Shown piece after piece: positions 1 through 64,000 of a DNA stretch of 64,000 bases (position 1 is the first letter of the stretch; each line of letters opens with the position of its first letter). The stretch is taken from assembly GCA_963732435.1 (NCBI GenBank), contig CAVSZL010000013.1, positions 129,605 through 193,604 of the forward strand, written 5' to 3'. The DNA comes from an uncultured Bacteroidales bacterium (GTDB lineage Bacteria > Bacteroidota > Bacteroidia > Bacteroidales > VadinHA17). Both the position numbers and the translations under genes were made by a program. The notes under the pieces are model-generated. The model had not been told where the DNA came from. It made no database searches and saw only the letters and a list, made by a program, of their open reading frames with translations.

Positions 1-2
1 TG

Positions 3-1304
3 GGAGGGGTAATTGATGTAGCCGGCTTTGAAAAAGATCTTTTTTACTTCTATAAAAGTCAATGGACCAAAGAACCTATGGCGCATATTCTGCCACATTG
101 GACACATCCTAACATGCCAGAAGGGACAGTTGTGCCGGTTTGGGTGTATTCTAATGCAGAGGAAGTTGAACTTTTCCTGAATGGTAAATCACTCGGGAAA
201 GACAAACCCGGTTCCAGTTGGAATGAAATGCAGTGTGAATGGCTGGTTCCATATAAAGAAGGAAAACTGGAAGCCGTTGCCTTAAATGGAGGTAAACAGG
301 TATCTAGAGATGTAATGCCTACTGCCACCGTCCCTTCAGGTTTAAGACAAAGTGTGGAAAAGTTAAATGGCGAAGATGGTGTCAATGATTATTTTATTAT
401 TACAACCGATGGGATTGATAATAATAAAAATCTTTATCCTTATGCCGAAAACAGAGTTTATTACCATCTCAATGGTGACATTCGTCTGGTTTCGCTTGAA
501 AACGGAGATCCTGTAGATTCAGTTAATCAGGTAACGTCGGATTACCGTAAACTATTTATGGGTAAAACACGTGCTTTCTTACAATCAACAGGTAAATCTG
601 GATTGGCAACCGTTACAATTGGCTCAATATTAGGAGACAAGCCGCTTTATATCTCAAAAAGTATTACAATTGTTGCTGACCAGTTATTTATGGAAGGAGA
701 TAGATCTGATAACAGGTTAATAATAAAATATACTACCAACGGAGAGGACCCGCTGATTAAAGGTGAAAGGTATAAAACACCATTTGATATTACAGATGGA
801 ACTACAGTAAAAGCAGTAGTTATGGAAAACGATATTGTAATTATGTCAATGTCTGAAACTTTTGGTAAAAATGAAGGCTTTTTTATAGGTGATGATAAAA
901 CAAAAAATCCCTGGAATGGTAGGGGCTATGCTCTTCAGGCAGAAGATGCTACCTTTAACGGAGCAGTAAAACAAACTGTCGGGAAAGACTACAGGGGGGA
1001 AGGTTTTTTAGATTTCCGGCAGAATGAGGGATTTGTAAAATGGTTTCAGGAAAATGATGGAGATGAAGGAAGCTTTTCACTTACATTTCGTTATACCCAT
1101 AATTATCAAAGTAGTACTTGTCCGATGACTTTATATGTGAATGATAAAGTTATAAAAGTTATTGACTTTGAACCAACAGGCTCATGGAATGATGACTGGA
1201 AAGAGATCAGCCTTACTGTGCCATTTAAAATTGGAGCAAATTACATTGAGTTAAGATCAACCGGATATAAGTCACCTAATATTGATGTAGTGACAATAGA
1301 ATAA
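3..1304 (+). CDS. Glycoside hydrolase family 2 (beta-galactosidase-like), C-terminal part; 5' end lies outside the window
   Basis: Frame 3 is open from the window edge (GGVIDVAGFEKDLFYFYKSQWTKEPMAHILPHWTHP...), matching the conserved GH2 segment after the catalytic barrel. Followed by an Fn3/CHB_HEX_C-like module (IIKYTTNGEDP..YKTPFDI) and a CBM6/35-like module (YALQAEDATFNG..). Confidence 0.8.
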   Translation, partial: GGVIDVAGFEKDLFYFYKSQWTKEPMAHILPHWTHPNMPEGTVVPVWVYSNAEEVELFLNGKSLGKDKPGSSWNEMQCEWLVPYKEGKLEAVALNGGKQVSRDVMPTATVPSGLRQSVEKLNGEDGVNDYFIITTDGIDNNKNLYPYAENRVYYHLNGDIRLVSLENGDPVDSVNQVTSDYRKLFMGKTRAFLQSTGKSGLATVTIGSILGDKPLYISKSITIVADQLFMEGDRSDNRLIIKYTTNGEDPLIKGERYKTPFDITDGTTVKAVVMENDIVIMSMSETFGKNEGFFIGDDKTKNPWNGRGYALQAEDATFNGAVKQTVGKDYRGEGFLDFRQNEGFVKWFQENDGDEGSFSLTFRYTHNYQSSTCPMTLYVNDKVIKVIDFEPTGSWNDDWKEISLTVPFKIGANYIELRSTGYKSPNIDVVTIE

Positions 1305-1421
1305 TTATTTTAAACATTTTTATAAAAGCTTAAGCTCTGAAATTGAAAAAAGATGTAGTTATCAAATTTAAAATATTATCTTAAACTGATACTTTTGTTA
1401 ACGGAAAATAAATACTGCAAA

Positions 1422-4073
1422 ATGAAAAATATTAACTCTGAATCAGACAATTATAATGCCACCCGAAGGCAATTTATAAAGCAGTCAGCTTTAGCAGGTG
1501 GCACTTTGATGTTACCCGGATTACTTTCTTCATATATTTTGCGGGATAGTTCACCTATAGTAAGCGATGGCGTACTTGAAAAACAAATTATAAATGAGGG
1601 TTGGAAGATAAAGTCATTTCCTCCGGGACATACAATGGCCTCAAATGATTTTTCAGATACTGTTGAAGTTTCCGAAAAAAAAGAGTGGCTTCCAGTTCCT
1701 GTAATGCCTGCAATGCCACATGAGATTCTTCTGTTTCATAATAAAATTGAGGATCCGGTAAGACCATTCGCAATGGAGAAATGTTACTGGGTATCGGAAA
1801 AGGACTGGGTATACAGCGTAACATTTGTTGCGAAAAAGACAAAAGGCGAGAGCAGACTCATTTTCGCGGGTCTTAAAGGGCCTGTAAGAGTATACCTGAA
1901 TAACAAAGAGATTGCTTCGCATAGTGACATGTCCGTTCCACTCATTGCGGATGTTACAGGCCTTTTACTTTCCAAAAACGTACTTGTATTACATTTTGCA
2001 AAAGCTGCTCCTGACAGAAAGAAAGAAGATAAGGATCCTTCTTTACGTATGCCGTTAGGAAGCTATCTGGGTCCAAACCCTATGATTTACACATCAGGAA
2101 TATTTGACTCTATTACTCTTGAGAATTATGATGGTATCCTTTTTAAAGAGATAATTACAGGTTTTTCTCTGGATGAATCCTTAACAAATGGGACTTTAAA
2201 TATTGAAGTTTCAGGTATTAGCAGATTATCAAATATCAAGGTAAAGGTAAATTTTTATGGGCCTGATATGAAACTAGTTACTACATCAGAAATGCCGATT
2301 AAGTTGTCTGATGGAGAATTCAACGGACAATTGGTATTAAGTGTCTCAAACCCCGAACTATGGTATCCAAGAGGTTATGGGGAACAGAAATTATACAAAG
2401 CCGAGATTATTTTACTTTCAAGCGGAAAGCCTCATCAGAGGGAATTTCGTACTATTGGCTTCAGGAGAATAACTATGCCAGAACATCTCCATTTTGTTGT
2501 TAACGGAGTTTCTGTATTAATTCTTGGTGGAGCCCGGGTTACTCCAAATCTTTTAAGCGACGTATGGGATCAAAACCGTGAGGATACTCTCTTTACAATG
2601 GCTGAAAATGCCAATTTCAATGCTTTCCGGATATGGGGACCCTCCCCGTCGGAACCCAATACCCAGTTTTATCAAATGGCTGATGAAAGAGGATTCCTTC
2701 TCTGGCAGGATTTTCCTGAGTTACCTCTCGGACCGGATAAGCAGAATATCCTTTACAGTGTTGAGAAGGCAACACGGTTCTTAAATAAAGTAAAACATCA
2801 CCCTTCAATACTTTGCTGGTGCGGAGGTAATGAAGCAGCTCAGTGGGCACATGAAGATTATAACAAGGATTTTACAGACCACGGACCATGGCAGGGATTG
2901 CCAGCAGCTGAAGCAGTTGGTGAAATGTGTAATAAACTGGACCCTGACAGATATTATCAGCCAAGTTCGCCATACTTTGGAATGAATCCTAATGATCCGC
3001 GAGAAGGAAATACTCATGGTTATACAAATATGTGGTTTGTACCTGGTTATGATTATCTGAACTTTGCAAGTGAAGATACCCGTATTGCCGCACCTGCATT
3101 AAAAAGCATGAAAAGGTTCATGAAGCCTGAAGAAATCTGTCCCGAAGGTTATACAACTATTGCACATTTCGGAAATATTTATCCTTTTCCACAGACATGG
3201 CTCCCTTATACAACAGCTGAGGGTTGGAAAAAAACCGGTCCTGTTGAACAGTTTTATGATGCAACTGACGATGCATCACTCGTCAACAGAATTGGTATAG
3301 CTGAAGGTTTGTATTATATGGATACAGTTGAAAGGCAACGAAGAGGCCGCCCATCTGAAGAAACAGGTAATCGTCGCAGCTGCGGAGGATATATCGTCTG
3401 GAAATATAATGATTCATGGCCTGAGGTATATGCTGCCAAAGTTGACTATTTTCTTGAACCATACCATGCCTATTACTTTCTAAAAAGAGCTTATGCACCA
3501 GTAATTCTCTCTTTTGATATTGATACCTTTATCTATTTATGGGTTGTAAATGATAGCCTGGAACCAGTGACGGGAACAGTAAAAATTCAGCTTTACCATC
3601 TGGAATTATGCCAGTTCAGAAAAGAAATTATAACAAATGTTACAATTTCACCGGGTAAATCAAAGGTTGTTGTTCAGTTAGATAAGGAAGGAATCAGAGC
3701 TTTCAGAAAGGAGCATATCCTTTTTGCGACTTTAACTGATGCAGATAATAAAGTTATAGCCCGAACAAATGCCCTGGCAGATATTGAGAGACGATGTAAA
3801 TTTCCTGATGCGAAACTTGATATCAGGATTGAGAATAATACACTGCTGATCACCACAGATAAATTTGCACGGAATATCAATCTTGAAGGAGATTCTGATG
3901 GGAATAATTTCGGTTGGTTGTTCGAAGATAATTATTTTGACTTATTGCCCGGCGAAGTCAAATCGGTAAGAATTCTTGGGAAACACACTAAAGGAAAAAT
4001 TACAGCAAAACCATGGTATTCACCACACATAGCAACAATAGACTGGCAAAAGACAGTTGTCCAACAGGGATAA
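1422..4073 (+). CDS. GH2 family glycosidase, beta-mannosidase-like, Tat-type signal
   Basis: Twin-arginine n-region ATRRQFIKQSALAGG. GH2 beta-mannosidase-like motifs ELWYPRGYGEQKLY and WCGGNEA. ATG at 1422 preferred over the TTG at 1395 used in the ORF track. Confidence 0.8.
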   Translation: MKNINSESDNYNATRRQFIKQSALAGGTLMLPGLLSSYILRDSSPIVSDGVLEKQIINEGWKIKSFPPGHTMASNDFSDTVEVSEKKEWLPVPVMPAMPHEILLFHNKIEDPVRPFAMEKCYWVSEKDWVYSVTFVAKKTKGESRLIFAGLKGPVRVYLNNKEIASHSDMSVPLIADVTGLLLSKNVLVLHFAKAAPDRKKEDKDPSLRMPLGSYLGPNPMIYTSGIFDSITLENYDGILFKEIITGFSLDESLTNGTLNIEVSGISRLSNIKVKVNFYGPDMKLVTTSEMPIKLSDGEFNGQLVLSVSNPELWYPRGYGEQKLYKAEIILLSSGKPHQREFRTIGFRRITMPEHLHFVVNGVSVLILGGARVTPNLLSDVWDQNREDTLFTMAENANFNAFRIWGPSPSEPNTQFYQMADERGFLLWQDFPELPLGPDKQNILYSVEKATRFLNKVKHHPSILCWCGGNEAAQWAHEDYNKDFTDHGPWQGLPAAEAVGEMCNKLDPDRYYQPSSPYFGMNPNDPREGNTHGYTNMWFVPGYDYLNFASEDTRIAAPALKSMKRFMKPEEICPEGYTTIAHFGNIYPFPQTWLPYTTAEGWKKTGPVEQFYDATDDASLVNRIGIAEGLYYMDTVERQRRGRPSEETGNRRSCGGYIVWKYNDSWPEVYAAKVDYFLEPYHAYYFLKRAYAPVILSFDIDTFIYLWVVNDSLEPVTGTVKIQLYHLELCQFRKEIITNVTISPGKSKVVVQLDKEGIRAFRKEHILFATLTDADNKVIARTNALADIERRCKFPDAKLDIRIENNTLLITTDKFARNINLEGDSDGNNFGWLFEDNYFDLLPGEVKSVRILGKHTKGKITAKPWYSPHIATIDWQKTVVQQG

Positions 4074-4105
4074 ACTAAACTAAACTAAACGAAACGAAAC
4101 GAAAC
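4071..4105. repeat. Pentanucleotide tandem repeat (TAAAC)4(GAAAC)3
   Basis: Read directly: taaac taaac taaac taaac gaaac gaaac gaaac. The first TAA is the stop codon of the upstream GH2 gene. The repeat fills nearly the whole spacer before the GH43 start at 4112. Confidence 0.9.
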
Positions 4106-4111
4106 CGTTAA

Positions 4112-5455
4112 ATGAAAAAATCATTTTTATTTATCTTACTTATAATTACTGGTCAGTTAACCGGATTCTCTAAAAATCCTATTGTAGCAAATGAAGGTGT
4201 ATGCGATCCGCATATCCATATTTTTAATGGCATTGCTTATTGTTATGCAACTCACGACAGGTCAATAGACAGTAAAGGATTTCTAATGGATGACTGGTGG
4301 ATCTGGTCCTCATCCGACCTGGTTAACTGGAAGCTGGAATCATATGTAAAACCAGAGGATACATATCTTAAAAGACCCTTTGAACAATGCTGGGCAACAG
4401 ATGCCGCAACAAAAAATGGAAAATACTATTTCTATTTTTCTGAAGCTAATCAGCAAACCGGAGTAATGGTCAGTGATTCTCCCGCAGGCCCATGGAAAGA
4501 TCCGCTTGGTAAGCCTCTTCTTGACTCGGTCCTGACCCCTACACATGAATATGATATGTCTGTATTAATCGATGATGATGGAACTCCATATCTTCTTTTC
4601 GGTGTTTGGGATTATTATTTGGTCAGACTTAATGAAGATATGATTTCCATGGCTGAACTTCCACGGAAAGTCATTATTAATAATCCTGTAGGACCATACG
4701 GAAAAGGCAAAACAGATGATAAACCAAACCTCCATAAATATAATGGGAAATTCTATTTGTCCTGGGGATGCTTTTATGCCATGTCGGAAAATATTTATGG
4801 GCCGTATGATTATAAAGGTTCAGTAATAAATGCTTCAAGCTTTGCTCCGGGATATGAGAAGCCTACATGGCCAATGGGATTTTTGCAGGGTCGCCATGGT
4901 AATTTTTTTGAATGGAACAACCAATGGTACTTCACTTATTGCGATATAAGCCAGACAGGCAACCGCTATTTTCGCGATTCTTTTATCAGCTATGTTCATT
5001 ATAAGGATAATGGTGAAATGGCAACGATTAGGGTTGATGGAACAGGAGTAGGGGAATATGATGCAAGCCAGCCGGTTATCGAAGCTGAGGACTATTTTAA
5101 ATCTTCCGGAATCAGAAAAACAGGGATAGCAAATGGAGGATTTGCAGTTGATGCTATCGAAAACAATGATTTTCTTGTATTTCCAAATATTAAAGGACTC
5201 AAAAATAAGACAAAGATTGAATTCAGAGTTTTAAAATCCAAAAATGCTACAATTGAAATTCGCAGTTCATCTAACAATGGTACATTATTGGCGACATGTA
5301 AGATTGCCGGGAAAAAGCCGGGTGGAACCTTTGAGAATGTTAGTGTAAGTATTACTGACCCCGGAGATACACAAAGTCTCTGTTTTGTATTTAAGGGAGA
5401 AGGAAAAGAACTATTTCAGTTCGATTCATTTTCATTTAAAGTATGCTTAGATTAA
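4112..5455 (+). CDS. GH43 family glycosidase (arabinofuranosidase/xylosidase-like) with C-terminal CBM6-like module
   Basis: Signal peptide. N-terminal CDPHIHIFNG motif and WWIWSS/propeller-like repeats typical of GH43. C-terminal VIEAEDYFKSSG... CBM6-like beta-sandwich. Confidence 0.8.
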   Translation: MKKSFLFILLIITGQLTGFSKNPIVANEGVCDPHIHIFNGIAYCYATHDRSIDSKGFLMDDWWIWSSSDLVNWKLESYVKPEDTYLKRPFEQCWATDAATKNGKYYFYFSEANQQTGVMVSDSPAGPWKDPLGKPLLDSVLTPTHEYDMSVLIDDDGTPYLLFGVWDYYLVRLNEDMISMAELPRKVIINNPVGPYGKGKTDDKPNLHKYNGKFYLSWGCFYAMSENIYGPYDYKGSVINASSFAPGYEKPTWPMGFLQGRHGNFFEWNNQWYFTYCDISQTGNRYFRDSFISYVHYKDNGEMATIRVDGTGVGEYDASQPVIEAEDYFKSSGIRKTGIANGGFAVDAIENNDFLVFPNIKGLKNKTKIEFRVLKSKNATIEIRSSSNNGTLLATCKIAGKKPGGTFENVSVSITDPGDTQSLCFVFKGEGKELFQFDSFSFKVCLD

Positions 5456-5769
5456 ATAATTGGCAATAATCACTTTGTAAAAATAGCCCGCAAGAAAGTC
5501 AGGGAATCTGAGATTGTCTAATACTTGTAGTCTTTGCAGGAAATAAATGAAGTGGTTGTCAATTTAAAGGTTGATTCGATTAATTTATTTTTTTTATGAA
5601 ATTGTAAAAGCATTTCCTCAACGGCAAAAGAGATTTACTTGATGGACAACCACCTATTCATGAAAAACTGGGCAGCTAATCCCTTATATCAGAAAATTTC
5701 TGAAATCTTTTTGTATAATATTGATATTCAAGGCATTTAAGCTATACTATAAGAATTCCTTCTGTTTAA

Positions 5770-5799
5770 GTAGTGGTAACTATTGATTATTGAGTCTTA
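5770..5799 (+). promoter_or_regulatory. Two-box motif GTAGTGGTA-N15-GTCTTA (ECF-sigma-like promoter candidate), copy 1
   Basis: gtagtggta at 5770-5778 and gtctta at 5794-5799. Same boxes and identical 15-nt spacing occur at 12269 and 15210. Confidence 0.4.
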
Positions 5800-5865
5800 C
5801 AAATATAAGTCAAATTTAATATAGTGAGCTAGATCATTTATATTTTGCAAGTAACTTCATAAAGG

Positions 5866-6072
5866 ATGAAAAAAACCAACGTTATGTCGAACCCACCCGC
5901 AATAGAGATACCTTTCAGGGAACAATCCCTGCTACCTACACTGCCATACTTTTTGAATTGCAGTACTATTTCAAGTCATAGAAGAATCTGTCATGTACTC
6001 TTCCAGAAAATATCGCCTGAATTGATGACAAAGTTAGATCCACAGAGTTATTTTCAAACAAATCACCTTTGA
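5866..6072 (+). other. Small ORF (68 aa), copy A of a duplicated ~120-nt module (5866-5998 matches 8609-8725)
   Basis: MKKTNVMSNPPAIEI..LNCSTISSHRRIC aligns with MKETDVMSKSPAMEI..LNCSTTSSQRIVC at 8609. Differences include synonymous changes and one in-frame 12-nt indel. Confidence 0.3.
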
Positions 6073-6082
6073 GAGGTGAAAA

Positions 6083-6337
6083 TTGACCGGAGGGAACTAT
6101 CCCCTGGAAGGAGACTTTCATGATTATTTCAACTATCGCTTCCAAACTCACGCTACTGACAAATTAAACGACATTATACTCATGGCAACTCTGGGTAAGT
6201 ATTATGCCTATAAAAATGCCGGCTCAACTAACGTGGCTTTGTATTGTGAAACCCTAGATGAAAAGTACCAGAAAATAGGAATATACAAATCATTGAATTT
6301 CCGGATTTCAAAAAACAATTATTATGAAGTTTTTTAA
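6083..6337 (+). pseudogene. Remnant of the C-terminus of a paralog of the downstream GH-like gene
   Basis: LNDIILMATLGKYYAYKNAGSTNVALYCET aligns with LHDINVIAQLGKYYAHKIAGSAYVAVYRKT near the C-terminus of the 6324-8489 product. No upstream body is present. Confidence 0.55.
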
Positions 6338-8489
6338 AAGAATTGTGAAGGGTGTAATGATATCCATATTATTGGCTTTGTCCTCAGGATGTTTTAATAA
6401 ACCAGAGGTTGTAAAAATTTATGCTGAATCTGATGCAGGTCCGGTAAAATTTGCAGTTGAAGAAATAAAAATGGCTTGTGCTGAAAAGGATATTCCATTT
6501 GAGCAAACAGACAAGCAAAGTGCAAACGTTTTACTTACATTTCAAAATAATTCTGACTCTTTGAAACATGAAGGATTCTCGCTGAAAAACCATGGAACTA
6601 AAATAGTGGTAAGTGGTGCCGATGAAGAAGGAGTGATGTATGGAGGCTTGGAATTGGCAGAACAAGTCAGGTTTTTTGGCCTCGCAGGCGTAAAAGAGGT
6701 TGTACAAAATCCCTATATGGAATTGAGAGGCATTAAGTTGAATATTCCCTTAGATGTGCGCACACCCAGCTATAGCGACATTTGCGATGTTACACAAAAT
6801 AACATCCCTGAAATGTGGAATATGGACTTCTGGAAAGAATACATTGACGATTTAGCCCGTTATCGCTACAACTTCATTTCTTTATGGAATTTACACCCTT
6901 TCCCATCTATGGTTAAAGTTCCCGGGTATGAAGATATTGCGTTGGACGATATAGAGCGCGCAGTAGGAGATCCCGAAGAACTGTATGGAAAATTTAAGAA
7001 AGATTTTGATAATCCTGAATTATTGAAGCGTACAGAGATTGTTAAGAAGATTACCATTGAGGAAAAAATGAAATTTTGGCAAGACGTAATGGCCTATGGG
7101 AAAAGCAGAAATGTTGACTTTTATATTATCACCTGGAATATTTTTGTTTATGGAACCAATGGTAAGCATGGTTTATCAGAAAATATTAAAAACAAAGCAA
7201 ACCTCGATTATTTTAGAAAATCCATAAAGCAAATGTATATAACCTATCCAGATTTAGCAGGTATTGGGTTAACAGCTGGTGAAAATATGGATGGAGCTAC
7301 CTTTGATGAAAAAGAAGACTGGGCTTATAACACCTATGCAAAAGGTTTGCTCGATGCTGTTACAGAAATTCCCAATAGGAAATTTACCTTTATTCACCGT
7401 CAGCACATGACTGGGGTTAAAGAGATTGCTAAAAAATTTGAAGAAGTAATTAATCACAAACAGATAGATTTTTTGTTCAGCTACAAATATGCCAAAGCAC
7501 ATGTATACAGCTCTGTTAAACAGCCATATCATGCTGATTTTGTGAAGGACATGGAAGGAATGAAAACCTTATGGGAACTCAGAAACGACGATATATACTA
7601 TTTTCGATGGGGAGCTCCCGATTTTGTGCGCGAGTTCATGTTAAATATACCAAAAGAGGTTTCCGGAGGTTTTCATTATGGTTCTGATCAATGGATTTGG
7701 GGGCGTGAGTTTACATCAAAAAATGTTGAAGAACCACGCAAAATAGAATTGGTAAAGCATTGGTATCACTTTATGATGTGGGGTCGATTGGGCTATGATC
7801 CAAACCTTTCCAATGATCGGTTTATTGCCATGCTACAATCGAAATTCCCAAAAACAGATGGGAAGAAACTCTTTACGGCCTGGCAGGAAGCATCCATAAT
7901 TTATCCAACAACCACAGCTTTTCACTGGGGCCCGCTGGATTTCATGTGGTATATCGAAGCTTGTAAAAGCAGACCACAAAACGCAACTACCGCATCCGGA
8001 TTTCATAGTGTTGAAGATTTCATTCAAATCCCTGTTCATGAGCTTTCGGGTTTTCAATCAATTCCCGAATACGCAAAAATGGTTGCGGCAGACTCAACAA
8101 CAACATTAAAGACTCCAATTCAGGTATCCGAAATATTGCATATGCATTCCAATAAAGCCCTTTCAATACTAGCTGAATTAAAAGCGGATGAAGATAAAGA
8201 ACTGGCTGCTACGTTGCACGACATTAATGTGATTGCCCAATTAGGTAAATACTACGCGCACAAAATTGCAGGTTCAGCTTACGTTGCCGTTTATCGTAAA
8301 ACAAAAGATAAAGGTATTCAAGAACAAGCGATTATTGAACTTACACAGGCCTTGGATTACTTTAGAAAATTTGTTTCACTGGCTATGGAACAACACAAAA
8401 ACCCTATATGGATGAACAGGGTACTAGATGTGAATTGGGTAGAATTGATTACTGAAGCAGAGAAGGATATTGATATTGCAAAACACTGA
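6324..8489 (+). CDS. Uncharacterised putative glycoside hydrolase, paralog 1 (lipoprotein signal)
   Basis: 721-aa ORF with signal ending LALSSGC. N-terminal GVMYGGLELAEQ motif is reminiscent of the alpha/beta N-domain of GH20/GH67/GH115 enzymes. Clearly homologous over its length to 9671-11932 (RGIKLNIPLDVRTPSYSD vs RGIKFNIPLDLRTPSYSD). Confidence 0.55.
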   Translation: MKFFKRIVKGVMISILLALSSGCFNKPEVVKIYAESDAGPVKFAVEEIKMACAEKDIPFEQTDKQSANVLLTFQNNSDSLKHEGFSLKNHGTKIVVSGADEEGVMYGGLELAEQVRFFGLAGVKEVVQNPYMELRGIKLNIPLDVRTPSYSDICDVTQNNIPEMWNMDFWKEYIDDLARYRYNFISLWNLHPFPSMVKVPGYEDIALDDIERAVGDPEELYGKFKKDFDNPELLKRTEIVKKITIEEKMKFWQDVMAYGKSRNVDFYIITWNIFVYGTNGKHGLSENIKNKANLDYFRKSIKQMYITYPDLAGIGLTAGENMDGATFDEKEDWAYNTYAKGLLDAVTEIPNRKFTFIHRQHMTGVKEIAKKFEEVINHKQIDFLFSYKYAKAHVYSSVKQPYHADFVKDMEGMKTLWELRNDDIYYFRWGAPDFVREFMLNIPKEVSGGFHYGSDQWIWGREFTSKNVEEPRKIELVKHWYHFMMWGRLGYDPNLSNDRFIAMLQSKFPKTDGKKLFTAWQEASIIYPTTTAFHWGPLDFMWYIEACKSRPQNATTASGFHSVEDFIQIPVHELSGFQSIPEYAKMVAADSTTTLKTPIQVSEILHMHSNKALSILAELKADEDKELAATLHDINVIAQLGKYYAHKIAGSAYVAVYRKTKDKGIQEQAIIELTQALDYFRKFVSLAMEQHKNPIWMNRVLDVNWVELITEAEKDIDIAKH

Positions 8490-8504
8490 CCTAAATTCGA
8501 TACT

Positions 8505-8576
8505 ATGAAAACCAAAGGCAGAACCTTTATTTCAACTGCGCTTGCCGGAAGCGCTTTTTCCTGTATTGCCGGATAG
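8505..8576 (+). pseudogene. 23-codon remnant resembling a Tat/lipoprotein signal of a lost gene
   Basis: MKTKGRTFISTALAGSAFSCIAG then stop. Resembles the RRxFIKxxALAGAA signals of periplasmic oxidoreductases, but the twin Arg is degenerate and no mature domain follows. Confidence 0.3.
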
Positions 8577-8608
8577 ATAATTATATTCAGTAAGTAACAG
8601 CATAAAGT

Positions 8609-8785
8609 ATGAAAGAAACCGACGTCATGTCGAAGTCACCCGCAATGGAGATACAATCCCTGCTGCCTGCACAACCAGAAGGTTTGAATTGCAGTACTAC
8701 TTCGAGTCAGAGAATTGTCTGTTGGAAGCGACGCTTTTCTCTCCTCTCGCGGTCGATCTTACAAATGTGCCTATTTTATCGTTAG
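8609..8785 (+). other. Small ORF (58 aa), copy B of the duplicated module
   Basis: ATG at 8609, TAG at 8783-8785. Below the ORF-track length cutoff. Aligns in frame with 5866-5998. Confidence 0.3.
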
Positions 8786-8901
8786 CCGCCCTACATGAAG
8801 CTATCACAATAAAACAATTTCTTTATTGCAAATTAGCTGACCTTAGTAATATAGATTAAGATGCAAGTTAATGATTATGAACAAACTAATTAAGTAAGTA
8901 T

Positions 8902-9639
8902 ATGAAATCACTAAACAAGAATTTTTATAGGTTTTATCAAACGATATTTGTCATTTTGTTTCAATTAACTTCCCTGATGGCTCAAAAGGACAACGCTCCC
9001 TGGATTTCATTATTTAACGGCAGTAATTTGACTGGATGGAAAATTGTTGGAAGCAAAGGTAATGTAATTATCAGGGATGGGGCAATTACATGCAACATGG
9101 TAGTTAATACAATTGAACATACTTTTATTTGTTCGCAGGAAAAATATACAGATTTCATCCTCGAAATGGATGTTAAAACAGATAGCATTTATAACACAGG
9201 TATTCTTATACGATGTGTCGACGCCCAAAAAAATGTTGATTCTACCAGGGTACGGCTTTACGGTTACCAGATAAAAATAGATCCGACACCTCGCAGATGG
9301 ACGGGAGGTATATTCGATGATTATGGCAAAACATGGCATTGGTTTTATTCTCTGGCAAATGACCCCAGAGCAATGGGAGCCTATTCTATAGGTCAATGGA
9401 ATCATTTCAGAATTGAAGCCATCGGATCCGGAATCAGGGTTTGGGTTAATGGAATCCCAACTGCAAATATGATAAATAAGAAATACACTAAAGGATATAT
9501 TGCTATTAAAATACATGCCTTAGGTGACAAGCCTGAACAGGAAAAGATCTTTGGGCAGTTCAAAAATATCAGGATCATAAAGAAAAATCCTGAAAAGTAT
9601 CTGAAACCAATGGATATAAATGCACGAGAGGTTAATTAA
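8902..9639 (+). CDS. DUF1080 / 3-keto-disaccharide hydrolase-like (LamG-fold) secreted protein
   Basis: WISLFNGSNLTGWKIVG..., GILIRC, GYQIKIDP...WTGGIFD and WNHFRIEAIGSGIRVWVNGIPT form the characteristic DUF1080 pattern. Confidence 0.8.
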   Translation: MKSLNKNFYRFYQTIFVILFQLTSLMAQKDNAPWISLFNGSNLTGWKIVGSKGNVIIRDGAITCNMVVNTIEHTFICSQEKYTDFILEMDVKTDSIYNTGILIRCVDAQKNVDSTRVRLYGYQIKIDPTPRRWTGGIFDDYGKTWHWFYSLANDPRAMGAYSIGQWNHFRIEAIGSGIRVWVNGIPTANMINKKYTKGYIAIKIHALGDKPEQEKIFGQFKNIRIIKKNPEKYLKPMDINAREVN

Positions 9640-9670
9640 ATCAGAATGAGAAACTAAATATCACACGTAA

Positions 9671-11932
9671 ATGAAGACAGATAAATTACTAATTCTGATA
9701 CTACTTATTTTTTTTGTAGCCATTAAGAGTGGATTTTCACAGAAAACTAAAATAACTATCCAGCTAAGTTCTTCTGACAAACAACTATTATTTGCAGGTG
9801 ACGAAATTAAGAATGCTGCTGAAAAAAATGGTTATGTTGTAACCCTTGTTAAATCTTTAAATGCTAAATCAAAAGACGAAATGATTGTAAAAATCATTTC
9901 CGATTCTGTATTATCAGTTAAAACTTGCAATAGCGACAATTTAATAATGCCTGAACAATTTGGCTGGCAATGTTATTCAATAAGAGTTAAAGAAACAGGA
10001 AGCCAGAAAATTATTTACATATTGGCTGGAGATAAAACCGGGTCAATGTATGGAGGGTTTGATATTGCTGAAGCATTTCGCCTGGAATCCACTAATTTTA
10101 TTTCTGATTCAGACAATAAGCCATATCTGGAACGACGTGGAATTAAATTTAACATTCCACTCGACCTCAGAACTCCAAGCTATTCAGATATGGGCGATGC
10201 AGCACAACAAAATATCCCTGTTGTGTGGGAAATGGATTTCTGGCGACAACAATTCGACGAAATGGCTCGCAACAGATACAATGTAATATCCTTGTGGAGC
10301 ATGAATCCGTTTCCATCACTCGTAAAAATCCCGGAGTTTCCAAAGATTGCTCTAAACGATGTATGGCGGACAAAAACAAAACTCGATGATAATTTCAGCC
10401 GTTTAGGGAAGGGATTTCTTACGCCGGCAATGCTTAGGAATTACGAGGTAGTTAAGAAAATAACCATTAATGAAAAGATTGAATTCTGGAAAAGAGTAAT
10501 GGAGTATGCACATAATAGGGGTATTGAAGTATATTGGTTTACATGGAACATTTTTACATATGGTGTTCAGGGGAAATATGGTATTGATGACAGGCAGGAT
10601 AATGACACTACAATTGCTTATTTCAGATCAGCTGTCAGGGAGATGGTGTTGACTTACCCTCATTTAAGCGGTATTGGAATCACTGCCGGGGAGAATATGG
10701 AGGAGAATAAGAGCAAATACTCCAATGAAGAGTGGCTATGGAAAACATATGGGAAAGGGATTGATGATGCTTTGCTCAAACAACCGGGTCGAAAAGTCAG
10801 ATTAATTCACCGGTTTCACCAAACCAGTCTTTCAAATATACTGGATGCTTTTAAAGGATACCATGGCACCTTTGATCTGAGCTATAAATATGCAATTGCA
10901 CATATGTATGCAGTTCCTGATCCGCCATATATCAAACCATATATGAGCATTCTTTCTTCAAAAATGAAAACATGGCTTACTGTCCGAAACGATGATATTT
11001 ATAGTTTCCGCTGGGGAAATCCCACTTTTGCCAGGCAATTTATACTTTCAATTCCAGAACCTGAGAAGATAGTTGGTTTCTATATGGGTCCCGATGGATA
11101 TACCTGGGCAAGAGATTTTCTTGGGAAAGACAATATTTCCCCCCGGCCTCTTATTATACAAAAGCAATGGTACTCCTTTATGCTATGGGGAAGATTAAGC
11201 TATGATCCTAATCTTAAGGATAACTTATTTCTGAAAACCATAGAAACACATTTTAAAGGTGTTCCCCCTCAGATCCTTATGGATGGATGGTCTGCAGCTT
11301 CCATGATTTTCCCATGGATTACCAGATTTTCATGGGGCAACACGGATCTAAGATGGTTTCCTGAAGCTTGCCTTAGCTATGCCGGTTATAAAGGATTCTA
11401 TACGGTTAAGGATTTTATGCAAGTTGAACCTGCACCAGGGAGTCATATTAGTAACGTTATCCGTTGGGCACAAAACTACAAATTTAACCTTTCCGACAGT
11501 TTAATATCTCCACTTGCAACTGCTGATACTTTAAGCAGATATGCGCGAATGGCGCTTATAAGTTTAAAATCTTTACCTGAGCGTAAAATTGGCACTTCAA
11601 GTGAACTTGACCTTACCCTTGGTGATATTGAAGCTTTTGCAACAATAGGCAACTATTATGCTGAGAAAATAAGAGGGGCATGCAGTCTGGCATTGTATAA
11701 TTTTTACGGGCTTAAACAGGATCAGTATGATGCCATTCAGCATCTCACAAACGCAAAGACTTTTTGGGTGAAATATGCTACTATCTATGATTCACAATAT
11801 AAACCTTCGTTGTTGACCAGGATGGGATTTGTAAACATACCTGAATTGGTTGAAAAGATAGATCAGGATATTAAAATAGCGTCGATATGGGTACCAGGCA
11901 CTATAAAAGGATACTTAAAAGGGAGTAATTAA
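9671..11932 (+). CDS. Uncharacterised putative glycoside hydrolase, paralog 2
   Basis: 753-aa ORF with signal peptide, collinear homology with 6324-8489 (SMYGGFDIAEAF, RGIKFNIPLDLRTPSYSD, GIGITAGENM, YKYAIAHMYA, FRWGNPTFARQF). Confidence 0.55.
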   Translation: MKTDKLLILILLIFFVAIKSGFSQKTKITIQLSSSDKQLLFAGDEIKNAAEKNGYVVTLVKSLNAKSKDEMIVKIISDSVLSVKTCNSDNLIMPEQFGWQCYSIRVKETGSQKIIYILAGDKTGSMYGGFDIAEAFRLESTNFISDSDNKPYLERRGIKFNIPLDLRTPSYSDMGDAAQQNIPVVWEMDFWRQQFDEMARNRYNVISLWSMNPFPSLVKIPEFPKIALNDVWRTKTKLDDNFSRLGKGFLTPAMLRNYEVVKKITINEKIEFWKRVMEYAHNRGIEVYWFTWNIFTYGVQGKYGIDDRQDNDTTIAYFRSAVREMVLTYPHLSGIGITAGENMEENKSKYSNEEWLWKTYGKGIDDALLKQPGRKVRLIHRFHQTSLSNILDAFKGYHGTFDLSYKYAIAHMYAVPDPPYIKPYMSILSSKMKTWLTVRNDDIYSFRWGNPTFARQFILSIPEPEKIVGFYMGPDGYTWARDFLGKDNISPRPLIIQKQWYSFMLWGRLSYDPNLKDNLFLKTIETHFKGVPPQILMDGWSAASMIFPWITRFSWGNTDLRWFPEACLSYAGYKGFYTVKDFMQVEPAPGSHISNVIRWAQNYKFNLSDSLISPLATADTLSRYARMALISLKSLPERKIGTSSELDLTLGDIEAFATIGNYYAEKIRGACSLALYNFYGLKQDQYDAIQHLTNAKTFWVKYATIYDSQYKPSLLTRMGFVNIPELVEKIDQDIKIASIWVPGTIKGYLKGSN

Positions 11933-11993
11933 CTGAAGTTACTATGTGTAAAAACTTTTCATTTATAGCAAATCAATAGTGTCCTCTTAATTC

Positions 11994-12017
11994 ATAACTT
12001 ATCCATTTAGAAGTGCT
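11994..12017 (+). repeat. 24-nt conserved intergenic box, copy 1 (ATAACTTATCCRTTTAGWAGTGYT)
   Basis: 21 of 24 positions identical to 14866-14889. Both copies lie 62-83 nt downstream of a GH stop codon. Confidence 0.5.
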
Positions 12018-12268
12018 ATTAATATATATAACTAGTAACATGAGTTATTGTGTAAAAGAAAACTGAATGAAACTTTTTCTTTACAGGGCAAGTCGTTAAA
12101 ATTGTGATGGTTAATGGTGTGTTTTGCTTTTTTGGCAACTATCCTTTATTCTTTATATCGTTTTTCACTTAATATCTCGCAGCTAATGATTATTATGGGA
12201 TTTTAGGGTGCCAGATTTACAACTGAAATCAAGCTGCTCTGGTTTTTACCACTTAATAATTATTAAAG

Positions 12269-12298
12269 GTAGTGGTAAATATAAACTTCCCCGTCTAA
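12269..12298 (+). promoter_or_regulatory. Two-box motif GTAGTGGTA-N15-GTCTAA, copy 2
   Basis: gtagtggta at 12269-12277 and gtctaa at 12293-12298, 50 nt upstream of the ATG at 12348. The upstream box also pairs with ttaccact at 12247-12254 (inverted repeat). Confidence 0.4.
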
Positions 12299-12347
12299 TA
12301 ATTGTAAAGAAACATAAACTCTAATAGACATCTAAAACCTGAAACAG

Positions 12348-14783
12348 ATGAAAAGATTCATACATTACATGATCTTCCTTATTCTTTTTTCGACAGTACT
12401 TATCGGATGCATCGAAAAACAGCCAGCAACACATCGACAACGTCTCTCCGGATTAAGGGAGAAAATTAGCGAAGTAAATTCCGCTCTTGAACGAGCCGAA
12501 GGATTTCAGAAGAAATCAGGTAATATTGATCTGCAAATAGCAACTTTCTTTGCGGATTATATCGCCTGGGAACTTGATAATGTTGAAATCACTAAAGATG
12601 CTCTTATGGGTAATGTGACCAATGTAATGGATCCTAAAAGCTTTGATATTAAACCAACTACAAATAGCGATTCATTGGAACGTGAAAGGCGTTATCAGAA
12701 CCATATTGATTTTGAGCTCAAAAGTTCTATGGAAATACTCGACCAGGCGCTGACCCGCCTGAAAAAAGATGCCGATTGGCCTGTAGTACAGGACATCCAG
12801 TGGAACCATATGAAATTCGAAAATGGATATTTTCGAGTTAACGGGCATCCGGTATTTTCCGGAGGATTTAATTTAATAGATAGAAGCCTGGTGGAGGCAG
12901 AAAAATATCCTGAGTGGGCGGAAAAGGATAAAATGCTTATCCCTGAGTTCCTTCAAAAGATGCAAGGAATTGGTGTTGGAATACTCAGCATAGGTATGAA
13001 TATGCCTAATCTGGTAATGGAAAATGGTAATATCGACAGAGATCGTATCCTGAAATTTACTGAAGAGGTTAAGCGCTATAGTCAGAATGGTTTTAAAATC
13101 GATGTTTTGTTTGGATGGACTGGTAATTCGGAGATACTTGAAAAACGTTGGCCGGGCATCACCAAATATTACAGCCATTTTGTACATCTTGATCCTGATC
13201 ATCCCGGAACCAGGGTATTGATATCAACAGCTATGGCAGAATTGATGCCGGCACTTCAGAATCAGAAGGCTATTGTTTCTTGGGATATGGCCAACGAACC
13301 CTTCTTCAATATTAACATGTGGAGTCCTTACACTTTGCAGAAATATCGTACTTGGCTGGCCGGGCAATATAAAACAATAGAACGGTTGAATGCTGTCTGG
13401 AAGACCAATTATTCCGGTTTCGGAGCTATTCCGCTTCCCGAGAATAAAACGCAGCTAGAGTGCTCTCCTGGTGAATGGTACGACATGGTGACATTTCATA
13501 ATTACAGGGTGAAGATGTTTTTTGAGTTTTTCCAGGGCGAAATTCGCAAATATTTGCCCGATGCCATTATTCACATGAAAGCACAGGATAATTCGAGCCT
13601 TGGTCCCAGGCCCATCGCCGTGACAGAAGGCATAGACCGGGAAATGCTGACACCTCTGGTGAATATGCAGGGCGTTGATACCCGTGCTCTACCTGTTACC
13701 GAACCTCGTATGGCGGCTGGCGATTTTGATGCGAACCGAACGATGGCCATGAATTATGATGGATCAATTTATGGATTCCACTGGTTAGGACAATCTTTTT
13801 TATATGATTATCTGACTTCTCTTGGGCCTCAACTACCGGTTATCGATTTCGAATATCATGCTTTTTCAATCAACAATATCCGCGTTCCCGAAATGCAGCA
13901 GAGTCACCCCCGGGCAACACTATGGCTGGCTCATCTCCACGGACTAATCAGCAATATTACCTGGTACTGGCATAGGCGGTACGGGCCGAATCCCTTTCCA
14001 AATAACGATTTAATGATGTGGTTTTATGGTAGCATTTCCACTCAGCCACTTATCGCAGCTGAATATTTTCAAACCATTCTGAAACTTAATGCTTTTGCTG
14101 ATGAAGTGGAGGCACTGGCAACTGAACCAATCGGACCGGTACGTTTGCTGGTTTCCAATCCGTCCTATATTCAGAATCAGGCTCATATCAACGCTTTACA
14201 CAGGGCTTATGAAGCCACCTGCTTTAATGGGAAACGTATAGGATTTGTTACGGAACAAATGTTGACTGACAACGGAGTTCCTGAGGGATGTAAATTGATC
14301 ATCATACCGGCTGTGGAGTTTATCAGTGAATCAGCATTGAAAGTACTGAAAGAGTCCTTGCAGGGCGGCGTCCGGCTTGTCAGGTTTGGTGACCGGACCC
14401 CTGCCTTTAACCCCCATGGTCTGCCACATTCACAGGGAATGTTGGATTTTTTAAATGATGTACCAGTGTATGAATCCGCAGCAGCACCTGAACTTTCCAT
14501 CGAGTTAGAATCCATACTTTCACCATTCTATTCTGAACTTCCAGTAAAGGTGAATGTAGTTGGCAGCAAAGGCGCTTTCGGTGTAATGCACAGACAGACA
14601 CAGGTTAATGGAAATCAGGTAGTATTGATGGTTAATGTGTCTTCCAAACCTGTACAGGTTGAATTGCTTTCGAAGGAGGGACAAGCAATCGACGGTTATG
14701 ATGTGCTGAATGCCGAGTCTGTTACAGGAAATAGTATAAACCTGCCCATTCAGGGAGTGAGACTAATAAAAGTTAGCTTATAA
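12348..14783 (+). CDS. Putative clan GH-A TIM-barrel glycoside hydrolase (GH42/GH5-like), lipoprotein
   Basis: Lipoprotein signal VLIGC. WDMANEP acid/base-like motif. A C-terminal region resembles the beta-galactosidase trimerisation/Greek-key modules of GH42. Family assignment is tentative. Confidence 0.5.
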   Translation: MKRFIHYMIFLILFSTVLIGCIEKQPATHRQRLSGLREKISEVNSALERAEGFQKKSGNIDLQIATFFADYIAWELDNVEITKDALMGNVTNVMDPKSFDIKPTTNSDSLERERRYQNHIDFELKSSMEILDQALTRLKKDADWPVVQDIQWNHMKFENGYFRVNGHPVFSGGFNLIDRSLVEAEKYPEWAEKDKMLIPEFLQKMQGIGVGILSIGMNMPNLVMENGNIDRDRILKFTEEVKRYSQNGFKIDVLFGWTGNSEILEKRWPGITKYYSHFVHLDPDHPGTRVLISTAMAELMPALQNQKAIVSWDMANEPFFNINMWSPYTLQKYRTWLAGQYKTIERLNAVWKTNYSGFGAIPLPENKTQLECSPGEWYDMVTFHNYRVKMFFEFFQGEIRKYLPDAIIHMKAQDNSSLGPRPIAVTEGIDREMLTPLVNMQGVDTRALPVTEPRMAAGDFDANRTMAMNYDGSIYGFHWLGQSFLYDYLTSLGPQLPVIDFEYHAFSINNIRVPEMQQSHPRATLWLAHLHGLISNITWYWHRRYGPNPFPNNDLMMWFYGSISTQPLIAAEYFQTILKLNAFADEVEALATEPIGPVRLLVSNPSYIQNQAHINALHRAYEATCFNGKRIGFVTEQMLTDNGVPEGCKLIIIPAVEFISESALKVLKESLQGGVRLVRFGDRTPAFNPHGLPHSQGMLDFLNDVPVYESAAAPELSIELESILSPFYSELPVKVNVVGSKGAFGVMHRQTQVNGNQVVLMVNVSSKPVQVELLSKEGQAIDGYDVLNAESVTGNSINLPIQGVRLIKVSL

Positions 14784-14811
14784 CATCAGTAGTGTCGGAC
14801 TAAAATAAGGC

Positions 14812-14860
14812 GATTACCTTCAGTGAACTTTGCGAGATCATCGAAGGTAATCTCTTTTTA
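14812..14860 (+). terminator. Rho-independent terminator candidate
   Basis: Perfect 10-bp stem gattaccttc (14812-14821) / gaaggtaatc (14843-14852), extendable by 3 bp, followed by tcttttta. Begins 29 nt after the stop at 14783. Confidence 0.6.
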
Positions 14861-14865
14861 ATATT

Positions 14866-14889
14866 ATAACTTATCCGTTTAGTAGTGTT
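14866..14889 (+). repeat. 24-nt conserved intergenic box, copy 2
   Basis: ataacttatccgtttagtagtgtt vs ataacttatccatttagaagtgct at 11994. Confidence 0.5.
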
Positions 14890-15209
14890 GAGATTATATT
14901 TTATGTTTTGGGTCTTAGATATTTTTTGGAAATAAACACATATGAGAAATAATAATTTTAATTGAGTAGTAACAGACAGGATGATAAGCAATCTCTAACT
15001 GGGATTCATTATTAATTTTTTTATTCAACTAACCAGACAAGAATTAATAAAGATAGGATAGGGTATGAATGATCTTTTTAACAGGTAGTTTTTGCAAAAT
15101 TAAATATCTCAACAAACATTATCTCTTAATTAGATTCAAGACAATTAATTCTTGACCTCAATCTTAAAAAACAAGAGTATCACTGTTATAATTCTTTTAT
15201 TCATCAGGT

Positions 15210-15239
15210 GTAGTGGTAGAGCTCCTCTTTTGAGTCTTA
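15210..15239 (+). promoter_or_regulatory. Two-box motif GTAGTGGTA-N15-GTCTTA, copy 3
   Basis: gtagtggta at 15210-15218 and ttgagtctta at 15230-15239, identical to ttgagtctta at 5790-5799. Lies 108 nt upstream of the ATG at 15347. Confidence 0.4.
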
Positions 15240-15346
15240 TTATTGAATATGATCAATCAAAGAACCTTTGCTGACCGGGAATTTAAAATATCATATTCGG
15301 TATAAAGTAATAAATATGAATTTCTAACTATATAACTTAAAAATCA

Positions 15347-18300
15347 ATGAACCCAAAAATTCAAATCTTACTTCTATTCTGTTTTTTCGGAACTTTGAGT
15401 GCACAACCCGATGAGAATTATATAAGGAAACTGACAGGGGAGATAAAAACAGAATGGATTACATCAACTGGCAATTCTGTCAAATCTCAACAATTAAAAT
15501 GGAGTATAAAGAAAGCTCCGGGTTTCAATAATACCGATATATCATCAAGGAAGCAGGCAATCTTATCAGATTCATGGAGCTTTTACAAAATCGATACCAC
15601 CGGATCAGTTGGTAAAGTAACAGATATTAAATTCCCTCATAAATTTGATCTCAACAGGGATTATAAATCTGGCTGGTATTTTATGAAATACCATCTTGAT
15701 AAAAGCCCTGACAAGAAATACATTCTTCTGCTTGACAGGATCCAGATGTTCAGTATGGTTTTTGTGAATGGAAAACGTTGCGTTCATCATTTTGGTGGCT
15801 GCACACCTTTTGAAACTGATATTACCAATGCTCTGATTGCCGGAGATAATGTAATTGCGATATTTGTATATGACCAGAATTCTGCAATTGACGGGAATAA
15901 AGCATATAATCAGCTGGGTACCACACGACTCAGATCAGTTTATAATCCAACAGCAGCAAAAGAATTACCGGGCGGTGTAGACTGCATACCAACTCTGGAA
16001 GTCAGGGAAAAGGCTTACATACGGGATGTTTTTGTAAAAACATCCACCAGAATGGGAGAAATGGAGATTGAATATGAACTCGCTTCAGCCACAGAACTCG
16101 CCTCAGGTTCAAAGTTATCATTTGAATTGTATAAATGGCCTGATGGTAAAAAAGTGAATCTCAGCATCCCTGAAGTATCATTGAATAGTTCAGCAAATGG
16201 TATTAATACATGTAAAGTAAAATGGGCAAATCCGGAATTATGGAGTCCTGATCATCCTGAACTGTATGTTTTAAGAACTTCATTTCAAAACGGGGAACAA
16301 AAAGATGTCCTTGATACAAGATTCGGTTTCCGCGAATTCTGGATAGAAGGTAAAACATTTATGCTTAATGGTTCACCGATAAGGTTAAGAGGTGAATCTT
16401 ATTATTTTCCGGTTTTAACAGGAAGAGATTTTCACCGTGAGGCATTCAAGGTTCATAAAAGGCTTTTTGGCTCAAATGCATGCAGGTTACATGCATTTAT
16501 GCCACACGGTGATGTTGTTCATGGTGCGGATGAAGCAGGTGTATTACTTATTGATCAGTCGGCGATATGGTCTGAAAGTGCTAGCTATTACAGAAATGGC
16601 GGTGAGTGGTTCCTGAAAAATACAGAGAAGGAGTTTGAGGAATGGGCAAGAAGGGACCGTAATAGTCCTTCAGTGGTAATTTGGGATGTTGAAAATGAAA
16701 TGCTCCGGATTAGTTTTGTTCTGCATCTGCCATGGGTTAGCAAGCTAAATGGATATATCGAAAAATTCGATAACACCCGTCCGTTTAATAATTCAGGAGC
16801 CGGTTGGTTTAGTGCTGATCAGGATATGGTTTTATTGCATATGCAGGAACACTATACAAAAATCACATCTGATTGGATTGAGAAAGGAACAAATCCACTT
16901 ATTAACGGCGAGTTTTGGGTTGGAGGAAGAGCTGAAGAACGACTTCCAAATTCACCGGAATTAAAAACAGCGGCTCAACGCTATACAGATGAAGGCAAAA
17001 TTTATGAGGAAAAGTTGCTTGAGATGCGATATATGGGAGTTTCAGGTGTTATGCCCTTTAGAATATCACAGGTGGCTTTTTTGGAGAGACGGAATTCTTC
17101 AGGTTACAATTTTGTACCACCTGATAAATTAGATGTTCAAATTCGATCAGAAGAAGGAATTCAAAGGATAAGACATGGTTTGCAACCGGAAACAATTTTT
17201 TTCTGGCCAAGACAATTTTATGCTCCTTCCGGCAATAATCTGAAAAGAGAATTGGTGATCTGTAATGACGGTGAAACTGCTGGTAGTTTCGAAGTTACCT
17301 GGAAGTGGGATAACGAGACAGGCAAAAGCCAGACAATCAGTCTACAACCAACTGAACAAAAGAGAATCATAATCAATGAAAATCCACAGGCAAATGCAAG
17401 AAAGCTTATAGCAACTTTAAGTAAAAATAGCAAAGTGATTTCATCTGATACGCTTCTTATAAGCCCAATAACGATACCAAAAGTTAATTTGTCAAAAAAT
17501 ATCGTTATCTATAATGATGCGACTTTATCAAAAACACTTAATGATGAAGGAATAAAATCAGTTTCCGAAAATACTATTCCAAAAGATATCAGTAAAGTCC
17601 TTCTCATAATACCTGAGCATGCCAATACGAGAGAGCTTATCCTGCATAAAGACAAAATAATGACATTTCTAAAGAATGGAGGAACCATTTTGTGTCTGAA
17701 ACAAGATCAGTCTCCTACATGGTTTCCGGTGAAATTCCATTACTGGTCCGCCAACCAGACATCACCCCATAATTATGCTATGATGGGATGGGCAGGACTA
17801 AATAAAAACCTCTTCTTTTCAACCGAAGCACCAATTCTGGCAACTTCTCATCCAATATTTGCAGGGATAAATAGTGAAGCATTGCATCAATGGGACAAAT
17901 TTGATGGAAGAGTAAGTGATGACGTTTTTGCCAGACCTGCTATAATCAATAAATATGAACAGGGAAACTGGCGTCCACTGGCGAGTGGTACCAGGAGAGA
18001 GCATATCAGTTTATCAGAAATTTCTTATGGCAAAGGAACTATGATTTCATGCCAGCTTAACCTCATTGAAAATCTTGAAAATACCCAAGCTAAAGCTCTG
18101 TTTTTCAATATTTTGAATTATCTTTCCAATAAAAAGCCTGAATCATTAAACAGCAGAATTGCCTTAAGAGGTAGCCTTAATGAGTCTGATTTATCAAAAC
18201 TGACTGGCGCTCCTGCTAAAGTATTTAAAGGGGCAAGTTCACAAAAAAACAATTTAATGATCGCCAGTGACGGAGCTGATATTTCAGAAATTAAAAAATG

Positions 18301-19408
18301 GGCATCCGATGGGGGCAAGGTAATTGTATTTTCAAATAAAATATCACAACTATTTGAGGGGGTTGAGTTTAACTCGTCTTCTCAAAAGCAATACTACGCT
18401 ACCAAAATATCAGATCACCCTCTTCTTTATGGAGTATCATCTGCAAACTTCTTAGATGCGACTATTCCTGTTATAAGCGGATATTTCACAAGTTTGCCAT
18501 CACAGGCAAAAGTCCTGTTGCAGGGTTTTTCAACCGATAAAAGCAAAACTCAGGCTAAATTGAACGATTTGTGGTCAATTGAAGATGCTGGACCAATTAT
18601 GATATCCCTACCATTCGGGAAGGGAGAAATTTTATTGTCGACTATTGAATTTAAAATACCGGCAAGCACCTCTTCAAGTGAATTACTTTGTCTGATTCTG
18701 ACAAATGCCGGAATTGAGATACCATATAATCAGATCAGCGTTGATGAAATAGCAATAAAGAAAACTGTTCCATTGATTCTCGACGGCAATTTGAACGACT
18801 GGACAGAAGATATGGAGGATAGGTTGGTAACTAAATTTACCCACGCACAACCGGTTTACCTTACATCCGAAAGTATTGTGGAGGGGCCACCCGAATTTGA
18901 TCTGAATTTGTCAGCAATCAATTACTTTATGTGGAACGAACAGGCTTTGTTTATTTCCGGTGTCGTTTTCAGCGAAGAAAAAACATTCGAGGCAGGAGTA
19001 AATTTTGGCAGTAAAAAGGAATATAAACTCGATATTCTATATAATAAAGACGTAATCAACATTGCCTACATAAACAATGAAGCAAAGATTATGGTGAATG
19101 GAAAAACAGATAATAATGTAGTAATTAAGACCTCCCAGATCAGTTCAAAAAATCTTACTGATGCTTCTGTTCTTCAGTTTAATCTGATACTGAAGAGTGG
19201 AAAGATTGAAACTATTGAAAGTCTTATTGGTGAGACATTCGAAGTGATGATACCCTGGGAAAACTTAAATAGTGTACATACCAATGAAACAGCAAAAGCT
19301 TTTATAACCATTGAATCCAAAGGCTCTAAACTTCAGGTTCCGTTTATATCAAATCAGAAGAATGAAGAAAGCTGGCTGAATATGAAACTGAAATCCAACA
19401 TAAAATAA
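15347..19408 (+). CDS. Large multidomain GH2 family glycosidase with C-terminal CBM9-like module
   Basis: GH2 sugar-binding jelly-roll (GWYFMKYHL..FVNGKRCVHHFGGCTPFETDIT). ELWSPDHPELYVL..FGFREFWIEGKTFMLNGSPIRLRGES. Catalytic barrel with VVIWDVENEM. C-terminal VPLILDGNLNDWTED is CBM9-like. Confidence 0.75.
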   Translation: MNPKIQILLLFCFFGTLSAQPDENYIRKLTGEIKTEWITSTGNSVKSQQLKWSIKKAPGFNNTDISSRKQAILSDSWSFYKIDTTGSVGKVTDIKFPHKFDLNRDYKSGWYFMKYHLDKSPDKKYILLLDRIQMFSMVFVNGKRCVHHFGGCTPFETDITNALIAGDNVIAIFVYDQNSAIDGNKAYNQLGTTRLRSVYNPTAAKELPGGVDCIPTLEVREKAYIRDVFVKTSTRMGEMEIEYELASATELASGSKLSFELYKWPDGKKVNLSIPEVSLNSSANGINTCKVKWANPELWSPDHPELYVLRTSFQNGEQKDVLDTRFGFREFWIEGKTFMLNGSPIRLRGESYYFPVLTGRDFHREAFKVHKRLFGSNACRLHAFMPHGDVVHGADEAGVLLIDQSAIWSESASYYRNGGEWFLKNTEKEFEEWARRDRNSPSVVIWDVENEMLRISFVLHLPWVSKLNGYIEKFDNTRPFNNSGAGWFSADQDMVLLHMQEHYTKITSDWIEKGTNPLINGEFWVGGRAEERLPNSPELKTAAQRYTDEGKIYEEKLLEMRYMGVSGVMPFRISQVAFLERRNSSGYNFVPPDKLDVQIRSEEGIQRIRHGLQPETIFFWPRQFYAPSGNNLKRELVICNDGETAGSFEVTWKWDNETGKSQTISLQPTEQKRIIINENPQANARKLIATLSKNSKVISSDTLLISPITIPKVNLSKNIVIYNDATLSKTLNDEGIKSVSENTIPKDISKVLLIIPEHANTRELILHKDKIMTFLKNGGTILCLKQDQSPTWFPVKFHYWSANQTSPHNYAMMGWAGLNKNLFFSTEAPILATSHPIFAGINSEALHQWDKFDGRVSDDVFARPAIINKYEQGNWRPLASGTRREHISLSEISYGKGTMISCQLNLIENLENTQAKALFFNILNYLSNKKPESLNSRIALRGSLNESDLSKLTGAPAKVFKGASSQKNNLMIASDGADISEIKKWASDGGKVIVFSNKISQLFEGVEFNSSSQKQYYATKISDHPLLYGVSSANFLDATIPVISGYFTSLPSQAKVLLQGFSTDKSKTQAKLNDLWSIEDAGPIMISLPFGKGEILLSTIEFKIPASTSSSELLCLILTNAGIEIPYNQISVDEIAIKKTVPLILDGNLNDWTEDMEDRLVTKFTHAQPVYLTSESIVEGPPEFDLNLSAINYFMWNEQALFISGVVFSEEKTFEAGVNFGSKKEYKLDILYNKDVINIAYINNEAKIMVNGKTDNNVVIKTSQISSKNLTDASVLQFNLILKSGKIETIESLIGETFEVMIPWENLNSVHTNETAKAFITIESKGSKLQVPFISNQKNEESWLNMKLKSNIK

Positions 19409-19526
19409 TAATGTAACTTTACAAAATAAGGCAAATTATTATAGGCTTGGATTCTTATTTAGTCAGTACTCATAATCGTACAATTCAATTAATTGGAAAT
19501 TAATTTTTAGAAAAATATCTTAAGAG

Positions 19527-21572
19527 ATGAATCTTCTGAAATCTAGACTTGGAGTTCTTATTCCGCTGGTAAATATTTCATTGATAGGCTACTCCGGGCC
19601 GATGAATAAAACTTCATCAAAGAAAACAGGCAGTCAGAAACCAAATATAATTTTTATCTTAACTGACGACCAGAGTGCCGGAGCTCTGGGTTATGCCGGA
19701 AACAATCAAATACAAACACCTGAAATGGACAGACTCGCCAGGGAAGGTGTCTATTTTAAGAACGCTGTTGCCACAACACCGATTTCAGCTGCCAGCAGAG
19801 CCAGCATTCTGACCGGACTCTATGAACGTACACATAAATATACATTTCAAACAGGCCCTGTCAGAGAGGAATATATGCAGGAGTCATATCCGAAGATTCT
19901 TAAAGAATCAGGTTATTATACCGGATTCTACGGGAAGCTGGGAGTCAATTACGACAATAAGGGATTACTCTTTGATGAATATGAAGACTATGACAGAGAT
20001 ACCAGGTATAAAGACCGCAGAGGTTTCTTTTTCAAGACTATTGGTAAGGATACAGTTCACCTGACACGATATACAGGCGAGAAAGCAATTAATTTTATTG
20101 AGGAGGCTCCTGCTGAGAAACCATTCTGCCTTTCAGTAAGCTTTAGTGCACCCCATGCCCATGATCCTGCTCCTGATCAGTATTTCTGGGATGAGGGAAC
20201 AGATAAGCTATATCAGGATATAAAGATCCCTGGTCCTGATTTATCGGATGATTTCTACTTTAATGAATTACCCGAGCCGGTTCGCAAGGGCTTCAACCGT
20301 ACACGCTGGGCCTGGCGCTTTGATACACCTGAAAAGTATCAGAAAAGCATGAAGGGATATTACAGGATGATTTCAGGAGTTGATCTTGAAATTGCAAAGA
20401 TCAGGCAGAAACTTAAAGAAAAAGGCCTCGATAAAAATACTGTGATTATTCTGATGGGAGATAATGGTTATTTTCTGGGAGAACGACAGCTTGCAGATAA
20501 ATGGCTGCTCTACGATCTTTCAGTCAAAATTCCACTTATTATTTATGATCCCAGGATAAAAAACCATAGGGATATTGATGCCATGGCCTTAAATCTTGAT
20601 GTTCCTTCAACAATTGCAGATTTTGCAGGCATATCTCAACCTGATAGCTGGCATGGAAAAAGTCTTGTACCGTTCGTAACAGGAAAAAGTAATACTTTAG
20701 GTAGGGATACAGTATTAATTGAACACTTATGGGAGATTGAAAGCATACCGCCCAGTGAAGGGATCCGTACCGATGAATGGAAGTATTTAAGATATGTTAA
20801 TGATAAATCATGGGAAGAACTTTACAACATAAAAGCAGATCCCAAGGAAATTAATAATCTGGCTAAAAAGCCTGAATATCTTAATACATTAAATATTTTA
20901 AGGACAAAGTTGGACGTTCTTGCTCAAAAATATGGTGACCCTTATTCAGGAGTTCCATCGGGATTGACAGTTGAATATATACGTGAACCCGGGAATGTAC
21001 TTATTAACGACAAGCTGCCTGAATTTAGCTGGGAAGTTCCAAAAGAGGCTGTAGTTCAGAAGGGATTTCAAATACTGGTTGCTTCAGAAAGGAATGCCAT
21101 AAACAGCAATATTGGAGATGTTTGGAATAGTGGCCAGGTCAGAGGTGGGCAATCCTCCAACATTGAACATAAAGGAAAAACTTTAAAGCCTGATTCAAAA
21201 TATTACTGGAAAGTACGGATATGGGATCAGGACAATCGTTTGACAGATTATTCTGCTGTTCAGGAGTTTAAGACCGGATCATTTTCAGAAATGATATCAA
21301 CGGGAAATGCTTTTCAGATTGAGGAAGTAAAACCAAAATTGATTGTCAAAAATAGCCCCGATAGCTATTCCATCGATTTCGGAAAAGATGCTTTTGGGAC
21401 ACTGGTACTGAAATATTCACCTGTTAAGGATGATACATTATATATCTGCTTGGGTGAAAAACTCAATGGGAAAAAAATTGATCGTAACCCCGGAGGAACA
21501 ATTCGTTACTCCGAGGTTAAACTTCCGGTTCATCCCGGAGAAAAGTTGTATACTCTGAAACTGTCCTCCTGA
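19527..21572 (+). CDS. S1 sulfatase (Ser-type) fused to the N-terminal domain of a GH78 alpha-L-rhamnosidase; segment 1 of a frame-disrupted gene
   Basis: NIIFILTDDQS and SAASRASILTG sulfatase motifs. From about residue 470, GLTVEYIREP...FSWEV...GFQILVAS...YYWKVRIWD matches the Bac_rhamnosid_N pattern. Stop at 21570-21572. Confidence 0.85.
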   Translation: MNLLKSRLGVLIPLVNISLIGYSGPMNKTSSKKTGSQKPNIIFILTDDQSAGALGYAGNNQIQTPEMDRLAREGVYFKNAVATTPISAASRASILTGLYERTHKYTFQTGPVREEYMQESYPKILKESGYYTGFYGKLGVNYDNKGLLFDEYEDYDRDTRYKDRRGFFFKTIGKDTVHLTRYTGEKAINFIEEAPAEKPFCLSVSFSAPHAHDPAPDQYFWDEGTDKLYQDIKIPGPDLSDDFYFNELPEPVRKGFNRTRWAWRFDTPEKYQKSMKGYYRMISGVDLEIAKIRQKLKEKGLDKNTVIILMGDNGYFLGERQLADKWLLYDLSVKIPLIIYDPRIKNHRDIDAMALNLDVPSTIADFAGISQPDSWHGKSLVPFVTGKSNTLGRDTVLIEHLWEIESIPPSEGIRTDEWKYLRYVNDKSWEELYNIKADPKEINNLAKKPEYLNTLNILRTKLDVLAQKYGDPYSGVPSGLTVEYIREPGNVLINDKLPEFSWEVPKEAVVQKGFQILVASERNAINSNIGDVWNSGQVRGGQSSNIEHKGKTLKPDSKYYWKVRIWDQDNRLTDYSAVQEFKTGSFSEMISTGNAFQIEEVKPKLIVKNSPDSYSIDFGKDAFGTLVLKYSPVKDDTLYICLGEKLNGKKIDRNPGGTIRYSEVKLPVHPGEKLYTLKLSS

Positions 21573-21606
21573 TAAACGAAATACATTAGCCGGTAAGGCA
21601 GTTGCT

Positions 21607-23079
21607 TTGCCCGATACTTTCGATGTTATTACACCTTTCCGGTATTGTGAAATTGATAACTACAGATCTGATCTCACAGATAGCGACATTTTCCAGAAGG
21701 CTTATTTTGGATATTTTGATGAAAGTACAAGCAGTTTTAAGTGCTCAGATACTACTCTGAACCAGATCTGGGATCTGTGTAAGTACAGTATAAAGGCTAC
21801 CACATTTGCAGGACTGTACATAGATGGCGATCGCGAACGGATCCCATATGAGGCTGATGCTTATATTAATCAGCTCGGTCATTATAGCGTTGACAATGAA
21901 TATGCAATGGCAAAACAAACCATCGAATGGTTTATGAACAAGCCGACATGGCCTACCGAGTGGCTGCTTCATACTGCAATGCTTGTCCAGCAGGACTATC
22001 TTTATACAGGGGATACTGAACTTCTGAAAACATATTATGATCTGCTTAAGAAAAAGACTTTGTTCGAGTTATGCCGTGAGGATGGACTGATCAGCACAAT
22101 TTCTGAGAAAATTGATGGACGGTTTATGATGAGTATAGGTTTTTCTGATACAACAACAAGACTGAAAGACATAGTTGACTGGCCTGCCGGAACAATATCC
22201 TCCGGAGATAAGACTTTTAATCAGCCTGGTGAACGTGACAGCTATGATATGGCGCCTGTAAATACTGTTGTAAACTGTTTCTTTTATAAAAATATGCAGA
22301 TAATGACTGAATTTGCAAGGATCCTTGGAAAGCAAAACGATGAAGCATATTTTGATCTGATGAGGGTTAAAGTAAAAAATGCAATTAACGAAAAGCTTTT
22401 TGACAGAAAAAAAGGTATTTACATAGATGGTGAAGGTTCTGCTCATTCATCGCTGCATGCCAACATGTTACCTCTGGCATTTGGACTTGTCCCTGATGCC
22501 AGTCTGAAAACCGTTGTGGATTTTGTAAAGTCTCGTGGAATGGCTTGTAGCGTTTATGGGGCTCAGTATCTGATGGAAGGATTGTATGAAGCCGAGGAGG
22601 GCCAATATGCACTTGACCTGATGCGGGCAACAAACGAACGGAGCTGGTGGAACATGATCAGATCGGGATCGACCATTACAATGGAGGCATGGGATATGAA
22701 ATATAAGCCCAACTCAGACTGGAATCATGCCTGGGGAGCCGCTCCTGCAAACATAATTCCAAGGCTTCTGTGGGGAATAACACCAAAAGAACCCGGATTT
22801 CAGGTGATCCGGATTAAACCCTTGCTTGGTGATTTGAAAAATAGCAGTATTGTCGTTCCTACAATTAAAGGCAGTATAAAAGGCACATATTTATATGTAA
22901 ATGAACGAAATAAAAAATATACCATTGAACTGCCCGCAAACGTTGTTGCTGAGTTTATAATAAAATGTTCACCCGAAGAGGTTGTAACCCTTAATGGAAA
23001 TAAGTTAAATATGGCGTTTAATACAATCAGGCTGGAACCAGGAATAAACAATATTGAGATTGTATTAAATTCATTTTAG
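21607..23079 (+). CDS. GH78 alpha-L-rhamnosidase, (alpha/alpha)6 catalytic part; segment 2 of the same gene
   Basis: This frame is open from 21559 (NCPPDKRNTLAGKAVALPDTFDVITPFRYCEI). DGDRERIPYEADAYI and WNHAWGAAP are typical GH78 six-hairpin motifs. No plausible independent start or signal. Confidence 0.85.
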   Translation: MPDTFDVITPFRYCEIDNYRSDLTDSDIFQKAYFGYFDESTSSFKCSDTTLNQIWDLCKYSIKATTFAGLYIDGDRERIPYEADAYINQLGHYSVDNEYAMAKQTIEWFMNKPTWPTEWLLHTAMLVQQDYLYTGDTELLKTYYDLLKKKTLFELCREDGLISTISEKIDGRFMMSIGFSDTTTRLKDIVDWPAGTISSGDKTFNQPGERDSYDMAPVNTVVNCFFYKNMQIMTEFARILGKQNDEAYFDLMRVKVKNAINEKLFDRKKGIYIDGEGSAHSSLHANMLPLAFGLVPDASLKTVVDFVKSRGMACSVYGAQYLMEGLYEAEEGQYALDLMRATNERSWWNMIRSGSTITMEAWDMKYKPNSDWNHAWGAAPANIIPRLLWGITPKEPGFQVIRIKPLLGDLKNSSIVVPTIKGSIKGTYLYVNERNKKYTIELPANVVAEFIIKCSPEEVVTLNGNKLNMAFNTIRLEPGINNIEIVLNSF

Positions 23080-23243
23080 TGATTTGAATTAAACAATAGT
23101 TTCTAATTAGCACATTGATATTGCAATTGCAGTTTTACATGACTTCCGGCAAATAGTGCTAAAGATGAGATAATAATTGTAGCGGTCTTAATAAGTAAAT
23201 TTATTAAAAGTAGTACTTTAGTATCTAATTAATATTAATTATA

Positions 23244-24272
23244 ATGAATCCAATTTCAGGAATATTGCTGATTGCTCTGGGAAGTATCGGAGCTGCAAGT
23301 TTTTATGTACCATTTAAAAAAGTCAGGATTTGGGCATGGGAGTCCTATTGGTTAACCCAGGGTTTTGCAGCCTGGATTGTCGCTCCGGTATTGTTTGCTT
23401 TAATCTTTGTCCCGAAAGGAGAGCTCATGCCAATAATTAATGAAGCACCTTCCTCAGCCAAATTAATGGCTATAGTTTTCGGGGCGCTCTGGGGATTTGG
23501 AGGATTAACTTTTGGTCTGAGTATCCGATATCTTGGAGTAGCACTTGGACAAAGCATTGCCCTTGGTCTATGTGCAGCCTTTGGCACATTATTGCCACCG
23601 ATAATTGCAGGTCAGAACCTTTTTTCTTCAACTTCTGGTATTCTTACAATAGTCGGAGTATCGATTACATTAGCAGGGATCGCCATAATAGGTTATGCCG
23701 GTTCTCTGAAAAGCCGGGAAATGACAGAAGAAGAAAAGAGGGCTGCGGTTAAAGAATTCGCACTCAAGAAGGGAATTCTGATTGCAACCTTTGCCGGTAT
23801 TATGAGTGCATGCTTCAATTTCGGGTTTGAATCAGCCAAACCTATTGAAGCTGTTGCTCTTGCACACGGAACAAATCCTCTGTTTCAAAAAAATCCATCA
23901 CTGATCTTCATCCTTTTTGGAGGATTTATAACCAATCTGGTATATTGTGGCTATCTCAATATTAAAAACAAAACTTACCGCGATTATTATACAGTTTCAG
24001 GAAGTGTGTTTTTTAATAATCTCTTTTTCACGTTCTTAGCAGGATTACTATGGTTTCTTCAATTCCATTTTTTTGGTATGGGCTCAAGTAAATTACCTGA
24101 AGGAATGGCAGTATTCGGCTGGAGCATCCTTATGGCTCTGAACATTGCTATCAGCAATATATGGGGAATTTTTCTGAATGAATGGAAAGGAGCTAAAAAG
24201 AAAACAATAATTGTACTTATTATCGGGATTATAATTCTTATTTTATCAACGTTTGTAGTTAAATTAGGTTAA
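23244..24272 (+). CDS. rhaT: L-rhamnose/H+ symporter
   Basis: 342-aa, about 10-TM protein. N-terminus GILLIALGSIGAASFYVPFKKVRIWAWESYWL matches the RhaT family. Sits with rhaM/rhaA/rhaB. Confidence 0.9.
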   Translation: MNPISGILLIALGSIGAASFYVPFKKVRIWAWESYWLTQGFAAWIVAPVLFALIFVPKGELMPIINEAPSSAKLMAIVFGALWGFGGLTFGLSIRYLGVALGQSIALGLCAAFGTLLPPIIAGQNLFSSTSGILTIVGVSITLAGIAIIGYAGSLKSREMTEEEKRAAVKEFALKKGILIATFAGIMSACFNFGFESAKPIEAVALAHGTNPLFQKNPSLIFILFGGFITNLVYCGYLNIKNKTYRDYYTVSGSVFFNNLFFTFLAGLLWFLQFHFFGMGSSKLPEGMAVFGWSILMALNIAISNIWGIFLNEWKGAKKKTIIVLIIGIIILILSTFVVKLG

Positions 24273-24277
24273 AAAAT

Positions 24278-24598
24278 ATGGAAACAAAAAGATTTGGTTT
24301 TAAAATGAAACTTCTTCCGGGATTCAAGGAGGAATACAGAAAGCGTCATAGCGAAATTTGGCCGGAACTTGTCACTCTCTTAAAAAATGAGGCAATAGGC
24401 AACTATTCCATTTTTCTTGATGAAGAGACTAATACCCTGTTTGCATACCAGGAACAATCCGGTGATAGTTCATCGCAGGATCTGGGTAATACAGAGATAG
24501 TTAAAAGATGGTGGAAATATATGGCTGATATTATGGAAACCAATCCTGATAATTCGCCGGTAACAATTCCACTTGACCAGGTGTTTTATATGGAATAA
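24278..24598 (+). CDS. rhaM: L-rhamnose mutarotase
   Basis: 106 aa. YRKRHSEIWPEL..NYSIF..Y motif pattern of RhaM/YiiL. Confidence 0.9.
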   Translation: METKRFGFKMKLLPGFKEEYRKRHSEIWPELVTLLKNEAIGNYSIFLDEETNTLFAYQEQSGDSSSQDLGNTEIVKRWWKYMADIMETNPDNSPVTIPLDQVFYME

Positions 24599-24686
24599 GA
24601 CAAAAGACAAAAGTTGAGAAACGAAGTTTCGAAATCCAGCTTCAGCGGGAACAAAAGACAATAGACAAAATTTAATCTAAACTAAT

Positions 24687-25952
24687 ATGAAAAAAGAGAC
24701 TGTTGAAAATTCTTACAAACTGGCTAAAGAACAATATGCTGCTCTGGGAGTAGATACTGATCAGGTATTATCAGAAATGGATAATGTAAATATAAGTCTG
24801 CACTGCTGGCAAACCGACGATGTCGGAGGCTTTGAAAAAGCAGGATCAGTACTCGGTGGCGGTGGCATACAGGCAACCGGTAATTTCCCGGGAAAAGCAA
24901 AAACTATTGAGCAAATGAGAGCCGATCTTGATAAAGCTATGTCGCTTCTGCCCGGTAAACAAAGACTTAATCTTCATGCTATCTACGGGGAATTCGGAGG
25001 AAAGTTGGTTGACCGCGATAAGATAGAAGCAAAGCACTTTCAGGGATGGATAGATTGGGCTAAAGAGAGAGGTATTGGACTTGATTTTAATTGTACATGT
25101 TTCTCTCATCCATTGGCTGATGACGGTTATACCCTGTCAAGCAAGAATGAAAAAACAAGAAAATTCTGGGTGGAGCATACCAAAAGATGCCGGGCTATTG
25201 CTGCTGAGATGGGAAAACAACTTGGAACACCTGCTGTTCATAATATCTGGATACCTGATGGATCAAAAGATATTCCGGTTGACAGAAATACTCTTCGAAA
25301 ACTGCTTAAAAAATCGCTCGACGAAATATTTTCAGTGAAATATCCAAAGAAATATCTTAAGGATTCTGTAGAGTGTAAACTGTTTGGAATAGGGTCGGAG
25401 GCAATGGTTGTCGGTTCCCATGAATTTTATATGGGCTATGCAATCCAAAACAACACTATGCTGACACTCGATAGTGGCCATTTCCACCCAACTGAACAGG
25501 TTGGTGATAAAATTTCATCCATACTTCATTTCGTAGACGAGATCCTTTTGCATCTTTCACGTGGAGTGCGCTGGGATAGCGACCATGTTCTTTCTTTTAA
25601 TGATGATGTATTACTTATTACCCAGGAGATTATTCGTGCCAGGGCTTTGAAAAAAGTTTATGTGGGTCTTGACTTTTTTGATGCAAGTATAAATCGTATC
25701 GGAGCTTACGTTATCGGCACACGTTCAGCTCAGATGGCATTTATGTATGCATTATTGGAACCTTTAAAAACTCTTGTTAAACTTGAGGAGGAGGGAAGAA
25801 ATTTTGAAAGGCTGGCTTTACTTGAATTATTGAAATCCAAACCATTCGGAGCTGTCTGGGATTATTACTGTCTGAAAAGCAAAGTTCCGGTTGGACAGGA
25901 TTACATTGATGAGATCATGAAATATGAGGAAAAGGTACTGTCAAAAAGATAG
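24687..25952 (+). CDS. rhaA: L-rhamnose isomerase
   Basis: 421 aa. ISLHCWQTDDVGGFE and LDSGHFHPTE motifs typical of RhaA. Confidence 0.9.
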   Translation: MKKETVENSYKLAKEQYAALGVDTDQVLSEMDNVNISLHCWQTDDVGGFEKAGSVLGGGGIQATGNFPGKAKTIEQMRADLDKAMSLLPGKQRLNLHAIYGEFGGKLVDRDKIEAKHFQGWIDWAKERGIGLDFNCTCFSHPLADDGYTLSSKNEKTRKFWVEHTKRCRAIAAEMGKQLGTPAVHNIWIPDGSKDIPVDRNTLRKLLKKSLDEIFSVKYPKKYLKDSVECKLFGIGSEAMVVGSHEFYMGYAIQNNTMLTLDSGHFHPTEQVGDKISSILHFVDEILLHLSRGVRWDSDHVLSFNDDVLLITQEIIRARALKKVYVGLDFFDASINRIGAYVIGTRSAQMAFMYALLEPLKTLVKLEEEGRNFERLALLELLKSKPFGAVWDYYCLKSKVPVGQDYIDEIMKYEEKVLSKR

Positions 25953-25997
25953 TTTTTTATAATGAAATAAATAATAAGTGTGTCGCATAAGACCATT

Positions 25998-26101
25998 TTA
26001 ACCGCAGAGTACGCAAAGAATGCGCAAAGAACACAAAGCTAAAACCCAGTAATTATATCTTTTTGAGCTTTGCAATAATCCTTAGCGACCTTTGCGGTTA
26101 A
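25998..26101. repeat. Imperfect ~100-nt inverted repeat rich in GCAAAG units (REP/MITE-like)
   Basis: Left arm ttaaccgcagagtacgcaaagaatgcgcaaagaacacaaagct. The reverse complement of the right arm reads ttaaccgcaaaggtcgctaaggattattgcaaagct. AT-rich loop between the arms. Confidence 0.6.
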
Positions 26102-26171
26102 TGGATTTTGACTTTTGAAACAGCCTTTGATTTTTTCAGAATTATTTTCTCAAAAATGAACATATTTCAAT

Positions 26172-27515
26172 ATGAAAGAGGTAGTTATCGCAGTTTTTGA
26201 TATTGGAAAGACCAATAAAAAACTTATCCTGTTTAATGAATCACTAAAGATTGTCTCTGAATATGAGGAGAAATTCCCGGAAATTCTGGATGATGATGGG
26301 TTTGGTTGCGACGATATTGAACTGATAGAAAAATGGATAAAAGAGTCAATAATTAAACTTGTTCATTCTGATGAGTATGATGTCAAGGCAATAAATTTTA
26401 CAACTTACGGAGCAACACTTGTATATCTCGATGCGGAAGGACGAAGACTAACTCCGGTTTATAACTATCTTAAACCAATAAATGAAAAAATTCCTGAAAG
26501 TATTTATAAAAGGTATGGAGGAAGGGATGAATTTTGCAGAAGAACTGCCTCTCCTGCACTTGGAATGTTAAATTCCGGAATGCAGGCTCTCTGGCTTAAG
26601 ACAGAGAAAACTGATGTATTTGCCGCTGTTAAGTACATACTTCACTTTCCACAGTATCTCTCTTATTCTCTTACTGGCAAAATATATGCAGAGCATACCT
26701 CAATCGGCTGTCATACAGCACTATGGGACTTTGATAAAATGGATTATCATCAATGGACAAAAGTGCAAGGTTTGAATCTGCCGGAACCAGCGCCAATTGA
26801 GACTTCTGATAACATAACTATTGAAGGAAAATCTGTTCAGGTTGGTATCGGTATACATGACAGTTCTGCATCACTTGCACCATATTTTTCAGATATTGAT
26901 AAATTTATTCTCATCTCTACAGGAACATGGTGTATAAGTATGAATCCTTTTAATGATGAAAATTTAACGGCAGAACAGCTTGATAAGGATTGTCTCTGTT
27001 ATTTAAGTATCACCAGACAACCGGTAAAATCTTCCAGGTTATTTCTTGGTCATCTTCACGAAACAGCTGTTAAGAGAATAACAGAACATTATAATTTACC
27101 AGATGATTATTATAAAAAAATTAAGGCCGATAAAAATCTGCTATCAGTATTAAAAGCAAAATATAAGGAAAAAAATGTTTTCTTTCAGACAGGTTTTGAC
27201 TCCGGAAACTTTAAGGATCATATTGACCTGTTTGAGTTTTATTCACCTGAAGAAGCCTATCATCAGTTAATGATTGAATTATGTCAACTTACCTGTGAAG
27301 CCATTAAACTGATAATTCCTGTAAATGATGAAACATCAAATATGTATATTACAGGTGGGTTTTCAAAGAATGAACTCTTTTGCATTCTATTAAAGGAAGC
27401 ATTTCCAATGAAAAACCTTTATACATCTGAAATATCGAATGCATCAGCTCTTGGGGCAGCTATGGTAATTTCAGGTTCAAAGCATTCACCTGATCTCGGA
27501 CTTACTGAGTGTTAG
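26172..27515 (+). CDS. rhaB: FGGY-family sugar kinase, probable rhamnulokinase
   Basis: N-terminal AVFDIGKTNKK phosphate-1 motif and C-terminal ITGGFSKN FGGY pattern. Operon context with rhaT-M-A. Confidence 0.7.
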   Translation: MKEVVIAVFDIGKTNKKLILFNESLKIVSEYEEKFPEILDDDGFGCDDIELIEKWIKESIIKLVHSDEYDVKAINFTTYGATLVYLDAEGRRLTPVYNYLKPINEKIPESIYKRYGGRDEFCRRTASPALGMLNSGMQALWLKTEKTDVFAAVKYILHFPQYLSYSLTGKIYAEHTSIGCHTALWDFDKMDYHQWTKVQGLNLPEPAPIETSDNITIEGKSVQVGIGIHDSSASLAPYFSDIDKFILISTGTWCISMNPFNDENLTAEQLDKDCLCYLSITRQPVKSSRLFLGHLHETAVKRITEHYNLPDDYYKKIKADKNLLSVLKAKYKEKNVFFQTGFDSGNFKDHIDLFEFYSPEEAYHQLMIELCQLTCEAIKLIIPVNDETSNMYITGGFSKNELFCILLKEAFPMKNLYTSEISNASALGAAMVISGSKHSPDLGLTEC

Positions 27516-27531
27516 TAATATATTTAAATAA

Positions 27532-30500
27532 CTATTCCTTTTTCAGGGAAGCTACCAGGACACCGCCGGAAATTGACCGTACTGTTAAAAAAAGAACAGA
27601 TAAACCTGTTATCAGAATTGTAAATACCATAATAGTCAGATAAATCCACGGGATCTCCTGCCCGCTTCTCAGGGATGGGAGAGTAGCTGAAATTGCAGAG
27701 AAAACACCAGAGGTAACACCAGCAAACAGTATCAGAATCTGTTCATTTAATATGATTCTCCGGATTTTTCTGAAAGTAAAGCCTGTTGCCAGCATAAGTG
27801 CGAACTCCTGTTTTCTGCGATTATAATTTCTCATCATTACAAAACCTAAACCTAGAACACCCGTAATCATACCAAATGCTCCAAAGACCCCAAAGACGGA
27901 GAGATAAGTATTTGTGACCTCATAAAATGCCCGTAATCTGTCTTCAGTAAACTCTATATTCACACCAAAGTTTGATAGTCTTTCATTAAGTGTGGTTTTA
28001 TATAAATCCCTGAGGTCGGCATCCCCGTCGACAAGCAATACTGAACTGCCGGCAACAGATGGAAAATACCTGTTGAAATTATCTTTTCCGATTAACACAT
28101 ATCCCTGAAAAACAGACGATTTCAAACCAGCTGCAAGTATAATATTAACCGGTTGCCCGTTTTCAGCACGAAGGATAAGTGTATCTCCAATGCTTAATTT
28201 CAATCCCCAGTCCATAACAGTCTGATCAGCAATGCCATAAATAGTATTTGCCCCCAAATCCCTGTTTAAAAACTGCCATGAATTGATTATATTTTCTTCT
28301 GATAATGTTTTTGCGAAAGCGAAAGACTCTCTTGCTATGAATTCTGAAGGATCAACACCCAGCAGGGGGGGAGCAGTAATATGATTAAGATTAAGACAAC
28401 TGGCATCATTTCCTGCAGATCTTTTCATTGTGATAAAGTCCATTACTGAAAGGGTATCTTCAGTAAGTCCGAGTTCAGTTCGTCCTCTTAATGTGCTAAG
28501 ATCATCTCTTACAGGAATATTGCTTTCGCACCATAACAAATAACCTCCGGTACCTGATGACCTTTTGAGCAGTTTCTCATCAAAGTCCATTCTGTTTACA
28601 CCGGTTATTATTAATGCAAAAATACCTGCAGAAATAAAAAGTATTGGAGTGACAGCATGTGAAGGATTAAATGAATAATATAGACGAGACAAATTAATTC
28701 TTCCTATATATTCAAAGATATTTTGCTTTCTCCTGCCAATATATATCTGCCTCCAGAAGAGTATGAGTGAGACAAGCAACAGAGTTCCCGTGCCAAAACT
28801 GTAAACAGTATTTTTATCATTCCATACGATTGAAAGAATGAATAATGAAATGGTAAATAATACAGAACCAATCAACAACATAAGATTCAGTCGGGGTGAA
28901 GCTAATCCGTGAAATTCCTTTTCCTGACGGTTCAGTCTCTTGAGATAACTTCTTGTTTTCCACCACATAAAGATTGTTATTATGATAGCGGTAACAATAA
29001 ATCCGGTAGCGATAGGTAAAATATCAAATGATGCTGAAAGAGTATTTGTTTGTACTGCACCACTCCAGACGGAATTGAGTGCAATGGTTATGATTATATT
29101 GACCAGGTATCCGGCCAAAGCTCCGATAAAACAGCCTGTAAGACCAATTAATGAGGATTCCAGAAAGAAGAGTCTTTGAATCCATTGGTTTTTAAATCCT
29201 AATGCAAATAACGTAGATATAGTTCTTCTCTTTGAATCAAAGTAATATGAAACAACAAAAGATAACAAAACTACTGAGGCTAAAATCAGGAAAAATCCCA
29301 GACTCAGGAAAAGAGTACCAAAATCAACACTCTCATCAGCAGCCTGAATTGATTCATCTGCCAGGTCAGAAACAGTAAAGCCTAAAATAGCGGGATTAAG
29401 TGATCCTGTTAATTTTGACTCGACCCCGGTTGTTTTAAATCCTGAAGGAAATCGGATGGAAGTTGCTGGTCCATAATTACTTCCCCAGATTTCTTTGCCT
29501 TTCAGGTAATTTATAAATGCCTTTGGGGTGCCCTTATATTGTTTCCAGTACTCTTCATCCTTATCACGGATGCTACCCATTTTAATAGGTACTCCCGCAT
29601 CCCAGTCAGAACATGACTCGCTGCCGGCAATTCCGGGAAAATCAGGCATAAGCAACGAATCACCCCATATACCATCAATTTTCACTATCCTCCTGACAAC
29701 AAACAGATCGCTGTTCTCAACCAGTTTATTGAGAGAGTCAGGCGAATACCACTGCATTGTCAGGGTATCTCCTTCAATTACCTTTAGATCATCAGCCAGC
29801 CAGTTATTAATAATAATATCGTTATCAGACACTATTTCAGGATAAATTGAAGAAGGAATTGCAGCAACAAATGAGTATGGCGTTGATCCTGAGGCGCTTA
29901 TAATACTGTTCCCAAGATATGTAATCGCGGGTGCGGAGGAAGGGATGTTTTCTTTTATTTCATTAATCAGAATTTCATCCATAAATATCCTGTCGGATAC
30001 TAACTCTGTTCCACCTGTTTCTGTAACTTCTCTTATGCTGAGCCCCGCATCAGATGGTCTTAAAGTGTTTTTAAGGATATTTACAGCCTCATCTTTTGCA
30101 ATACTGTTCAATCTGTCGATCAATAACCTGTTAATCTTAAGAGGTTTATCTGATTCAGATACAAGATCTGAAAGATTAAGAAAGATGTTCATCGGAGTGA
30201 TCTGGCTTATTGAGAGAGAAAAGTTTCCATTGGTTTCGGGTCCCAGAATATTTCCTATTTTCATCACTACCGAGTTCCCATCGCCAGATGCCGGGGCAAA
30301 CGGAGCATCTGCGGGAATATCATCTATCGGGAAGAACCTTACTATGAGATCATCTCCGGCTTTTACATCAAGATGATCAGCAAGCTTTTTGTTAATCAGC
30401 ACCTCGCCTTTATTAACAGATATTGAATCATTGCCATGAAAAGAGAAAAAGTCATCGCGTATGCCATAAATATGAGTATTATAGGCACCTTTCTGTGAAT

Positions 30501-30798
30501 TCAAACTCTGACAATAACCAACTATTTCAAGGAGTCCGGAATTGTTAATTTCCTCATCCTCTTCCAAACGGTCTGCAAGGTTTGTATCAAAATATCTTAT
30601 ACCTGAACTGATAACTATTCCGGTATTTCCAAGACGTTCCCGTGATGACTTCTTAAGACTGGTTCTGACTGATTCTCCCGTCAGAATAGACCCTGTAATT
30701 ACAGCAGATAGTAAAGCAATTATAAATACCTGATAAAGAAGTGGCTTCCGGTTGAACTTTATTGAACTTATTATTAAGCGGGATAATTTTGGTGCCAT
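27532..30798 (-). CDS. ABC transporter permease with two FtsX/MacB-type domains and large extracytoplasmic domains
   Basis: 1088 aa. N-terminal TM helix, long soluble region, 3-4 TM block, second soluble region, C-terminal TM block. Start lies 1 nt from the stop of the ATPase gene. Confidence 0.8.
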   Translation of the reverse strand: MAPKLSRLIISSIKFNRKPLLYQVFIIALLSAVITGSILTGESVRTSLKKSSRERLGNTGIVISSGIRYFDTNLADRLEEDEEINNSGLLEIVGYCQSLNSQKGAYNTHIYGIRDDFFSFHGNDSISVNKGEVLINKKLADHLDVKAGDDLIVRFFPIDDIPADAPFAPASGDGNSVVMKIGNILGPETNGNFSLSISQITPMNIFLNLSDLVSESDKPLKINRLLIDRLNSIAKDEAVNILKNTLRPSDAGLSIREVTETGGTELVSDRIFMDEILINEIKENIPSSAPAITYLGNSIISASGSTPYSFVAAIPSSIYPEIVSDNDIIINNWLADDLKVIEGDTLTMQWYSPDSLNKLVENSDLFVVRRIVKIDGIWGDSLLMPDFPGIAGSESCSDWDAGVPIKMGSIRDKDEEYWKQYKGTPKAFINYLKGKEIWGSNYGPATSIRFPSGFKTTGVESKLTGSLNPAILGFTVSDLADESIQAADESVDFGTLFLSLGFFLILASVVLLSFVVSYYFDSKRRTISTLFALGFKNQWIQRLFFLESSLIGLTGCFIGALAGYLVNIIITIALNSVWSGAVQTNTLSASFDILPIATGFIVTAIIITIFMWWKTRSYLKRLNRQEKEFHGLASPRLNLMLLIGSVLFTISLFILSIVWNDKNTVYSFGTGTLLLVSLILFWRQIYIGRRKQNIFEYIGRINLSRLYYSFNPSHAVTPILFISAGIFALIITGVNRMDFDEKLLKRSSGTGGYLLWCESNIPVRDDLSTLRGRTELGLTEDTLSVMDFITMKRSAGNDASCLNLNHITAPPLLGVDPSEFIARESFAFAKTLSEENIINSWQFLNRDLGANTIYGIADQTVMDWGLKLSIGDTLILRAENGQPVNIILAAGLKSSVFQGYVLIGKDNFNRYFPSVAGSSVLLVDGDADLRDLYKTTLNERLSNFGVNIEFTEDRLRAFYEVTNTYLSVFGVFGAFGMITGVLGLGFVMMRNYNRRKQEFALMLATGFTFRKIRRIILNEQILILFAGVTSGVFSAISATLPSLRSGQEIPWIYLTIMVFTILITGLSVLFLTVRSISGGVLVASLKKE

Positions 30799-30799
30799 G

Positions 30800-31480
30800 C
30801 TAATTCAGTTTTCCTTCATCGAGCCTCAGCGTTTTAGACATATTTTTAGCCAGACCGGATGAATGGGTGGCAAGAATTATTGTTATACCAAATTCATGGT
30901 TCATTTCAATCAGTAGTTTCCCGAGGTTCTCAGCATTTCTGGTATCAAGAGAACCGGTTGGTTCATCTGCAAGGAGAATTGAAGGATTATTTGCAAGTGA
31001 TCTCACTACAGCAACACGCTGAGCCTCCCCGCCTGAAATATGAAATGGATATTTATCTTTCAGATCGGTTATCCCTGTTTTTTCCATCAACATCTTCAGA
31101 TGAGCCTCTCTGACTGATAACTCATCCTTATTATATTCTGAAGCAAGCAGCGGGAAAAATATATTCTCTGATACTGTTAAATGGGGTAATAACAAATGAT
31201 CCTGAAATATAAACCCAACATTCCTGCTCCGGTAAACAGCTGATTCATTATCTGTTAAATTAGCGAGTGATGCACCTTTGAAAAATATCTCACCACTATC
31301 AGGCTTGTCGAGAAGACCTATAATGTTTAAAAGGGTGGTTTTACCTGAACCTGACGGACCCATAATCGCAATTGAGTCACCCTCATTTACATCCAGAGAC
31401 AGATTATCTAGGACTAAACCTCTCTGTATAAATGATTTTGATAAGTTTTTTATTGAAAGCATAAACAATTTATTAAGCAC
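30800..31480 (-). CDS. ABC transporter ATP-binding protein (MacB/LolD-like)
   Basis: Walker A GPSGSGKTT, signature ISGGEAQRVAV, Walker B ILLADEPTGSLD. The start may be the second Met (31462). Confidence 0.9.
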   Translation of the reverse strand: MLNKLFMLSIKNLSKSFIQRGLVLDNLSLDVNEGDSIAIMGPSGSGKTTLLNIIGLLDKPDSGEIFFKGASLANLTDNESAVYRSRNVGFIFQDHLLLPHLTVSENIFFPLLASEYNKDELSVREAHLKMLMEKTGITDLKDKYPFHISGGEAQRVAVVRSLANNPSILLADEPTGSLDTRNAENLGKLLIEMNHEFGITIILATHSSGLAKNMSKTLRLDEGKLN

Positions 31481-31514
31481 TCTGTTAAAAAAGCATCGAG
31501 GCAGATATGAATAA

Positions 31515-32810
31515 CTATTTTGGCATCATAGCATTGTAAACTTTCGAAAGTTCCTCAGACATTCTGTCCAGAGACAGGTGTTTCAGAACATTTTCTTTAC
31601 CGTCAGTACCAAGTTTCAACATTAGATTTTTATCGTTTAATACCTTAACCAGACTGGCAGATAATTCTTTTATATCATCCGGATTATAAGTTATACCACC
31701 ACCCGTTCTTGCAATTATTTCCGGAAATGCTCCGGTAGCCGGTTGAACAACCGGTACGCCTGCTGCATTGGCCTCAAGAATGTATAACCCGTAGCCATCA
31801 TATTTTCTTACAGGAACACTCATGACATCAATATTACTGAAAAAATCCTGTTTGCTGTTACCGTGAAATTCAGGATAGATTTTGACAAAACTCTTAAGTC
31901 CTGCTGCTTTTATCTTCCTTATTTGCTCAGAGATATAAGGTTTATCATCTCCGGTGAAACCACCGGAAACATGAAGGGTTAATCCCGGCAGTGCATTCAC
32001 CGACTTAGCCATGATAAATGCATCAACCAGTTTGTCAAAACCATTATGAGAATTGATCCTGCAGAAATATCCTATGGCCGGCCAGTTTTCTCTTTTTTTA
32101 ACATTCAGTAACTCGACCGGGTCAAATCCAAGTGGTACTACTTTAACATTATCTCCGGATATTCCTGTTTTAGAGATAAAAAAATCTTTGTAGTATTGGC
32201 TGGGAGTTAAAAAAACATCAACATTGCCGGCTTCTTTTGATATCAACTTCCAGGCATTTGACTGATAGGGTTCCGACATCTCATTAATCCAGTCATCCTC
32301 ATTAAGCAATGAGCAGACAATACTTACATTCAGCTTTTTCTTAAGCTGACGTGCAAGTCCTATAATCAAAGCATTGGAAAGGTGGATAATATCTGGTTTA
32401 CCATCTTTGCAAAGATGGTCTGCCAACCTTTGCAGCTCTTTTTCAGGAAAAGCATTCTCTCCCCTGATCATGTTAAGAGTCATATCTTCAAGCCCTTCTG
32501 TCCTTGTGGTTCCGGCTCTCTTTGCTGCCATTCTGAGCATTGGAGCAGAGTCGAAGATCTTATCCATAAATACCGGCATATTCTTCATGAATGGAACTTT
32601 TTCTCTGATGTACATTGAAATGGCACCAAAAAATACATTATTATCAAGTCCTGATTCGGTATTTTTATCTTCTGGCGGAAGATATAATGGTATCGCTGTG
32701 GCCTGTATCCCTTTTACTTTGCGGATAGCCCTCAGATAGATCATATCGCGGTAACAATTTCCGCAATAAAAAGATCCTCCCGAGCCTGTTATAAGATATA
32801 CAATCTTCAT
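31515..32810 (-). CDS. GT4-like (GT-B fold) glycosyltransferase with N-terminal CGNC motif
   Basis: 431 aa. C-terminal GYGLYILEANAAGVPVVQPATGAFPEII resembles the GT4 EX7E region. Unusual N-terminus GSGGSFYCGNCYRD. Confidence 0.65.
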   Translation of the reverse strand: MKIVYLITGSGGSFYCGNCYRDMIYLRAIRKVKGIQATAIPLYLPPEDKNTESGLDNNVFFGAISMYIREKVPFMKNMPVFMDKIFDSAPMLRMAAKRAGTTRTEGLEDMTLNMIRGENAFPEKELQRLADHLCKDGKPDIIHLSNALIIGLARQLKKKLNVSIVCSLLNEDDWINEMSEPYQSNAWKLISKEAGNVDVFLTPSQYYKDFFISKTGISGDNVKVVPLGFDPVELLNVKKRENWPAIGYFCRINSHNGFDKLVDAFIMAKSVNALPGLTLHVSGGFTGDDKPYISEQIRKIKAAGLKSFVKIYPEFHGNSKQDFFSNIDVMSVPVRKYDGYGLYILEANAAGVPVVQPATGAFPEIIARTGGGITYNPDDIKELSASLVKVLNDKNLMLKLGTDGKENVLKHLSLDRMSEELSKVYNAMMPK

Positions 32811-32875
32811 AGTTTTATTATTTCATTTTATTGAGCAATGTAAATCCCCTGGTTTCATATAAATAAGCACTTAGG

Positions 32876-34108
32876 TTATTTTGTCACCGGGGATTTATCT
32901 CCAAATGCCAATAATCTGCCATCTTCAGTAAGAATGTAAAATTTCCCCTCTATAACGGCAGGGGAGCTGCTTATTGGAGTTCCGGCATTAAAACTCCATA
33001 GTTTTTTCCCTGCAGCCAGATCAAGTATTGAAACAGTACCATCCATGCTTGTAAAAAGAACCTTTGATTTTGTTATTACTGCAGAACCAATAATCCGTCC
33101 GTTTGTTCTATACTTCCAGATTAATTTACCATTTCCGGCATTGTAACAGTAAATGAATTTATCTTCGTTACCAATAACAACATAATTATTTCCAACAGCA
33201 GGAACAGCAAGGATAGAACCTGATTGTTCATTCCCCGGAACCTTCCAAACCATCTTTTTTGTTTTTATATTCAATCCAAAGATTGTTCCATCGTAATCGC
33301 CGAAATATGCCATATCACCAGCGAGGGAAGGGGAGGCGGCAATATATACTCCAACATCTACTGTATCTTTCTGATTGCCTGAAAGGGGATCGACTAATCT
33401 TATCATACCATCACACCCACCAAAAACAATTTTACCATCCTGAATTGAGGGTGTTCCGTTTACATAATTTTCTGTTTCAATTTTCCATATCAGCTTACCT
33501 GTCTTTGGATCGACACAGTGCAGAAAATAATCATAGCTGCCCACAACTATACCGGCTTTACTTCCGGATAACCAGACATTTGCAGATCCTGAGATCTGAT
33601 TATCTGTGGTATATGTCCATATAAGTTTACCTGTAACTTTATCAACCGCAATCAGTCTTCCATCATTCAGTCCTACAATAACTTTATTCCCAAATACAAG
33701 TGGAGCTGCTTCAATCATACTTCCCGCATTATATTGCCATTTGATCTTGCCATCGGATGAAACAGCTATCAGGTTGCCGGGATCATTTCCAAAGAAGAGA
33801 GTTCCATCACTTATTACGGGCGATGATTTAGTTTTAGATCCTGTGGATAGGCTCCACAGCAGTTTTGGATCTGATGGGAACTCACGATCGTACCTGCCTG
33901 AAAGATCTGCTTTTCCTCTGAATAGTAACCAGTCCTTGTTTCCTGTTTGGGTATATGCTGATAGAAAGAATAATCCAGATAATAATAGTGTAATATGATA
34001 CCTTTTATGCCATTGGGTAGTTTTGGTACGAAGCATTTGCCGGACCAACCTATAAAAAATAAATCCTTTGTGAAATATGGCCTCTTTATGTTTAAGCAGC
34101 AATAGCAT
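32876..34108 (-). CDS. PQQ-like (BamB-like) beta-propeller repeat protein, exported
   Basis: WLLFRGKADLSGRY entry motif. Repeated G.L.A.D..TGK..W blades (e.g. LIAVDKVTGKLIWTY, LHCVDPKTGKLIWKI). The start may be Met at 34036. Confidence 0.7.
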   Translation of the reverse strand: MLLLLKHKEAIFHKGFIFYRLVRQMLRTKTTQWHKRYHITLLLSGLFFLSAYTQTGNKDWLLFRGKADLSGRYDREFPSDPKLLWSLSTGSKTKSSPVISDGTLFFGNDPGNLIAVSSDGKIKWQYNAGSMIEAAPLVFGNKVIVGLNDGRLIAVDKVTGKLIWTYTTDNQISGSANVWLSGSKAGIVVGSYDYFLHCVDPKTGKLIWKIETENYVNGTPSIQDGKIVFGGCDGMIRLVDPLSGNQKDTVDVGVYIAASPSLAGDMAYFGDYDGTIFGLNIKTKKMVWKVPGNEQSGSILAVPAVGNNYVVIGNEDKFIYCYNAGNGKLIWKYRTNGRIIGSAVITKSKVLFTSMDGTVSILDLAAGKKLWSFNAGTPISSSPAVIEGKFYILTEDGRLLAFGDKSPVTK

Positions 34109-34120
34109 GATATTATCTGA

Positions 34121-35209
34121 TTATTTGAATTTACTTAAAGCGCCAGTTGGACAGATTTCAATAACACTATTACTTTTGGTTTTCAGTATGTTATCAAAAT
34201 CTTCGGTAAGTGGTTCTGATATTATGCTGATAAATCCCCTGTTAATAAAACAAAGGGCCGGTTCATCAGTCGAATCTTCACAAAGCCTTACACAGAGTCC
34301 GCATTTTATACACTTGGCATTCTCAAAAATCAGACCGGTTTTGTGATTAATCTTTTTAACAATTGGAGAATTTACCAGTTTTCCCCTTGGATCTTTTATG
34401 GCAAAATCCTTTGAAAGATCTCTCAATCTGCAATCATCGGCAGCACGACAATCGCAGTGCATACAGCTTTGCGCCTCGCATGAAGCAGATTGCGTATCTG
34501 TTATTTCCCTGAACCTGGTTATTTCAACCGGACATTCTTTTAACCATTCCTGTAATTCTGTTGATCCAAGTTTTCCAATCTTAGAAGAAAATGGCCTTGC
34601 TCTCTTTTTTAATTTATCGCCTGTCACTGTGAATACATCTTCTGCAAGCTCTTCAATCGTTTCCTGCTGGGTTTTATTCAGTTTTATCTGTTTTGAAATA
34701 AAAAGTTTCATATTTCTTATTGAGACCGGAATGTCTATTTTTTTACGCCGGCATGCGTTTTCACAATAGGCGGGACAGATGGTACATGCAATTTCAGACG
34801 ATCTGACTTCATAGAGAGTAAGCTGAAATGCTCCTTCAAAATCCCTGGCAGAGAGCAATCTGTTCATCAGAGGAATGTTATATCCGGCTGGACATACAAT
34901 TTTGCATGGTGCCTCACACTCGGCTCTGTGTTCGGATAACAAAAGTTCTAATGCACTACGCCTCAGGGATATTATATCTTCACCTGAAATATCAATATCC
35001 ATTCCTTCCTGAACTAATGCTGAACATGATGGCAGATAATTACCTGTTCTTTTGTCTTTTACCATGCAAACCATGCAGGATGTATAGTGTGGCATTCCTC
35101 TCTTATAACACAAGGTGGGAATACTTAAACCTGCTCCGGTGGCAACATCCAGAATGGTTGCCCCATCAGCAGCTTCATATTCGATAGTATCAATCTTCAG
35201 CTTAATCAT
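34121..35209 (-). CDS. Fe-S protein: N-terminal 2Fe-2S ferredoxin domain, GltD-N/DPD-domain-II-like 2x[4Fe-4S] domain, C-terminal 4Fe-4S motifs
   Basis: MIKLKIDTIEYEA..TLCYKRG..TSCMVCMV..SC (NuoG/HydA-N-like Fer2). ECEAPCKIVCPAGYNIP...CTICPAYCENACRR (Fer4_20-like). CIKCGLCVRLCE. Overlaps the upstream stop by 8 nt. Confidence 0.75.
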   Translation of the reverse strand: MIKLKIDTIEYEAADGATILDVATGAGLSIPTLCYKRGMPHYTSCMVCMVKDKRTGNYLPSCSALVQEGMDIDISGEDIISLRRSALELLLSEHRAECEAPCKIVCPAGYNIPLMNRLLSARDFEGAFQLTLYEVRSSEIACTICPAYCENACRRKKIDIPVSIRNMKLFISKQIKLNKTQQETIEELAEDVFTVTGDKLKKRARPFSSKIGKLGSTELQEWLKECPVEITRFREITDTQSASCEAQSCMHCDCRAADDCRLRDLSKDFAIKDPRGKLVNSPIVKKINHKTGLIFENAKCIKCGLCVRLCEDSTDEPALCFINRGFISIISEPLTEDFDNILKTKSNSVIEICPTGALSKFK

Positions 35210-36329
35210 TGATATTAACAATTTCTATAGCATTTTCAGGACACACAATTCTGCAATTATCACATTTTGTGCATATTGACTGATCAATCTCATGTTTTTC
35301 ATAAGGTATGAATGGAATCGCCTTTACAGGACATTCCTGTGAACATTTAGTGCATCCTGTACAGTTGTCATTAATGTCATACCTGATAAGGTCCCTGCAT
35401 TTATTTGCCCTGCATATCCCCATGGTGTGTTCTTCATACTCCTGCCTGAAATATCTCAGCCCTGTAAGGACTGGATTTGGAGAAGTCTTTCCAAGTCCGC
35501 ATAGACTGCCCTGTTTAACTGATGTACATAATTTTTCAAGCTCTTCAATTTCGAAAAGATCAGCTTCTCCAGTACTTAATCTGGTAAGTATATTAAGCAT
35601 TTGTTTCGTTCCTACCCTGCAAAAAGTACATTTTCCGCATGATTGCTTATGAGTGAATGTCAGAAAGTATTTTGCCATATCAACCATGCAATCTGTATCA
35701 TCAAGGACAATCATTCCTCCCGAGCCCATCATAGCTCCCATATTTGTAAGTTCCTCGTAATCAATAGGAATATCTGCTTCACTTGCAGGAATACATCCCC
35801 CTGAAGGACCTCCTATCTGAACAGCTTTGAATGTTCTTCCCGGGGCAACTCCATCACCTATATCCTCAACAATCTGCCTTATTGTTATCCCCATCGGTAC
35901 TTCAATTAGTCCGCCTTTTGAGATTTTTCCTGCCAGGGCAAAAACTTTTGTCCCCTTGCTTTTTTCGGTTCCAATCGAACAAAAAGCATCGGCACCGTTT
36001 GTTATGATCCATGGAACAAGAGAAAGAGTTTCGACATTATTGACAAGGGTAGGTTGATCTCTGAATCCTTTAACAGCCGGATATGGAGGCCTTATATTGG
36101 GTGTTCCTCTCTTACCCTCCAGAGATGCTATTAATGCTGTTTCTTCACCACAGACAAAGGCCCCGGCTCCCTCAAAAATGCTTATGTTAAACGAAAAGTC
36201 ACTATTACAGACACTTTCACCAAGAATTCCATTCTCATAACATTTTTTTATAGCCTTCCTGCACCCTTGATACAGCAAGAGGGTATTCTGCCCTGATATA
36301 GAAAATTCCTTCATTTGCACCGGTGGCAA
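35202..36329 (-). CDS. NuoF/HydB-like NADH-binding flavoprotein, C-terminal part; segment 2 of a frame-disrupted fusion gene
   Basis: From RKAIKKCYENGILGE onward: FEGAGAFVCGEETALIASLEGKRG, SCGKCTFCRVGT (N3-type cluster) and C-terminal CTGCTKCSQECP / CTKCDNCRIVCP. Residues before about 36254 in this frame are non-homologous. Confidence 0.85.
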   Translation of the reverse strand: MPPVQMKEFSISGQNTLLLYQGCRKAIKKCYENGILGESVCNSDFSFNISIFEGAGAFVCGEETALIASLEGKRGTPNIRPPYPAVKGFRDQPTLVNNVETLSLVPWIITNGADAFCSIGTEKSKGTKVFALAGKISKGGLIEVPMGITIRQIVEDIGDGVAPGRTFKAVQIGGPSGGCIPASEADIPIDYEELTNMGAMMGSGGMIVLDDTDCMVDMAKYFLTFTHKQSCGKCTFCRVGTKQMLNILTRLSTGEADLFEIEELEKLCTSVKQGSLCGLGKTSPNPVLTGLRYFRQEYEEHTMGICRANKCRDLIRYDINDNCTGCTKCSQECPVKAIPFIPYEKHEIDQSICTKCDNCRIVCPENAIEIVNIND

Positions 36330-37623
36330 AGGCAGCTATAATCATTCCTTCAATTACCCTGTAAGGAAATGATTCAAGAATCATCCTGTCCATAAAGGCA
36401 CCGGGATCTCCTTCATCTCCATTACATACAACATACTTTCGATCACCTTTGGTCATCTGCGATATTGTCCATTTCTTTCCTGTCAAAAAACCGGCACCAC
36501 CTCTTCCTCTGAGTCCGCTCTCTGTTATTATATTAATTATTGTTTCCTGGTCGATGGAGTTAATAGATTTTCTAAGAGCTTCAAATCCTCCGGTCAGGAT
36601 ATAATCATCAAAAGAATCAGGCGATAATGTGCCACTGTTAAGTGTTGAAATATGAACCTGGTAGTTAAGAAAACTATTAAGGTATTTTTCTCTGAGCTCT
36701 ACAGGAAGATTTATCTGACTCGCGATTTTGTCTTCTGACAGAAAAGTATCTACAATATCGTTTATTCTATGTTTAAATTTCTTATTTAATGTTCTGGGCT
36801 TTATATGCTTAAGTAATATCTCCTCAACCTGTTGTTTAATAACATTTGTATATCTTGAATTCTCATTTCCGGTGTTTACAATCTCCATTAAGGGAGTCTG
36901 ATTACATACACCAACACAACCAACCGACTTTAATCTTATGTTAAGATTATACTTCTCTTTTACATTTAGAATCTCATTCAGTATTTCTTTACTTCCTCCG
37001 GCAACACAGCATGAACCTAATCCTACCCTGACTTCAGCATCAAAATCTTCAATTATTTCTTCCGAAACTGATTTCAGGTCTTTGCTGCCCGAATTCAGAA
37101 AGTCTGCGATAATATGATCTGCCTCGGTAGGCTTTACATGTCCATAGGTCTTGTCATCAATCTGTACAACAGGAGCAAGTGTACAGCAACCCAGACAGGC
37201 AACTTCTTCGATTGAAAAAAGATTATCAGGGGATGCATTTAATGTATCATCAATATGAAGAACTCTCTTAAATGCATCTGAAATCAATGGTGCCCCTTTC
37301 ACATGACAGGCTGTCCCGGAACAAATCTTCACAATATGCTTGCCAACAGGAAGATGACGGAACTGGGAGTAAAATGTAGAGACACCGGAGATCTGACCTG
37401 GAGTTATATCTGTAACTGTGCAGATATATTTCAAAGCTTCAGATGGTAAATAATTTAATTGTTTCTGCACCTCCTGAAGTATTTCAATTACCTTATCCTT
37501 TCCTCTTCCTGTTTTAGCTATTACCTTATCAACAACTGAAGTGATATCAGTATGTAAAGTTTGCATACAGTCGCACTCTCTGGTAACAATATTACTTTCT
37601 TCTGTCTTCAATTTGAAATGCAA
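36235..37623 (-). CDS. NuoE-like 2Fe-2S + HndB-like thioredoxin-fold ferredoxin + N-terminal half of NuoF; segment 1 of the fusion gene
   Basis: KICSGTACHVKG..ACLGCCTLAPVVQID (NuoE). GLGSCCVAGG..SVGCVGVCNQTPLMEI (HndB-like). GLRGRGGAGFLTGKKW..VVCNGDEGDPGAFMDR..YIRAEYPLAV (NuoF). Overlaps the upstream gene end by 16 nt. Confidence 0.85.
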   Translation of the reverse strand: MHFKLKTEESNIVTRECDCMQTLHTDITSVVDKVIAKTGRGKDKVIEILQEVQKQLNYLPSEALKYICTVTDITPGQISGVSTFYSQFRHLPVGKHIVKICSGTACHVKGAPLISDAFKRVLHIDDTLNASPDNLFSIEEVACLGCCTLAPVVQIDDKTYGHVKPTEADHIIADFLNSGSKDLKSVSEEIIEDFDAEVRVGLGSCCVAGGSKEILNEILNVKEKYNLNIRLKSVGCVGVCNQTPLMEIVNTGNENSRYTNVIKQQVEEILLKHIKPRTLNKKFKHRINDIVDTFLSEDKIASQINLPVELREKYLNSFLNYQVHISTLNSGTLSPDSFDDYILTGGFEALRKSINSIDQETIINIITESGLRGRGGAGFLTGKKWTISQMTKGDRKYVVCNGDEGDPGAFMDRMILESFPYRVIEGMIIAAFATGANEGIFYIRAEYPLAVSRVQEGYKKML

Positions 37624-39299
37624 TAAAGGTTTTTCTTTCCTCTTATATAAATCTTCTTATCTGAAAAAGCTGGTGTACAGTCGGCTCTTTCGCCAAGCGG
37701 CGATTCTGAAATAAGTTTATATTCAGGTCCGGCACTAATAATATGCATTACCCCGCTTCTGTCAATAAGGTAAAGCATTTCATCAGCTATAATTGGGGAT
37801 GCATAGAACTGATCCATGAAATAATGAGTCCAGAGGGTATCTCCCTTTTCTGCGTTATAGCAGGCAAGATCTCCGTTTCCTGTAGCTACAAATAGATACT
37901 CATCAGTTGCAACAGGGCTGGAAACGTCAGGTGTAAAGGTATTATCTTCCCATACGATTGAAGCAGCTGCTCCGGGTCTGATTGCAGCCAGTTTTGCATA
38001 ATCAGTTACAGCATAAGTCATTGTACTGTTTACAGCAACCGATGGTGCTACATCACCACTCATACATTCCACACTCCATAACTCGCTTCCTGAATTTATA
38101 TCGTAACTTGTTACGTGCGGATTTCCATTTATTATTAATTGCGGTTTGCCTCCAAAGAAGGCAAGTACCGGTGAAGACCAGACAGGCCGGCCTTTTCGTA
38201 TAGTTTCCCATTTAAGTTCACCGGTTTCAGCTTCAATGCCCATAAGTGAAATTTTTTCATTGCTGTCGAACTGCAACATTAAAAGGTCTTCATAAATTAT
38301 AAGAGATGAGGAATATCCGTAGATATTCTCCGGTAATCCTATATTTTTCGACCAGAGGAGTTTTCCGTCATGATCAAACCCAACCAGGTTCCCATTTGCA
38401 AAAACTGCACATACAACTTTTTCATTCACAGCAACCGTGGAAGTAGCAAGGCCTGCATCCTGATCCATTTCCGGCAACACTTCAGGTTCTCCCTGAATAC
38501 CAGAAGCTGACCCGGTCCATAATATTTCACCTGTTTTTTTATCAATACAATATACTTCACACACGTTTTCACTGGCTCCTGTCAGATATATATTATCTTC
38601 CCATATAACCGGAGAGCTCTGTCCGGATTTTGGTATTTCAATCTTCCATTCAATATTCTTTCCCTCTTCGCCATTCCATTCTGTTGAGTAGCCTGATCCT
38701 CCGGCAATTCCATGACTATTCTGTCCTCTGAAAGAGGGAAAATTTGTCTTATCCGGTTTTGGAGTTGTAACGCTGCCCTGTTCATTTTCCTGTTTATTTG
38801 CAGATGAAAGCCCGGATGGATCGGGCAGGTTGTTCCTCATTATAAATGAAGCTGTTAGAGCCACAACAAAAATGACAGATGCCGTTGCCAATAGATATTT
38901 TCTGTTTCTGTCTTTTATATGAATTTCATCAGGTTTTGAATCGGACAGAAGGGGAGAGGGTTTTTCATTACCTGATATAATTCTCTGACATAAAATAAAT
39001 ACAACTGCACCTGCGAGAAGAAGATAAGCACCACTTTCAACCTGCCGTCTTGAATTAAAGTATGCTTTTCGGGCTACCAGATCCATCGCTCTTACCTGTT
39101 CTGCCTTTATTTTATTCTCAGGATCCTTGTCGAACTGTTCTTTGACCGAGAGTAATGCCGGATTGTCAAGGGGATTGAGAGTTTTAAGCTGAACAAGGCT
39201 GAAGATCATCGTCAGTGCTATAATAAGAGTGAATCCTCCAGAGATCTGGCTTACTATTTTAAGGATACTGATATCTTTGTCGGTAATGTTAAGCTTCAT
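37608..39299 (-). CDS. Membrane-anchored PQQ-like beta-propeller protein (about 3 N-terminal TM helices)
   Basis: Hydrophobic segments FTLIIALTMIFSLV, AYLLLAGAVVFILCQ and LLATASVIFVVALTASFIM. Then the FPSFRGQNSHGIAG entry motif and propeller blades (CIDKKTGEILWT, GIEAETGELKWE, DINSGSELWS). Confidence 0.7.
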   Translation of the reverse strand: MKLNITDKDISILKIVSQISGGFTLIIALTMIFSLVQLKTLNPLDNPALLSVKEQFDKDPENKIKAEQVRAMDLVARKAYFNSRRQVESGAYLLLAGAVVFILCQRIISGNEKPSPLLSDSKPDEIHIKDRNRKYLLATASVIFVVALTASFIMRNNLPDPSGLSSANKQENEQGSVTTPKPDKTNFPSFRGQNSHGIAGGSGYSTEWNGEEGKNIEWKIEIPKSGQSSPVIWEDNIYLTGASENVCEVYCIDKKTGEILWTGSASGIQGEPEVLPEMDQDAGLATSTVAVNEKVVCAVFANGNLVGFDHDGKLLWSKNIGLPENIYGYSSSLIIYEDLLMLQFDSNEKISLMGIEAETGELKWETIRKGRPVWSSPVLAFFGGKPQLIINGNPHVTSYDINSGSELWSVECMSGDVAPSVAVNSTMTYAVTDYAKLAAIRPGAAASIVWEDNTFTPDVSSPVATDEYLFVATGNGDLACYNAEKGDTLWTHYFMDQFYASPIIADEMLYLIDRSGVMHIISAGPEYKLISESPLGERADCTPAFSDKKIYIRGKKNLYCISN

Positions 39300-39300
39300 T

Positions 39301-40578
39301 TTAACTCACTGCTTTAATTGGACAATATTTAAAACACCTCCCACAACTAAAACACTTTCCCTGGTCAGGTTTATATTCAGTCCTTCTTTTAGTTATGGTT
39401 AGGGATACTAATCCTATTCCAAGAGAGATTCCAAGAAATATGCCAGCCAGCGGGGATGCTTTTCTAAAACGATTGATTATAGCCTCTTCTTCAATAAACA
39501 GATCTTCATCTGTCTGACCAGTTTCCTTGAATGCTAAAACTGTTCTTGACAGTGATTCAATTCCGGATTCTTTTTCAAATCTGATATCTCTTGCCAGTCT
39601 GACAGTCCGGTTTGCTCCCGATAACACAGGAGCCAGATTATAAAAGATTAAACCACCTGCAGCTGCAAAAGCCGGAATAAACAAAATATATAGTAAGAAC
39701 CTTCTTCTTAATTTCTCCTGATCTTCCTGTTTCTTATCAATATTGGAAGGGATTATCGCATCATATGGACATGAATTCTCACACAATCTGCAATTAGTAC
39801 ATTCAGCCGGAGTTATCGTAAGATGCTTTCCTGCAAACCTTGAAAAAAGATTGAGAAGAACACCATAGGGGCATAAAAACCTGCAATAAGGCCTGCTGAC
39901 AAATATTCCTGCAAGTAACAGAAGTATCCCAAAAATTATCATTGTATATGGTGCATCAAGTCTGAATATTCCTACAAAAGGATCGTATCTGCAAATTAAA
40001 AACTGACTTTCAGTTGCTGAAAAAAGCACAGCCAGTGCCAGATAGACAAAAGGAACTGAAGTCAGAAATATTTCGACGGCTTTGGAAAGTTTAACCGGCG
40101 AAAAACCTGTAAGCTCTTGTATAGCACCTAACGGACAAACTCCTGCACAGAATACTCTTCCAAATGCCAGGGCAAATATCAGGGGTATTAAGAAAAACAA
40201 AAGGGCTGTTAAAGGAATCGTGTAGGATTCATTGAATAATGCAAGTGAGACATTCTGTACAGAGCCAACAGCACATATGCATCCTTCCCTGTAAAATCCA
40301 AAATATGCGAGTGAAAAAAGAGACATCAATAATAAACCTTTCCTTGAACGTTTCTTCAAAGCAAGCCATGTTGTAACACTCAGAGCAATAATTAAAAGAG
40401 TAACATCCAGGTATTCCCATACCGATGCTCTTTGCAATGGCATCTGATGTTCAGGATAAGAATACTCAGTCTCAAACTCCGGTCGCGGGAATCTGTCCTG
40501 CCCAATTAAATCAGCATGCAAGCTTAATAATAATATGAGTAATATATATGGAGCAATCTTCTTCATTAAGTATGTCAT
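39301..40578 (-). CDS. NapH/MauN/NosR-C-like integral-membrane polyferredoxin
   Basis: Multiple TM helices with CX3CP motifs (FCAGVCPLGAIQE, YCRFLCPYGVLLN), cytoplasmic CTNCRLCENSCP and C-terminal CFSCGRCFKYCP. Stop is 1 nt from the next start. Confidence 0.75.
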   Translation of the reverse strand: MTYLMKKIAPYILLILLLSLHADLIGQDRFPRPEFETEYSYPEHQMPLQRASVWEYLDVTLLIIALSVTTWLALKKRSRKGLLLMSLFSLAYFGFYREGCICAVGSVQNVSLALFNESYTIPLTALLFFLIPLIFALAFGRVFCAGVCPLGAIQELTGFSPVKLSKAVEIFLTSVPFVYLALAVLFSATESQFLICRYDPFVGIFRLDAPYTMIIFGILLLLAGIFVSRPYCRFLCPYGVLLNLFSRFAGKHLTITPAECTNCRLCENSCPYDAIIPSNIDKKQEDQEKLRRRFLLYILFIPAFAAAGGLIFYNLAPVLSGANRTVRLARDIRFEKESGIESLSRTVLAFKETGQTDEDLFIEEEAIINRFRKASPLAGIFLGISLGIGLVSLTITKRRTEYKPDQGKCFSCGRCFKYCPIKAVS

Positions 40579-40652
40579 TATTCATTTAGCTTGTTAACTG
40601 TTATGCCTCAAACACTCTAATATGCATCGTCATTGCGAGCGTAGCGAAGCAA

Positions 40653-41222
40653 TCACATTTTCCCTTTATCTTTCTCAATGTATGAAAACCCGACAGGTAC
40701 TCTGCTGATTGCATGTGACGGACAAGTTCTGGCTATTGCACACTCATTACAGTTTACACACAGGTCGTGCTTTATCTGCATATAAAGTGATCCGTTTCCG
40801 AAATCAGCACATCCTTTAACGCATTTTGCACATCCGTCACAAAGATTCTCGTCAATTGTATATTCAAAATAGGGTTCTTCAACATACTTGCGGACAATAG
40901 CCCCTGTAGGACAAAGCTGAGCTTCAGCACCGGTGCTTATTGTTTTAACACCCTGCCGCAGATAACCTCCGCATAAATCACAATATCCACACATTCTGTA
41001 AGCATGTACGCACTTTGATGCAGAAGGGGTAAGGACACAATTAGTTTTGCACTGCCCACATGTTGTACACTTAAAAGGATCAATCTGCCATACATATCCT
41101 GATCCGGAGGTTTTCTTTGAGAGGGCAACCGGAATTATTACCAGAGGAACAGCAACAATGAATTTTCCTGCCCGTCTGACAAAATCCCGTCTTGTCTGAT
41201 ATTTATTTTTTTCACTTCCCAT
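40653..41222 (-). CDS. Tat-exported 4x[4Fe-4S] ferredoxin, NapG-like
   Basis: Twin-arginine signal QTRRDFVRRAG. Cluster motifs CTTCGQCKTNC, MCGYCDLCGG..LCPTGA, CDGCAKCVKGC and CVNCNECAIARTCP. ATG at 41222 preferred over the TTG at 41237. Confidence 0.8.
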   Translation of the reverse strand: MGSEKNKYQTRRDFVRRAGKFIVAVPLVIIPVALSKKTSGSGYVWQIDPFKCTTCGQCKTNCVLTPSASKCVHAYRMCGYCDLCGGYLRQGVKTISTGAEAQLCPTGAIVRKYVEEPYFEYTIDENLCDGCAKCVKGCADFGNGSLYMQIKHDLCVNCNECAIARTCPSHAISRVPVGFSYIEKDKGKM

Positions 41223-41233
41223 AACTTGATCTA

Positions 41234-41398
41234 TCAATACTTATTGCAGTCTGTTTCACCATTACAAATGCCCTTACCCGGACACTTTGAGCATGCACTT
41301 CCTGATACAATGCGACTTCCCAAAGCCATAGCAATAAGAACCAGAATTGCAAAGAGTCCAAGCCTGCCCGATTTCTTAAAAAATTCCTCCCTTGTCAT
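41234..41398 (-). CDS. Small (54 aa) membrane/secreted Cys-rich protein, not in the ORF track
   Basis: My translation: MTREEFFKKSGRLGLFAILVLIAMALGSRIVSGSACSKCPGKGICNGETDCNKY. ATG start. Same strand as the array. Ends 11 nt before the ferredoxin start. Confidence 0.5.
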   Translation of the reverse strand: MTREEFFKKSGRLGLFAILVLIAMALGSRIVSGSACSKCPGKGICNGETDCNKY

Positions 41399-41457
41399 AG
41401 TGTTTCACTTTTTTACAATTATGAAAACTTACAAATATACCTTAAGCAGATCAAATC

Positions 41458-42682
41458 TCAATTCTGAGTAACCCCGACATCGTAAACCATTAATGAGTTA
41501 CCATGTCTTACATAGAGTCTTTTATTTTTCAATACCAGATGAGCCCAATGTGGGTTTGATCCGTATGGTACTGTAAATGTACTTATTATATTGAACCTGT
41601 CAGCCTGGGGTTCTATCAGTAAAATCTTTCCTGATTCAGTGTATATATATAATAATCCGTCATTAGCAATAATATTTGCAGGAGCAGCATTTCCAATGGA
41701 GAAGAGCTCTTTACCTGTTTTCATGTCGAGACAGAATAGCCTGCGGTTTCTGTCCCCGGTTCCATATATCCTTCCATTCAGAATTACTGCACCGCTGTTA
41801 ATATTGTCAATTAATGTAGAACCCCATAGTTGTTTTACTGCATTTCCATTCATCTCCAGTTTCAGCATTAAACCACCACTTCCACTTTCAGAAAAGCAAA
41901 ACAGATGACCATCAGAATAAACCGGAGAATTCGGATGCACGTTATATGTATTTTCATGCTTAAACTTCCAGAGCAAAATACCTGATTCAGCATTAAAGCC
42001 ACAAACGGATTTTTCCATTAAGGTGACAAGAATTTTTTTGTCTGCAGTCTTAATAATGATTGGAGAACAGTATGCAGATTCTTCATCAATGCCTTTGCTT
42101 TTCCAGATTAATTTACCTGAGTTTCTGTCCAGAGCTACAGTGCTTGTTTCTACACCACCGGGAGAACAATAGAGAACATTGCCATCAAATGCAAGATTCT
42201 CCGTCATGCCCCATGTAATACTTCTGGCTCCATATTCCTTTACCAGATCGACTGACCATATTACCTGACCATTTGTGGCCGACATACAGACAAGTTTCCC
42301 GAAAGAACTCATCAGATATAACTTCCCGTCGATAATCAGAGGGTGTGGATCTTGTTCCTTCATAATTTCTTTCCCATTCCTGTCCATATTCTTTCTTCCA
42401 TAATAACTTTCCGTTAATGTCGAAAGCAAAGACAGAACCGATCCCATTGATCATCCCTGTAGTATAAACTCCGTTTTGTGTAACCGAAGCGGAAGTATGG
42501 CCATCTCCAAGGTCATCAAAATGCCATAAAAGTTTTGGTCCGTTATCGGGCCATTTCTTCAATAACCCCTTTTCGTTATATACGCCATTACGATCAGGCC
42601 CCCTCCATTGAGCTACCTCCTGGGCTTTAGTAACTGGCACAAAAAGTGATGAAACTAAAAAAATGTTTAATAGTATTCTCAT
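41458..42682 (-). pseudogene. PQQ-like beta-propeller paralog, frame disrupted near 42340-42343
   Basis: ORF 42185-42682 is homologous up to ..NYEGTRSTP. ORF 41458-42447 resumes at PLIIDGKLYLMSSFGKLVCM. The paralogs read GTRSTPLIIKDKLF, so removing one nt restores the frame. Confidence 0.75.
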
Positions 42683-42744
42683 AACTACTATTGAGTCGGT
42701 AATTAACTTTCTCTTAAAAAAGGGTAACCATATCTGTAATGATT

Positions 42745-43959
42745 TTAACTTGATGCAATATCATAAACCATAAGAGAGGTACCATGTCTGACATATAATT
42801 TCTTATCTTTTATAACAAGATGTGCCCAATGAGGATTTGCACCAAAAGGAACAGGAAATGAGCTTATTATGTTAAATCGATCTGTTTGTGGTTCAACTAG
42901 GGAAACTTTTCCAGACTCACTGTAAATATATAATAATCCATTGTTTGCGATAATATTGGCTGGTGCCAGATTCCTGACTGAAAACAAATCTTTGCCTGTT
43001 TGCCAGTCAATGCAGAACAGACTTCGGTTTCTGTCGCCAGTTCCATATATCCGGTTGTTTAGAACAACAACACCTCCGATTTTAGGGTCAAGTTTAGCAT
43101 TTTTCCAGACTTCAGACACTGCACTTCCATCTGCTGAAAGCTTTAGCATAACACTTCCAAGACCATATCCGCTTGTACAAAAAAGAAGACCGTCTTTATA
43201 TATGGGAGTATTAGGATGAACGTCGGGATCCATTTTAAATGGAGATTTCCAGAGTAATGATCCAGTTACGGCATCAAAACCGCAAATTGATTTTTCCATA
43301 ATAGTTACCAGAATTTTCTTATTTGAAAGTTTTATGATCATTGGGGAGCAATAGGCCGATTTTTCATCAATACCTTTGCTCTTCCAAATCTGCTTTCCTG
43401 TATTTATATCTAAAGCAACCAGTGCTGCTTCCTTCCCACCTGGTGTACAATATAATACATTTCCATCATTCAGTAGATTCTCGGTAATTCCCCATTCAAT
43501 GTTTCTTGCACCATATTGTTTTACCAGGTCAGTAGTCCAGATTGTTTTTCCATCGGTGGCACTCATACAAAAAAGTTGTCCAAAAGCACTGAGTAAATAT
43601 AGCTTATCGTTTATAACAAGAGGAGTGGATCTGACCCCATTATGACTTTCGGTCCATTCCTTTCCATATTCCTTTCTCCAGAGAAGTTTGCCCTTTAGAT
43701 CAAATGCAAAAATGAAGCCGTTGCCATTAATCATTCCGGTTATATAAATTCCTTTATCTGTAACAGAAGCTGAAGTATGACCATCACCCAGTTCATCAAA
43801 ATGCCATAATAGCTTTGGTCCATTATCCGGCCATTTATTCAGCAACCCGGATTCATTATAAATTCCATCGCGGTTAGCTCCCCTCCATTGGGAGATTTCC
43901 TGAGCAGACAGACCAATGCCACCCAATAGTAATAGAAGTGTTGAAATTGTTTTTATCAT
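42745..43959 (-). CDS. Secreted PQQ-like beta-propeller protein, paralog
   Basis: Signal peptide, then ISQWRGANRDGIYNESGLLNKWPDNGPKLLWHF. Collinear with 44002-45222 and 41458-42682 along the full length. Confidence 0.75.
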   Translation of the reverse strand: MIKTISTLLLLLGGIGLSAQEISQWRGANRDGIYNESGLLNKWPDNGPKLLWHFDELGDGHTSASVTDKGIYITGMINGNGFIFAFDLKGKLLWRKEYGKEWTESHNGVRSTPLVINDKLYLLSAFGQLFCMSATDGKTIWTTDLVKQYGARNIEWGITENLLNDGNVLYCTPGGKEAALVALDINTGKQIWKSKGIDEKSAYCSPMIIKLSNKKILVTIMEKSICGFDAVTGSLLWKSPFKMDPDVHPNTPIYKDGLLFCTSGYGLGSVMLKLSADGSAVSEVWKNAKLDPKIGGVVVLNNRIYGTGDRNRSLFCIDWQTGKDLFSVRNLAPANIIANNGLLYIYSESGKVSLVEPQTDRFNIISSFPVPFGANPHWAHLVIKDKKLYVRHGTSLMVYDIASS

Positions 43960-44001
43960 AATTGTAATTTTAAATATTAATATACATTTTACATGGACAT
44001 T

Positions 44002-45222
44002 TTAATTAACTGTTAAATCATAAACCATCAGAGAATTTCCGTGTCTTACATATAATCTCTTATTCTTTATTACCAGATGAGCCCAATGTTGTGCAGTTCC
44101 AAATGGAACTTTAAATGAGCTGATAATATTAAAACTGTCAGCCTTTGGTTCCACGAGATTTACAGTACCTCTTTCACTGTATACGTATAGTAATCCATCA
44201 TTTGCAATTATATTGGATGGAGCGAGCTGGTTTATTGAATATAATTCCTTACCACTATTCCAGTCAATACAGAGTAATTTTCTCGTATTATCCCCTGCAC
44301 CAAAAATCTTTGAATCAAATGCCACTACACCGCCCATTCTTGGATCAAGGGATTTATTCCGCCAGAGTTCCGTTACTGAACTTCCATCTTCTGATAGTTT
44401 CAGCATAACACCACCTTGTCCATAACCACTTGTACAGTATAGGTTTCCATTAATAAAGACAGGAACATTGGGATGTACTGAATATTGATTTGGCTGTGGA
44501 TGTTTCCAAAGGAACTTTCCGGTGGTGGCATCAATACCCTGAATAGAATTCTCCATCATAGCCACAATGATTTTGCGCTTTGATAATGAGATAAGTAACG
44601 GAGTACCATAAGCAGACTTTTCTCCGTTTCCCTTGCTTTTCCACAGTAATTTACCAGTATTAAGGTCCAATGCAATTACATTTGCTTCAATTCCCCCCGG
44701 GCAACAATAAAGTGTGTTTCCATCAAACAGCAGATTTTCAGTCACACCCCATTCAATATTCCTTCCGTCATATTGTTTCTGCAGCTCTGTACTCCAGATA
44801 ACTGCTCCGTTCGTTACATTCATGCAGACGAGCTTCCCGAATGAACTCATAACAAAAAGCTTATCTTTAATTATCAATGGAGTGGATCTTGTTCCATCCC
44901 AGTTTGTACCCCATTCCTTTCCATATTCTTTCTTCCAGAGGAGTTTACCTTCACTGTTAAAAGAAAAAACATAGCCGGTGCCGTTTAACATACCTGTTGT
45001 AAAAATACCAGCATTGGTAATGGCAGCTGATGAATGTCCGTCTCCTAACTCATTGAAATGCCAGAGTAATTTAGGTCCGGTTTCAGGCCATTTCCTGAGT
45101 AATCCGCTCTCACTATAAATACCATTTCTGTTTGGTCCCCTCCATTGTGAAATATCCTGTGAATTGATTTCAATAAAAATCACCAAAAATGTCAGTAACA
45201 ATAATAATCTATTCATATTCAA
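44002..45222 (-). CDS. Secreted PQQ-like beta-propeller protein, paralog
   Basis: Signal peptide, then ISQWRGPNRNGIYSESGLLRKWPETGPKLLWHF. Same conserved blades and C-terminal HWAHLVIKNKRLYVRHGNSLMVYD. Confidence 0.75.
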   Translation of the reverse strand: MNMNRLLLLLTFLVIFIEINSQDISQWRGPNRNGIYSESGLLRKWPETGPKLLWHFNELGDGHSSAAITNAGIFTTGMLNGTGYVFSFNSEGKLLWKKEYGKEWGTNWDGTRSTPLIIKDKLFVMSSFGKLVCMNVTNGAVIWSTELQKQYDGRNIEWGVTENLLFDGNTLYCCPGGIEANVIALDLNTGKLLWKSKGNGEKSAYGTPLLISLSKRKIIVAMMENSIQGIDATTGKFLWKHPQPNQYSVHPNVPVFINGNLYCTSGYGQGGVMLKLSEDGSSVTELWRNKSLDPRMGGVVAFDSKIFGAGDNTRKLLCIDWNSGKELYSINQLAPSNIIANDGLLYVYSERGTVNLVEPKADSFNIISSFKVPFGTAQHWAHLVIKNKRLYVRHGNSLMVYDLTVN

Positions 45223-45345
45223 TTGTTTTCATTTATCAAATATTTACTAAATAAGTTTCAGAATTATGTCTCTTTTTTTTATCAACTCATCGAAATCGTT
45301 GGCATAACTTAGCTTCATTTAGGTTTAAGTACAATCACAGGAATT

Positions 45346-46275
45346 CTATTTCCTTTTAAAAATATATAGTTTTGAATCATCTGAATTAGCTGCATAAATT
45401 GCTTTACCATCAGGAGATGCAAGATCAAGTGGTATAGAAGCCATAAATTTATTTTTTGAGGAGACATATTCCACAAATTTTCCTGATTTATCGAGAATCT
45501 TGATTCTGTTAATACCTTTCTCGGCGGTAACAAATCCTTCCGGTATAACAATGAAATGGGCAGGATTGCAACATCCGCAAAATGCTTCAGGAGATGTCCC
45601 GGGTTCTCCAAAAAAGGTCAGTGTCTTTCCGTCATTATCTCTGTGTTCTACCCTTCTGTGCCCTGTATTACCAACAAAAAAAGAGTTGTCTTCGTTGATT
45701 GCAACATCAAAATAGGGGCTGGGAACAATAAACTGACCATCATTGTGTCCAACCATTTTTTTAACCTCACCTCCCTTATCCAGAATGTAAATTGTTTTGT
45801 TTCCTGCATCTGCAAAAGCTACGTATCTGTTGTTCGAGGAAACAGAAGTTATAATGCTATTGGTTTCAAAAGGCCCCCATTCGTTTATTATCTCTCCATC
45901 GTTATCCATTAAAAATATCTGTTCTGCAGTTGATGCAAATAAAGTATCTCTGTGGTAAGAGAGAGAGGTAACAGGTGATGACATCTTTTTGTTCCATATA
46001 AGATTTAACTCTTTATCAAAGCAGGACACAAAGGAATCTCCGGCCAGATAAATATTACTCTCCTGGGAAACTGTAACTGCTTTAAGTGTTCCCTCAGTCA
46101 CTTTAAATTCCCTCGTAATCTCCCACAAATCCCCTGGTCCCTGGCTTTCTGTAACACTTATTACATCCTGAGTGGAATCTACGGTCTGAATTGAATCATA
46201 GATCATATAACCAATAAAGACAAGTATTATCAAAACTGAAAAAAGTGCTGCAATATTCTTTTTCATGTTATTCAA
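45346..46275 (-). CDS. Membrane-anchored NHL-like six-bladed beta-propeller protein
   Basis: N-terminal TM IAALFSVLIILVFIGYMIY. Repeats of the type IYLAGDSFV, IFLMDNDGE, IYILDKGGE, FFVGNTGHRRVEH and IKILDKSGK. Motif FCGCCNPAHF. Confidence 0.6.
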   Translation of the reverse strand: MNNMKKNIAALFSVLIILVFIGYMIYDSIQTVDSTQDVISVTESQGPGDLWEITREFKVTEGTLKAVTVSQESNIYLAGDSFVSCFDKELNLIWNKKMSSPVTSLSYHRDTLFASTAEQIFLMDNDGEIINEWGPFETNSIITSVSSNNRYVAFADAGNKTIYILDKGGEVKKMVGHNDGQFIVPSPYFDVAINEDNSFFVGNTGHRRVEHRDNDGKTLTFFGEPGTSPEAFCGCCNPAHFIVIPEGFVTAEKGINRIKILDKSGKFVEYVSSKNKFMASIPLDLASPDGKAIYAANSDDSKLYIFKRK

Positions 46276-46379
46276 ATTTTGATTTATGTAGTAGCCTTAC
46301 CTGTATGATTCATTAGATGTATACATTTTAATAATATATCTTCTTTCTGGGTTCATTTAGTTACAATTACCTTCTGTTT

Positions 46380-47840
46380 TTATTGACCAATATCCAGGCA
46401 TAACATATTTCTTGCATCCCTGAGAATTAGACATTTTCCGGCAATTGCCATTGGTCCCCAAGCCTCTATTCCATCAATAATTTTATGTGCTGTAATAAGT
46501 GATGCGCCATTGCTCTTTATTTCAAACAAGTACAACATACAATCATCGTCCAGGAGGTACATTTTATCGCCACTCACAATATATGGTCCCAGACCTCTGC
46601 CAAACCTGTTCTCCTTGCCGCTTGACCAAACTGGGGTCAGAAGATCAGATTTATGAAAACAGGCAAGCTGCTTTTTAAGAGGACCTGCGTTTTCTGGCAT
46701 TACACTCCAGATGTAATCTCCAATAGAAACAGGAGTTTGCTGATCGCTTGCGATTCCGTTTGTTCCTTTGTGCTGTTCCTTAACAACGGCTGAATAGACA
46801 GAACCATCATAAGTGATTTCAATCCTGGCTGCCCCTGCACCATAACTTCCAAACACTGCAATCTCATTATTTCCAAGCGGGACAGGAGAAGCTGCCGTAG
46901 TTGCCGGACTCCAGTCAGTAGTTGTCCAGAGAAGTTTTCCTGCATCTTCCTTTTCAGCGGAAACACCACAGACACCGCCAACGGCATTATACACATACAT
47001 TTTTTTCCCGTGAATTGTCATCGGAATAATCGATCCATGAGACATTCTCAGGGAATCGGGGTTAGGAGTAGTCCAGATAACTTTGCCTGAGGAACAATCA
47101 ACTCCGATCATAAGAGCTTTAACGCCTGGTGCAATAACTGCTACATCATCATCTATTAACGGACATTGTCCTGAGAAGAAATCTGGTGTTATTCTTCCGG
47201 TTTCTCTACCGGGTATACCATATTCTCTCTCGAGATCGATTGACCACAGCAGGTTGCCATTGAGAGGATCAGTACACATAACATGGGAGCGAGGACCAAT
47301 TGTTACTATATACTTGTCGGTTACGGCAGGAATAGTCCTGGAATATCCGTGGTTCCTCTTTAGTTCAACATAATACCACCTGCGCCATAATTCTTTACCG
47401 GAGGAGAGTGAAAAGCATCTCAGAACATCGGCTTTTCGTCGTTCGTTATAATCAAGAATGTAAACCCTGCCATTATGGACAACCGGACCAGAATACCCCT
47501 CGCCAAGGGTTACACTCCACAATACGGGTGGACCCGCAGTATCCCATGTTTCAGCTAAAGGAATTGTGTCTTTGCTGATATTGTCAAAATCAGCACCCCT
47601 GAATCTGGGCCAGCTGCCAGGAATTACATCATCAATTTCCGCAATCGTATCAAAGAACTCACCAATTATGACTGAATCAGTTCTTATAACCATTTTGGGC
47701 CTGTTATCCATTCCGGGGATTCTTTCAGATACATTGAAAGAATTATCCCTAAACAACCAGTAAATTAGAGTTATCAAAAAGACTGCTATAACAGCCCCTG
47801 TAATCAGAACTTTTCTATTTATAAAATTCAACATTAGCAA
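46380..47840 (-). CDS. Membrane-anchored PQQ-like beta-propeller protein
   Basis: N-terminal TM VLITGAVIAVFLITLIYWLF. WPRFRGADFDN entry motif. Blades such as CFSLSSGKELWR, CTDPLNGNLLWS and GVDCSSGKVIWT. Confidence 0.7.
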   Translation of the reverse strand: MLMLNFINRKVLITGAVIAVFLITLIYWLFRDNSFNVSERIPGMDNRPKMVIRTDSVIIGEFFDTIAEIDDVIPGSWPRFRGADFDNISKDTIPLAETWDTAGPPVLWSVTLGEGYSGPVVHNGRVYILDYNERRKADVLRCFSLSSGKELWRRWYYVELKRNHGYSRTIPAVTDKYIVTIGPRSHVMCTDPLNGNLLWSIDLEREYGIPGRETGRITPDFFSGQCPLIDDDVAVIAPGVKALMIGVDCSSGKVIWTTPNPDSLRMSHGSIIPMTIHGKKMYVYNAVGGVCGVSAEKEDAGKLLWTTTDWSPATTAASPVPLGNNEIAVFGSYGAGAARIEITYDGSVYSAVVKEQHKGTNGIASDQQTPVSIGDYIWSVMPENAGPLKKQLACFHKSDLLTPVWSSGKENRFGRGLGPYIVSGDKMYLLDDDCMLYLFEIKSNGASLITAHKIIDGIEAWGPMAIAGKCLILRDARNMLCLDIGQ

Positions 47841-47890
47841 TATAAAACAATTTCTGGTTGGAGCTCTGAGTGCTCTTCTCTGTGCATTTT

Positions 47891-49144
47891 TTACTTAACT
47901 GAATATACAGCAAGGTATTCGCCATGCCTTATAAATAATCTTCCTTTATCAATTACAGGATGTGACCAGTATGGACCAGATCCTTTTGAGACCACAAATT
48001 CGCTAATAACTTCCAGCTTTTTATTACCTGGCTTTACCAGACCTACATGTCCGGATTTTTCTTCAAATATATATAACATTCCATCAGCCGAAATTACAGA
48101 TCCTTTATTATACCATTCTTCAATCCACAAAGTTTTTCCAGTAGTCCAGTCAACACAAATCCATTTTCCAAATGAAGTTGTTTCAAATGTTGAAGCATAA
48201 ATGTTATTCCCGAGAAGCACCATACCACCAACATGTGGATCTATATCGGAATTCTTCCAGACAAGCTGGGGTACAGAGTCGTCTGGTGACAATTTCAACA
48301 TAACAGATGTATGGCCATATCCGCTGGCAACAAACAAAAATCCATCACGAAAAACCGGAGTAGTTGTATGATTTTTTCTTATTCCTGAGTCAGAATTTTC
48401 AGCACCGTAATTATATTTCCATATTAATCTGCCTGAAGTTGCATCAACAGCAAAAATATAGTCGACAGACAAAGTTATAATCATTTTTTTCCCTCCATAT
48501 TCGATAAGTAAAGGATTTACATAACCGGTAGGATTATTTAAAGGTGAAGTTTCCCATACCACATCGCCATTTTTTACATTATATGCTACCATTGCAGCTT
48601 TGTTACCGCCAGGAGTACCAATAACAATATTATCAACAACCAAAGGTGATTCGGAGATTCCAAACCGTGGATGAACTCCCTCATATTTTTGATAATAATT
48701 AACTGACCACAGGGTTTTTCCTTCCTTGCTGACACTTACCATATCACCATGTCCACTTACCAGAAATATTCTTCCGAATGAGACAGTTGGTGTACACCGT
48801 GAATCAGGGTAATTACTGTTTGAGGATTTGCCATAAGGTACTTCCCATTTCTTCTTTCCATCCTGTGAAAAAGCAGTAAGAACATCCATGTCACCTTTTC
48901 TTCCTGTTATATAGATATCATCACTGGTAACTGTAACACTTGAGAAACCCGTACCAGCCTCATGTGATTCCCACAAAAGGGAAGGCCCTCCAGAAGGCCA
49001 GCTTTTTAAAAGTCCTGATTCGTTGTATATACCTGATCGGTCAGTATTGCGCCATCCATAGATTATCTGAGAAATTACAATATCCCCTGAAATAAAAAGC
49101 AATGAGATGATCAAGAAAAATATTCTGATTCCAATGGCTTTCAT
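47891..49144 (-). CDS. Secreted PQQ-like beta-propeller protein, divergent paralog
   Basis: Signal MKAIGIRIFFLIISLLFISG. YGWRNTDRSGIYNESGLLKSWPSGGPSLLW. C-terminal YWSHPVIDKGRLFIRHGEYLAVY parallels the other paralogs. ATG at 49144 preferred over 49180. Confidence 0.7.
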   Translation of the reverse strand: MKAIGIRIFFLIISLLFISGDIVISQIIYGWRNTDRSGIYNESGLLKSWPSGGPSLLWESHEAGTGFSSVTVTSDDIYITGRKGDMDVLTAFSQDGKKKWEVPYGKSSNSNYPDSRCTPTVSFGRIFLVSGHGDMVSVSKEGKTLWSVNYYQKYEGVHPRFGISESPLVVDNIVIGTPGGNKAAMVAYNVKNGDVVWETSPLNNPTGYVNPLLIEYGGKKMIITLSVDYIFAVDATSGRLIWKYNYGAENSDSGIRKNHTTTPVFRDGFLFVASGYGHTSVMLKLSPDDSVPQLVWKNSDIDPHVGGMVLLGNNIYASTFETTSFGKWICVDWTTGKTLWIEEWYNKGSVISADGMLYIFEEKSGHVGLVKPGNKKLEVISEFVVSKGSGPYWSHPVIDKGRLFIRHGEYLAVYSVK

Positions 49145-49541
49145 ATTGATATAAATTAAAAACGCAATATAAATAAACATCCATTAATTAGTTGATGAAA
49201 ATGATAATTAGCTCCTCGGGTTTAATCATTATTAAGATTTTTTAACATCCTTTATCTCCATTTATCTTTCATCTGATGTCATAATAAAATTATGCTGGCC
49301 GTTTACGGAGTCTTTTTTCCGGTTTTAAAATAATTACTGTTTCATTTATGTATTTTAATATTTTATATGATAATTAGTTATTTAATAATATTTATTCATC
49401 TATAATCCATATTTACTTAAATATATTACGTATTTTGTTTATTTTAATTTCATATTGAATTGTTATTAATAATATTTTATTATTTTTGTTGCCATATTTT
49501 TAAATGATTTCAGATTATAGTAATTTATAAAAGAATAGTCT

Positions 49542-50906
49542 ATGTGTGGTATTGTAGGTGTATTTGATCTCAAATCAGATCATATTGAGTTAAGGGCTAA
49601 GGTACTGAAGATGTCTAAAAGATTGAGACACAGAGGTCCGGACTGGTCAGGTATTTTCTATTCCGATAAAGCAATCCTGGCACACGAAAGACTATCAATT
49701 GTTGATGTGCAATCAGGAAAACAGCCATTATACAGTAAAGATAACAACCTGATTCTTGCTGTTAATGGTGAAATTTATAATCACCAGGAGATACGAAAGA
49801 GGTACGAAAACTCTTATGAATTTTTAACTCAATCAGATTGTGAAGTAATTCTCCCTTTGTATCGCGATAAGGGTCCTGCCTTCATTGAGGAGTTAAATGG
49901 AATTTTCGCCTTTGCACTTTATGACAAAGAAAATGATGATTATTTTATAGCCCGTGACCATATAGGTATTATTCCACTCTACATTGGGTGGGATTCTTCA
50001 GGTAATTTTTATGTCGCGTCTGAACTGAAAGCACTTGAAGGGGTATGCAATAAAATACAGGAATTCTTGCCAGGTCATTATCTCTCAGGTAAAGAAGGCA
50101 TTATGACAAAGTGGTATAAACGTGACTGGATGGATTATTCTGCTGTTGAAAGAAACCAGACCAGCATTGAAGATCTTAAAGATGCATTGGAAGCAGCAGT
50201 TCATCGGCAACTGATGTCAGATGTACCATATGGAGTCCTGCTTTCAGGCGGTCTTGATTCTTCTGTTGTATCAGCAATTGCCAAAAAATTTGCTCCAAAA
50301 AGGATAGAAACTCAGGACAAGAGCGAAGCCTGGTGGCCCCAATTGCATTCTTTTGCAGTTGGGTTACAGGGCTCTCCTGATCTGGCCGCTGCAAAAAAAG
50401 TTGCGGAACATATCGGAACAATTCATCATGAAATTCATTTCACGGTACAGGAAGGACTCGATGCATTACGGGATGTCATATACCATATCGAGACATATGA
50501 TGTAACAACTATCAGAGCATCAACTCCGATGTATCTTCTTGCCAGGGTCATAAAATCGATGGGAGTAAAAATGGTCCTTTCCGGTGAAGGCGCCGACGAA
50601 ATATTCGGAGGATATTTATATTTTCATAAAGCTCCTGATGCCAATGCTTTTCACGAAGAGACCGTAAGAAAGATCAGTAAATTGCATTTGTACGATTGTT
50701 TGCGTGCCAATAAATCTCTTGCAGCTTGGGGAGTAGAGGGTCGTGTTCCATTTCTTGACAAAGAATTTATGGATGTGGCTATGCGCCTCAATCCTAAAGA
50801 TAAAATGATTACCAAAGAAAAAATGGAAAAATGGGTATTGAGAAAAGCTTTTGAAGATTACCTGCCTGACAGCGTCAGCATGGCGACAAAAAGAACAATT
50901 TTCTGA
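49542..50906 (+). CDS. asnB: Asparagine synthase (glutamine-hydrolysing), segment 1 of a frame-disrupted gene
   Basis: N-terminal MCGIVG (Ntn Cys). SGGLDSS PP-loop. Homology runs to ..EDYLPDSV, then goes out of frame near 50874-50880. Confidence 0.9.
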   Translation: MCGIVGVFDLKSDHIELRAKVLKMSKRLRHRGPDWSGIFYSDKAILAHERLSIVDVQSGKQPLYSKDNNLILAVNGEIYNHQEIRKRYENSYEFLTQSDCEVILPLYRDKGPAFIEELNGIFAFALYDKENDDYFIARDHIGIIPLYIGWDSSGNFYVASELKALEGVCNKIQEFLPGHYLSGKEGIMTKWYKRDWMDYSAVERNQTSIEDLKDALEAAVHRQLMSDVPYGVLLSGGLDSSVVSAIAKKFAPKRIETQDKSEAWWPQLHSFAVGLQGSPDLAAAKKVAEHIGTIHHEIHFTVQEGLDALRDVIYHIETYDVTTIRASTPMYLLARVIKSMGVKMVLSGEGADEIFGGYLYFHKAPDANAFHEETVRKISKLHLYDCLRANKSLAAWGVEGRVPFLDKEFMDVAMRLNPKDKMITKEKMEKWVLRKAFEDYLPDSVSMATKRTIF

Positions 50907-51210
50907 TGGAGTGGGATATAACTGGATTGATACCCTAAAGGCGCTGGTGGCCAAAGAGGTTACGGATGAGCAATTGAAAAATGCAAAATACCGGTTTCCG
51001 ATTAATCCTCCCCCTACTAAGGAAGAGTATTATTACAGATCTATATTCACTGAGCATTTCCCGTCTGATTCAGCTGCATTATGTGTTCCATCGGTTCCTT
51101 CCGTTGCCTGCAGTACACCGGAAGCTCTTGCATGGGATGCCTCATTCAGAAATATGAATGATCCATCCGGCCGGGCAGTAAAAAGCGTTCATAACGATTC
51201 TTATAAATAA
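50851..51210 (+). CDS. asnB: Asparagine synthase, segment 2 (C-terminal)
   Basis: AWRQKEQFSDGVGYNWIDTLK is the conserved AsnB C-terminal motif, directly continuing ..LPDSV from the other frame. Confidence 0.9.
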   Translation: MKITCLTASAWRQKEQFSDGVGYNWIDTLKALVAKEVTDEQLKNAKYRFPINPPPTKEEYYYRSIFTEHFPSDSAALCVPSVPSVACSTPEALAWDASFRNMNDPSGRAVKSVHNDSYK

Positions 51211-51411
51211 AAGGGGATTTTCATAATTTCGTTACTACCACCTGCCATCTATTTGTTGGTTATGATATTACTGTTTAATTTATTGAAAGATAGATTAGAT
51301 GAGACATATACAATAAAAGTCTAATGGAATTACATACTCTCATTAAATATTCCTATTTTTATCAAGCCTGAATTCTTGTTTTGTATTCTGACTTTATAAA
51401 TAATAGACTTA

Positions 51412-52842
51412 ATGAAAAAAGAACTTCCATTATTGTTGTGTACATCTCTGGCGATGTCCTCGTGTGGTACATCAAATAAAGAGAATCAATTACCAAATAT
51501 TGTTTTTATTCTTGCCGACGACCTTGGCTATGGAGATCTGAGCTGTTATGGGCAGAAATTGTTTTCAACACCCAACATTGACAGACTCGCATCAGAAGGT
51601 ATGCTCTTTACCCAGCACTATACAGGTTGCACGGTTTCTGCTCCTTCACGTTCAAGCCTTATGACCGGTCTTCATACCGGCCACACTCCAATACGAGGTA
51701 ACAAAGAATGGCAACCAGAGGGACAATGGCCCCTCCCTGCTGCTTCATTAACAGTTGCAGAGATTCTGAAAACAAAAGGTTATACAACAGGAGCTTTCGG
51801 TAAATGGGGACTTGGATACATTGATACTGAAGGAGATCCAAATAACCAGGGGTTCGATCAGTTTTTCGGGTACAACTGTCAGAGGCTTGCCCACAATTAC
51901 TATCCGTATTACCTGTGGAATAACAGAGAAAAGATACTTATACCTGAAAATGAGGGGAAAAAATCAGGTATTTACGCCCCTGACCTGATTCAAAAGGCAG
52001 CAATTGAATTTATTGAGAAGAATCAAACAAAACCGTTTTTTCTTTTCTACCCGAATATCATTCCTCATGCTGAATTATTTGCAAAAGAAGAATATCTTAA
52101 CAGGTTCAGGGGAAAATTTGACCCTGAAAAATCATTTACAGGTGTGGATGATGGTCCGACCTTCAGACAGGGTCCATATGGTTCACAACCTGAAGCACAT
52201 GCCGCATTTGCAGCTATGGTTACCCAACTTGACGATTATGTTGGTGAACTTCTTGCAAAACTGTCAGAACTGGGTCTTGAAAAGAATACTATTGTAATAT
52301 TTTCATCAGATAATGGTCCGCATCTTGAAGCTGGTGCTGATCCTGATTATTTTAACAGCAATGGAGACCTGAGAGGGTATAAACGCGATATGTATGAAGG
52401 TGGAATCAGGGCTCCAATGCTCGTCAGATGGCCAGCTAAAGTAAAAGCCGGAGTTAAAAATGACCATATTTCAGCATTTTGGGATATACTTCCAACTTTT
52501 GCAGAGATAACCGGAGCTGAAATACCTTCAGATATTGATGGGATCTCATTTCTTCCGGCTCTCACTGGCAAAGAACAGAAAAAGCATGATTATCTTTACT
52601 GGGAGTTCCATGAGCAGGGAGGTAAAATCGGCATCAGGATGGAAAACTGGAAAGCAGTTAAACTTAATGTTGATAAGGATTCACTGACTACGACAGAATT
52701 ATATAACCTGTCAACCGATGTTGGAGAATCAAACAATGTCGCTGCTGAAAATCCTGATATAATTAAAAGAGTTGAGGAGATTATAAAGGAGGCTCATATC
52801 CCATCTGATGTATTTCCTTTTTTAAGTGAAACCAATAAATAA
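51412..52842 (+). CDS. S1 sulfatase, Ser-type, lipoprotein
   Basis: NIVFILADDLGYGDLSCYG. SAPSRSSLMTG signature with Ser at the formylglycine position. Signal ..AMSSCG. Confidence 0.9.
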   Translation: MKKELPLLLCTSLAMSSCGTSNKENQLPNIVFILADDLGYGDLSCYGQKLFSTPNIDRLASEGMLFTQHYTGCTVSAPSRSSLMTGLHTGHTPIRGNKEWQPEGQWPLPAASLTVAEILKTKGYTTGAFGKWGLGYIDTEGDPNNQGFDQFFGYNCQRLAHNYYPYYLWNNREKILIPENEGKKSGIYAPDLIQKAAIEFIEKNQTKPFFLFYPNIIPHAELFAKEEYLNRFRGKFDPEKSFTGVDDGPTFRQGPYGSQPEAHAAFAAMVTQLDDYVGELLAKLSELGLEKNTIVIFSSDNGPHLEAGADPDYFNSNGDLRGYKRDMYEGGIRAPMLVRWPAKVKAGVKNDHISAFWDILPTFAEITGAEIPSDIDGISFLPALTGKEQKKHDYLYWEFHEQGGKIGIRMENWKAVKLNVDKDSLTTTELYNLSTDVGESNNVAAENPDIIKRVEEIIKEAHIPSDVFPFLSETNK

Positions 52843-52897
52843 TATTAGAATATTTCTTATTTTCCTGTTAAAAATTGGTCAAAACTTAAAAGACTTT

Positions 52898-54442
52898 ATG
52901 GATCCAATATCAAGAAAAAGAATCGCCCCTGCTGCAATGTGTTTATTGACAGCAGCTTCCTATATAGCTCCGGGATGCAAGCCGGCAGAAAAACCTAATA
53001 TTATTATTATATATGCTGATGATCTTGGTTATGGTGATCTGAGTTGTTATGGAGCAACAACAATATCAACACCCAATATTGACAGGTTTGCAGACAAAGG
53101 ATTGCGTTTTACAAATGCACATTGTACTTCAGCAACGAGTACTCCATCGAGATATTCATTACTTACAGGTGAATATGCATGGCGTATTAAGGGCACAGGA
53201 ATTGCAAGGGGTGATGCTTCAGCAATAATTAAGCCTGGCCGGCATACCATCGCAACTATTCTTAAGCAGACAGGCTACTCGACAGCAGTTGTTGGAAAGT
53301 GGCACCTCGGACTTGGCGCTGATGATGGAGTTGATTGGAATAAAGATATTGTGCATGGTCCGATGGATATAGGATTTGATTACAATTTTATAATTCCCGC
53401 TACAGGAGACAGAGTACCATGCGTATATGTAGAAAACAGGAGAGTCGTTGGTCTTGAATCTGCAGATCCGATAACTGTCTCATATGGTGAAAAAGTCGGT
53501 CAATGGCCAACCGGAAAAGAGAATCCAGATATGCTGAAGATGAAACCAAGTCATGGTCATGATATGACAATAGTGAATGGGGTGAGTAGAATAGGTTACA
53601 TGACAGGAGGTAAATCAGCTCTTTGGATTGATGAAGATATGGCTGACAGAATAACGGGAAAAGCAATTGAATTTATTGAAAAAAACAAGGATAGGCCTTT
53701 CTTCCTCTATTTTGCAACTCATGATATTCATGTGCCGCGACTGCCTCATGAACGATTCACCGGTAAAAGTGGCATGGGACCAAGAGGAGATGCAATACTC
53801 GAATTTGACTGGTCAGTGGGAGAAATTGTAAATAAAATTGACCAGCTTGGCCTCTCCGGGAATACTATAATAATTGTAACAAGTGACAATGGACCTGTTA
53901 TTGATGATGGATACAAAGATATGGCCGTTGAACTTCTCGGTAATCATAAGCCTGCCGGACCATTGCGTGGAGGTAAATACAGCGCATTCGACGGAGGAAC
54001 ACGTGTTCCATTTATAATAAAATGGGAAAGCAAAATTAAATCCGGTATCTCAGATGCACTCTTTAGCCAGGTTGACTTGATGGCTTCTTTAGCAGATATA
54101 GCTGGCAGCATTCTTCCCGAAGATGCAGGACCTGACAGTTTTAACCAGTCTGATGCACTTATTGGAAAAACTCTCGATGGAAGGGGGTGGCTTATTGAAC
54201 AATCACTAAATAACAGACTGTCTCTGATAATGGGCGACTTCAAATATATTGAATCAGGTCCTGGAGTCAGATTAATGACAAATACAAAGACTGAAACAGG
54301 TAATGATACTGTACCGCAGCTTTATAATCTAAGATATGATATAGGTGAAAAGAATAATATTGCAGGAGAGAACCAGGATATTGTTAAACAGCTTTCAAAT
54401 TTACTCGGTGAAATAAAGGAAAATAACAAAATAAATAAATAA
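52898..54442 (+). CDS. S1 sulfatase, Ser-type, lipoprotein
   Basis: NIIIIYADDLGYGDLSCYG. STPSRYSLLTG. ATG at 52898 preferred over the GTG at 52826, which overlaps the previous gene. Confidence 0.9.
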   Translation: MDPISRKRIAPAAMCLLTAASYIAPGCKPAEKPNIIIIYADDLGYGDLSCYGATTISTPNIDRFADKGLRFTNAHCTSATSTPSRYSLLTGEYAWRIKGTGIARGDASAIIKPGRHTIATILKQTGYSTAVVGKWHLGLGADDGVDWNKDIVHGPMDIGFDYNFIIPATGDRVPCVYVENRRVVGLESADPITVSYGEKVGQWPTGKENPDMLKMKPSHGHDMTIVNGVSRIGYMTGGKSALWIDEDMADRITGKAIEFIEKNKDRPFFLYFATHDIHVPRLPHERFTGKSGMGPRGDAILEFDWSVGEIVNKIDQLGLSGNTIIIVTSDNGPVIDDGYKDMAVELLGNHKPAGPLRGGKYSAFDGGTRVPFIIKWESKIKSGISDALFSQVDLMASLADIAGSILPEDAGPDSFNQSDALIGKTLDGRGWLIEQSLNNRLSLIMGDFKYIESGPGVRLMTNTKTETGNDTVPQLYNLRYDIGEKNNIAGENQDIVKQLSNLLGEIKENNKINK

Positions 54443-54443
54443 G

Positions 54444-55943
54444 ATGGCTCTAAAAAACACTTCTATTGGCATCAGCGCAATAGTATCAGTATCAGTTGCT
54501 TCCTTATTTAGTACAGGATGTAATAAAGAAACAAAACAAAATGTTATATTCATCCTTCTGGATGACTTTGGTTACACCGATCTTGGCTGTTATGGCAGCA
54601 AATTCTACGAAACTCCGAATATCGACAGACTTGCAGATCAGGGTGTAAGATTTACAGATGCTTATGCAGCCTGCCCGGTATCATCACCAACAAGGGCAGC
54701 AATCATGACAGGAAGATATCCTGTTAATACCGGTATTACAGACTGGATACCCGGCAGACAGGCTGCCAAAAATGGATTACCTGAAAACAAATATCTTTCA
54801 TTAGATTTTAAGCAACAGCTCGATCTGTCAGAAACGACTATTGCAGAAGTATTAAAAACAAATGGTTATGCCACTATGATCTCAGGGAAATGGCATCTGG
54901 GAGGCACTCCTGAATATTGGCCTGAAAACCAGGGATTTGATATCAACAAAGGCGGATATAGTGCCGGAGCTCCAAGAATAACTGATGTATCAAATGGTTT
55001 TTTTTCTCCATACGGGAATCCAAGGCTTGAGGACGGACCGGCAGGTGAATATCTGACTGACCGGCAGACAGATGAAGCAATAAGATTCATAGAGAATACG
55101 GGTAAAAAACCCTTCTTCATATATCTCTCCTACTATGCAGTACATACCCCAATTCAGGGAAAAGAAGATCTTGTTAAAAGATTTACACAGAAAGCAGACT
55201 CGATGAATTTAAACACTCAAACATCATTTACTACAGAGAAAGAGTGGATTCCAAAATCATCATCAGATAACTTTAAAGAACGAACTATTCAAAGTAATCC
55301 TGTTTATGCTGCCATGATTTACAGTGTTGATGAGAATATAGGGAAACTAATAAAAAAACTGGAGGAGTTAAAAATTGATGAAAATACAATAATAATTTTC
55401 ACATCGGATAATGGCGGCCTTTCAACATCGGAAGGGTCTCCGACCTGTAACTTTCCATTGAGAGCTGGTAAAGGGTGGCTTTATGAAGGGGGTATTCGTG
55501 TGCCACTGATAATAAAAGCTCCTGGAGTACAAAAGGATACCAGGGAAGTAAGAACACCTGTCTCATCTATTGATTATTTTCCTACCATAATTGAATTGAC
55601 CGGATCTGTCCAATCTGAAAATCCAGTTGATGGGATCAGTATAGTTCCTTTATTAAAAAACGATAAAATTATTGACCGTCCTCTGTTCTGGCATTATCCG
55701 CATTATTCAAATCAGGGAATTGAACCAGGTAGTGCAATAAGGCTGGGAAATTATAAACTAATAGATAATTTTGAAAAAGAAAGACAGGAATTATACGACC
55801 TGGAAAAGGATATTTCAGAAGAATATGATATCTCTGCCGATAACCCTGCAAAAACTAAAGAACTTTATAACCAGTTGGCAGAATGGCGTAAAAATGCAAA
55901 TGCAAAAATGATGGAACCCAATCCTAACTTTAATCTTAAATGA
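54444..55943 (+). CDS. S1 sulfatase, Ser-type, lipoprotein
   Basis: NVIFILLDDFGYTDLGCYG. SSPTRAAIMTG. Start is 1 nt after the previous stop. Confidence 0.9.
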   Translation: MALKNTSIGISAIVSVSVASLFSTGCNKETKQNVIFILLDDFGYTDLGCYGSKFYETPNIDRLADQGVRFTDAYAACPVSSPTRAAIMTGRYPVNTGITDWIPGRQAAKNGLPENKYLSLDFKQQLDLSETTIAEVLKTNGYATMISGKWHLGGTPEYWPENQGFDINKGGYSAGAPRITDVSNGFFSPYGNPRLEDGPAGEYLTDRQTDEAIRFIENTGKKPFFIYLSYYAVHTPIQGKEDLVKRFTQKADSMNLNTQTSFTTEKEWIPKSSSDNFKERTIQSNPVYAAMIYSVDENIGKLIKKLEELKIDENTIIIFTSDNGGLSTSEGSPTCNFPLRAGKGWLYEGGIRVPLIIKAPGVQKDTREVRTPVSSIDYFPTIIELTGSVQSENPVDGISIVPLLKNDKIIDRPLFWHYPHYSNQGIEPGSAIRLGNYKLIDNFEKERQELYDLEKDISEEYDISADNPAKTKELYNQLAEWRKNANAKMMEPNPNFNLK

Positions 55944-55944
55944 A

Positions 55945-57417
55945 ATGATAAAATTTAAAACAGCTGTCAGCATCGGAGCAGCCTCCATTGCATCCTTCCA
56001 GTGCACAACACAAAATCAGACTGCTATTAAGACTGCAACTCCCAACATCATTCTTATCCTGATGGATGATCTGGGTTATGGGGATATTGGAAGAAATGGT
56101 GCGAACCAGTATGAGACACCAAATCTTAACCGGATGGCAAACCAGGGCATGCAATTCACCTGGTATTATTGCCCCCAGGCTGTGAGCAGTGCATCGAGAG
56201 CCGGGTTAATGACCGGGTGCTATCCCAACAGAGTAGGTATCGCCGGTGCGCTATTCCCATATTCTACAATTGGAATTAATTCCGAAGAGACAACAATTGC
56301 AGAAATGCTTAAGACAAAGGGGTACCACACAGGGATAATAGGAAAGTGGCACCTTGGATATCAGACAGAGTTTCTTCCTCTTCAGCATGGTTTTGATGAG
56401 TATTATGGCATCCCATATTCAAACGATATGTGGCCAGTTGATTTTGATGGCGTTCCTATCCATCTGAAAGATACCACAAGCAATAAGATGAAACACCCGG
56501 TATTGCCTCTTATTGAGGGTAATGATAAAGTGGGAGAAATACCGGACTTAGCCGGACAGGACAAACTTACAACCGATTACACCGAAAGGGCAGTTAAATT
56601 CATTGATAATAATAAAGACACCCCATTTTTCTTGTATCTGCCTCATACAATGGTACATATTCCCCTCGGTGTATCAGAAAAATTCAGAGGAAAGAGTAAG
56701 CAGGGAATGTATGGTGATGTTATGATGGAAGTGGATTGGTCAATTGGTGAGATAATGAAGGCTGTTGAAAGAAATGGTCTGGATAAGAATACTCTGATCA
56801 TTTTCACAAGCGATAATGGACCATGGCTAAACTTTGGCAACCACGCAGGAACAACCGGCGGATTGCGTGAGGGAAAAGGTACCAGTTGGGAAGGTGGACA
56901 GAGAGTCCCTTGCATTATGAGATGGCCTGGAAAAATACCTGAAGGTGAAATATGCAACAGACTTGCTTCTTCGATTGATATCCTTCCAACACTCGCAGAA
57001 ATAACAGGGGCTTCACTCCCGGAAAAGAAAATTGATGGTATAAGCATTTTACCGCTTCTCCTGGGTGATAAAACAGCCTCTCCAAGGCAAAATTTCTATT
57101 ACTATTACCGTCAGAACAGTCTCGAAGGAGTTCAGAAAGAGTATTGGAAACTTGTGCTTCCTCATACAAGTCAATCTTATGAAGGAGTAGAACCCGGAAA
57201 TAACGGGTGGCCCGGAAAAATTGTCACTTATACCGTTAATGAGCTGGAACTGTATGATCTTCGAAGGGACCCGGGAGAAAGATACAATGTCGCTGACTTG
57301 TATCCTGATATTGTTAAAGAACTTCAGGATCTGGTAAACGAGGCCCGTGAAGATCTGGGAGATGATATAACAAATGTTCCAGGTGCTAACCGGAGAAAAC
57401 CTGGTTCAGTAAACTAG
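55945..57417 (+). CDS. S1 sulfatase, Ser-type (SxAxR variant)
   Basis: NIILILMDDLGYGDIG. SSASRAGLMTG. Start is 1 nt after the previous stop. Confidence 0.9.
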   Translation: MIKFKTAVSIGAASIASFQCTTQNQTAIKTATPNIILILMDDLGYGDIGRNGANQYETPNLNRMANQGMQFTWYYCPQAVSSASRAGLMTGCYPNRVGIAGALFPYSTIGINSEETTIAEMLKTKGYHTGIIGKWHLGYQTEFLPLQHGFDEYYGIPYSNDMWPVDFDGVPIHLKDTTSNKMKHPVLPLIEGNDKVGEIPDLAGQDKLTTDYTERAVKFIDNNKDTPFFLYLPHTMVHIPLGVSEKFRGKSKQGMYGDVMMEVDWSIGEIMKAVERNGLDKNTLIIFTSDNGPWLNFGNHAGTTGGLREGKGTSWEGGQRVPCIMRWPGKIPEGEICNRLASSIDILPTLAEITGASLPEKKIDGISILPLLLGDKTASPRQNFYYYYRQNSLEGVQKEYWKLVLPHTSQSYEGVEPGNNGWPGKIVTYTVNELELYDLRRDPGERYNVADLYPDIVKELQDLVNEAREDLGDDITNVPGANRRKPGSVN

Positions 57418-57444
57418 ATATGCAATAAAGTAATATTAACTTTT

Positions 57445-59118
57445 ATGAAGAAACTTAAACCTGCACTGGGAATCGGTATTGCGGCTTTGGTAACAATTCA
57501 GTCAACCGGTCAGCAACCCGTAAAGAAACCAAATATTATCTGGATCTCTACTGAAGATATGAGTCCCCATCTTGGTTGTTACGGCGATGCGGTTGCCAAA
57601 ACCCCGAATATCGACAAACTGGCATCAGAGGGAATTCGTTTTACAAATGTGTTCACAACTGCTGCAATAAGTGCTCCTGTAAGATCTGGCATTATTACAG
57701 GGATGTACCAGACCACAATAGGGTGCATGCATATGAGAACCACCTCTTACAGACGCAGTGCGGAAAATCCAGTTGAATTTACTGCCGTCCCTCCGCACTA
57801 TGTTAAAGCATTCACAGAGTATATGAGGACTGCAGGTTACTACTGTACCAATAATAATAAAACTGATTACCAGTTTGCCAAAGATCCTGTTCCTGCAAGT
57901 ATATGGGATGAATGCAGTAGAAATGCTCATTATAAAAACCGGCCGGATAAAAACCAGCCATTCTTTGCAGTATTTAACTGGACAGGCACACACGAAAGCC
58001 AGAACTGGGATCTCAGTAAAATTAAAACAGATCCGAAATTAGTTAAAGTACCTCCATATTACCCCGATAATGAATTGATAAGAAGGAATATAGCCAAAAT
58101 GTATGATAATATCGCGAGGCTTGATTCAGTAGTTGGTGCGTTAATATCAGAACTTAAAAAAGAGGGTGAACTTGATAATACAATTATATTCTTCTGGGGC
58201 GACCATGGAGATGGATTGCCAAGAAGTAAAAGATGGTTATATGATTCCGGACTTAATATTCCACTAATTATTAAATATCCCGGTTCAGCAAAAGCATCGG
58301 TCGATAACAGGCTGATCAGTTCAATCGATTTTGGGCCGACTGTTCTTTCCCTTGCAGGTGTTCCTGTTCCGGCACATATGCAGGGTATTCCGTTTCTGGG
58401 CGACCAGCAGGGAGAACCGAGAGATGCAGTCTATGCTGCCCGTGACAGGGTGGATGAATCTTACGATATGATCCGGTCAGTACGGACGAAAGACTACCTC
58501 TACATACATAATTATTATCCAAACGAACCATTCTCAATCTGGGTACCATATCTGAGTAAGATGCCAATTTACATGGAGATGTTGCGTCTTGATGCTGAAG
58601 GTAAACTCACTGGTAATCAAAAAAGCTGGATGTCCTATTCACGGCCTCCTGAAGAATTATATGATGTCAAAGCTGACCCGTATCAATTGAAAAATCTTGT
58701 TAATGATCCTGCACTAAAAACTGTTTTGGCAGATCTTAGAAAACGTCACAAGGTATGGACACTGGAAACAGGTGACCTTGGGCATATGAACGAACCTGAA
58801 ATGATTGAGCAGATGTGGCCGGGCGGAAAACAGCCGGTGACTGATATTCCTTATTTTATAGTTAATAGCCCAGAAGATCGGGCATCAAAGAACTACAGGG
58901 CAGGAGGTACCTTCTCCGCTCCAATGACCCTAAGCTTCTATTGCCCTACACATGGAGCATCTGTTGTCTATACTTTTGATGATGATAAGACTCCCCGCTG
59001 GTTACTCTACAATGGTCCTATTCTTCTTAAACCCGGAAAGTACAATATTCGTGTCAAAGCAATACGATATGGATATAAGGAGAGTGAAGTACTGAATGGT
59101 ACTTTTGATATAGTCTGA
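57445..59118 (+). CDS. S1 sulfatase, Ser-type, with C-terminal Fn3/CHB_HEX_C-like module
   Basis: NIIWISTEDMSPHLGCYG. SAPVRSGIITG. C-terminal VVYTFDDDKTP..YNGPILL..GKYNIRVKA. Confidence 0.9.
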   Translation: MKKLKPALGIGIAALVTIQSTGQQPVKKPNIIWISTEDMSPHLGCYGDAVAKTPNIDKLASEGIRFTNVFTTAAISAPVRSGIITGMYQTTIGCMHMRTTSYRRSAENPVEFTAVPPHYVKAFTEYMRTAGYYCTNNNKTDYQFAKDPVPASIWDECSRNAHYKNRPDKNQPFFAVFNWTGTHESQNWDLSKIKTDPKLVKVPPYYPDNELIRRNIAKMYDNIARLDSVVGALISELKKEGELDNTIIFFWGDHGDGLPRSKRWLYDSGLNIPLIIKYPGSAKASVDNRLISSIDFGPTVLSLAGVPVPAHMQGIPFLGDQQGEPRDAVYAARDRVDESYDMIRSVRTKDYLYIHNYYPNEPFSIWVPYLSKMPIYMEMLRLDAEGKLTGNQKSWMSYSRPPEELYDVKADPYQLKNLVNDPALKTVLADLRKRHKVWTLETGDLGHMNEPEMIEQMWPGGKQPVTDIPYFIVNSPEDRASKNYRAGGTFSAPMTLSFYCPTHGASVVYTFDDDKTPRWLLYNGPILLKPGKYNIRVKAIRYGYKESEVLNGTFDIV

Positions 59119-59199
59119 CGGATAATATTTCTTACTTTAAACTAAATGATTTTTTTTTCGTTGCCATCTGACAGGATTATATCATTGAAGAAAAAAACA

Positions 59200-61506
59200 A
59201 TGTCTGCTTCAAGATTCCTTTCCCTTGAGCAGGCAAAAATAATAACCAGAGTATACCAGCAAAACACGACTCTTCCTGTTATAAAAAAGCGATCACTGGC
59301 TCTTTCAAAGGCACTTCATGAAATGCCAATAGCAATTGATCCTGAGGAGCTTATTGTTGGTAACAGAACACCAGACATAAGAGCAGGTGTTGTATTCCCT
59401 GAAGCAGGAATATCCTGGTTAAAAGAAGAAATTGAACTATTGCCAACACGACCACAGGATTCTTTCAATGTGCGAAGGGATGATATTTTATGTTTCAGGG
59501 AGCTCATTGAACCATACTGGCAAGGGAAATCAATGGAAGAAAACATTTATGGCAATTACGGAAAAGAAATTAAAGATATCGGGAAAGTTGTCAAGATTAA
59601 TCAGAAGGATCATGCTCAAGGTCATATTTGCCCGCAGGTAAAAGATTGGCTGAAATACGGACCTGCAGGTCTTGTAGAAATTTCAAAGAATAAACTTCAG
59701 AATGCGTCAGGTGACCAGAGGGATTTCTATGAAAGTGTCATAGATACACTTAATGCTTCCTCTACATTCATCTCAAGATATGCTGAAAAGGCATATGAAA
59801 TCTCTGGATATCAGCAGGAAGAATCGTTAAGAAATAACTTATTGGATATTGCGAATGTTTGCAGAAATATTTCTTCTAATCCTCCTTCGACATTCAGGGA
59901 AGCTCTTCAGTCTGTTTGGTTTTTGTTTGTTATCCTTCACATGGAGTCAAATGCTTCATCCTTTTCTCCGGGGCGGATGGATCAGTATTTATATCCTTTT
60001 TATCTTTCTGACCTCAAATCAGGTTTAATTGATATTAGATCAGCACTGGAACTTATTGATGCAATATTCATAAAATTCAACCAGATAGTCTACCTGCGTA
60101 ATACACACAGTGCAGAGTTCTTTGCCGGATTTCCGATTGGATTCAATGTTACATTAGGAGGACAAAAAGAAAATGGCGATGATGCTGCGAATGAACTAAC
60201 TTATCTTTTCTTAAATGCCCAGGATCATGTCAGATTACCCCAGCCAAACCTGACAGCCAGGATTCACAAAGGTTCATCAGATGAATTTCTTAATGAATGC
60301 AGCCGGATTATTGGTCTCGGCACAGGAATGCCTCAGATAGTTAACGATGAGAGTATAATACCTTCATTAAATAAAGCAGGCATCAGTACTTCTGATAGTA
60401 TAGATTATGCACTTGTAGGATGTGTTGAATTAACCACACAGGGTAACTTTCTTGGTTGGAGTGATGCAGCTATGTTTAATCTGGTCAAAACCCTGGAATT
60501 GACACTGAATAATGGCATCTGCATGTTAAGTGATAAACAAATAGGATTAAATACAGGTTTTTTATATGATCATCCTGATTACAATTCACTTGAAGCAGCA
60601 TTCAGGAGACAGATCGATTTCTTTTTAGGAAAAATGATAACAGCATGCGAGGTTGTGGAAAAATACCATCAAACACATCTTCCATCTCCATTTTTATCAT
60701 CAGTTGTTGATACTTGTCTTATAAATGGCAAAGATGTTACTCAGGGTGGAGCAAAATATAACTTTTCAGGTATCCAGGCAATTCAGGTAGCTAATATTGC
60801 TGATAGCCTGGCTGTTCTCAAAAAATTGGTGTTTGAAGAAAAGACCATAGAGAAGAAAAAAATTCATCAGGCTCTAATCAATAATTTTAAGGATAATGAA
60901 CCTCTTAGACAATTATGTATTAACCATGTACCAAAATATGGAAATGACATTGCATGGGTTGACGAAATAGGATCTGAATGTATAAAATACTTTGCAGATA
61001 AGCTTGGCAAATACACAAATTTCAGAGGTGGACATTATCATATGGGACTCTATACAGTATCTGCTCATTTACCGATGGGTAAAAATGTTGGCGCTACACC
61101 CGATGGCAGATTTGCTGGATCTCCGCTTGCAGATGGCGGCTTGTCACCAATGTATGGTCGCGACAAGGAAGGACCTACTGCAGTGTTGAATTCAGTAAGC
61201 AGGATACCATCATTGCTTGCAAGTAACGGTACATTGCTTAATATGAAGTTTTTACCATCACTCTTTGAAAATGAAAGTGACAAAACTAAGTTTACTTCCC
61301 TCTTGAAGAGCTTTATTTCACTACCGATACATCATATTCAATTTAATGTACTATCTGACTCGGATTTAAAAAGGGCTAAAGCTCACCCCGAATCATACAG
61401 GGGCCTCACAATAAGAGTTGCTGGTTATACAGCTTTCTTTACTGAATTAAGTTCAGATCTGCAGGATGAAATTATTGAAAGGACAACACATGGGCAATCA
61501 ATATGA
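59200..61506 (+). CDS. Glycyl radical enzyme, PFL2/glycerol-dehydratase-like (1,2-eliminase class)
   Basis: Gly-radical loop RVAGYTAFFTEL..QDEIIERTTH. Cys loop YALVGCVELT (C-V-E as in CutC/GDH/HypD-type enzymes). N-terminus FLSLEQAKIITRVYQQ...DPEELIVGNRT. ATG at 59200 preferred over 59146. Confidence 0.85.
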   Translation: MSASRFLSLEQAKIITRVYQQNTTLPVIKKRSLALSKALHEMPIAIDPEELIVGNRTPDIRAGVVFPEAGISWLKEEIELLPTRPQDSFNVRRDDILCFRELIEPYWQGKSMEENIYGNYGKEIKDIGKVVKINQKDHAQGHICPQVKDWLKYGPAGLVEISKNKLQNASGDQRDFYESVIDTLNASSTFISRYAEKAYEISGYQQEESLRNNLLDIANVCRNISSNPPSTFREALQSVWFLFVILHMESNASSFSPGRMDQYLYPFYLSDLKSGLIDIRSALELIDAIFIKFNQIVYLRNTHSAEFFAGFPIGFNVTLGGQKENGDDAANELTYLFLNAQDHVRLPQPNLTARIHKGSSDEFLNECSRIIGLGTGMPQIVNDESIIPSLNKAGISTSDSIDYALVGCVELTTQGNFLGWSDAAMFNLVKTLELTLNNGICMLSDKQIGLNTGFLYDHPDYNSLEAAFRRQIDFFLGKMITACEVVEKYHQTHLPSPFLSSVVDTCLINGKDVTQGGAKYNFSGIQAIQVANIADSLAVLKKLVFEEKTIEKKKIHQALINNFKDNEPLRQLCINHVPKYGNDIAWVDEIGSECIKYFADKLGKYTNFRGGHYHMGLYTVSAHLPMGKNVGATPDGRFAGSPLADGGLSPMYGRDKEGPTAVLNSVSRIPSLLASNGTLLNMKFLPSLFENESDKTKFTSLLKSFISLPIHHIQFNVLSDSDLKRAKAHPESYRGLTIRVAGYTAFFTELSSDLQDEIIERTTHGQSI

Positions 61507-62335
61507 TATTGAAGGAGTTATCTTTAAGATAAAGCGTTTCTCGCTGCATGATGGTCCCGGTATTCGCACATCCGTTTTTCTTAAGGGTTGTCCTCTCAAC
61601 TGCATCTGGTGTCATAGTCCTGAAGGAATAAGTAATGAAATAACCATCTGGTATAATATTAATACTTGCATAAAATGTGGTCTGTGTGTTGATGCATGCC
61701 CCGAAAATGCTTTGTCTCTTATTGCAGAGGAATTGTCATACATTTCAATCAACCGTGAATACTGCAAGTTATCCGGACAATGTGTCGATATATGCCCTTC
61801 AAATGCCATGCAGTTCACCGGATATAAAATTAGTGTTCCGGAGATGTTAGTGGAAATTGAAAAGGATATTACTTATTATAAGGCTTCCGGAGGTGGGATT
61901 ACTCTTAGCGGTGGTGAGCCTCTGTACCAGCCTGAATTTTCAGCGGCATTACTCAAGGAATGCATGAAAAGAGATATCCACACAGCAATCGAAACCTCTT
62001 TGTTTTGTGAAAAAGATGTAGTAGAACATATTTCTGACTATGTCGATTTATTCATTGTAGACTTAAAAATTTTTAATAGCGATCAGCATAATATTTATAC
62101 CGGTAAGCACAATATGATAATTATAGAAAATTTTAAGTACATTGCATCAATCGGGAAGAACATAATTGTAAGAATACCTCTTGTTAATGATATTTCAGAT
62201 CATGAAGAAAACATAACAGCAATATCTGATTTTGTTAATGATACAAGGAAGGATATTACAATTGAAAAGATTAAGTTCAACCCGCTCGCCGGAAATAACT
62301 ACAGGAAATTAGACATGCCTTTTTTCCTTAAATGA
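61490..62335 (+). CDS. Glycyl-radical enzyme activating enzyme (radical SAM, with two extra ferredoxin-type clusters)
   Basis: HDGPGIRTSVFLKGCPLNCIWCHSPE (CX3CX2C). CIKCGLCVDACP and CKLSGQCVDICP inserts. LSGGEPL. Overlaps the GRE stop by 17 nt if the start is Met at 61490. Confidence 0.85.
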   Translation: MGNQYDIEGVIFKIKRFSLHDGPGIRTSVFLKGCPLNCIWCHSPEGISNEITIWYNINTCIKCGLCVDACPENALSLIAEELSYISINREYCKLSGQCVDICPSNAMQFTGYKISVPEMLVEIEKDITYYKASGGGITLSGGEPLYQPEFSAALLKECMKRDIHTAIETSLFCEKDVVEHISDYVDLFIVDLKIFNSDQHNIYTGKHNMIIIENFKYIASIGKNIIVRIPLVNDISDHEENITAISDFVNDTRKDITIEKIKFNPLAGNNYRKLDMPFFLK

Positions 62336-62404
62336 ACTTTTGCAGATATTTTATTCTATTTTGGCAAATATTACCACCTGACATAAAAATATAATACTCA
62401 ACTA

Positions 62405-63967
62405 ATGAAAACTAACCTAAGCATCCTTGCATCATTAGGATTTATTGCGGCAGCTCCGGCTGTTTATTCCCAGAATACTCAACAGCGCCCGAATATTATT
62501 TACATAATGAGTGATGACCACGCCTTTCAGGCCTTAAGCGCTTATGGTGGTCCACTGAAAGATCTTGCCCCGACACCCAATATAGACAGGATTGCCAGGG
62601 ATGGAATGCGGTTTGACCGCTGTCTGGTAACTAACTCAATATCGGGGCCATGCAGAGCTGTTATACTTACAGGCAAATACAGCCACCTTAATGGATTTAT
62701 AAAAAATGACGGACAGGCACCATTTGATGGATCCCAGCAGACTTTCCCAAAGTTGCTGCAGAAATCAGGATATAATACTGCAATGATCGGCAAGTGGCAT
62801 CTTGGATCTAATCCAACTGGTTTTAATCACTGGGAAATATTACCCGGGCAGGGAAATTACTATAATCCCGATTTTATTACTAAAGATGGAACACATACTG
62901 ATACCGGTTATGTAACTGAACTCATAACCGACAAATCCATTAAGTGGATTTCTGAAGTAAAAGCTTCTGGAAAACCATTTATGCTCATGATGCATCATAA
63001 AGCCCCGCACAGGGAATGGCAGCCTGGCCCGAACGAATTATCATTATATAAAGATGTCACATTTCCTGAACCATCTAGCTTGTTTGATGACTATTCAAAC
63101 AGGGGAACTGCTGAGAAAACCCAGGATATGACAATTTCTGAAACTATGAGGCTTGAAGAGGATCTGAAGTTGTTCAGAAACAGGTCAAACGTGAAAACAA
63201 CCGGCATTAACCGTATGAATCCGGAACAGGCCAAAGCATGGGATAATGTTTATGAACCAATAATCAAATACTTTTACGAATCTGACCTCAAAGGAAAAGA
63301 GCTTATTAGTTTTAAATATCAGCGATATCTTCAGGATTACCTTGCATGCATAGCAGCTGTTGATAAAAGCGTGGGGGAGGTCCTTGATTACATTAAGGAA
63401 AACGGACTTGATAAGAACACAATTGTTGTTTATGCATCAGATCAGGGGTTTTATCTCGGAGAACATGGATGGTTTGATAAAAGATGGATGTTTGAAGAAT
63501 CATATCGCACCCCGTTGCTGATACAGTGGCCCGGAACTATTGAACCCGGCAGTGTAAATAAAGATATGGTTTCCAATTTAGATTTTGCTGAAACATTTCT
63601 GGAAATAGCCGGAGTAAAAGTACCTTCAGATATGCAGGGAAGGAGTATGGTTCCGGTTTTGAAAGGTAAAACTCCCGGCAACTGGAGAAAGGAACATTAT
63701 TACCATTATTACGAGTACCCCGGACCGCATATGGTGAAACGCCATTATGGAATAAGTACTGACAGGTATAAACTTATCCATTATTATTATGATATTGATG
63801 AATGGGCCCTGTACGATCTGAAAACTGATCCTCAGGAAATGAAGAATGTTTACAACGATCCGGCATATAATTCTGTAAAGACAGATCTTCATAAACGGCT
63901 TAATAACCTGATGGTTAAATATAAAGACAGTGAAAAACTGGCAAAATCACTCCTTCCAAAGAGCTAA
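62405..63967 (+). CDS. S1 sulfatase, Ser-type
   Basis: [30 protein letters not shown]. Signal peptide ending AVYSQ. Confidence 0.9.
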
Positions 63968-64000
63968 CAGATTCAAGGGGTTATTGAAGTTGGGATAAAA

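Follow-up and report, generated by a model that had tools for sequence, protein, structure and literature searches.

A conserved Bacteroidales operon predicted to join an NADH/iron-sulfur electron chain to extracytoplasmic beta-propellers

Introduction

The nos clusters, which encode N2O reductase, group a periplasmic propeller enzyme with an ABC machine and with two kinds of Fe-S protein, NosR/NosH in the membrane and NosG as a Tat ferredoxin. Bifurcating complexes of the HydABC, NfnABC and Fdh types (Bfu) include an NADH/FMN/Fe-S arm and a catalytic part. Among propellers, BamB (YfgL) is a compact 8-bladed protein of the PQQ_2 fold with about 350-390 residues, and the tetrathionate hydrolase of Acidithiobacillus (6l8a/7cqy) is an 8-bladed propeller of the PQQ family that is active without PQQ outside the cytoplasm. 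NapGH and NapH-like modules serve varied periplasmic enzymes, including the propeller enzymes NirS, ExaA and NosZ (PMC8238504, PMC4585668), and NapH-like clusters with ExaA have been reported (PMC8238504). Extracytosolic electron-transfer modules of this type include NapGH of Wolinella, the PceA-linked Qdh of Sulfurospirillum and, in Meheust et al. 2021, a range of NapH-like systems.

Here, we analyse a cluster of propeller and iron-sulfur genes from an uncultured Bacteroidales bacterium. The system is uncharacterised so far, and our literature searches found no expression or biochemical data on this operon. An earlier note on the cluster, made from the sequence, turned out to be largely right and is confirmed in part.

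Results

Gene content and conservation of the operon

The window, i.e., the whole 64,000-nucleotide stretch that was analysed, contains the following genes in and around the cluster.

47891..49180, minus strand: P429, secreted 8-bladed propeller of the PQQ_2 type, cap GWRNTDRSGIY
46380..47840, minus strand: P486tm, core propeller with a single N-terminal TM helix, cap SWPRFRGADFDN
45346..46275, minus strand: NHL309, NHL-type propeller with an N-terminal TM helix and a conserved CGCCNPxH motif
44002..45222, minus strand: P406, accessory secreted propeller, first tandem paralog, QWRGPNRNGIY
42745..43959, minus strand: P404, second of the accessory secreted paralogs, propeller, QWRGANRDGIY
41458..42682, minus strand: P405fs, third paralog, QWRGPDRNGVY, with one additional C at 42341-42343
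40653..41237, minus strand: Fdx194, Tat-exported poly-[4Fe-4S] ferredoxin of NapG/NosG-like architecture
39301..40578, minus strand: NapH425, membrane polyferredoxin of the NapH/NosH/NosR (Fer4_5) superfamily
37608..39299, minus strand: P563tm, core propeller preceded by three TM segments, cap FPSFRGQNSHGI
35202..37623, minus strand: NuoEF, NuoE-NuoF fusion, NADH-FMN-FeS module of the HydC+HydB / Bfu type
34121..35221, minus strand: G366, cytoplasmic Fe-S relay, [2Fe-2S] + Fer4_20 + Nqo3-like (Pfam)
32876..34108, minus strand: P410, secreted core propeller with a highly repetitive sequence, cap WLLFRGKADLSG
31515..32810, minus strand: GT431, cytoplasmic GT4 glycosyltransferase with Pfam GT1/GT4 matches
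27532..31480, minus strand: ABC226 and FtsX1088, LolD/MacB-like ATPase and duplicated FtsX-type permease (Pfam), 3' end of the operon

Eight propeller genes thus lie on one strand at 32876-49180, as the earlier note had described. Seven exceed the gathering score (27.6 bits) of Pfam PQQ_2 (PF13360) with 61-138 bits (e.g., P486tm 61, P406 81, P429 99.5, P563tm 119.6 and P410 137.6, the last also reaching 182.8 bits for PF13570), and the eighth, of 309 aa, matches solved NHL domains (phmmer; 6d69, E = 1e-11).

We compared gene order over 80 species-level Bacteroidales MAG loci and counted each gene over 61 loci. Five of the eight propeller genes belong to a fixed 12-13-gene operon of uncultured anaerobic Bacteroidales, in the order (P429) P486tm, NHL309, Fdx194, NapH425, P563tm, (NuoEF, G366), P410, GT4, ABC ATPase, FtsX permease. 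Loci L002 and L085 are syntenic, and two reverse look-ups from P486tm homologues reached the same operon. The ferredoxin is present in 61/61 loci, and four PQQ_2 propellers and the NHL protein co-occur with the Fe-S pair: P486tm, the best-conserved propeller of the operon, in 60/61, P563tm in 60/61, P410 in 59/61 (its ortholog in L002 has 370 aa), NHL309 in 55/61, and P429, a semi-conserved 5' member, in 30/61 (orthologs with at least 50% identity). GT431, which lies beyond the coordinates first described, is found in 60/61 loci and ABC226/FtsX1088 in 59-60 of 61; these genes are as conserved as the Fe-S pair. NuoEF (52/61) and G366 (51/61) are less so, and the NADH module is optional. The link between propellers and electron-transfer module that had been proposed therefore stands for the core genes (55-60/61 loci) and fails for the three genes of about 405 aa; the unit is also larger than propellers plus Fe-S module, as it includes GT4 and the MacB/FtsX-type ABC transporter. 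The stretch from the napH-like gene through P563tm and nuoEF to G366 is tightly spaced, with overlaps: P563tm starts 1 nt past the napH-like gene and overlaps the start of nuoEF.

Sequence features place all cluster propellers outside the cytoplasm. Four (P429, P404, P406, P405fs) have hydrophobic starts resembling Sec signals, in line with the four cleavable signals counted before; that of P429 likely arises from translation at the internal Met 13. The signal of P410 is seen only if translation begins at Met 25, and its targeting does depend on the choice of start. Of the TM anchors, the two recognised earlier, in P486tm (one segment, residues 11-29) and P563tm, are present, the latter with three segments, and NHL309 is anchored as well (residues 8-26).

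The iron-sulfur proteins and their relatives

Fdx194 matches Fer4 families (Pfam), has 17 Cys residues and carries an RRDFV twin-arginine motif kept in 77/77 orthologs. NapH425 scores 62 bits for PF12801, and its TM and charge profile puts both ferredoxin motifs on lysine/arginine-rich predicted cytoplasmic loops. It has more than 6,000 homologues, the best 120 of which are at least 73% identical. The two resemble NapGH, NosGH and NapH-like modules, in which a Fer4_5 membrane polyferredoxin and a Tat-exported poly-[4Fe-4S] ferredoxin are encoded beside periplasmic proteins. However, NapH425 reaches only 63 bits for the napH model (TIGR02163) vs a cut-off of 213, no NapG model is among the NCBIfam matches of Fdx194, and NapH425 has two extra TM segments between its Fe-S motifs. 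Furthermore, the operon lacks an FMN-binding domain, ApbE, a cytochrome and a known terminal reductase, and the Bfu-type NADH arm that it incorporates hints at an electron donor in the cytoplasm for the NapH425 module rather than quinol.

This arm is made of NuoEF and G366. NuoEF contains 2Fe-2S_thioredx, Complex1_51K, NADH_4Fe-4S and two Fer4 domains (Pfam), i.e., a HydC+HydB fusion with a C-terminal 2x[4Fe-4S] (E = 1e-115 to 1e-139); its best match is 8oh5_B (E = 6.5e-139), with NfnB and HydB next. It is a single 804-aa ORF in L002; in the window, a 1-nt indel located between 36244 and 36260 splits it, and tblastn shows the frame change. The PDB matches of G366 cover only residues ~3-186 of the 963-1178-aa chains 9bov_A, 8oh5_C and 9n5u_A. 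Judged by their domains, G366 corresponds to the N-terminal Fe-S part of HydABC/Nfn/Fdh-type catalytic subunits, and the pair to the NADH/FMN/Fe-S arm of such complexes, both without the catalytic domain. Unlike them, the operon lacks any domain for hydrogenase, formate dehydrogenase or NADPH, and NapH425 with its periplasmic partners appears to take the place of the catalytic part. NuoEF and G366 are missing from ~15% of the operons, so NADH input is not essential.

Like the nos clusters, the locus combines propellers, a NapH-type membrane Fe-S protein, a Tat ferredoxin and an ABC machine. Unlike them, it has an FtsX/MacB-type transporter instead of a NosFY-type one. Pfam finds no cupredoxin, NosD or NosL families in the cluster proteins, and we read no cluster of conserved His residues in the conservation profiles. 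The NCBIfam matches of ABC226 are LolD/DevA/MacB-like, all under cut-off, and FtsX1088 has two large periplasmic loops of 459 and 236 residues. The N-terminal GSGGxFYCGNCxRD of GT431 is conserved.

The propeller cap and the conserved face

All seven N-terminal strings on which a shared (W/F)RG-x4-G motif had been based are found in the cluster ORFs, yet the strict pattern fits only 4/7 propellers: P429 has WRN (its orthologs carry WRG there), the last position in P486tm is N, and the spacer of P410 is x5. What is common to all seven PQQ_2 propellers is a longer cap, (W/Y)Px(F/W)RG...WPxxGPxLLW. All window ORFs with 200 aa or more (19,537 residues) together contain 4 instances of the strict motif, always in cluster propellers, and 8 of the loose motif, 7 of them in cluster propellers. 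This near confinement shows that the motif reflects shared ancestry, not chance. It is no special trait of the cluster: the cap is present in 100 of the best 150 representatives of a superfamily of more than 23,000 clusters, which makes it a family hallmark, the N-terminal cap ahead of the ring-closing strand.

We modelled P404 (AF2, pLDDT 88.6, 8 blades) and P486tm (pLDDT 79.4; no sequence match in PDB). In Foldseek searches with both models, the closest folds are BamB and tetrathionate hydrolase (for P404, TM 0.63-0.67 and 0.62-0.69, respectively). P410 matches the archaeal 3hxj and Cake designs (E = 2.5e-32). The propellers share a compact 8-bladed PQQ_2 fold, and they miss the cut-offs of both the PQQ-dehydrogenase and the BamB models. 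On the modelled P486tm propeller, conservation concentrates on the top-face loops, where it reaches 95% or more at 39% of residues (strands 26%, bottom loops 23%), many of these residues being polar (Arg, His, Asp, Gln). No redox cofactor site was identified in the propellers; the sole candidate is the CGCCNPxH motif of NHL309, whose CGCC..H is at least 97% conserved (59 orthologs).

The three tandem paralogs

The three ~405-aa genes had been seen as close paralogs with identical tails. The tail HWAHLV.K.K.LYVRHG.SLMVYD is indeed common to them, but their mutual identity is 58-65% and dS is saturated. Identity with P429 is 33-38%. P405fs, earlier taken for an intact ORF, consists of two overlapping ORFs, 42185-42682 (165 aa) and 41458-42447 (329 aa), separated by one extra C in the CCC run 42341-42343. 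Its deletion restores a 407-aa protein with 58-65% identity to its neighbours, and this 1-nt indel is probably an assembly error. The Cys positions held to be conserved are not invariant, several being absent from P406 and P429; LVCM/LFCM and FCID sit, by our reading of the sequence, at a repeated blade position, x-C-x-D-x2-(T/S)G-x3-W. Nor is there a sign of substrate diversification among the paralogs: 54% of top-face and 56% of strand positions are identical in all three, so the top face has not diverged more than the strands. The top-face conservation of the P404 family, like that of P486tm, counts in favour of the electron-transfer reading discussed below.

These accessory genes diverged long ago within the superfamily and occupy a variable operon slot, and their inclusion in the Fe-S-linked unit did not hold. 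It is possible, if tentative, that they (and perhaps P429) function independently of the Fe-S module, as unexceptional periplasmic proteins from a very large propeller family that are linked to peptidases elsewhere and were inserted in a permissive slot in this lineage. A P404-type gene occupies the slot in only 3/61 loci, and P404 belongs to a clade usually found alone: it clusters with stand-alone genes of L001, L083, L084 and L086 (71-77% identity), all four beside M1/M16/M28 peptidase genes (two between M1 and M16 genes, the others by an M16 gene or near M28 and M55 genes). The array is also separated from the ferredoxin gene by a 220-bp gap. On the other hand, some members of this family form a clade found inside the operon (L002, L085, L012, L010), P406 clustering with the gene of L010 (73% identity); the genes are co-directional with gaps of 42-123 bp, and they have the same cap and fold as the core propellers.

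Discussion

The operon, as read from its sequences, joins an NADH/iron-sulfur electron chain to extracytoplasmic proteins. We give about an even chance to the reading that it encodes an electron-transfer machine of the envelope that works without heme and has periplasmic propellers without cofactors as its partners; the evidence for this is computational throughout and comes from uncultured organisms. Several points weigh against it. Apart from the NHL candidate, the propellers have no identified redox cofactor site; BamB, which is a scaffold and not an enzyme, is among their nearest folds; NADH input is dispensable in the ~15% of loci without NuoEF and G366; GT4 and the MacB-type ABC transporter, though conserved, have no obvious electron-transfer role and could point to a function in envelope assembly; and we know of no mechanism for transmembrane electron passage in NapH-type proteins.

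It is less probable, though worth weighing, that the propellers have no catalytic role and serve, like BamB, as scaffolds or adaptors in a machine for envelope assembly or export around GT4 and the MacB/FtsX-type ABC (e.g., for glycolipid or surface-component export), a machine which the Fe-S module would only energise, regulate or redox-gate. BamB is their top structural match (TM 0.63-0.75 on target length), sources name their homologues 'BamB', the Fe-S pair is matched in conservation by GT4, ABC and FtsX, further MacB-type FtsX, ABC and OEP genes adjoin further propellers in other loci, and the propellers show no cofactor site. However, they are only 14-16% identical to BamB, score 24-152 bits for its models TIGR03300/NF008351 vs cut-offs of 285/423, and lack a lipobox. 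They have a conserved N-terminal WPxFRG cap, a conserved, polar-rich top face in P486tm that is more typical of a ligand site, and genes that lie with those of Fe-S proteins, not BAM genes. The dedicated chain of Tat ferredoxin, NapH-like protein and Bfu-type NADH arm favours periplasmic redox chemistry.

That the propellers are genuine dehydrogenases with scavenged PQQ or another quinone cofactor, passing electrons inward via the ferredoxin/NapH-like pair as in ExaA-NapH-like clusters of Proteobacteria (PMC8238504), is very improbable in spite of weak PF01011 and TIGR03075 matches, given TIGR03075 scores of 18-78 bits vs a cut-off of 480 with partial profile coverage, a mature size of ~380 aa vs 530 model positions, without the long insertions of the ~570-600-aa quinoproteins, PQQ-ADH structures at about Foldseek rank 49 (TM 0.46-0.50, P486tm model), no Pfam match to a pqq-type family among flanking window ORFs with 200 aa or more, no CxxCH heme motif (or lipobox) in any cluster protein, and a glycyl-radical enzyme in the organism, consistent with an anaerobic lifestyle. 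The earlier doubts about quinoprotein chemistry, and the reported lack of pqq genes and heme motifs, are borne out.

Tetrathionate hydrolase offers a precedent for a cofactor-less partner of the same fold (Foldseek TM 0.55-0.69; sequence E 3e-5 to 2.5e-13), although identity is 14-18%, organisms and gene context differ, and nothing in this cluster points to sulfur oxidation. If the operon does encode an envelope electron-transfer machine, NADH in the cytoplasm, possibly with ferredoxin, would exchange electrons via NapH425 with the periplasmic ferredoxin, the quinone pool taking the place of NADH in loci without NuoEF. The ferredoxin would in turn exchange electrons with a substrate bound at the conserved top faces of P486tm, P563tm and NHL309, which are tethered to the membrane, and of the soluble P410/P429. 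These propellers would act as substrate-binding or catalytic partners, while the MacB-type ABC transporter and GT4 would help to assemble or export a component or product. In this view, the propellers would form the extracytoplasmic part of a conserved redox operon of the envelope that operates without heme.

Gene organisation of the propeller row

The propeller genes lie in a co-directional row of ORFs that runs uninterrupted on the minus strand of the window from 49180 to 27532:

47891-49180, minus strand, P429, PQQ_2-type propeller, first in the row
46380-47840, minus strand, P486tm, PQQ_2-type propeller
45346-46275, minus strand, NHL309, 309-aa NHL-type protein
44002-45222, minus strand, P406, PQQ_2-type propeller, tandem paralog
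42745-43959, minus strand, P404, PQQ_2-type propeller, tandem paralog
42185-42682 and 41458-42447, minus strand, third tandem paralog, two ORFs
40653-41237, minus strand, Fdx194, 194-aa ferredoxin
39301-40578, minus strand, NapH425, 425-aa membrane polyferredoxin
37608-39299, minus strand, P563tm, PQQ_2-type propeller
36235-37623 and 35202-36329, minus strand, NuoE-NuoF-like gene (nuoEF), two ORFs
34121-35221, minus strand, G366, 366-aa Fe-S protein
32876-34108, minus strand, P410, PQQ_2-type propeller
31515-32810, minus strand, GT431, GT4 glycosyltransferase
30800-31480, minus strand, ABC ATPase
27532-30798, minus strand, FtsX-type permease, 1088 aa

By their coordinates, the napH-like gene, P563tm, nuoEF and G366 form a translationally coupled block. 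The asnB gene at 49542 is transcribed divergently from the row. Rfam gave no riboswitch or RNA element upstream of the operon and no match anywhere in the window, and a scan for sigma-70 promoters and terminators returned the counts expected from shuffled sequence. GT431 shows strong N-terminal conservation around GSGGxFYCGNCxRD (residues ~8-24, with a CxxC) and also has a PLYLPP motif; neither motif matched any named GT4 subfamily.

Three genes in this region are interrupted by one-nucleotide indels. The third paralog is broken by a surplus C at 42341-42343, whose deletion yields a 407-aa protein; nuoEF carries an indel within 36244-36260, whereas its ortholog in L002, a locus from another genome, is one unbroken ORF of 804 aa; and the housekeeping gene asnB has one at 50878-50892, near an A5 run (50888-50892), its ortholog being a single 554-aa ORF. 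Because the three lie near short base runs within ~16 kb and one affects a housekeeping gene, the sequence context suggests assembly errors more than gene decay, and suggests such errors throughout the contig. The contig of L087, which shares an ENA sample with L001 and L002, is fragmented likewise. We rejected a pseudogene as the default reading of the third paralog, since nuoEF and asnB carry the same kind of indel.

Pfam places glycoside hydrolases, rhamnose catabolism, eight sulfatases and a glycyl-radical enzyme among the remaining genes of the window, and this content fits the lifestyle of an anaerobic polysaccharide degrader. The rhamnose utilisation genes (19527-27515; GH78 rhamnosidase, RhaT, RhaA and an FGGY kinase) are directly downstream of the FtsX gene and convergent with it. 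At 59146-62335, a PFL-like glycyl-radical enzyme of 786 aa and the overlapping 289-aa ORF next to it, which may encode its activase, are embedded in a sulfatase row (51412-59118 and 62405-63967). The enzyme fits strictly anaerobic life, and the row may be linked to the catabolism of sulfated or deoxy sugars. We dropped a link between the operon and sulfatases or PULs: sulfatase genes occur in the fetched flanks of 23 of 82 loci (13 of the 29 with asnB), a frequency too inconsistent to indicate more than local synteny.

Conservation of the operon in uncultured Bacteroidales

A scan of GTDB with the NapH-like protein, at one genome per species, matched at least 539 stretches. The best 80 of these are all from MAGs of uncultured Bacteroidales (fen, peat, lake sediment, soil and digesters), and their ORFs, classified against the window proteins, follow one invariant gene order. 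Among loci with enough flank (n = 61 on each side), Fdx194 is present in 61, P486tm, P563tm, the GT4 and the FtsX permease in 60 each, P410 and the ABC ATPase in 59 each, NHL309 in 55, NuoEF in 52 and G366 in 51. A P429 ortholog occurs in 30/61, a more distant P429-like gene in 23/61, an extra P486-like gene in 12/61 and a P404-type gene in 3/61. Fully covered loci contain three to five PQQ_2-type propellers (mode four), compared with seven in the window. Both searches that started from P486tm homologues (n = 2) recovered the same operon.

Several loci depart from this arrangement. The 5' part may carry an extra MacB-type FtsX and ABC gene (with or without a TolC-like OEP) beside extra propellers, or a LytS/LytTR two-component system (L048:1576-6484, L046:3379-6639, L038:3358-5164, L087:8058-9868); the pairing of propellers with MacB is recurrent. 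A variant lacking NuoEF and G366, with P563tm followed directly by P410, is found in L060, L062-L064, L067, L068, L071, L073, L074 and L081, and six of these carry another distant PQQ_2 propeller on the opposite strand just past the FtsX gene. Only L070:9432-13409 (CP070687.1) has the Fdx194-NapH425 pair without propeller, GT and ABC genes. The next gene there encodes a Peptidase_S74 chaperone-domain protein of 749 aa, which we dropped as an uninformative clue to function.

The three tandem paralogs

The earlier note took a random distribution of the family with respect to the Fe-S genes as speaking against its reading. Such a distribution is found for the three tandem genes and clearly not for the core propellers, because the latter track the operon while P404 homologues mostly stand alone. 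Among six P404 homologues looked up at 68-77% identity, four stand alone with no Fe-S genes nearby and two sit inside the operon. The stand-alone genes adjoin or lie near M1, M16 or M28 peptidase genes. One ortholog is located between M1 and M16 (L084:6232-12177), another after M1 (L086:6150-9215), and a third before M16, adjoining PmbA/TldD (L001:8258-14130). In a distance tree, P404 of the window groups with the stand-alone clade, P406 with a gene from the operon of L010, and the third paralog stands by itself. The recurrent peptidase neighbours hint at a role of the P404 subfamily separate from the Fe-S operon. That the three accessory paralogs act independently of the Fe-S module is thus a serious possibility, which we still regard as somewhat doubtful; it is compatible with the operon being a redox machine.

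The three genes had been described as close paralogs with conserved cysteines, and their expansion as substrate diversification; these descriptions were not borne out. Pairwise identity is 58-65% and synonymous divergence is saturated, which makes them old duplicates; in the dN/dS comparison pS is 0.73-0.77 and dS saturated or undefined, with dN (0.26-0.32) as the sole meaningful value. The cysteines are not invariant when the sequences are compared. Read by eye, the sequences place those of LVCM/LFCM and of FCID at a position that recurs from blade to blade, x-C-x-D-x2-(T/S)G-x3-W. There is no signature of substrate diversification among the three, as the share of positions identical in all three is about equal on the top face (54%) and in the core (56%). 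Between P429 and the paralogs the top face does differ (32% vs 42%).

The electron-transfer genes

Fdx194 carries a twin-arginine signal, shared by 77/77 orthologs, and its 17 Cys form four cluster motifs. NapH425 is a member of the Fer4_5 (NapH/NosR) superfamily (PF12801, 62 bits) and falls well below the cut-offs for napH itself (TIGR02163, 63.2 bits vs 213; PRK09477, 55.5 vs 234); no NapG/MauM model was among the NCBIfam matches of Fdx194. The NapH/MauN plus NapG architecture is nonetheless present: a Fer4_5 domain, two CX3CP motifs, 4Fe-4S motifs and a paired Tat poly-4Fe-4S ferredoxin. Both ferredoxin motifs of NapH425 are on Lys/Arg-rich segments, which by hydropathy and charge are presumably cytoplasmic.

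The nearest relatives of NuoEF are the B subunits of HydABC/Nfn/formate-dehydrogenase-type complexes (E = 6.5e-139 to 8oh5_B; E = 1e-115 to bifurcating HydB, 8a6t_B), and the match of G366 is confined to the N-terminal Fe-S region of the catalytic subunits (963-1178 aa) of such complexes. Bfu-type HydABC-like modules combine a NuoF-like subunit with a C-terminal 2x[4Fe-4S], a NuoE-like [2Fe-2S] and a catalytic subunit. Here the B/C-type parts match strongly (E = 1e-115 to 1e-139), and of the A subunit only the Fe-S N-terminus is present: the cytoplasmic arm is probably a Bfu-type NADH/FMN/Fe-S module without the catalytic domain.

NapGH-like modules serve various periplasmic enzymes (PMC4585668), and NapH-like systems are described as modular, including combinations with the propeller enzymes NirS and ExaA (PMC8238504). 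FMN-binding domains or ApbE belong to the systems described there (Meheust et al. 2021; PMC8238504). This operon differs from such flavinylation-associated systems, as Pfam found neither in its 16 cluster proteins. Among extracytosolic electron-transfer systems, it is best filed as a variant form of the NapH-like class.

Family, fold and conserved faces of the propellers

The count of eight propeller genes held: seven proteins score 61-138 bits against PQQ_2 (PF13360; gathering 27.6), the third paralog reaching 63.7 bits through its C-terminal ORF, and the 309-aa protein matches solved NHL domains by phmmer (E = 1e-11 to 6d69, about 1e-6 to those of TRIM71/TRIM2), with no Pfam NHL match reported at E <= 0.01. 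Confident AlphaFold models of P404 (pLDDT 88.6) and P486tm (79.4) each have eight four-stranded blades. Best Foldseek matches in the PDB are BamB and tetrathionate hydrolase (TM 0.5-0.7 on query length, 14-18% identity), and the likeness to the latter (6l8a) is one of fold and weak sequence similarity. P410 is highly repetitive, with the archaeal 3hxj protein and the Cake designs as relatives.

Targeting by hydropathy and charge supports the four signals proposed earlier, the starts of P429, P404, P406 and the third paralog being Sec-signal-like, and agrees that P410 hinges on start choice (no hydrophobic segment from the first ATG, signal-like from Met 25; the L002 ortholog has 370 aa). The claim of two anchored propellers needs revision: one N-terminal anchor each is seen in P486tm and NHL309, and three TM segments in P563tm.

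With BamB the propeller models share the compact eight-bladed fold (Foldseek probability 1.00, TM 0.63-0.78 on BamB length). They differ from it in scoring far below cut-off (TIGR03300, 23.8-151.9 bits vs 285.2; NF008351, 24-96 vs 423), and a lipobox Cys is absent from the first 45 residues of every propeller. In P486tm, 39% of residues in the loops of the top (D-A/B-C) face, defined from strand order in the model, are at least 95% conserved among 69 orthologs, compared with 26% in strands and 23% in bottom loops. Polar residues are frequent in this conserved set (K161, R162, H164, R168, Q225, C226, N260, D262, H268, R412 and W461), and the P404 family shows the same trend. This modelled face favours a specific ligand or partner site rather than a passive scaffold. 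We consider a scaffold or export machine unlikely, though worth keeping in mind.

True quinoprotein chemistry, already doubted in the earlier note, is highly improbable here: against TIGR03075 the scores of 18.6-77.6 bits fall far short of the 480 cut-off and cover only part of the profile, PF01011 aligns over only about 40-100 of 595 positions, PQQ-dependent dehydrogenases have ~570-600 aa with PQQ/metal-pocket insertions compared with mature domains of ~380 aa here, PQQ-ADH (7wmd) ranks only about 49th in Foldseek against the PDB (TM 0.46-0.50), Pfam found no pqq biosynthesis gene or cytochrome c partner among the scanned window ORFs of at least 200 aa, and the cluster proteins contain no CxxCH heme motif.

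A NosZ-like metal centre was also rejected: conservation profiles inspected by eye showed no cluster of conserved His in the propellers, and in the sequences, likewise read by eye, many propeller Cys occupy the recurring blade position. Among the extracytoplasmic proteins a single candidate redox or metal site was seen, FCGCCNPAHF of NHL309 (about residues 231-240), in which CGCCNPxH is at least 97% conserved among 59 orthologs and may serve as a metal or redox-active thiol site.

All seven N-terminal motif strings quoted in the earlier note were found in their propellers. Their common form is narrower than stated: strict [WF]RG-x4-G holds in P406, P404, the third paralog and P563tm, and fails in P429 (WRN), P486tm (final residue N) and P410 (spacer of five residues). 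Over the 19,537 ORF residues of the window, 4/4 strict and 7/8 loose matches fall within propeller genes. The motif belongs to a longer cap, which ortholog alignments give as SWPRFRGADFDN...WDTSGPPVVW in P486tm, YPFFRGQDSRG...NIKW in P563tm, EWPLFRGKSDLSG...PSLLW in P410 and YGWRGPGRSGIYNETGLLKSWPSSGPSLLW in P429. Between paralogs, the cap is conserved more strongly than any other segment (57-75% among the three, 61% even to P429). In the P404 model it spans residues 21-48, before a strand (49-54) that, assigned from DSSP order, would be the fourth of the last blade and close the ring. When P404 was run with HMMER against all 1.84 billion cluster representatives, the number of matching clusters was 23,359 at E <= 1e-3 and still 1,344 at E <= 1e-30, and 100 of the 150 best cluster matches contain [WFY]R[GN]-x4-G, usually in the form (D)WPQ(F/W)RGPxRDG...ETGLLKxWPxxGPKLLW. 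On these sequence grounds, the entry motif is a superfamily hallmark and the propellers belong to a very large branch of the PQQ_2 superfamily whose members are routinely misnamed.

Proposed function and significance

The most likely reading of the operon, at about an even chance, is an envelope redox machine. NapH425 and Fdx194 would relay electrons, in one direction or the other, between the periplasm and either cytoplasmic NADH (possibly with ferredoxin) or the quinone pool. Membrane-tethered P486tm, P563tm and NHL309, with soluble P410 and P429, would bind or convert a substrate on their conserved top faces, and the ABC transporter and GT4 may act in assembly or export. More tentatively, and rather less probably, this would be an undescribed heme-free, possibly quinone-independent trans-envelope machine, in which the HydBC-like arm docks onto the NapH-like protein, feeds the Tat ferredoxin and services cofactor-less, tethered enzymes of the PQQ-fold and NHL type. 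We found no description of this operon in the literature.

By joining a NapH-like protein, a dedicated NADH/FMN/Fe-S arm and a Tat ferredoxin, the operon is a natural test case for the transmembrane electron route of NapH/NosR-type proteins and for the purpose of their cytoplasmic Fe-S clusters. If the more tentative trans-envelope reading is true, it would argue on genetic grounds that electrons of cytoplasmic donors can cross the membrane through NapH-type proteins. The operon would also give a first functional context to part of a 'BamB/PQQ-like' family of more than 23,000 clusters at 50% identity that annotation pipelines misname; were the propellers scaffolds, the result would still be useful, their genes then being unfit for annotation as BamB or quinoproteins. 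Peat, fen, lake sediment, soil and digesters, whose uncultured Bacteroidales carry the operon in many species-level genomes, are habitats where the electron disposal of fermenters affects carbon turnover. Under the same trans-envelope reading, hundreds of fermentative, uncultured Bacteroidales species would have in it a periplasmic sink or source of electrons for some substrate.

What the first reader, a model, noticed from the sequence alone, without database searches (positions are those of the whole stretch)
34121..41398. NADH-type flavoprotein and Fe-S module wired to NapH-like and Tat-NapG-like ferredoxins, with no recognisable terminal enzyme
Six consecutive, overlapping or near-abutting minus-strand genes encode the following. 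(1) A 54-aa Cys-rich peptide. (2) A Tat-exported 4-cluster ferredoxin (QTRRDFVRRAG signal, four CxxCxxCxxxC-type motifs), NapG-like. (3) An integral-membrane polyferredoxin with CX3CP motifs, NapH/NosR-like. (4) A 3-TM-anchored beta-propeller. (5) A single-polypeptide NuoE + HndB-like + NuoF fusion with FMN/NADH motifs, an N3 cluster and two C-terminal 4Fe-4S motifs. (6) A 2Fe-2S plus GltD-N-like Fe-S protein. NuoEF-type modules normally dock onto a hydrogenase, formate dehydrogenase or complex I, and NapGH normally serves NapAB. None of those catalytic partners is present here: I saw no H-cluster, molybdopterin or heme CXXCH motifs in the array. The only candidate electron acceptors or donors are exported beta-propellers. 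The arrangement reads as a cytoplasm-to-periplasm electron conduit (NADH or ferredoxin to membrane polyferredoxin to periplasmic ferredoxin) dedicated to an unknown periplasmic chemistry. I cannot match it to a described system.
Basis: partly seen in the sequence, partly recalled or inferred. Interest (0 to 1): 0.75.

Follow-up and report, generated by a model that had tools for sequence, protein, structure and literature searches.

The report
NADH-to-periplasm iron-sulfur conduit with propellers
A roughly 22-kb operon, conserved from Bacteroidales to Kiritimatiellae-, Lentisphaerae- and Planctomycetes-type bacteria, links an NADH/ferredoxin flavoprotein through a membrane iron-sulfur protein to an exported ferredoxin and several membrane-anchored propeller proteins; I found no description of this electron route to the periplasm, and its end reaction is unknown.

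Summary
The six genes exist and their domain calls hold. One correction: in this window the NuoE-NuoF fusion is split by a 1-nt insertion near 36262. Relatives encode one 799-805-aa protein. Two other genes in the window, including asnB, carry similar indels, so I read this as assembly error.

The finding is the middle of a larger minus-strand operon (27532-49180). Gene order is propellers, 486-aa anchored propeller, NHL propeller, 54-aa 4-Cys peptide, Tat ferredoxin, NapH-like protein, TM-propeller, flavoprotein, Fe-S protein, propeller, GT4, ABC/FtsX. This order is kept in about 75 of 82 Bacteroidales loci. The core is kept at 40-60% identity in PVC-type loci.

No hydrogenase, formate dehydrogenase, molybdoenzyme or cytochrome is linked anywhere I looked.

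The flavoprotein is a Bfu-family BfuC-BfuB fusion, closest to NfnB (E = 3e-202). Its partner is a truncated NfnA/StnA-like BfuA. One Bacteroidales clade lacks both, so this module is accessory.

NapH, NapG and NosR HMM cut-offs are not met. The resemblance is architectural only.

Best reading: a new membrane-spanning variant of Bfu plus NapGH-like wiring that serves propeller proteins. The terminal chemistry is unknown. The literature searches found no description. Interest 0.7.

The parts
47891..49180 (-). Exported PQQ_2 beta-propeller (429 aa), first gene of the operon
   Evidence: PQQ_2 E = 2.9e-28. A signal-like N-terminus is present. An ortholog sits in the same position in 45 of 66 Bacteroidales loci.
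46380..47840 (-). Membrane-anchored 8-bladed propeller 'prop486' (486 aa), the best-conserved propeller and a candidate catalytic or partner subunit
   Evidence: Present in 68 of 69 loci. The family is 73-82% identical across the sampled Bacteroidales, with many invariant residues including H164, H186, H268, H357 and H452. The AF2 model has pLDDT 74 with an N-terminal helix at residues 2-30; the nearest folds are BamB and tetrathionate hydrolase. It is fused to the NHL propeller in other lineages.
45346..46275 (-). Membrane-anchored 6-bladed NHL propeller (309 aa) with an invariant vicinal Cys-Cys (F.GCCNP...T.EK)
   Evidence: Present in 69 of 74 loci. The CCNP motif is invariant even in fused homologs at 26-31% identity. 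The AF2 model has pLDDT 82.5 and an NHL fold.
44002..45222 (-). Exported PQQ_2 propeller paralog (406 aa)
   Evidence: Pfam assignment. It is 63% identical to the 404-aa paralog. This gene is absent from most related loci.
42745..43959 (-). Exported PQQ_2 propeller paralog (404 aa)
41458..42682 (-). Third tandem propeller paralog, frameshifted (ORFs 42185-42682 and 41458-42447)
   Evidence: tblastn with the 404-aa paralog switches frame between window positions 42227 and 42396.
41234..41398 (-). 54-aa single-TM peptide with a periplasmic 4-Cys motif (CxxCPGxGxCxGxxDC)
   Evidence: Conserved in 70 of 77 loci. Counterparts in distant loci carry a true twin-arginine motif followed by Cx5CxxCx5C.
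40653..41237 (-). Tat-exported ferredoxin with four [4Fe-4S] motifs
   Evidence: RRDFV and 16 Cys are conserved. Present in 77 of 77 loci. The best PDB sequence match is the WorS-type polyferredoxin 9mqx_E at E = 5.8e-5. No NapG model matched at E <= 0.01.
39301..40578 (-). NapH/NosR-superfamily integral-membrane polyferredoxin (425 aa)
   Evidence: Fer4_5 x2. It scores 63 bits against TIGR02163 napH, whose cut-off is 213. It has 6-8 hydrophobic helices, and its 2x[4Fe-4S] domain is split by a two-helix insertion. More than 6000 homologs were found, with the top 120 at 73-97% identity.
37608..39299 (-). Propeller with about three N-terminal TM helices (563 aa), always next to the NapH-like gene
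   Evidence: PQQ_2 E = 2e-34. Present in 76 of 77 loci.
35202..37623 (-). BfuC-BfuB fusion flavoprotein: NuoE-type 2Fe-2S, second 2Fe-2S, FMN/NADH site, N3-type 4Fe-4S and two C-terminal 4Fe-4S. Interrupted here by a 1-nt insertion at about 36262.
   Evidence: The repaired protein aligns over residues 179-784 with NfnB 9n5u_B at E = 3e-202. Present in 63 of 74 Bacteroidales loci.
34121..35221 (-). Truncated BfuA-like Fe-S protein: 2Fe-2S, GltD-N 2x[4Fe-4S], a Cys-rich linker and a Nqo3-type 2x[4Fe-4S]. It has no flavin or NAD(P) domain.
   Evidence: Its N-terminal ~175 residues match NfnA, StnA and 9bov_A. Longer forms that retain a Rossmann domain occur in deeper clades and in PVC-type loci.
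32876..34108 (-). PQQ_2 propeller (410 aa)
   Evidence: PQQ_2 E = 7e-40. Present in 63 of 64 loci.
31515..32810 (-). Cytoplasmic GT4 glycosyltransferase with a conserved N-terminal CxxC
   Evidence: Present in 62 of 63 loci. It remains linked in distant loci, sometimes upstream of the core.
30800..31480 (-). LolD/MacB-type ABC ATPase
   Evidence: Present in 62 of 63 loci.
27532..30798 (-). Duplicated FtsX-type permease (1088 aa, about 10 TM helices, two large periplasmic domains)
   Evidence: Conserved at the end of the operon.

Best explanation
The finding is the redox core of a conserved multi-subunit inner-membrane complex.

Shown by sequence:
- A cytoplasmic Bfu-type flavoprotein, formed by fusion of BfuC and BfuB. 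It has an FMN/NADH site and the extra 2Fe-2S and C-terminal 4Fe-4S domains that distinguish bifurcating Bfu enzymes from NuoEF.
- A truncated BfuA that is only a string of Fe-S clusters.
- A NapH-superfamily membrane polyferredoxin.
- A Tat-exported four-cluster ferredoxin.
- A small, anchored 4-Cys peptide.
- Three membrane-anchored periplasmic propellers (prop486, the NHL propeller with an invariant CCNP motif, and the TM-propeller), plus soluble propellers.

Inferred:
- NADH, probably together with reduced ferredoxin, is oxidised at the Bfu core.
- Electrons leave through the BfuA-like Fe-S wire. This parallels the short BfuA 'plug' of WorABCSL, which feeds a polyferredoxin wire.
- The electrons enter the cytoplasmic Fe-S domain of the NapH-like protein, cross the membrane and reach the Tat ferredoxin, possibly via the 4-Cys peptide.
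- They are then delivered to a site on the anchored propellers, where an unidentified periplasmic substrate is reduced.
- In the clade without the Bfu genes, the NapH-like protein would draw on quinol or free ferredoxin, as proposed for NapGH and NosGH.
- The GT4 and ABC/FtsX genes belong to the same functional unit. Their role is unknown; substrate handling or assembly are possibilities.

My preferred guess for the terminal chemistry is thiol-, disulfide- or sulfur-type reduction at the vicinal Cys pair of the NHL propeller. This guess is weak.
For: - Domain content and family scores.
- Tight or overlapping gene junctions on one strand.
- Conserved order in about 75 of 82 Bacteroidales loci, with per-gene presence of 85-100%.
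- The same core (prop486, NHL, small Cys peptide, Tat ferredoxin, NapH-like, TM-propeller, BfuCB, BfuA') in Kiritimatiellae and other distant contigs at 40-60% identity.
- prop486 and the NHL propeller are fused in some lineages.
- GT4/ABC/FtsX stays linked although it sits upstream in some loci and downstream in others.
- No alternative catalytic partner was found anywhere.
- There is precedent for Bfu cores that feed a third site through BfuA and extra Fe-S subunits: PMC9304861 and PMC12318220.
- In this lineage BfuA' has lost the NAD(P)/FAD domain that deeper relatives retain. Its only possible output is therefore another Fe-S protein.
Against: - Nothing shows physical docking of BfuA' on the NapH-like protein, or electron transfer, or its direction.
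- Ten Bacteroidales loci lack the Bfu genes, so the propeller, NapH-like and ferredoxin part works without them.
- The propellers show no recognisable redox cofactor site. Their folds match only non-redox BamB, tetrathionate hydrolase and TRIM-NHL structures.
- The roles of GT4 and ABC/FtsX do not follow from a simple respiratory reading.
- In this window the flavoprotein gene is frameshifted. If that is real, the module is inactive here.
Confidence: 0.45

Rival explanations
1. The wiring is the same but electrons run inward. A periplasmic donor is oxidised at the propeller and ferredoxin end, and electrons enter through the NapH-like protein. The Bfu core then bifurcates them to NAD+ and ferredoxin, forming a redox loop that conserves energy.
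For: Bfu enzymes are reversible, and several are used in the bifurcating direction (PMC9304861; PMC12318220). The closest relative of the flavoprotein is the reversible Nfn-Bfu transhydrogenase.
Against: No known donor-oxidising cofactor (Mo/W-pterin, NiFe, FeFe, heme or Cu motifs) occurs in any periplasmic subunit. The clade without Bfu would have no obvious acceptor other than quinone.
Confidence: 0.15
2. This is a periplasmic maintenance or maturation system, not a respiratory one. Low-potential electrons would keep exported proteins reduced, or mature or repair them. Examples are Cys-dependent enzymes such as sulfatases, oxidised thiols, or vicinal disulfides. The propellers would act as client-binding scaffolds.
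For: - The NHL propeller has an invariant vicinal Cys-Cys, and the small peptide has four Cys.
- The carriers are secretome-rich glycan degraders.
- Sulfatase genes lie within 10 kb in 22 Bacteroidales loci, including this window.
- An FGE-sulfatase-domain gene sits inside the operon in L083 and L089, and an AhpC/Redoxin gene sits next to it in L083.
Against: Sulfatase or FGE linkage is not among the recurrent neighbours in the distant set of about 88 loci, so it may reflect inherited synteny. A bifurcating flavoprotein and a long Fe-S wire seem oversized for a stoichiometric repair task. No thioredoxin-fold protein is part of the conserved core.
Confidence: 0.15
3. This is an envelope-biogenesis machine. 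GT4, ABC/FtsX and the propellers would build or export a glycoconjugate or lipid-linked product, and the Fe-S chain would supply reductant for one biosynthetic step.
For: GT4, ABC and FtsX are present in 62 of 63 Bacteroidales loci and remain linked after rearrangement in distant lineages. MacB/FtsX-type transporters do mechanical work in the periplasm (established knowledge). prop486 is fused or adjacent to prenyltransferase / squalene-cyclase-like toroid proteins in some lineages.
Against: Several distant loci carry the redox and propeller core with no GT4/ABC/FtsX within the about 10 kb of flanking sequence examined (L084, L087). No other sugar- or lipid-biosynthesis genes are conserved in the cluster.
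Confidence: 0.15
4. The modules are only neighbours. The flavoprotein pair would be a degenerate Nfn-type transhydrogenase acting alone in the cytoplasm, and the NapH-like protein with its ferredoxin would be an independent quinol dehydrogenase.
For: The Bfu genes are dispensable in one clade. PVC-type BfuA' proteins keep a GltD-like NAD(P)/FAD region.
Against: The Bfu pair keeps the same position between the TM-propeller and the next propeller across lineages at 40-60% identity. The window's BfuA' has no nucleotide domain left, so it cannot be a transhydrogenase. Gene junctions are tight or overlapping.
Confidence: 0.05

Closest known systems
NapGH / NosGH / MauMN modules (a NapH-type membrane Fe-S protein paired with a Tat-exported NapG-type polyferredoxin)
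   Same: It is a two-component design. One part is an integral-membrane protein with two CX3CP motifs and a cytoplasmic 2x[4Fe-4S] domain. The other is a Tat-exported ferredoxin with four [4Fe-4S] motifs, encoded side by side. It is presumed to pass electrons to a periplasmic enzyme. In nos clusters the client, NosZ, is itself a beta-propeller enzyme, and an ABC system is co-encoded.
   Different: - HMM scores fall far below the NapH, NosR and NapG cut-offs.
- The membrane protein has extra helices and a split ferredoxin domain.
- No NapAB, NosZ, MauAB, cytochrome c or copper motifs are present.
- The cytoplasmic side is served by a Bfu flavoprotein.
- The clients are cofactor-less-looking PQQ_2/NHL propellers.
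Bfu-family electron-bifurcating enzymes, especially Nfn-Bfu/StnABC (PDB 9n5u, 8oh5) and WorABCSL (9mqx)
   Same: The BfuB region aligns full length with NfnB at E = 3e-202. It has the N-terminal 2Fe-2S and the C-terminal 2x[4Fe-4S] that non-bifurcating NuoF lacks. A NuoE-like BfuC is present. BfuA' shares the 2Fe-2S + GltD-N Fe-S N-terminus of NfnA/StnA. As in WorABCSL, a short BfuA could plug into a polyferredoxin.
   Different: BfuC and BfuB are fused. BfuA' has lost the NADP/FAD and pterin-like domains. The presumed third partner is a transmembrane Fe-S protein leading to the periplasm. Schut et al. 2022 describe no such Bfu type; their membrane-bound types are Mbh-Bfu and Nuo-Bfu.
NuoEFG input module of complex I
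   Same: The NuoE, NuoF and NuoG-N-terminal domain folds are present, as is the FMN/NADH site.
   Different: The whole-protein nuoF_fam score is below cut-off. Additional Bfu-specific clusters are present. No other nuo genes are adjacent.
BamB and PQQ-dependent dehydrogenases (PQQ_2 / PQQ propellers), and tetrathionate hydrolase
   Same: The 8-bladed propeller fold is shared. Foldseek TM-scores normalised to the target are about 0.7-0.78 for BamB and about 0.57 for tetrathionate hydrolase.
   Different: Scores fall far below the BamB and PQQ-dehydrogenase cut-offs. The propellers are anchored in the inner membrane by N-terminal helices. They are co-encoded with Fe-S proteins.

Membership tests
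NapH (quinol dehydrogenase ferredoxin subunit; TIGR02163 / NF007013) | Reaches the curated HMM cut-off | tested here: not met
   63.2 bits against a cut-off of 213, and 55.5 bits against a cut-off of 234.
NapH (quinol dehydrogenase ferredoxin subunit; TIGR02163 / NF007013) | Two CX3CP motifs in a polytopic membrane protein, plus a 2x[4Fe-4S] domain | tested here: met
   Fer4_5 x2 at E = 5e-17. FCAGVCP, YCRFLCP and two CxxCxxCxxxCP motifs are conserved. However, the dicluster domain is split by a two-helix insertion.
NapH (quinol dehydrogenase ferredoxin subunit; TIGR02163 / NF007013) | Encoded with napA/napB (a molybdoenzyme and a diheme cytochrome) | tested here: not met
   No CxxCH motif and no molybdopterin domain in the window cluster. 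None in the related loci.
NapG/MauM ferredoxin-type protein | Tat signal plus four [4Fe-4S] motifs | tested here: met
   RRDFV and 16 conserved Cys in four motifs.
NapG/MauM ferredoxin-type protein | Matches the curated NapG/MauM model | tested here: not met
   No NapG/MauM family is among the 8 NCBIfam hits at E <= 0.01. The best hit is a generic FdxA model at 32 bits against a cut-off of 65.
NosR | Reaches the NosR model cut-off and has a periplasmic FMN-binding domain | tested here: not met
   NF046105 scores 49.6 bits against a cut-off of 1000. No FMN_bind domain is present.
Bfu family (BfuABC electron-bifurcating enzymes; Schut et al. 2022) | BfuB with FMN/NADH site, N-terminal 2Fe-2S, N3-type 4Fe-4S and C-terminal 2x[4Fe-4S] | tested here: met
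   The repaired protein aligns over residues 179-784 to residues 7-596 of NfnB 9n5u_B at E = 3e-202, with the Cys motifs conserved.
Bfu family (BfuABC electron-bifurcating enzymes; Schut et al. 2022) | NuoE-like BfuC with a 2Fe-2S cluster | tested here: met
   2Fe-2S_thioredx at E = 1.9e-49, residues 32-174, fused to BfuB.
Bfu family (BfuABC electron-bifurcating enzymes; Schut et al. 2022) | BfuA homolog carrying the N-terminal 2Fe-2S and 4Fe-4S clusters | tested here: met
   Fer2_4, Fer4_20 and Fer4_Nqo3. The N-terminus matches NfnA, StnA and HydA.
Bfu family (BfuABC electron-bifurcating enzymes; Schut et al. 2022) | An identifiable third-substrate catalytic domain or subunit | tested here: not met
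   No catalytic domain in BfuA' and none in the conserved neighbours.
Bfu family (BfuABC electron-bifurcating enzymes; Schut et al. 2022) | Couples NAD(H), ferredoxin and a third substrate (actual bifurcation or confurcation) | not testable with these tools
   Requires enzymology.
Complex I NuoEFG | NuoF equivalog score, and co-location with nuoA-N | tested here: not met
   TIGR01959 scores 309.6 and 127.8 bits on the two fragments, against a cut-off of 558.65. No nuo genes are nearby.
BamB / PQQ-dependent dehydrogenases | Reaches the curated cut-offs (TIGR03300, TIGR03075) | tested here: not met
   The best BamB score is 151.9 bits against a cut-off of 285.2. The best PQQ_enz_alc_DH score is 77.6 bits against a cut-off of 480.

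The most novel reading that the evidence does not exclude
This would be the first Bfu-type (flavin-based, NADH + ferredoxin) module working across the cytoplasmic membrane. It would power a new class of periplasmic redox enzyme built from cofactor-poor beta-propellers. The active site would be a vicinal Cys-Cys (CCNP) on an NHL propeller, fed by a Tat-exported four-cluster ferredoxin and a Tat-targeted 4-Cys mini-protein. The system would be an ancient, widespread trait of anaerobic glycan-degrading lineages in the Bacteroidota and in PVC-type phyla (Kiritimatiellae, Lentisphaerae, Planctomycetes).
Probability: 0.25. Interest if true: 0.85.

Novelty: new variant of a known kind. Interest (0 to 1): 0.7.

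Why it matters
Fermentative Bacteroidales and members of the PVC group (Planctomycetes, Kiritimatiellae, Lentisphaerae and relatives) dominate anaerobic polysaccharide degradation in digesters, peat, sediments and guts. Their known membrane energetics are limited to Rnf, Nqr, an incomplete Nuo and fumarate reductase.

A conserved complex of about 14 genes that moves low-potential electrons between the NADH/ferredoxin pool and the periplasm would add a new node to their redox budget. It could serve as an electron sink, as a periplasmic reductant supply, or as an entry point for electrons.

It would also extend the Bfu enzyme family to a transmembrane output. And it would give a first functional handle on the very large, unannotated 'PQQ-binding-like / BamB-like' propeller families of these phyla.

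The cluster is well delimited and has clear subunit predictions, so the question can be tested directly by genetics and biochemistry.

Tried and rejected
- **Curated family assignment.** Pfam and NCBIfam gave only generic Fe-S and propeller hits for the periplasmic and membrane parts.
- **PDB sequence search.** prop486 gave no hit. The NapH-like protein gave only ferredoxin-motif matches.
- **Structure prediction and Foldseek.** prop486 matched BamB and tetrathionate hydrolase, and the NHL protein matched TRIM2/Brat NHL domains. The folds were confirmed but gave no functional clue. Model coordinates are not exposed, so the positions of conserved Cys and His could not be mapped.
- **Rfam scan of the whole window.** No riboswitch or RNA was found that might hint at a ligand.
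- **Sigma-70 promoter and terminator scan.** Counts were not above the shuffled background.
- **Literature.** Seven searches found no description of this cluster.
- **Exact look-up of the window's NapH-like protein.** It is not on record, so the source genome was not identified.
- **NiFe-hydrogenase-like motif.** A regex hit for RxCGxCxxxH fell in the NHL protein's CGCCNPxH. I rejected it as a metal-site homology, because the first Cys and the His are not conserved in distant homologs; only CCNP is.
- **Sulfatase-maturation idea.** I kept this only as a minor rival, because sulfatase and FGE linkage does not recur in the distant loci.
- **L068.** This locus has only the peptide, ferredoxin and NapH-like genes next to an unrelated 722-aa protein, and it gave no insight.

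Full report
**1. What is in the window**

Bases 27532-49180 form one uninterrupted run of minus-strand genes, matching a block of negative GC skew. In transcription order the genes are:

- a 429-aa PQQ_2 propeller
- a 486-aa propeller ('prop486')
- a 309-aa NHL-type propeller
- two intact PQQ_2 paralogs (406 and 404 aa) and one frameshifted paralog
- a 54-aa Cys-rich peptide
- a 194-aa ferredoxin
- a 425-aa NapH-like membrane protein
- a 563-aa propeller with N-terminal TM helices
- a NuoE-NuoF-type flavoprotein
- a 366-aa Fe-S protein
- a 410-aa propeller
- a GT4 glycosyltransferase
- a LolD-type ABC ATPase
- a 1088-aa duplicated FtsX permease

The finding (34121-41398) covers six of these. 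Most gene junctions are tight or overlapping.

**2. Check of the observation**

All six descriptions hold at the domain level.

- The ferredoxin has a conserved RRDFV twin-arginine motif and 16 conserved Cys in four [4Fe-4S]-type motifs.
- The membrane protein has two Fer4_5 (CX3CP) domains and two CxxCxxCxxxCP motifs. The latter are separated by an insertion with two more hydrophobic helices.
- The exception is gene 5. Here it is two overlapping ORFs (36235-37623 and 35202-36329). An alignment with four relatives shows one extra base at about 36262 in the window. Relatives encode a single 799-805-aa protein. Deleting that base gives one open frame.
- The housekeeping gene asnB (49542-51210) and one propeller paralog (41458-42682) are also frameshifted. 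With three single-base indels in 64 kb, I consider them most likely assembly errors. This cannot be proven here.
- No cluster protein has a CxxCH motif.

**3. Conservation**

*Bacteroidales set.* A scan of one genome per GTDB species with the NapH-like protein found at least 539 relatives. The best 80 loci, plus two from a contig look-up, are all Bacteroidales, Rikenellaceae-labelled or Bacteroidota MAGs. The gene order is prop429, prop486, NHL, peptide, Tat ferredoxin, NapH-like, TM-propeller, flavoprotein, Fe-S protein, prop410, GT4, ABC, FtsX. Nearly all loci keep this order.

Counting only loci long enough to contain each gene:

| Gene | Present / assessable |
|---|---|
| prop486 | 68/69 |
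| NHL | 69/74 |
| peptide | 70/77 |
| Tat ferredoxin | 77/77 |
| TM-propeller | 76/77 |
| flavoprotein | 63/74 |
| Fe-S protein | 59/70 |
| prop410 | 63/64 |
| GT4 | 62/63 |
| ABC | 62/63 |

Ten loci from one clade (NapH-like identity 60-65%) lack the flavoprotein and Fe-S genes but keep all the rest.

*Flanking genes.* These vary. The commonest are asnB and sulfatases. None is a hydrogenase, formate dehydrogenase, molybdoenzyme or cytochrome.

*Beyond Bacteroidales.* prop486 has 249 representatives at E <= 1e-30 in a 50%-clustered library. These include fusions to an NHL propeller. Contexts of such homologs were examined in a Kiritimatiellae MAG and several other contigs. They again show prop486(-NHL), a small Cys ORF, Tat ferredoxin, NapH-like, TM-propeller, BfuCB fusion and BfuA-like protein. 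Two of them also carry GT4/propeller/ABC/FtsX.

A metagenome scan seeded with PVC-type prop486 proteins gave 80 more loci. Downstream of prop486 the counts, by approximate length thresholds, are:

| Gene | Present / assessable |
|---|---|
| NHL | 60/64 |
| Tat ferredoxin | 48/54 |
| NapH-like | 45/50 |
| TM-propeller | 34/39 |
| flavoprotein | 21/28 |
| BfuA-like | 19/27 |

In several of these loci the GT4-ABC-FtsX block lies upstream of the core instead of downstream. Linkage that survives rearrangement argues for a functional connection. A few loci carry prop486 alone (L086, L095, L103).

**4. What the parts are**

*Flavoprotein.* The repaired protein aligns over residues 179-784 with NfnB of an NfnABC complex (9n5u_B, E = 3e-202). 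The next matches are StnB-like and HydB subunits. True NuoF and FdsB proteins score much lower and lack the terminal domains. Residues 32-174 are a NuoE-type 2Fe-2S domain. By the criteria of Schut et al. 2022 (PMC9304861), this is a BfuC-BfuB core of the electron-bifurcating Bfu family.

*Fe-S protein.* The 366-aa protein shares its first ~175 residues (2Fe-2S plus the GltD-type 2x[4Fe-4S] domain) with NfnA, StnA and 9bov_A. It ends in an Nqo3-type dicluster domain and has no nucleotide or flavin domain. Deeper Bacteroidales clades have a 511-aa version with one Rossmann domain. PVC-type loci have 520-583-aa versions with a GltD-like GAGPAG region. The series looks like progressive erosion of an Nfn-type BfuA into a pure Fe-S wire.

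*Precedent.* A short BfuA feeding a polyferredoxin wire is seen in WorABCSL (PMC12318220). Its polyferredoxin WorS (9mqx_E) is also the best PDB sequence match of the Tat ferredoxin, though weakly (E = 5.8e-5).

*NapH-like protein.* It belongs to the NapH/NosR superfamily by its Fer4_5 domains, but scores far below the NapH and NosR cut-offs. No NapG/MauM model matches the ferredoxin.

*Propellers.* They score far below the BamB and PQQ-dehydrogenase cut-offs.

- prop486 has a predicted N-terminal anchor helix and an 8-bladed fold nearest to BamB and tetrathionate hydrolase.
- The NHL protein has an N-terminal anchor and a canonical 6-bladed NHL fold.
- The most striking conserved feature of the NHL protein is F.GCCNP...T.EK. 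The vicinal Cys-Cys is invariant even in homologs at 26-31% identity.

*54-aa peptide.* It has a positively charged N-terminus, one hydrophobic helix and four Cys. Its counterparts in distant loci carry genuine twin-arginine motifs (NRREFMK, GRRAFLR, TRRAFLR) followed by Cx5CxxCx5C. It may therefore be a Tat-targeted, metal-binding mini-subunit. That is inference.

**5. How it most likely works**

*Shown.* The domain inventory, the predicted sidedness (Tat signal, anchors, cytoplasmic flavoprotein), the conserved linkage, and the absence of any canonical catalytic partner.

*Inferred.* NADH, probably with reduced ferredoxin, is oxidised at the Bfu core. Electrons pass along the BfuA-like wire to the cytoplasmic clusters of the NapH-like protein, then across the membrane to the Tat ferredoxin, and on to a site formed by the anchored propellers. 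Where the Bfu genes are missing, the NapH-like protein would use quinol or free ferredoxin, as proposed for NapGH and NosGH.

I favour outward flow (confidence 0.45 for the whole statement) for two reasons. NapGH-type modules are known as suppliers of periplasmic reductases. And no periplasmic subunit has a donor-oxidising cofactor motif.

The terminal reaction is unknown. A thiol-, disulfide- or sulfur-type reduction at the CCNP site is my weak preference.

*Rivals.*
- Inward flow with bifurcation: 0.15.
- A maturation or repair role for exported proteins: 0.15. Hints come from sulfatase neighbours and FGE-domain genes, but these do not recur in distant loci.
- An envelope-biogenesis role centred on GT4 and ABC/FtsX: 0.15.
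- Mere neighbourhood of unrelated modules: 0.05.

**6. Comparison with known systems**

It works like a NapGH/NosGH module fused in function to a Bfu core. It is not a member of the NapH, NapG, NosR, NuoEFG, BamB or PQQ-dehydrogenase families by their curated thresholds. The flavoprotein pair does meet the sequence-level definition of the Bfu family, but it lacks the defining third-substrate module. Schut et al. list membrane-bound Mbh-Bfu and Nuo-Bfu types and say many third substrates remain to be found. No NapH-linked type appears in the text or the held supplement. Seven literature searches found no description of this cluster.

**7. Verdict**

It is part of a larger unit that is conserved across phyla.

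I class it as a new variant of known kinds: Bfu core plus NapGH-like conduit, with an unknown and possibly new periplasmic end. Interest 0.7. The linkage evidence is strong, and the biological question is open and directly testable. No function has been demonstrated, and the individual modules are familiar.

Noticed in passing
window ~36262 (minus-strand gene 35202-37623): A single extra base splits the BfuC-BfuB flavoprotein gene into two overlapping ORFs. Four relatives lack this base, and removing it restores a full-length NfnB-like frame.
   Followed up: yes
window 49542-51210 (+), shift near 50870: The asparagine synthase B gene, divergent from the operon, is also broken by a one-base indel that is not in a homopolymer. 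Because this is a housekeeping gene, the window's frameshifts are probably assembly errors. asnB is the commonest upstream neighbour, found in 28 loci.
   Followed up: partly
window 41458-42682 (-), shift within 42227-42396: The third of three tandem 404-aa-type propeller paralogs is frameshifted. Most related loci have none or one of these paralogs, so this window carries a local expansion.
   Followed up: partly
window 41234-41398; L085:12416-12697; L084 ~12400-12611; L161:12352-12660; L120:8599-9039: The small Cys peptide is conserved across phyla. In PVC-type loci it has a genuine twin-arginine motif followed by Cx5CxxCx5C. In Bacteroidales the motif is degenerate (TRxxF..K) and the Cys pattern is CxxCx5Cx5C. 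It may be a Tat-targeted, metal-binding mini-subunit.
   Followed up: partly
window 45346-46275 (residues ~232-253): The NHL propeller has an invariant vicinal Cys-Cys in F.GCCNP...T.EK. In Bacteroidales the motif reads CGCCNPxH, which by chance matches the NiFe-hydrogenase L1 pattern CGxCxxxH. Only CCNP is kept in distant homologs.
   Followed up: partly
P0243, P0245, P0248, P0253, P0260, P0264, P0267, P0272; L088, JGI 3300075153: prop486-type propellers occur fused to an NHL propeller, to squalene-cyclase/prenyltransferase-like toroid domains, to HEAT repeats and to a BlaR1-type M56 domain. Toroid-domain genes also sit next to prop486 in two loci. Two of the fusions (P0264, P0267) have a hydrophobic helix between the two propellers, which poses a topology puzzle.
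   Followed up: no
L083:4368-5498, L089:3328-4392; L083:2291-2869: In one high-GC lineage, an FGE-sulfatase-domain gene lies directly upstream of the prop486-NHL fusion. In L083 an AhpC/Redoxin gene is also nearby. Neither recurs in the other distant loci.
   Followed up: partly
window 34121-35221 compared with L074:15541-17076, L084:18677-20263, L115:11848-13596: The BfuA-like protein shows a size series of 583/528 aa (GltD-like NAD(P)/FAD region present), 511 aa (one Rossmann domain) and 366 aa (none). This suggests stepwise loss of the NADP site from an Nfn-type ancestor.
   Followed up: partly
L151:15210-19990: One metagenomic locus carries two consecutive copies of the BfuC-BfuB flavoprotein gene.
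   Followed up: no
window 51412-63967 (+) and 1-27515 (+): The operon sits between glycan-utilisation genes. Downstream are six sulfatases plus a glycyl-radical enzyme (59146-61506) with its activase (61466-62335). Upstream are GH2, GH43, GH42, rhamnosidase and sulfatase genes, RhaT, RhaA and an FGGY kinase. This points to a region for using sulfated, rhamnose-rich polysaccharides.
   Followed up: partly
L068:9141-11296: One Bacteroidales genome (CP070687) has only the peptide, Tat ferredoxin and NapH-like genes, followed by a 722-aa protein with a Peptidase_S74 chaperone domain. It has no propellers, flavoprotein, GT4 or ABC genes nearby.
   Followed up: partly

Follow-up and report, generated by a model that had tools for sequence, protein, structure and literature searches.

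A glycyl-radical enzyme from a sister clade of PflD is embedded in a conserved sulfatase operon of anaerobic Bacteroidales

Glycyl-radical enzymes (GREs) share a standard mechanism in which SAM is cleaved and a glycyl radical is formed. Amongst them, a group of 1,2-eliminases and isomerases of the Cys-x-Glu (CxE) type has been defined (PMC13450708, sections 5.6 and 5.7). PflD of E. coli (b3951; structures 8ID0 and 8YJO) is a C-O lyase that opens the ring of 1,5-anhydromannitol-6-phosphate (AM6P) and belongs to the 'GRE isomerase' class (Ma et al. 2024, cited after PMC13450708, section 5.7). YbiW (b0823; 8ID7) is a C-O lyase of the same class that acts on 1,5-anhydroglucitol-6-phosphate. Here we describe a GRE encoded within a run of S1 sulfatase genes, a context in which literature searches and a 2026 review turned up no characterised GRE, as had been supposed when the locus was first annotated.

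The locus lies in a 64,000-nt stretch of DNA from an uncultured Bacteroidales bacterium (GCA_963732435.1, CAVSZL010000013.1:129605-193604), referred to below as the window. An initial annotation, made from the sequence alone, had recognised a CxE-type GRE and an overlapping activase amid six same-strand S1 sulfatases, and the reading frames, domains and motifs bear this out. The GRE gene (59146-61506, + strand) encodes 786 aa with a PFL-like domain (PF02901, 677 bits) and a Gly_radical domain (PF01228, 98 bits). Its glycyl loop RVAGYTAFF occupies aa 757-765 (nt 61414-61440), with Gly760 as the radical residue, and its Cys loop GCVE occupies aa 425-428 (nt 60418-60429) and contains Cys426 and Glu428. 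The radical-SAM activase (61466-62335, + strand; 289 aa) combines Radical_SAM and Fer4 domains, scores 312 bits against TIGR02494 (cut-off 174) and carries the CX3CX2C motif CPLNCIWC at aa 42-49 together with the two ferredoxin-like motifs CIKCGLCVDAC and CKLSGQCVDIC, so that every motif named initially has been located. Missing catalytic residues had been put forward as grounds for doubting the enzyme; Cys426, Glu428, Gly760 and His160 are all present and are conserved throughout the relatives examined, and the CxE triplet (C426-V-E428) is kept in all 157 aligned members of the clade described below. With its motifs intact, the GRE/activase pair is predicted to be catalytically complete. The GRE most likely starts at 59146 and not at 59200, because an N-terminal 'RIxxLK' helix aligns with the N-terminus of PflD and relatives are 786-791 aa long; this start would leave a gap of 27 nt to the upstream sulfatase in place of the 81 nt first given, while the downstream gap of 69 nt between activase and S6 stands. 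The GRE and activase frames overlap by 41 nt, or by 17 nt if the activase begins at Met9.

Five exported Ser-type sulfatases precede this pair (S1 to S5, 51412-59118) and one more follows it (S6, 62405-63967). All six carry PF00884, a (C/S)x(P/A)xR...TG motif of the Ser type and a lipoprotein or signal-peptide N-terminus, in agreement with the export signals noted previously, and they are exo-sulfatases of six different subfamilies. S1 (51412-52842, + strand; PF00884 223 bits; motif SAPSRSSLMTG) has a lipoprotein signal with the N-terminus ...AMSSCG; its closest solved structure in a PDB search is 7an1 (419 bits), which we take to be an S1_20 galactose-3-O-sulfatase. S2 (52826-54442, + strand; 180 bits; STPSRYSLLTG), probably starting at the ATG at 52898, is likewise a predicted lipoprotein and is closest in the PDB to 7oze and 6s20 (644-647 bits), which are S1_15 Gal/GalNAc-6-O-sulfatases. 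S3 (54444-55943, + strand; 215 bits; SSPTRAAIMTG; lipoprotein signal) is S1_16-like, its top PDB match being the S1_16 kappa-carrageenan sulfatase 9fo1 (464 bits). S4 (55945-57417, + strand; 194 bits; SSASRAGLMTG) is arylsulfatase A-like and distant from all solved structures, with human ARSA as its top match (275 bits). S5 (57445-59118, + strand; 137 bits; SAPVRSGIITG) possesses a signal peptide and a CHB_HEX_C-like domain at its C-terminus; it resembles S1_8, a galactose-2-O-sulfatase family, with 9bes and 9bb9 (S1_8A) as top PDB matches at 282 bits (for the specificities of S1_8A-C see bioRxiv 10.1101/2025.01.09.632246). S6 (+ strand; PF00884 and SGSH_C; signal peptide) is S1_11-like, a GlcNAc-6-O-sulfatase family, and matches 9s03 (584 bits), the N-acetylglucosamine-6-sulfatase 5g2v (582 bits) and the mucin-desulfating sulfatase 7p24 (563 bits).

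From S1 to S6 all intergenic distances fall between -41 and +69 nt, and no convincing terminator candidate was found on the + strand inside this interval; the six sulfatases, the GRE and the activase are presumably cotranscribed. As had been remarked, the operon includes no importer or other transporter gene. No PTS gene occurs in the window, nor does a kinase, aldolase or importer gene adjoin the GRE, which is surrounded by sulfatases only. The window contains no anaerobic sulfatase maturase (anSME) by the TIGR03942 or PRK13745 cut-offs, and the activase of the GRE does not qualify as one. On its left the block is bordered by asnB (asparagine synthase B; 49542-51210, + strand; NF006949, 797 bits over 451 of 554 profile positions), a conserved neighbour that is split here into reading frames of 454 and 119 aa by a 1-nt frameshift near 50875, the C-terminal part lying in another frame. 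In L004, L006, L015, L086-L088, L090, L165 and L166 the gene is intact (555 aa) and stands immediately before either the GRE or the sulfatase array. Further away, RhaT, RhaA and RhaB are encoded at 23.2-27.5 kb of the window, 32 kb from the GRE and behind opposite-strand genes, and a GH78 gene is found in the same window. A BMC-H probe (a PduA sequence validated as PF00936) detected no BMC shell gene, either in the window or across 170 related loci. Both the distance of the rha genes and the lack of BMC shell genes in the window are as originally described.

The association of the GRE with sulfatases is not peculiar to one genome, which answers a question raised by the initial annotation. A collinear asnB-S1..S5-GRE-(activase)-S6 block recurs on seven other contigs from about six lineages of anaerobic Bacteroidales (S1 to S6 portion in L081, L082, L092, L094, L011, L166 and L170). 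In these seven loci S5 orthologues lie immediately upstream of the GRE (76-94% identity; 66% for a fragment in L092) and S6 orthologues follow the GRE or the activase (75-94% identity). The linkage is thus conserved. An anSME follows S6 in five of the seven: directly in L166 and L170, with a score of 543 bits (cut-off 484), and as a homologous gene of 449-451 aa in L082, L092 and L094. Three of the eight sulfatase-linked loci have no activase, and in such loci there is an overlap of 14-17 nt between the GRE and S6.

Might this arrangement nonetheless be without functional meaning? The GRE and its activase could constitute a self-contained module at an asnB hot spot where a sulfatase array has been gained or lost. 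Consistent with this, roughly 40 of the 48 related Bacteroidales-type loci examined have other neighbours (asnB-GRE-activase-efflux genes, ROK-GRE or LacI-UxaE-GRE), the upstream synteny of the window, including propeller genes and asnB, is common to loci without sulfatases, and GRE residues are alike in the two groups, none of 784 alignment columns reaching a difference of 0.8 between linked and unlinked enzymes. However, the block stays collinear although its outer flanks vary among loci and the linked GREs have diverged to 64-74% identity between lineages; moreover, sulfatases flank the GRE on both sides with operon-like spacing and overlaps. A linkage devoid of meaning is a possibility to be taken seriously, albeit one we regard as somewhat unlikely. 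Our own reading is that the linkage reflects co-expression with the degradation of sulfated glycans under anoxia and not a changed chemistry.

A PDB sequence search returns E. coli PflD first (8yjo, 636 bits; 588 bits for 8id0, PflD with substrate), followed by glycerol dehydratase (GDH, 564 bits) and YbiW (479 bits). In neighbour-joining (NJ) trees the GRE falls into a tight and widespread clade of 157 members without any characterised representative; this clade and that of PflD are each monophyletic with bootstrap values of 100/100, and a further 100/100 split separates the two together from the YbiW clade and the dehydratases. The GRE therefore stands apart from the diol dehydratases, a point that the first annotation had proposed to check by phylogeny, and belongs to a sister clade of PflD. 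Several conserved segments are common to the GRE and PflD and absent from GDH, 1,2-propanediol dehydratase (PD) and 9rco, namely NQxDxxQGH, ESNASS, a Gly at the position of GDH Tyr339, YTVSAH and LADGGxSP. The segments homologous to those lining the GDH pocket are invariant in clade members from Bacteroidales, Clostridium, Anaerostipes and spirochaetes, and we therefore assume one function for the clade. Other conserved segments distinguish it from PflD (GWSD against GLHD, KDHAQ against TDKGQ, PIGFN against PTGYT and TTQGN against SIPGR), so that the substrate is probably not AM6P itself. A clade member adjoins PflD-like GREs in L021, L022 and L110, and in L021 a YbiW-like GRE as well; this co-occurrence suggests a distinct specificity for the clade.

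Profile searches agree in leaving the enzyme unnamed. It scores 797 bits against TIGR01774 (cut-off 678) and remains below all NCBIfam equivalog cut-offs. PflD proper is rejected because the GRE belongs to a sister clade only and reaches 761 bits against NF007437, short of the cut-off of 1109. Choline TMA-lyase CutC (TIGR04394, 540 bits against 1050) and trans-4-hydroxy-L-proline dehydratase HypD (NF043068, 543 bits against 1100) are dismissed likewise, and YbiW is set aside on 37% identity, a separate clade and different motifs in the conserved segments.

Gene neighbourhoods of clade members elsewhere point to the type of substrate. Around about 116 loci from other phyla we find kinase-like genes (51), DeoR (48) and AraC (27) regulators, sugar ABC transporters (39), FSA/TalC aldolases (22) and fructose-type PTS genes (16), contexts that resemble E. 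coli frwCB-pflDC-frwD and fsaA-ybiYW. Within the Bacteroidota, a Sunxiuqinia locus reads MFS-AraC-ROK-GRE-activase-GH3, a 312-aa gene clustering with the Sunxiuqinia ROK kinase lies upstream of the GRE in another six loci, and in five the GRE is followed by a kinase of the ROK type. In L167-L169, genes for PFK, HAD, LarA-like, Gfo/Idh, 6PGD-like, MFS, LacI and UxaE proteins precede the GRE and activase. The gene set of PflD/YbiW 'anhydroglycolysis', a PTS or kinase plus an FSA-type aldolase, thus accompanies clade members elsewhere and is absent from the window. On account of these kinase, PTS and aldolase neighbours we consider the substrate to be a phosphorylated sugar; most likely it would be a cytoplasmic derivative resembling an anhydro-hexitol-6-phosphate.

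Taken together, we think it on balance probable, if by no great degree, that the GRE is a phosphosugar radical C-O lyase with a third specificity beside those of PflD and YbiW, embedded in a conserved sulfatase operon. In such an enzyme the activase would cleave SAM on its [4Fe-4S] cluster and place a radical on Gly760, from which it would be handed to Cys426. The Cys426 thiyl radical could then abstract hydrogen from a hydroxyl-bearing substrate carbon; Glu428 would deprotonate the hydroxyl whilst the neighbouring C-O bond is broken with His160 as acid, and the deoxy-keto product would regain hydrogen from Cys426, to be split in turn by an FSA-type aldolase whose gene would lie elsewhere. Several observations run counter to the phosphosugar lyase: its identity to PflD (43%) is barely above that to GDH or PD (39%), a number of conserved segments depart from PflD, the GRE has no kinase, aldolase or importer gene beside it, the activase is absent from three of the eight sulfatase-linked loci, and such an enzyme does not account for the conserved sulfatase flank on both sides.

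A phosphosugar or polyol-phosphate dehydratase would suit the sugar and kinase contexts just as well. Such an enzyme would, like glycerol dehydratase, remove water in a net 1,2-elimination and would not isomerise an ether by ring opening. The pattern of His160, Glu428 and Asp is shared with GDH (H164, E435, D447), and the GWxD segment is closer to GDH (GWHD) than to PflD (GLHD). We nevertheless judge a dehydratase unlikely: the GRE is sister to PflD (100/100), has no G-H-S motif and carries a Gly where Tyr339 stands in the diol dehydratases, and in 22 loci clade members adjoin an FSA aldolase gene, in keeping with the pathway logic of PflD and YbiW.

Two further readings take the sulfatases as a guide to chemistry. 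In the first, the GRE would serve a sulfated-glycan pathway as its cytoplasmic arm, acting on a sugar freed specifically after the work of six exo-sulfatases (such as a derivative of an anhydro- or deoxy-hexose) or removing a sulfate ester by radical beta-elimination. If true, this would account for the selection that keeps the GRE between sulfatases and beside a maturase, and the catabolism of sulfated polysaccharides would gain its first step by a radical enzyme; we give this reading only a slim chance. In the second, which we find more doubtful still, a radical lyase serving as cytoplasmic partner of the sulfatases attacks a sulfated or sulfonated sugar metabolite, either cleaving a C-S bond, as IslA and HpsG do, or expelling a sulfate ester by beta-elimination. 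The conserved, collinear six-sulfatase operon in about six lineages, with a maturase in relatives, speaks for it, as do the GRE/S6 overlap in loci without activase and Pontiella sulfatireligans, whose GRE lies within gene clusters where glycoside hydrolases and sulfatases abound; sulfate would moreover be a good leaving group for ketyl-radical elimination. Against it, the HpsG and HpfG models score 536 and 527 bits (cut-offs 1000), and both identities are rejected; the sulfonate GRE chains 7kq3, 5ymr and 6lon reach only 354-391 bits. Sulfatases are lacking near most clade members, whose neighbours are kinase, PTS and FSA aldolase genes, the conserved segments are the same in linked and unlinked GREs, and the sulfatases are exported from an operon without importer. 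The early proposal of a C-S or C-O lyase or a new specificity survives only in general terms, as a C-O lyase with a specificity of its own that is new, its sulfonated or sulfated metabolite giving way to the phosphosugar context and the absence of discriminating columns.

Least probable is a B12-independent 1,2-propanediol or glycerol dehydratase finishing anaerobic rhamnose or fucose catabolism, which in its propanediol form was the first option originally entertained, for despite the rhamnose and GH78 genes in the window, the CxE motif and acid His, and 564 bits to GDH, the GRE has A-S-S for G-H-S (GDH His281, Ser282; ESNASS against ES(N/S)GHS), Gly in place of the Tyr or Phe at GDH Tyr339 and YTVSAH for YP(S/V)S(I/A)N, stands across a 100/100 split, belongs to a clade whose neighbours are sugar transporters, kinases and aldolases instead of aldehyde dehydrogenase/phosphotransacylase sets, and has no diol-pathway, BMC shell or rha genes near it.

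The phosphosugar lyase that we favour is best appreciated against its described relatives. With PflD it shares a full-length alignment, the CxE Cys loop and an activase gene overlapping the GRE stop, as in E. coli pflD/pflC, and clade members elsewhere are accompanied by fructose-type PTS, FSA aldolase and DeoR genes as in E. coli; it differs in lying outside the PflD clade and in a window without PTS, kinase or aldolase. YbiW resembles it in class, CxE motif, sugar-phosphate pathway and an adjoining FSA aldolase gene, and is distinguished by its Cys-loop surround GCIETAVGGKW and its ESNGHS segment. Glycerol dehydratase (1R8W) and 1,2-propanediol dehydratase (5I2A) have the fold and the catalytic Cys, Glu, His and Asp positions in common with the GRE and do not have the extra Gly of its LADG- segment. 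Likewise CxE-type GREs tied to sulfur metabolism are the DHPS dehydratase HpfG and the sulfonate C-S lyases, IslA/IseG and HpsG; of their Arg-Gln-Arg sulfonate anchor, the first Arg and also the Gln would each be represented by His in the present enzyme. The sulfatases in turn recall the Bacteroides loci that combine anSME/ChuR with S1_11, S1_15, S1_16 and S1_20 enzymes: they are exported, Ser-type exo-sulfatases with an anSME after S6 in relatives, and their nearest solved relatives are mucin and glycosaminoglycan sulfatases of B. thetaiotaomicron. To our knowledge no such Bacteroides locus includes a GRE, and none emerged from literature searches; the operon described here, which has no glycoside hydrolase gene or SusC/SusD pair, is set apart from them by the GRE in its midst.

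The glycyl radical enzyme (GRE) lies in a run of eight closely spaced genes on the + strand (window 51.4-64.0 kb), in which five S1-family sulfatases (S1-S5, 51412-59118) precede the GRE itself (59146-61506, 786 aa, with PFL-like and Gly_radical domains), its radical-SAM activase (61466-62335, 289 aa) and a sixth sulfatase (S6, 62405-63967), with spacings of -17, 1, 1, 27, 27, -41 and 69 nt in that order. The initial annotation of a GRE and activase amid sulfatases is borne out by the domains, the gene order, the Cys loop (VGC426VE428), the glycyl loop (RVAG760YTAFF) and the match of the activase to TIGR02494 (312 bits against a cut-off of 174). The activase carries CPLNCIWC and two ferredoxin-type Cys motifs; the idea that it is a sulfatase maturase in disguise was rejected, as it matches GRE-activase models and not SPASM models. 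The GRE start had been placed 81 nt from the upstream sulfatase but is most likely at 59146, leaving a gap of 27 nt, because the N-terminal helix then aligns with that of PflD and the relatives are 786-791 aa long. A scan of the run revealed no + strand terminator-like site of note inside the operon, a sigma-70 promoter and terminator scan of the operon gave a signal no better than shuffled sequences, and Rfam returned zero matches in window 49-64 kb; the Bacteroidetes -7 motif TAnnTTTG occurs four times in 15 kb, not above our chance estimate. With a GC content of 38%, and judging by its relatives, the source appears to be an anaerobe of Bacteroidales or Marinilabiliales-like type. The left neighbour of the run, asnB (49542-51210), is interrupted by a 1-nt frameshift near 50875 into frames of 454 and 119 aa (relatives have 555 aa); the indel lies outside homopolymer runs, and the gene is either a pseudogene or the product of an assembly error.

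Profile searches place the GRE outside all the named NCBIfam families: only the broad subfamily model TIGR01774 passed (797 bits), and all equivalog cut-offs failed, including those of PflD-type PRK09983 (761 bits, cut-off 1109) and of the HypD (543, 1100), CutC (540, 1050), HpsG (536, 1000) and HpfG (527, 1000) models. The top PDB match is E. coli PflD (8yjo, 636 bits), followed by PflD with substrate (8id0, 588), the B12-independent glycerol dehydratase (GDH, 564), PDB entry 9rco (539), the B12-independent 1,2-propanediol dehydratase (PD, 529), CutC (511) and YbiW (479). Our alignment combined 179 GREs, drawn from 161 related loci, with E. coli K-12 PflD and YbiW and four PDB sequences, the latter transcribed by hand from a search output, and neighbour-joining (NJ) trees were built from it on p-distance-derived distances. 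The window GRE is one of 157 sequences that NJ bootstrapping recovers as a monophyletic clade (100/100), and the split between the window and PflD clades on one side and the YbiW clade and diol dehydratases on the other is equally recovered in 100/100. Its identity is 43% to PflD, 41% to 8id0, 37% to YbiW and 38-39% to GDH, PD and 9rco. The clade has thousands of database relatives in gut Clostridia, Lachnospiraceae, spirochaetes, Chloroflexota, Kiritimatiellota and sediment Bacteroidales, and a June 2026 GRE review lists no characterised enzyme that matches it.

We compared conserved segments, in natural GDH numbering within the PDB-sequence alignment, around GDH residues that we take to line the pocket, of which Cys433, Glu435 and His164 alone are confirmed by the GRE review. 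The acid/base residues are kept in the window GRE (His160 for GDH His164, Glu428 for Glu435 and the GWxD aspartate for Asp447), and the enzyme is almost certainly active. In common with PflD, and unlike the dehydratases, it has NQxDxxQGH, ESNASS in place of ES(N/S)GHS, a glycine at the position of GDH Tyr339, YTVSAH in place of YP(S/V)S(I/A)N and an additional glycine in LADGGxSP; it departs from PflD at GWSD/GLHD, KDHAQ/TDKGQ, PIGFN/PTGYT and TTQGN/SIPGR (window GRE/PflD). In the alignment these segments are near-invariant in all of the clade, whether in the window GRE or in the members from Clostridium beijerinckii, Anaerostipes hadrus, Treponema and Pontiella, which argues for one substrate common to the whole clade. 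Three loci (L021, L022 and L110) encode a PflD-like GRE adjoining one of the window clade, and L021 additionally a YbiW-like GRE; paralogues side by side argue that the window-clade substrate is distinct from those of PflD and YbiW. The Eubacteriales metagenome-assembled contig L021, with its three paralogues and two activases, also carries a ROK kinase, a shikimate-dehydrogenase-like gene, DeoR regulators and a sugar ABC transporter.

The gene neighbourhood of the clade was counted within five genes of 116 members from other phyla; with many of the contigs short, each count is a minimum. Kinase-like genes occur at no fewer than 51 loci (13 with ROK kinases, 46 with a 600-aa ASKHA-like protein), DeoR regulators at no fewer than 48, sugar ABC transporters at 39 or more, AraC regulators at 27 or more, FSA/TalC-type aldolases at at least 22 and fructose-type PTS at at least 16. 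The protein of about 600 aa has an ASKHA-like ATPase motif, belongs to no Pfam or NCBIfam family and lies 3' of the activase in 46 non-Bacteroidota loci (e.g. L028:13257-15083); it may be a novel kinase that acts on the GRE substrate. In Sunxiuqinia sp. A32 the order is MFS-AraC-ROK-GRE-activase-GH3, and a 312-aa gene that clusters with the Sunxiuqinia ROK kinase lies 5' of the GRE in six more loci; within the Bacteroidota/Kiritimatiellota set a ROK-type kinase lies 3' of the GRE in five. Another set of loci has PFK-like, HAD, LarA-like, Gfo/Idh/MocA, 6PGD-like, MFS, LacI and UxaE-like genes upstream of GRE and activase, and in Pontiella sulfatireligans a GRE-activase-ROK trio is embedded amid GH3, GH92, pectate-lyase-like, PQQ-like propeller, Gfo/Idh/MocA, xylose-isomerase-like and sulfatase genes. 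Such a context agrees with a cytoplasmic phosphosugar as substrate and is difficult to reconcile with a diol dehydratase. A BMC shell gene is absent from the window, as originally noted and here checked with a validated probe, and from all 170 loci. The suggestion of a propanediol dehydratase thus gives way before the PflD-like segments, the grouping with PflD and the absence of BMC genes; assignments as propanediol/glycerol dehydratase, choline lyase, hydroxyproline dehydratase or sulfonate lyase are not supported.

PflD and YbiW are 'GRE isomerases' of recent characterisation: ring opening at the ether of 1,5-anhydromannitol-6-P (PflD) or 1,5-anhydroglucitol-6-P (YbiW) yields 1-deoxyfructose-6-P, which is then split by FSA aldolases (PMC13450708 section 5.7; PMC12441222). 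The window GRE would employ CxE-type ketyl-radical beta-elimination chemistry on a phosphorylated sugar derivative akin to these anhydro-hexitol-6-phosphates, as a third specificity. Taken broadly, as a phosphosugar C-O lyase or dehydratase, this assignment is likely; in the narrower form of a phosphosugar C-O lyase of third specificity we consider it somewhat better than an even bet.

All six sulfatases, and a seventh at 19527-21572, carry the formylglycine motif in its Ser-type form and an N-terminal lipoprotein signal or signal peptide, and in a PDB sequence search the closest solved relatives of S1-S6 fall in six different subfamilies. S1 (best match 419 bits), S2 (647) and S6 (584) are related to what we take to be S1_20 (3S-Gal), S1_15 (6S-Gal/GalNAc) and S1_11 (6S-GlcNAc), S3 (464) to S1_16 and S5 (282) to S1_8, and S4 (275) is a distant arylsulfatase A-like protein. 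The S1_8 subfamily comprises the galactose-2-O-sulfatases of the lambda-carrageenan cascade (bioRxiv 10.1101/2025.01.09.632246). With six subfamilies represented, the operon reads as an exo-desulfation toolkit; it contains no glycoside hydrolase, no SusC/SusD pair and, as the initial annotation had stated, no importer. Being Ser-type, all seven window sulfatases would depend on a radical-SAM maturase, and none is encoded within the 64-kb window.

Elsewhere in the window, the seventh sulfatase is fused to a Rha78A N-terminal domain and followed, in another frame, by the GH78 rhamnosidase catalytic part (21607-23079) and then RhaT, RhaA and an FGGY kinase, the whole stretch being 19527-27515; the pair (19527-23079) resembles the sulfatase/GH78 fusion known from an ulvan locus, here divided in two, and PDB 6hr5 is among the sulfatase matches. 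On the - strand, window 32876-49180 encodes six PQQ_2/BamB-like beta-propeller proteins, one of which weakly matches PF25292, the propeller domain of lambda-carrageenase; NuoE/NuoF/NuoG-like and 4Fe-4S proteins (34121-41237) are interspersed among them. L004, L005, L006, L015 and L165 have these propeller genes upstream of asnB-GRE, and in L101 and the Pontiella contig L013 a 900-aa propeller protein is encoded immediately 5' of the GRE. A NuoF-like Complex1_51K domain (35202-37623, -) is split over overlapping out-of-frame ORFs (36235-37623 and 35202-36329), an apparent second frameshift in the window. Within the glycoside hydrolase block, proteins of 753 aa (9671-11932) and 721 aa (6324-8489) have no Pfam match above the gathering score, with weak N-terminal GH20b and GH67N-like matches only.

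Whether the GRE-sulfatase linkage recurs had been posed as a check, and it does: the same collinear block is found on seven other contigs. Contig L166 reads asnB-S1-S2-S3-S4-S5-GRE-S6, beyond which come the oppositely oriented gene of an anaerobic sulfatase maturase (anSME) and that of a Gfo/Idh/MocA oxidoreductase which weakly matches glycoside 3-dehydrogenase; L011 reads S1-S2-S4-S5-GRE-S6, L170 reads S3-S4-S5-GRE-activase-S6-anSME, and L081, L082, L092 and L094 have shorter, collinear pieces. PRK13745 identifies the 450-aa gene that follows S6 as anSME (543 bits, cut-off 484) at L166:14337-15689 and L170:8711-10063, and homologues of 449-451 aa lie downstream of S6 in L082, L092 and L094, so that in five related loci a maturase is encoded shortly 3' of S6 in the opposite orientation. 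About six lineages are represented among the eight loci, their GREs being 64-74% identical between lineages and 89-92% within two pairs, and the S5 and S6 orthologues are 75-94% identical to those of the window, except for one 66% S5 fragment in L092. The outer flank consists of a TonB receptor, an MFS transporter and HemN in the window's own lineage (seen in the 92%-identical L081) and of anSME and Gfo/Idh in the other block loci, and asnB precedes the block in the window and L166 only; the block has thus been kept while its surroundings changed. Three loci have no activase between GRE and S6 (L011:9944-13856, L094:1787-5669 and L166:10001-14158), and the first two, L011 and L094, have GRE and S6 genes that overlap by 14-17 nt. 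The GREs of these two, which are the two aligned of the three, retain the Gly and Cys loops and so must use an activase encoded elsewhere.

Being conserved and operon-like, the sulfatase-GRE association is probably maintained by selection. We favour a cytoplasmic sugar-handling step that is co-expressed with an anoxic desulfation toolkit, since the GRE sequence gives no hint of a sulfated substrate and the sulfatases act outside the cytoplasm. That the linkage is purely positional is doubtful in view of the conserved block, even if most related Bacteroidales-type loci examined have no sulfatase adjoining the GRE, and the subclade that unites all sulfatase-linked GREs (bootstrap 96%, internal bootstraps 9-39) also includes asnB-GRE-activase-efflux and ROK-GRE loci. 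Direct involvement of the GRE in sulfated-sugar catabolism, which its place among six sulfatases might suggest, is improbable on the same two grounds that favour co-expression. Functional divergence of the sulfatase-linked GREs was rejected, as the 8 linked GREs differ from the 27 unlinked ones by 0.8 or more at none of 784 alignment columns, and the highest-ranking columns show I/V and L/M exchanges.

We found no description in the literature of an association of a GRE with sulfatases, here six different exo-sulfatases joined in relatives by a maturase, nor of a third sugar-type GRE. The association offers a concrete lead on how strict anaerobes may link the removal of sulfate from marine or host glycans to the use of sugars in the cytoplasm; were the linkage merely positional, the finding would amount to one more representative of an enzyme class already known. 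Identification of the clade's substrate would give a third branch to the radical 'anhydroglycolysis' chemistry discovered recently, whose E. coli loci, frwCB-pflDC-frwD and fsaA-ybiYW, follow the same logic as the neighbours of the window clade in other phyla.
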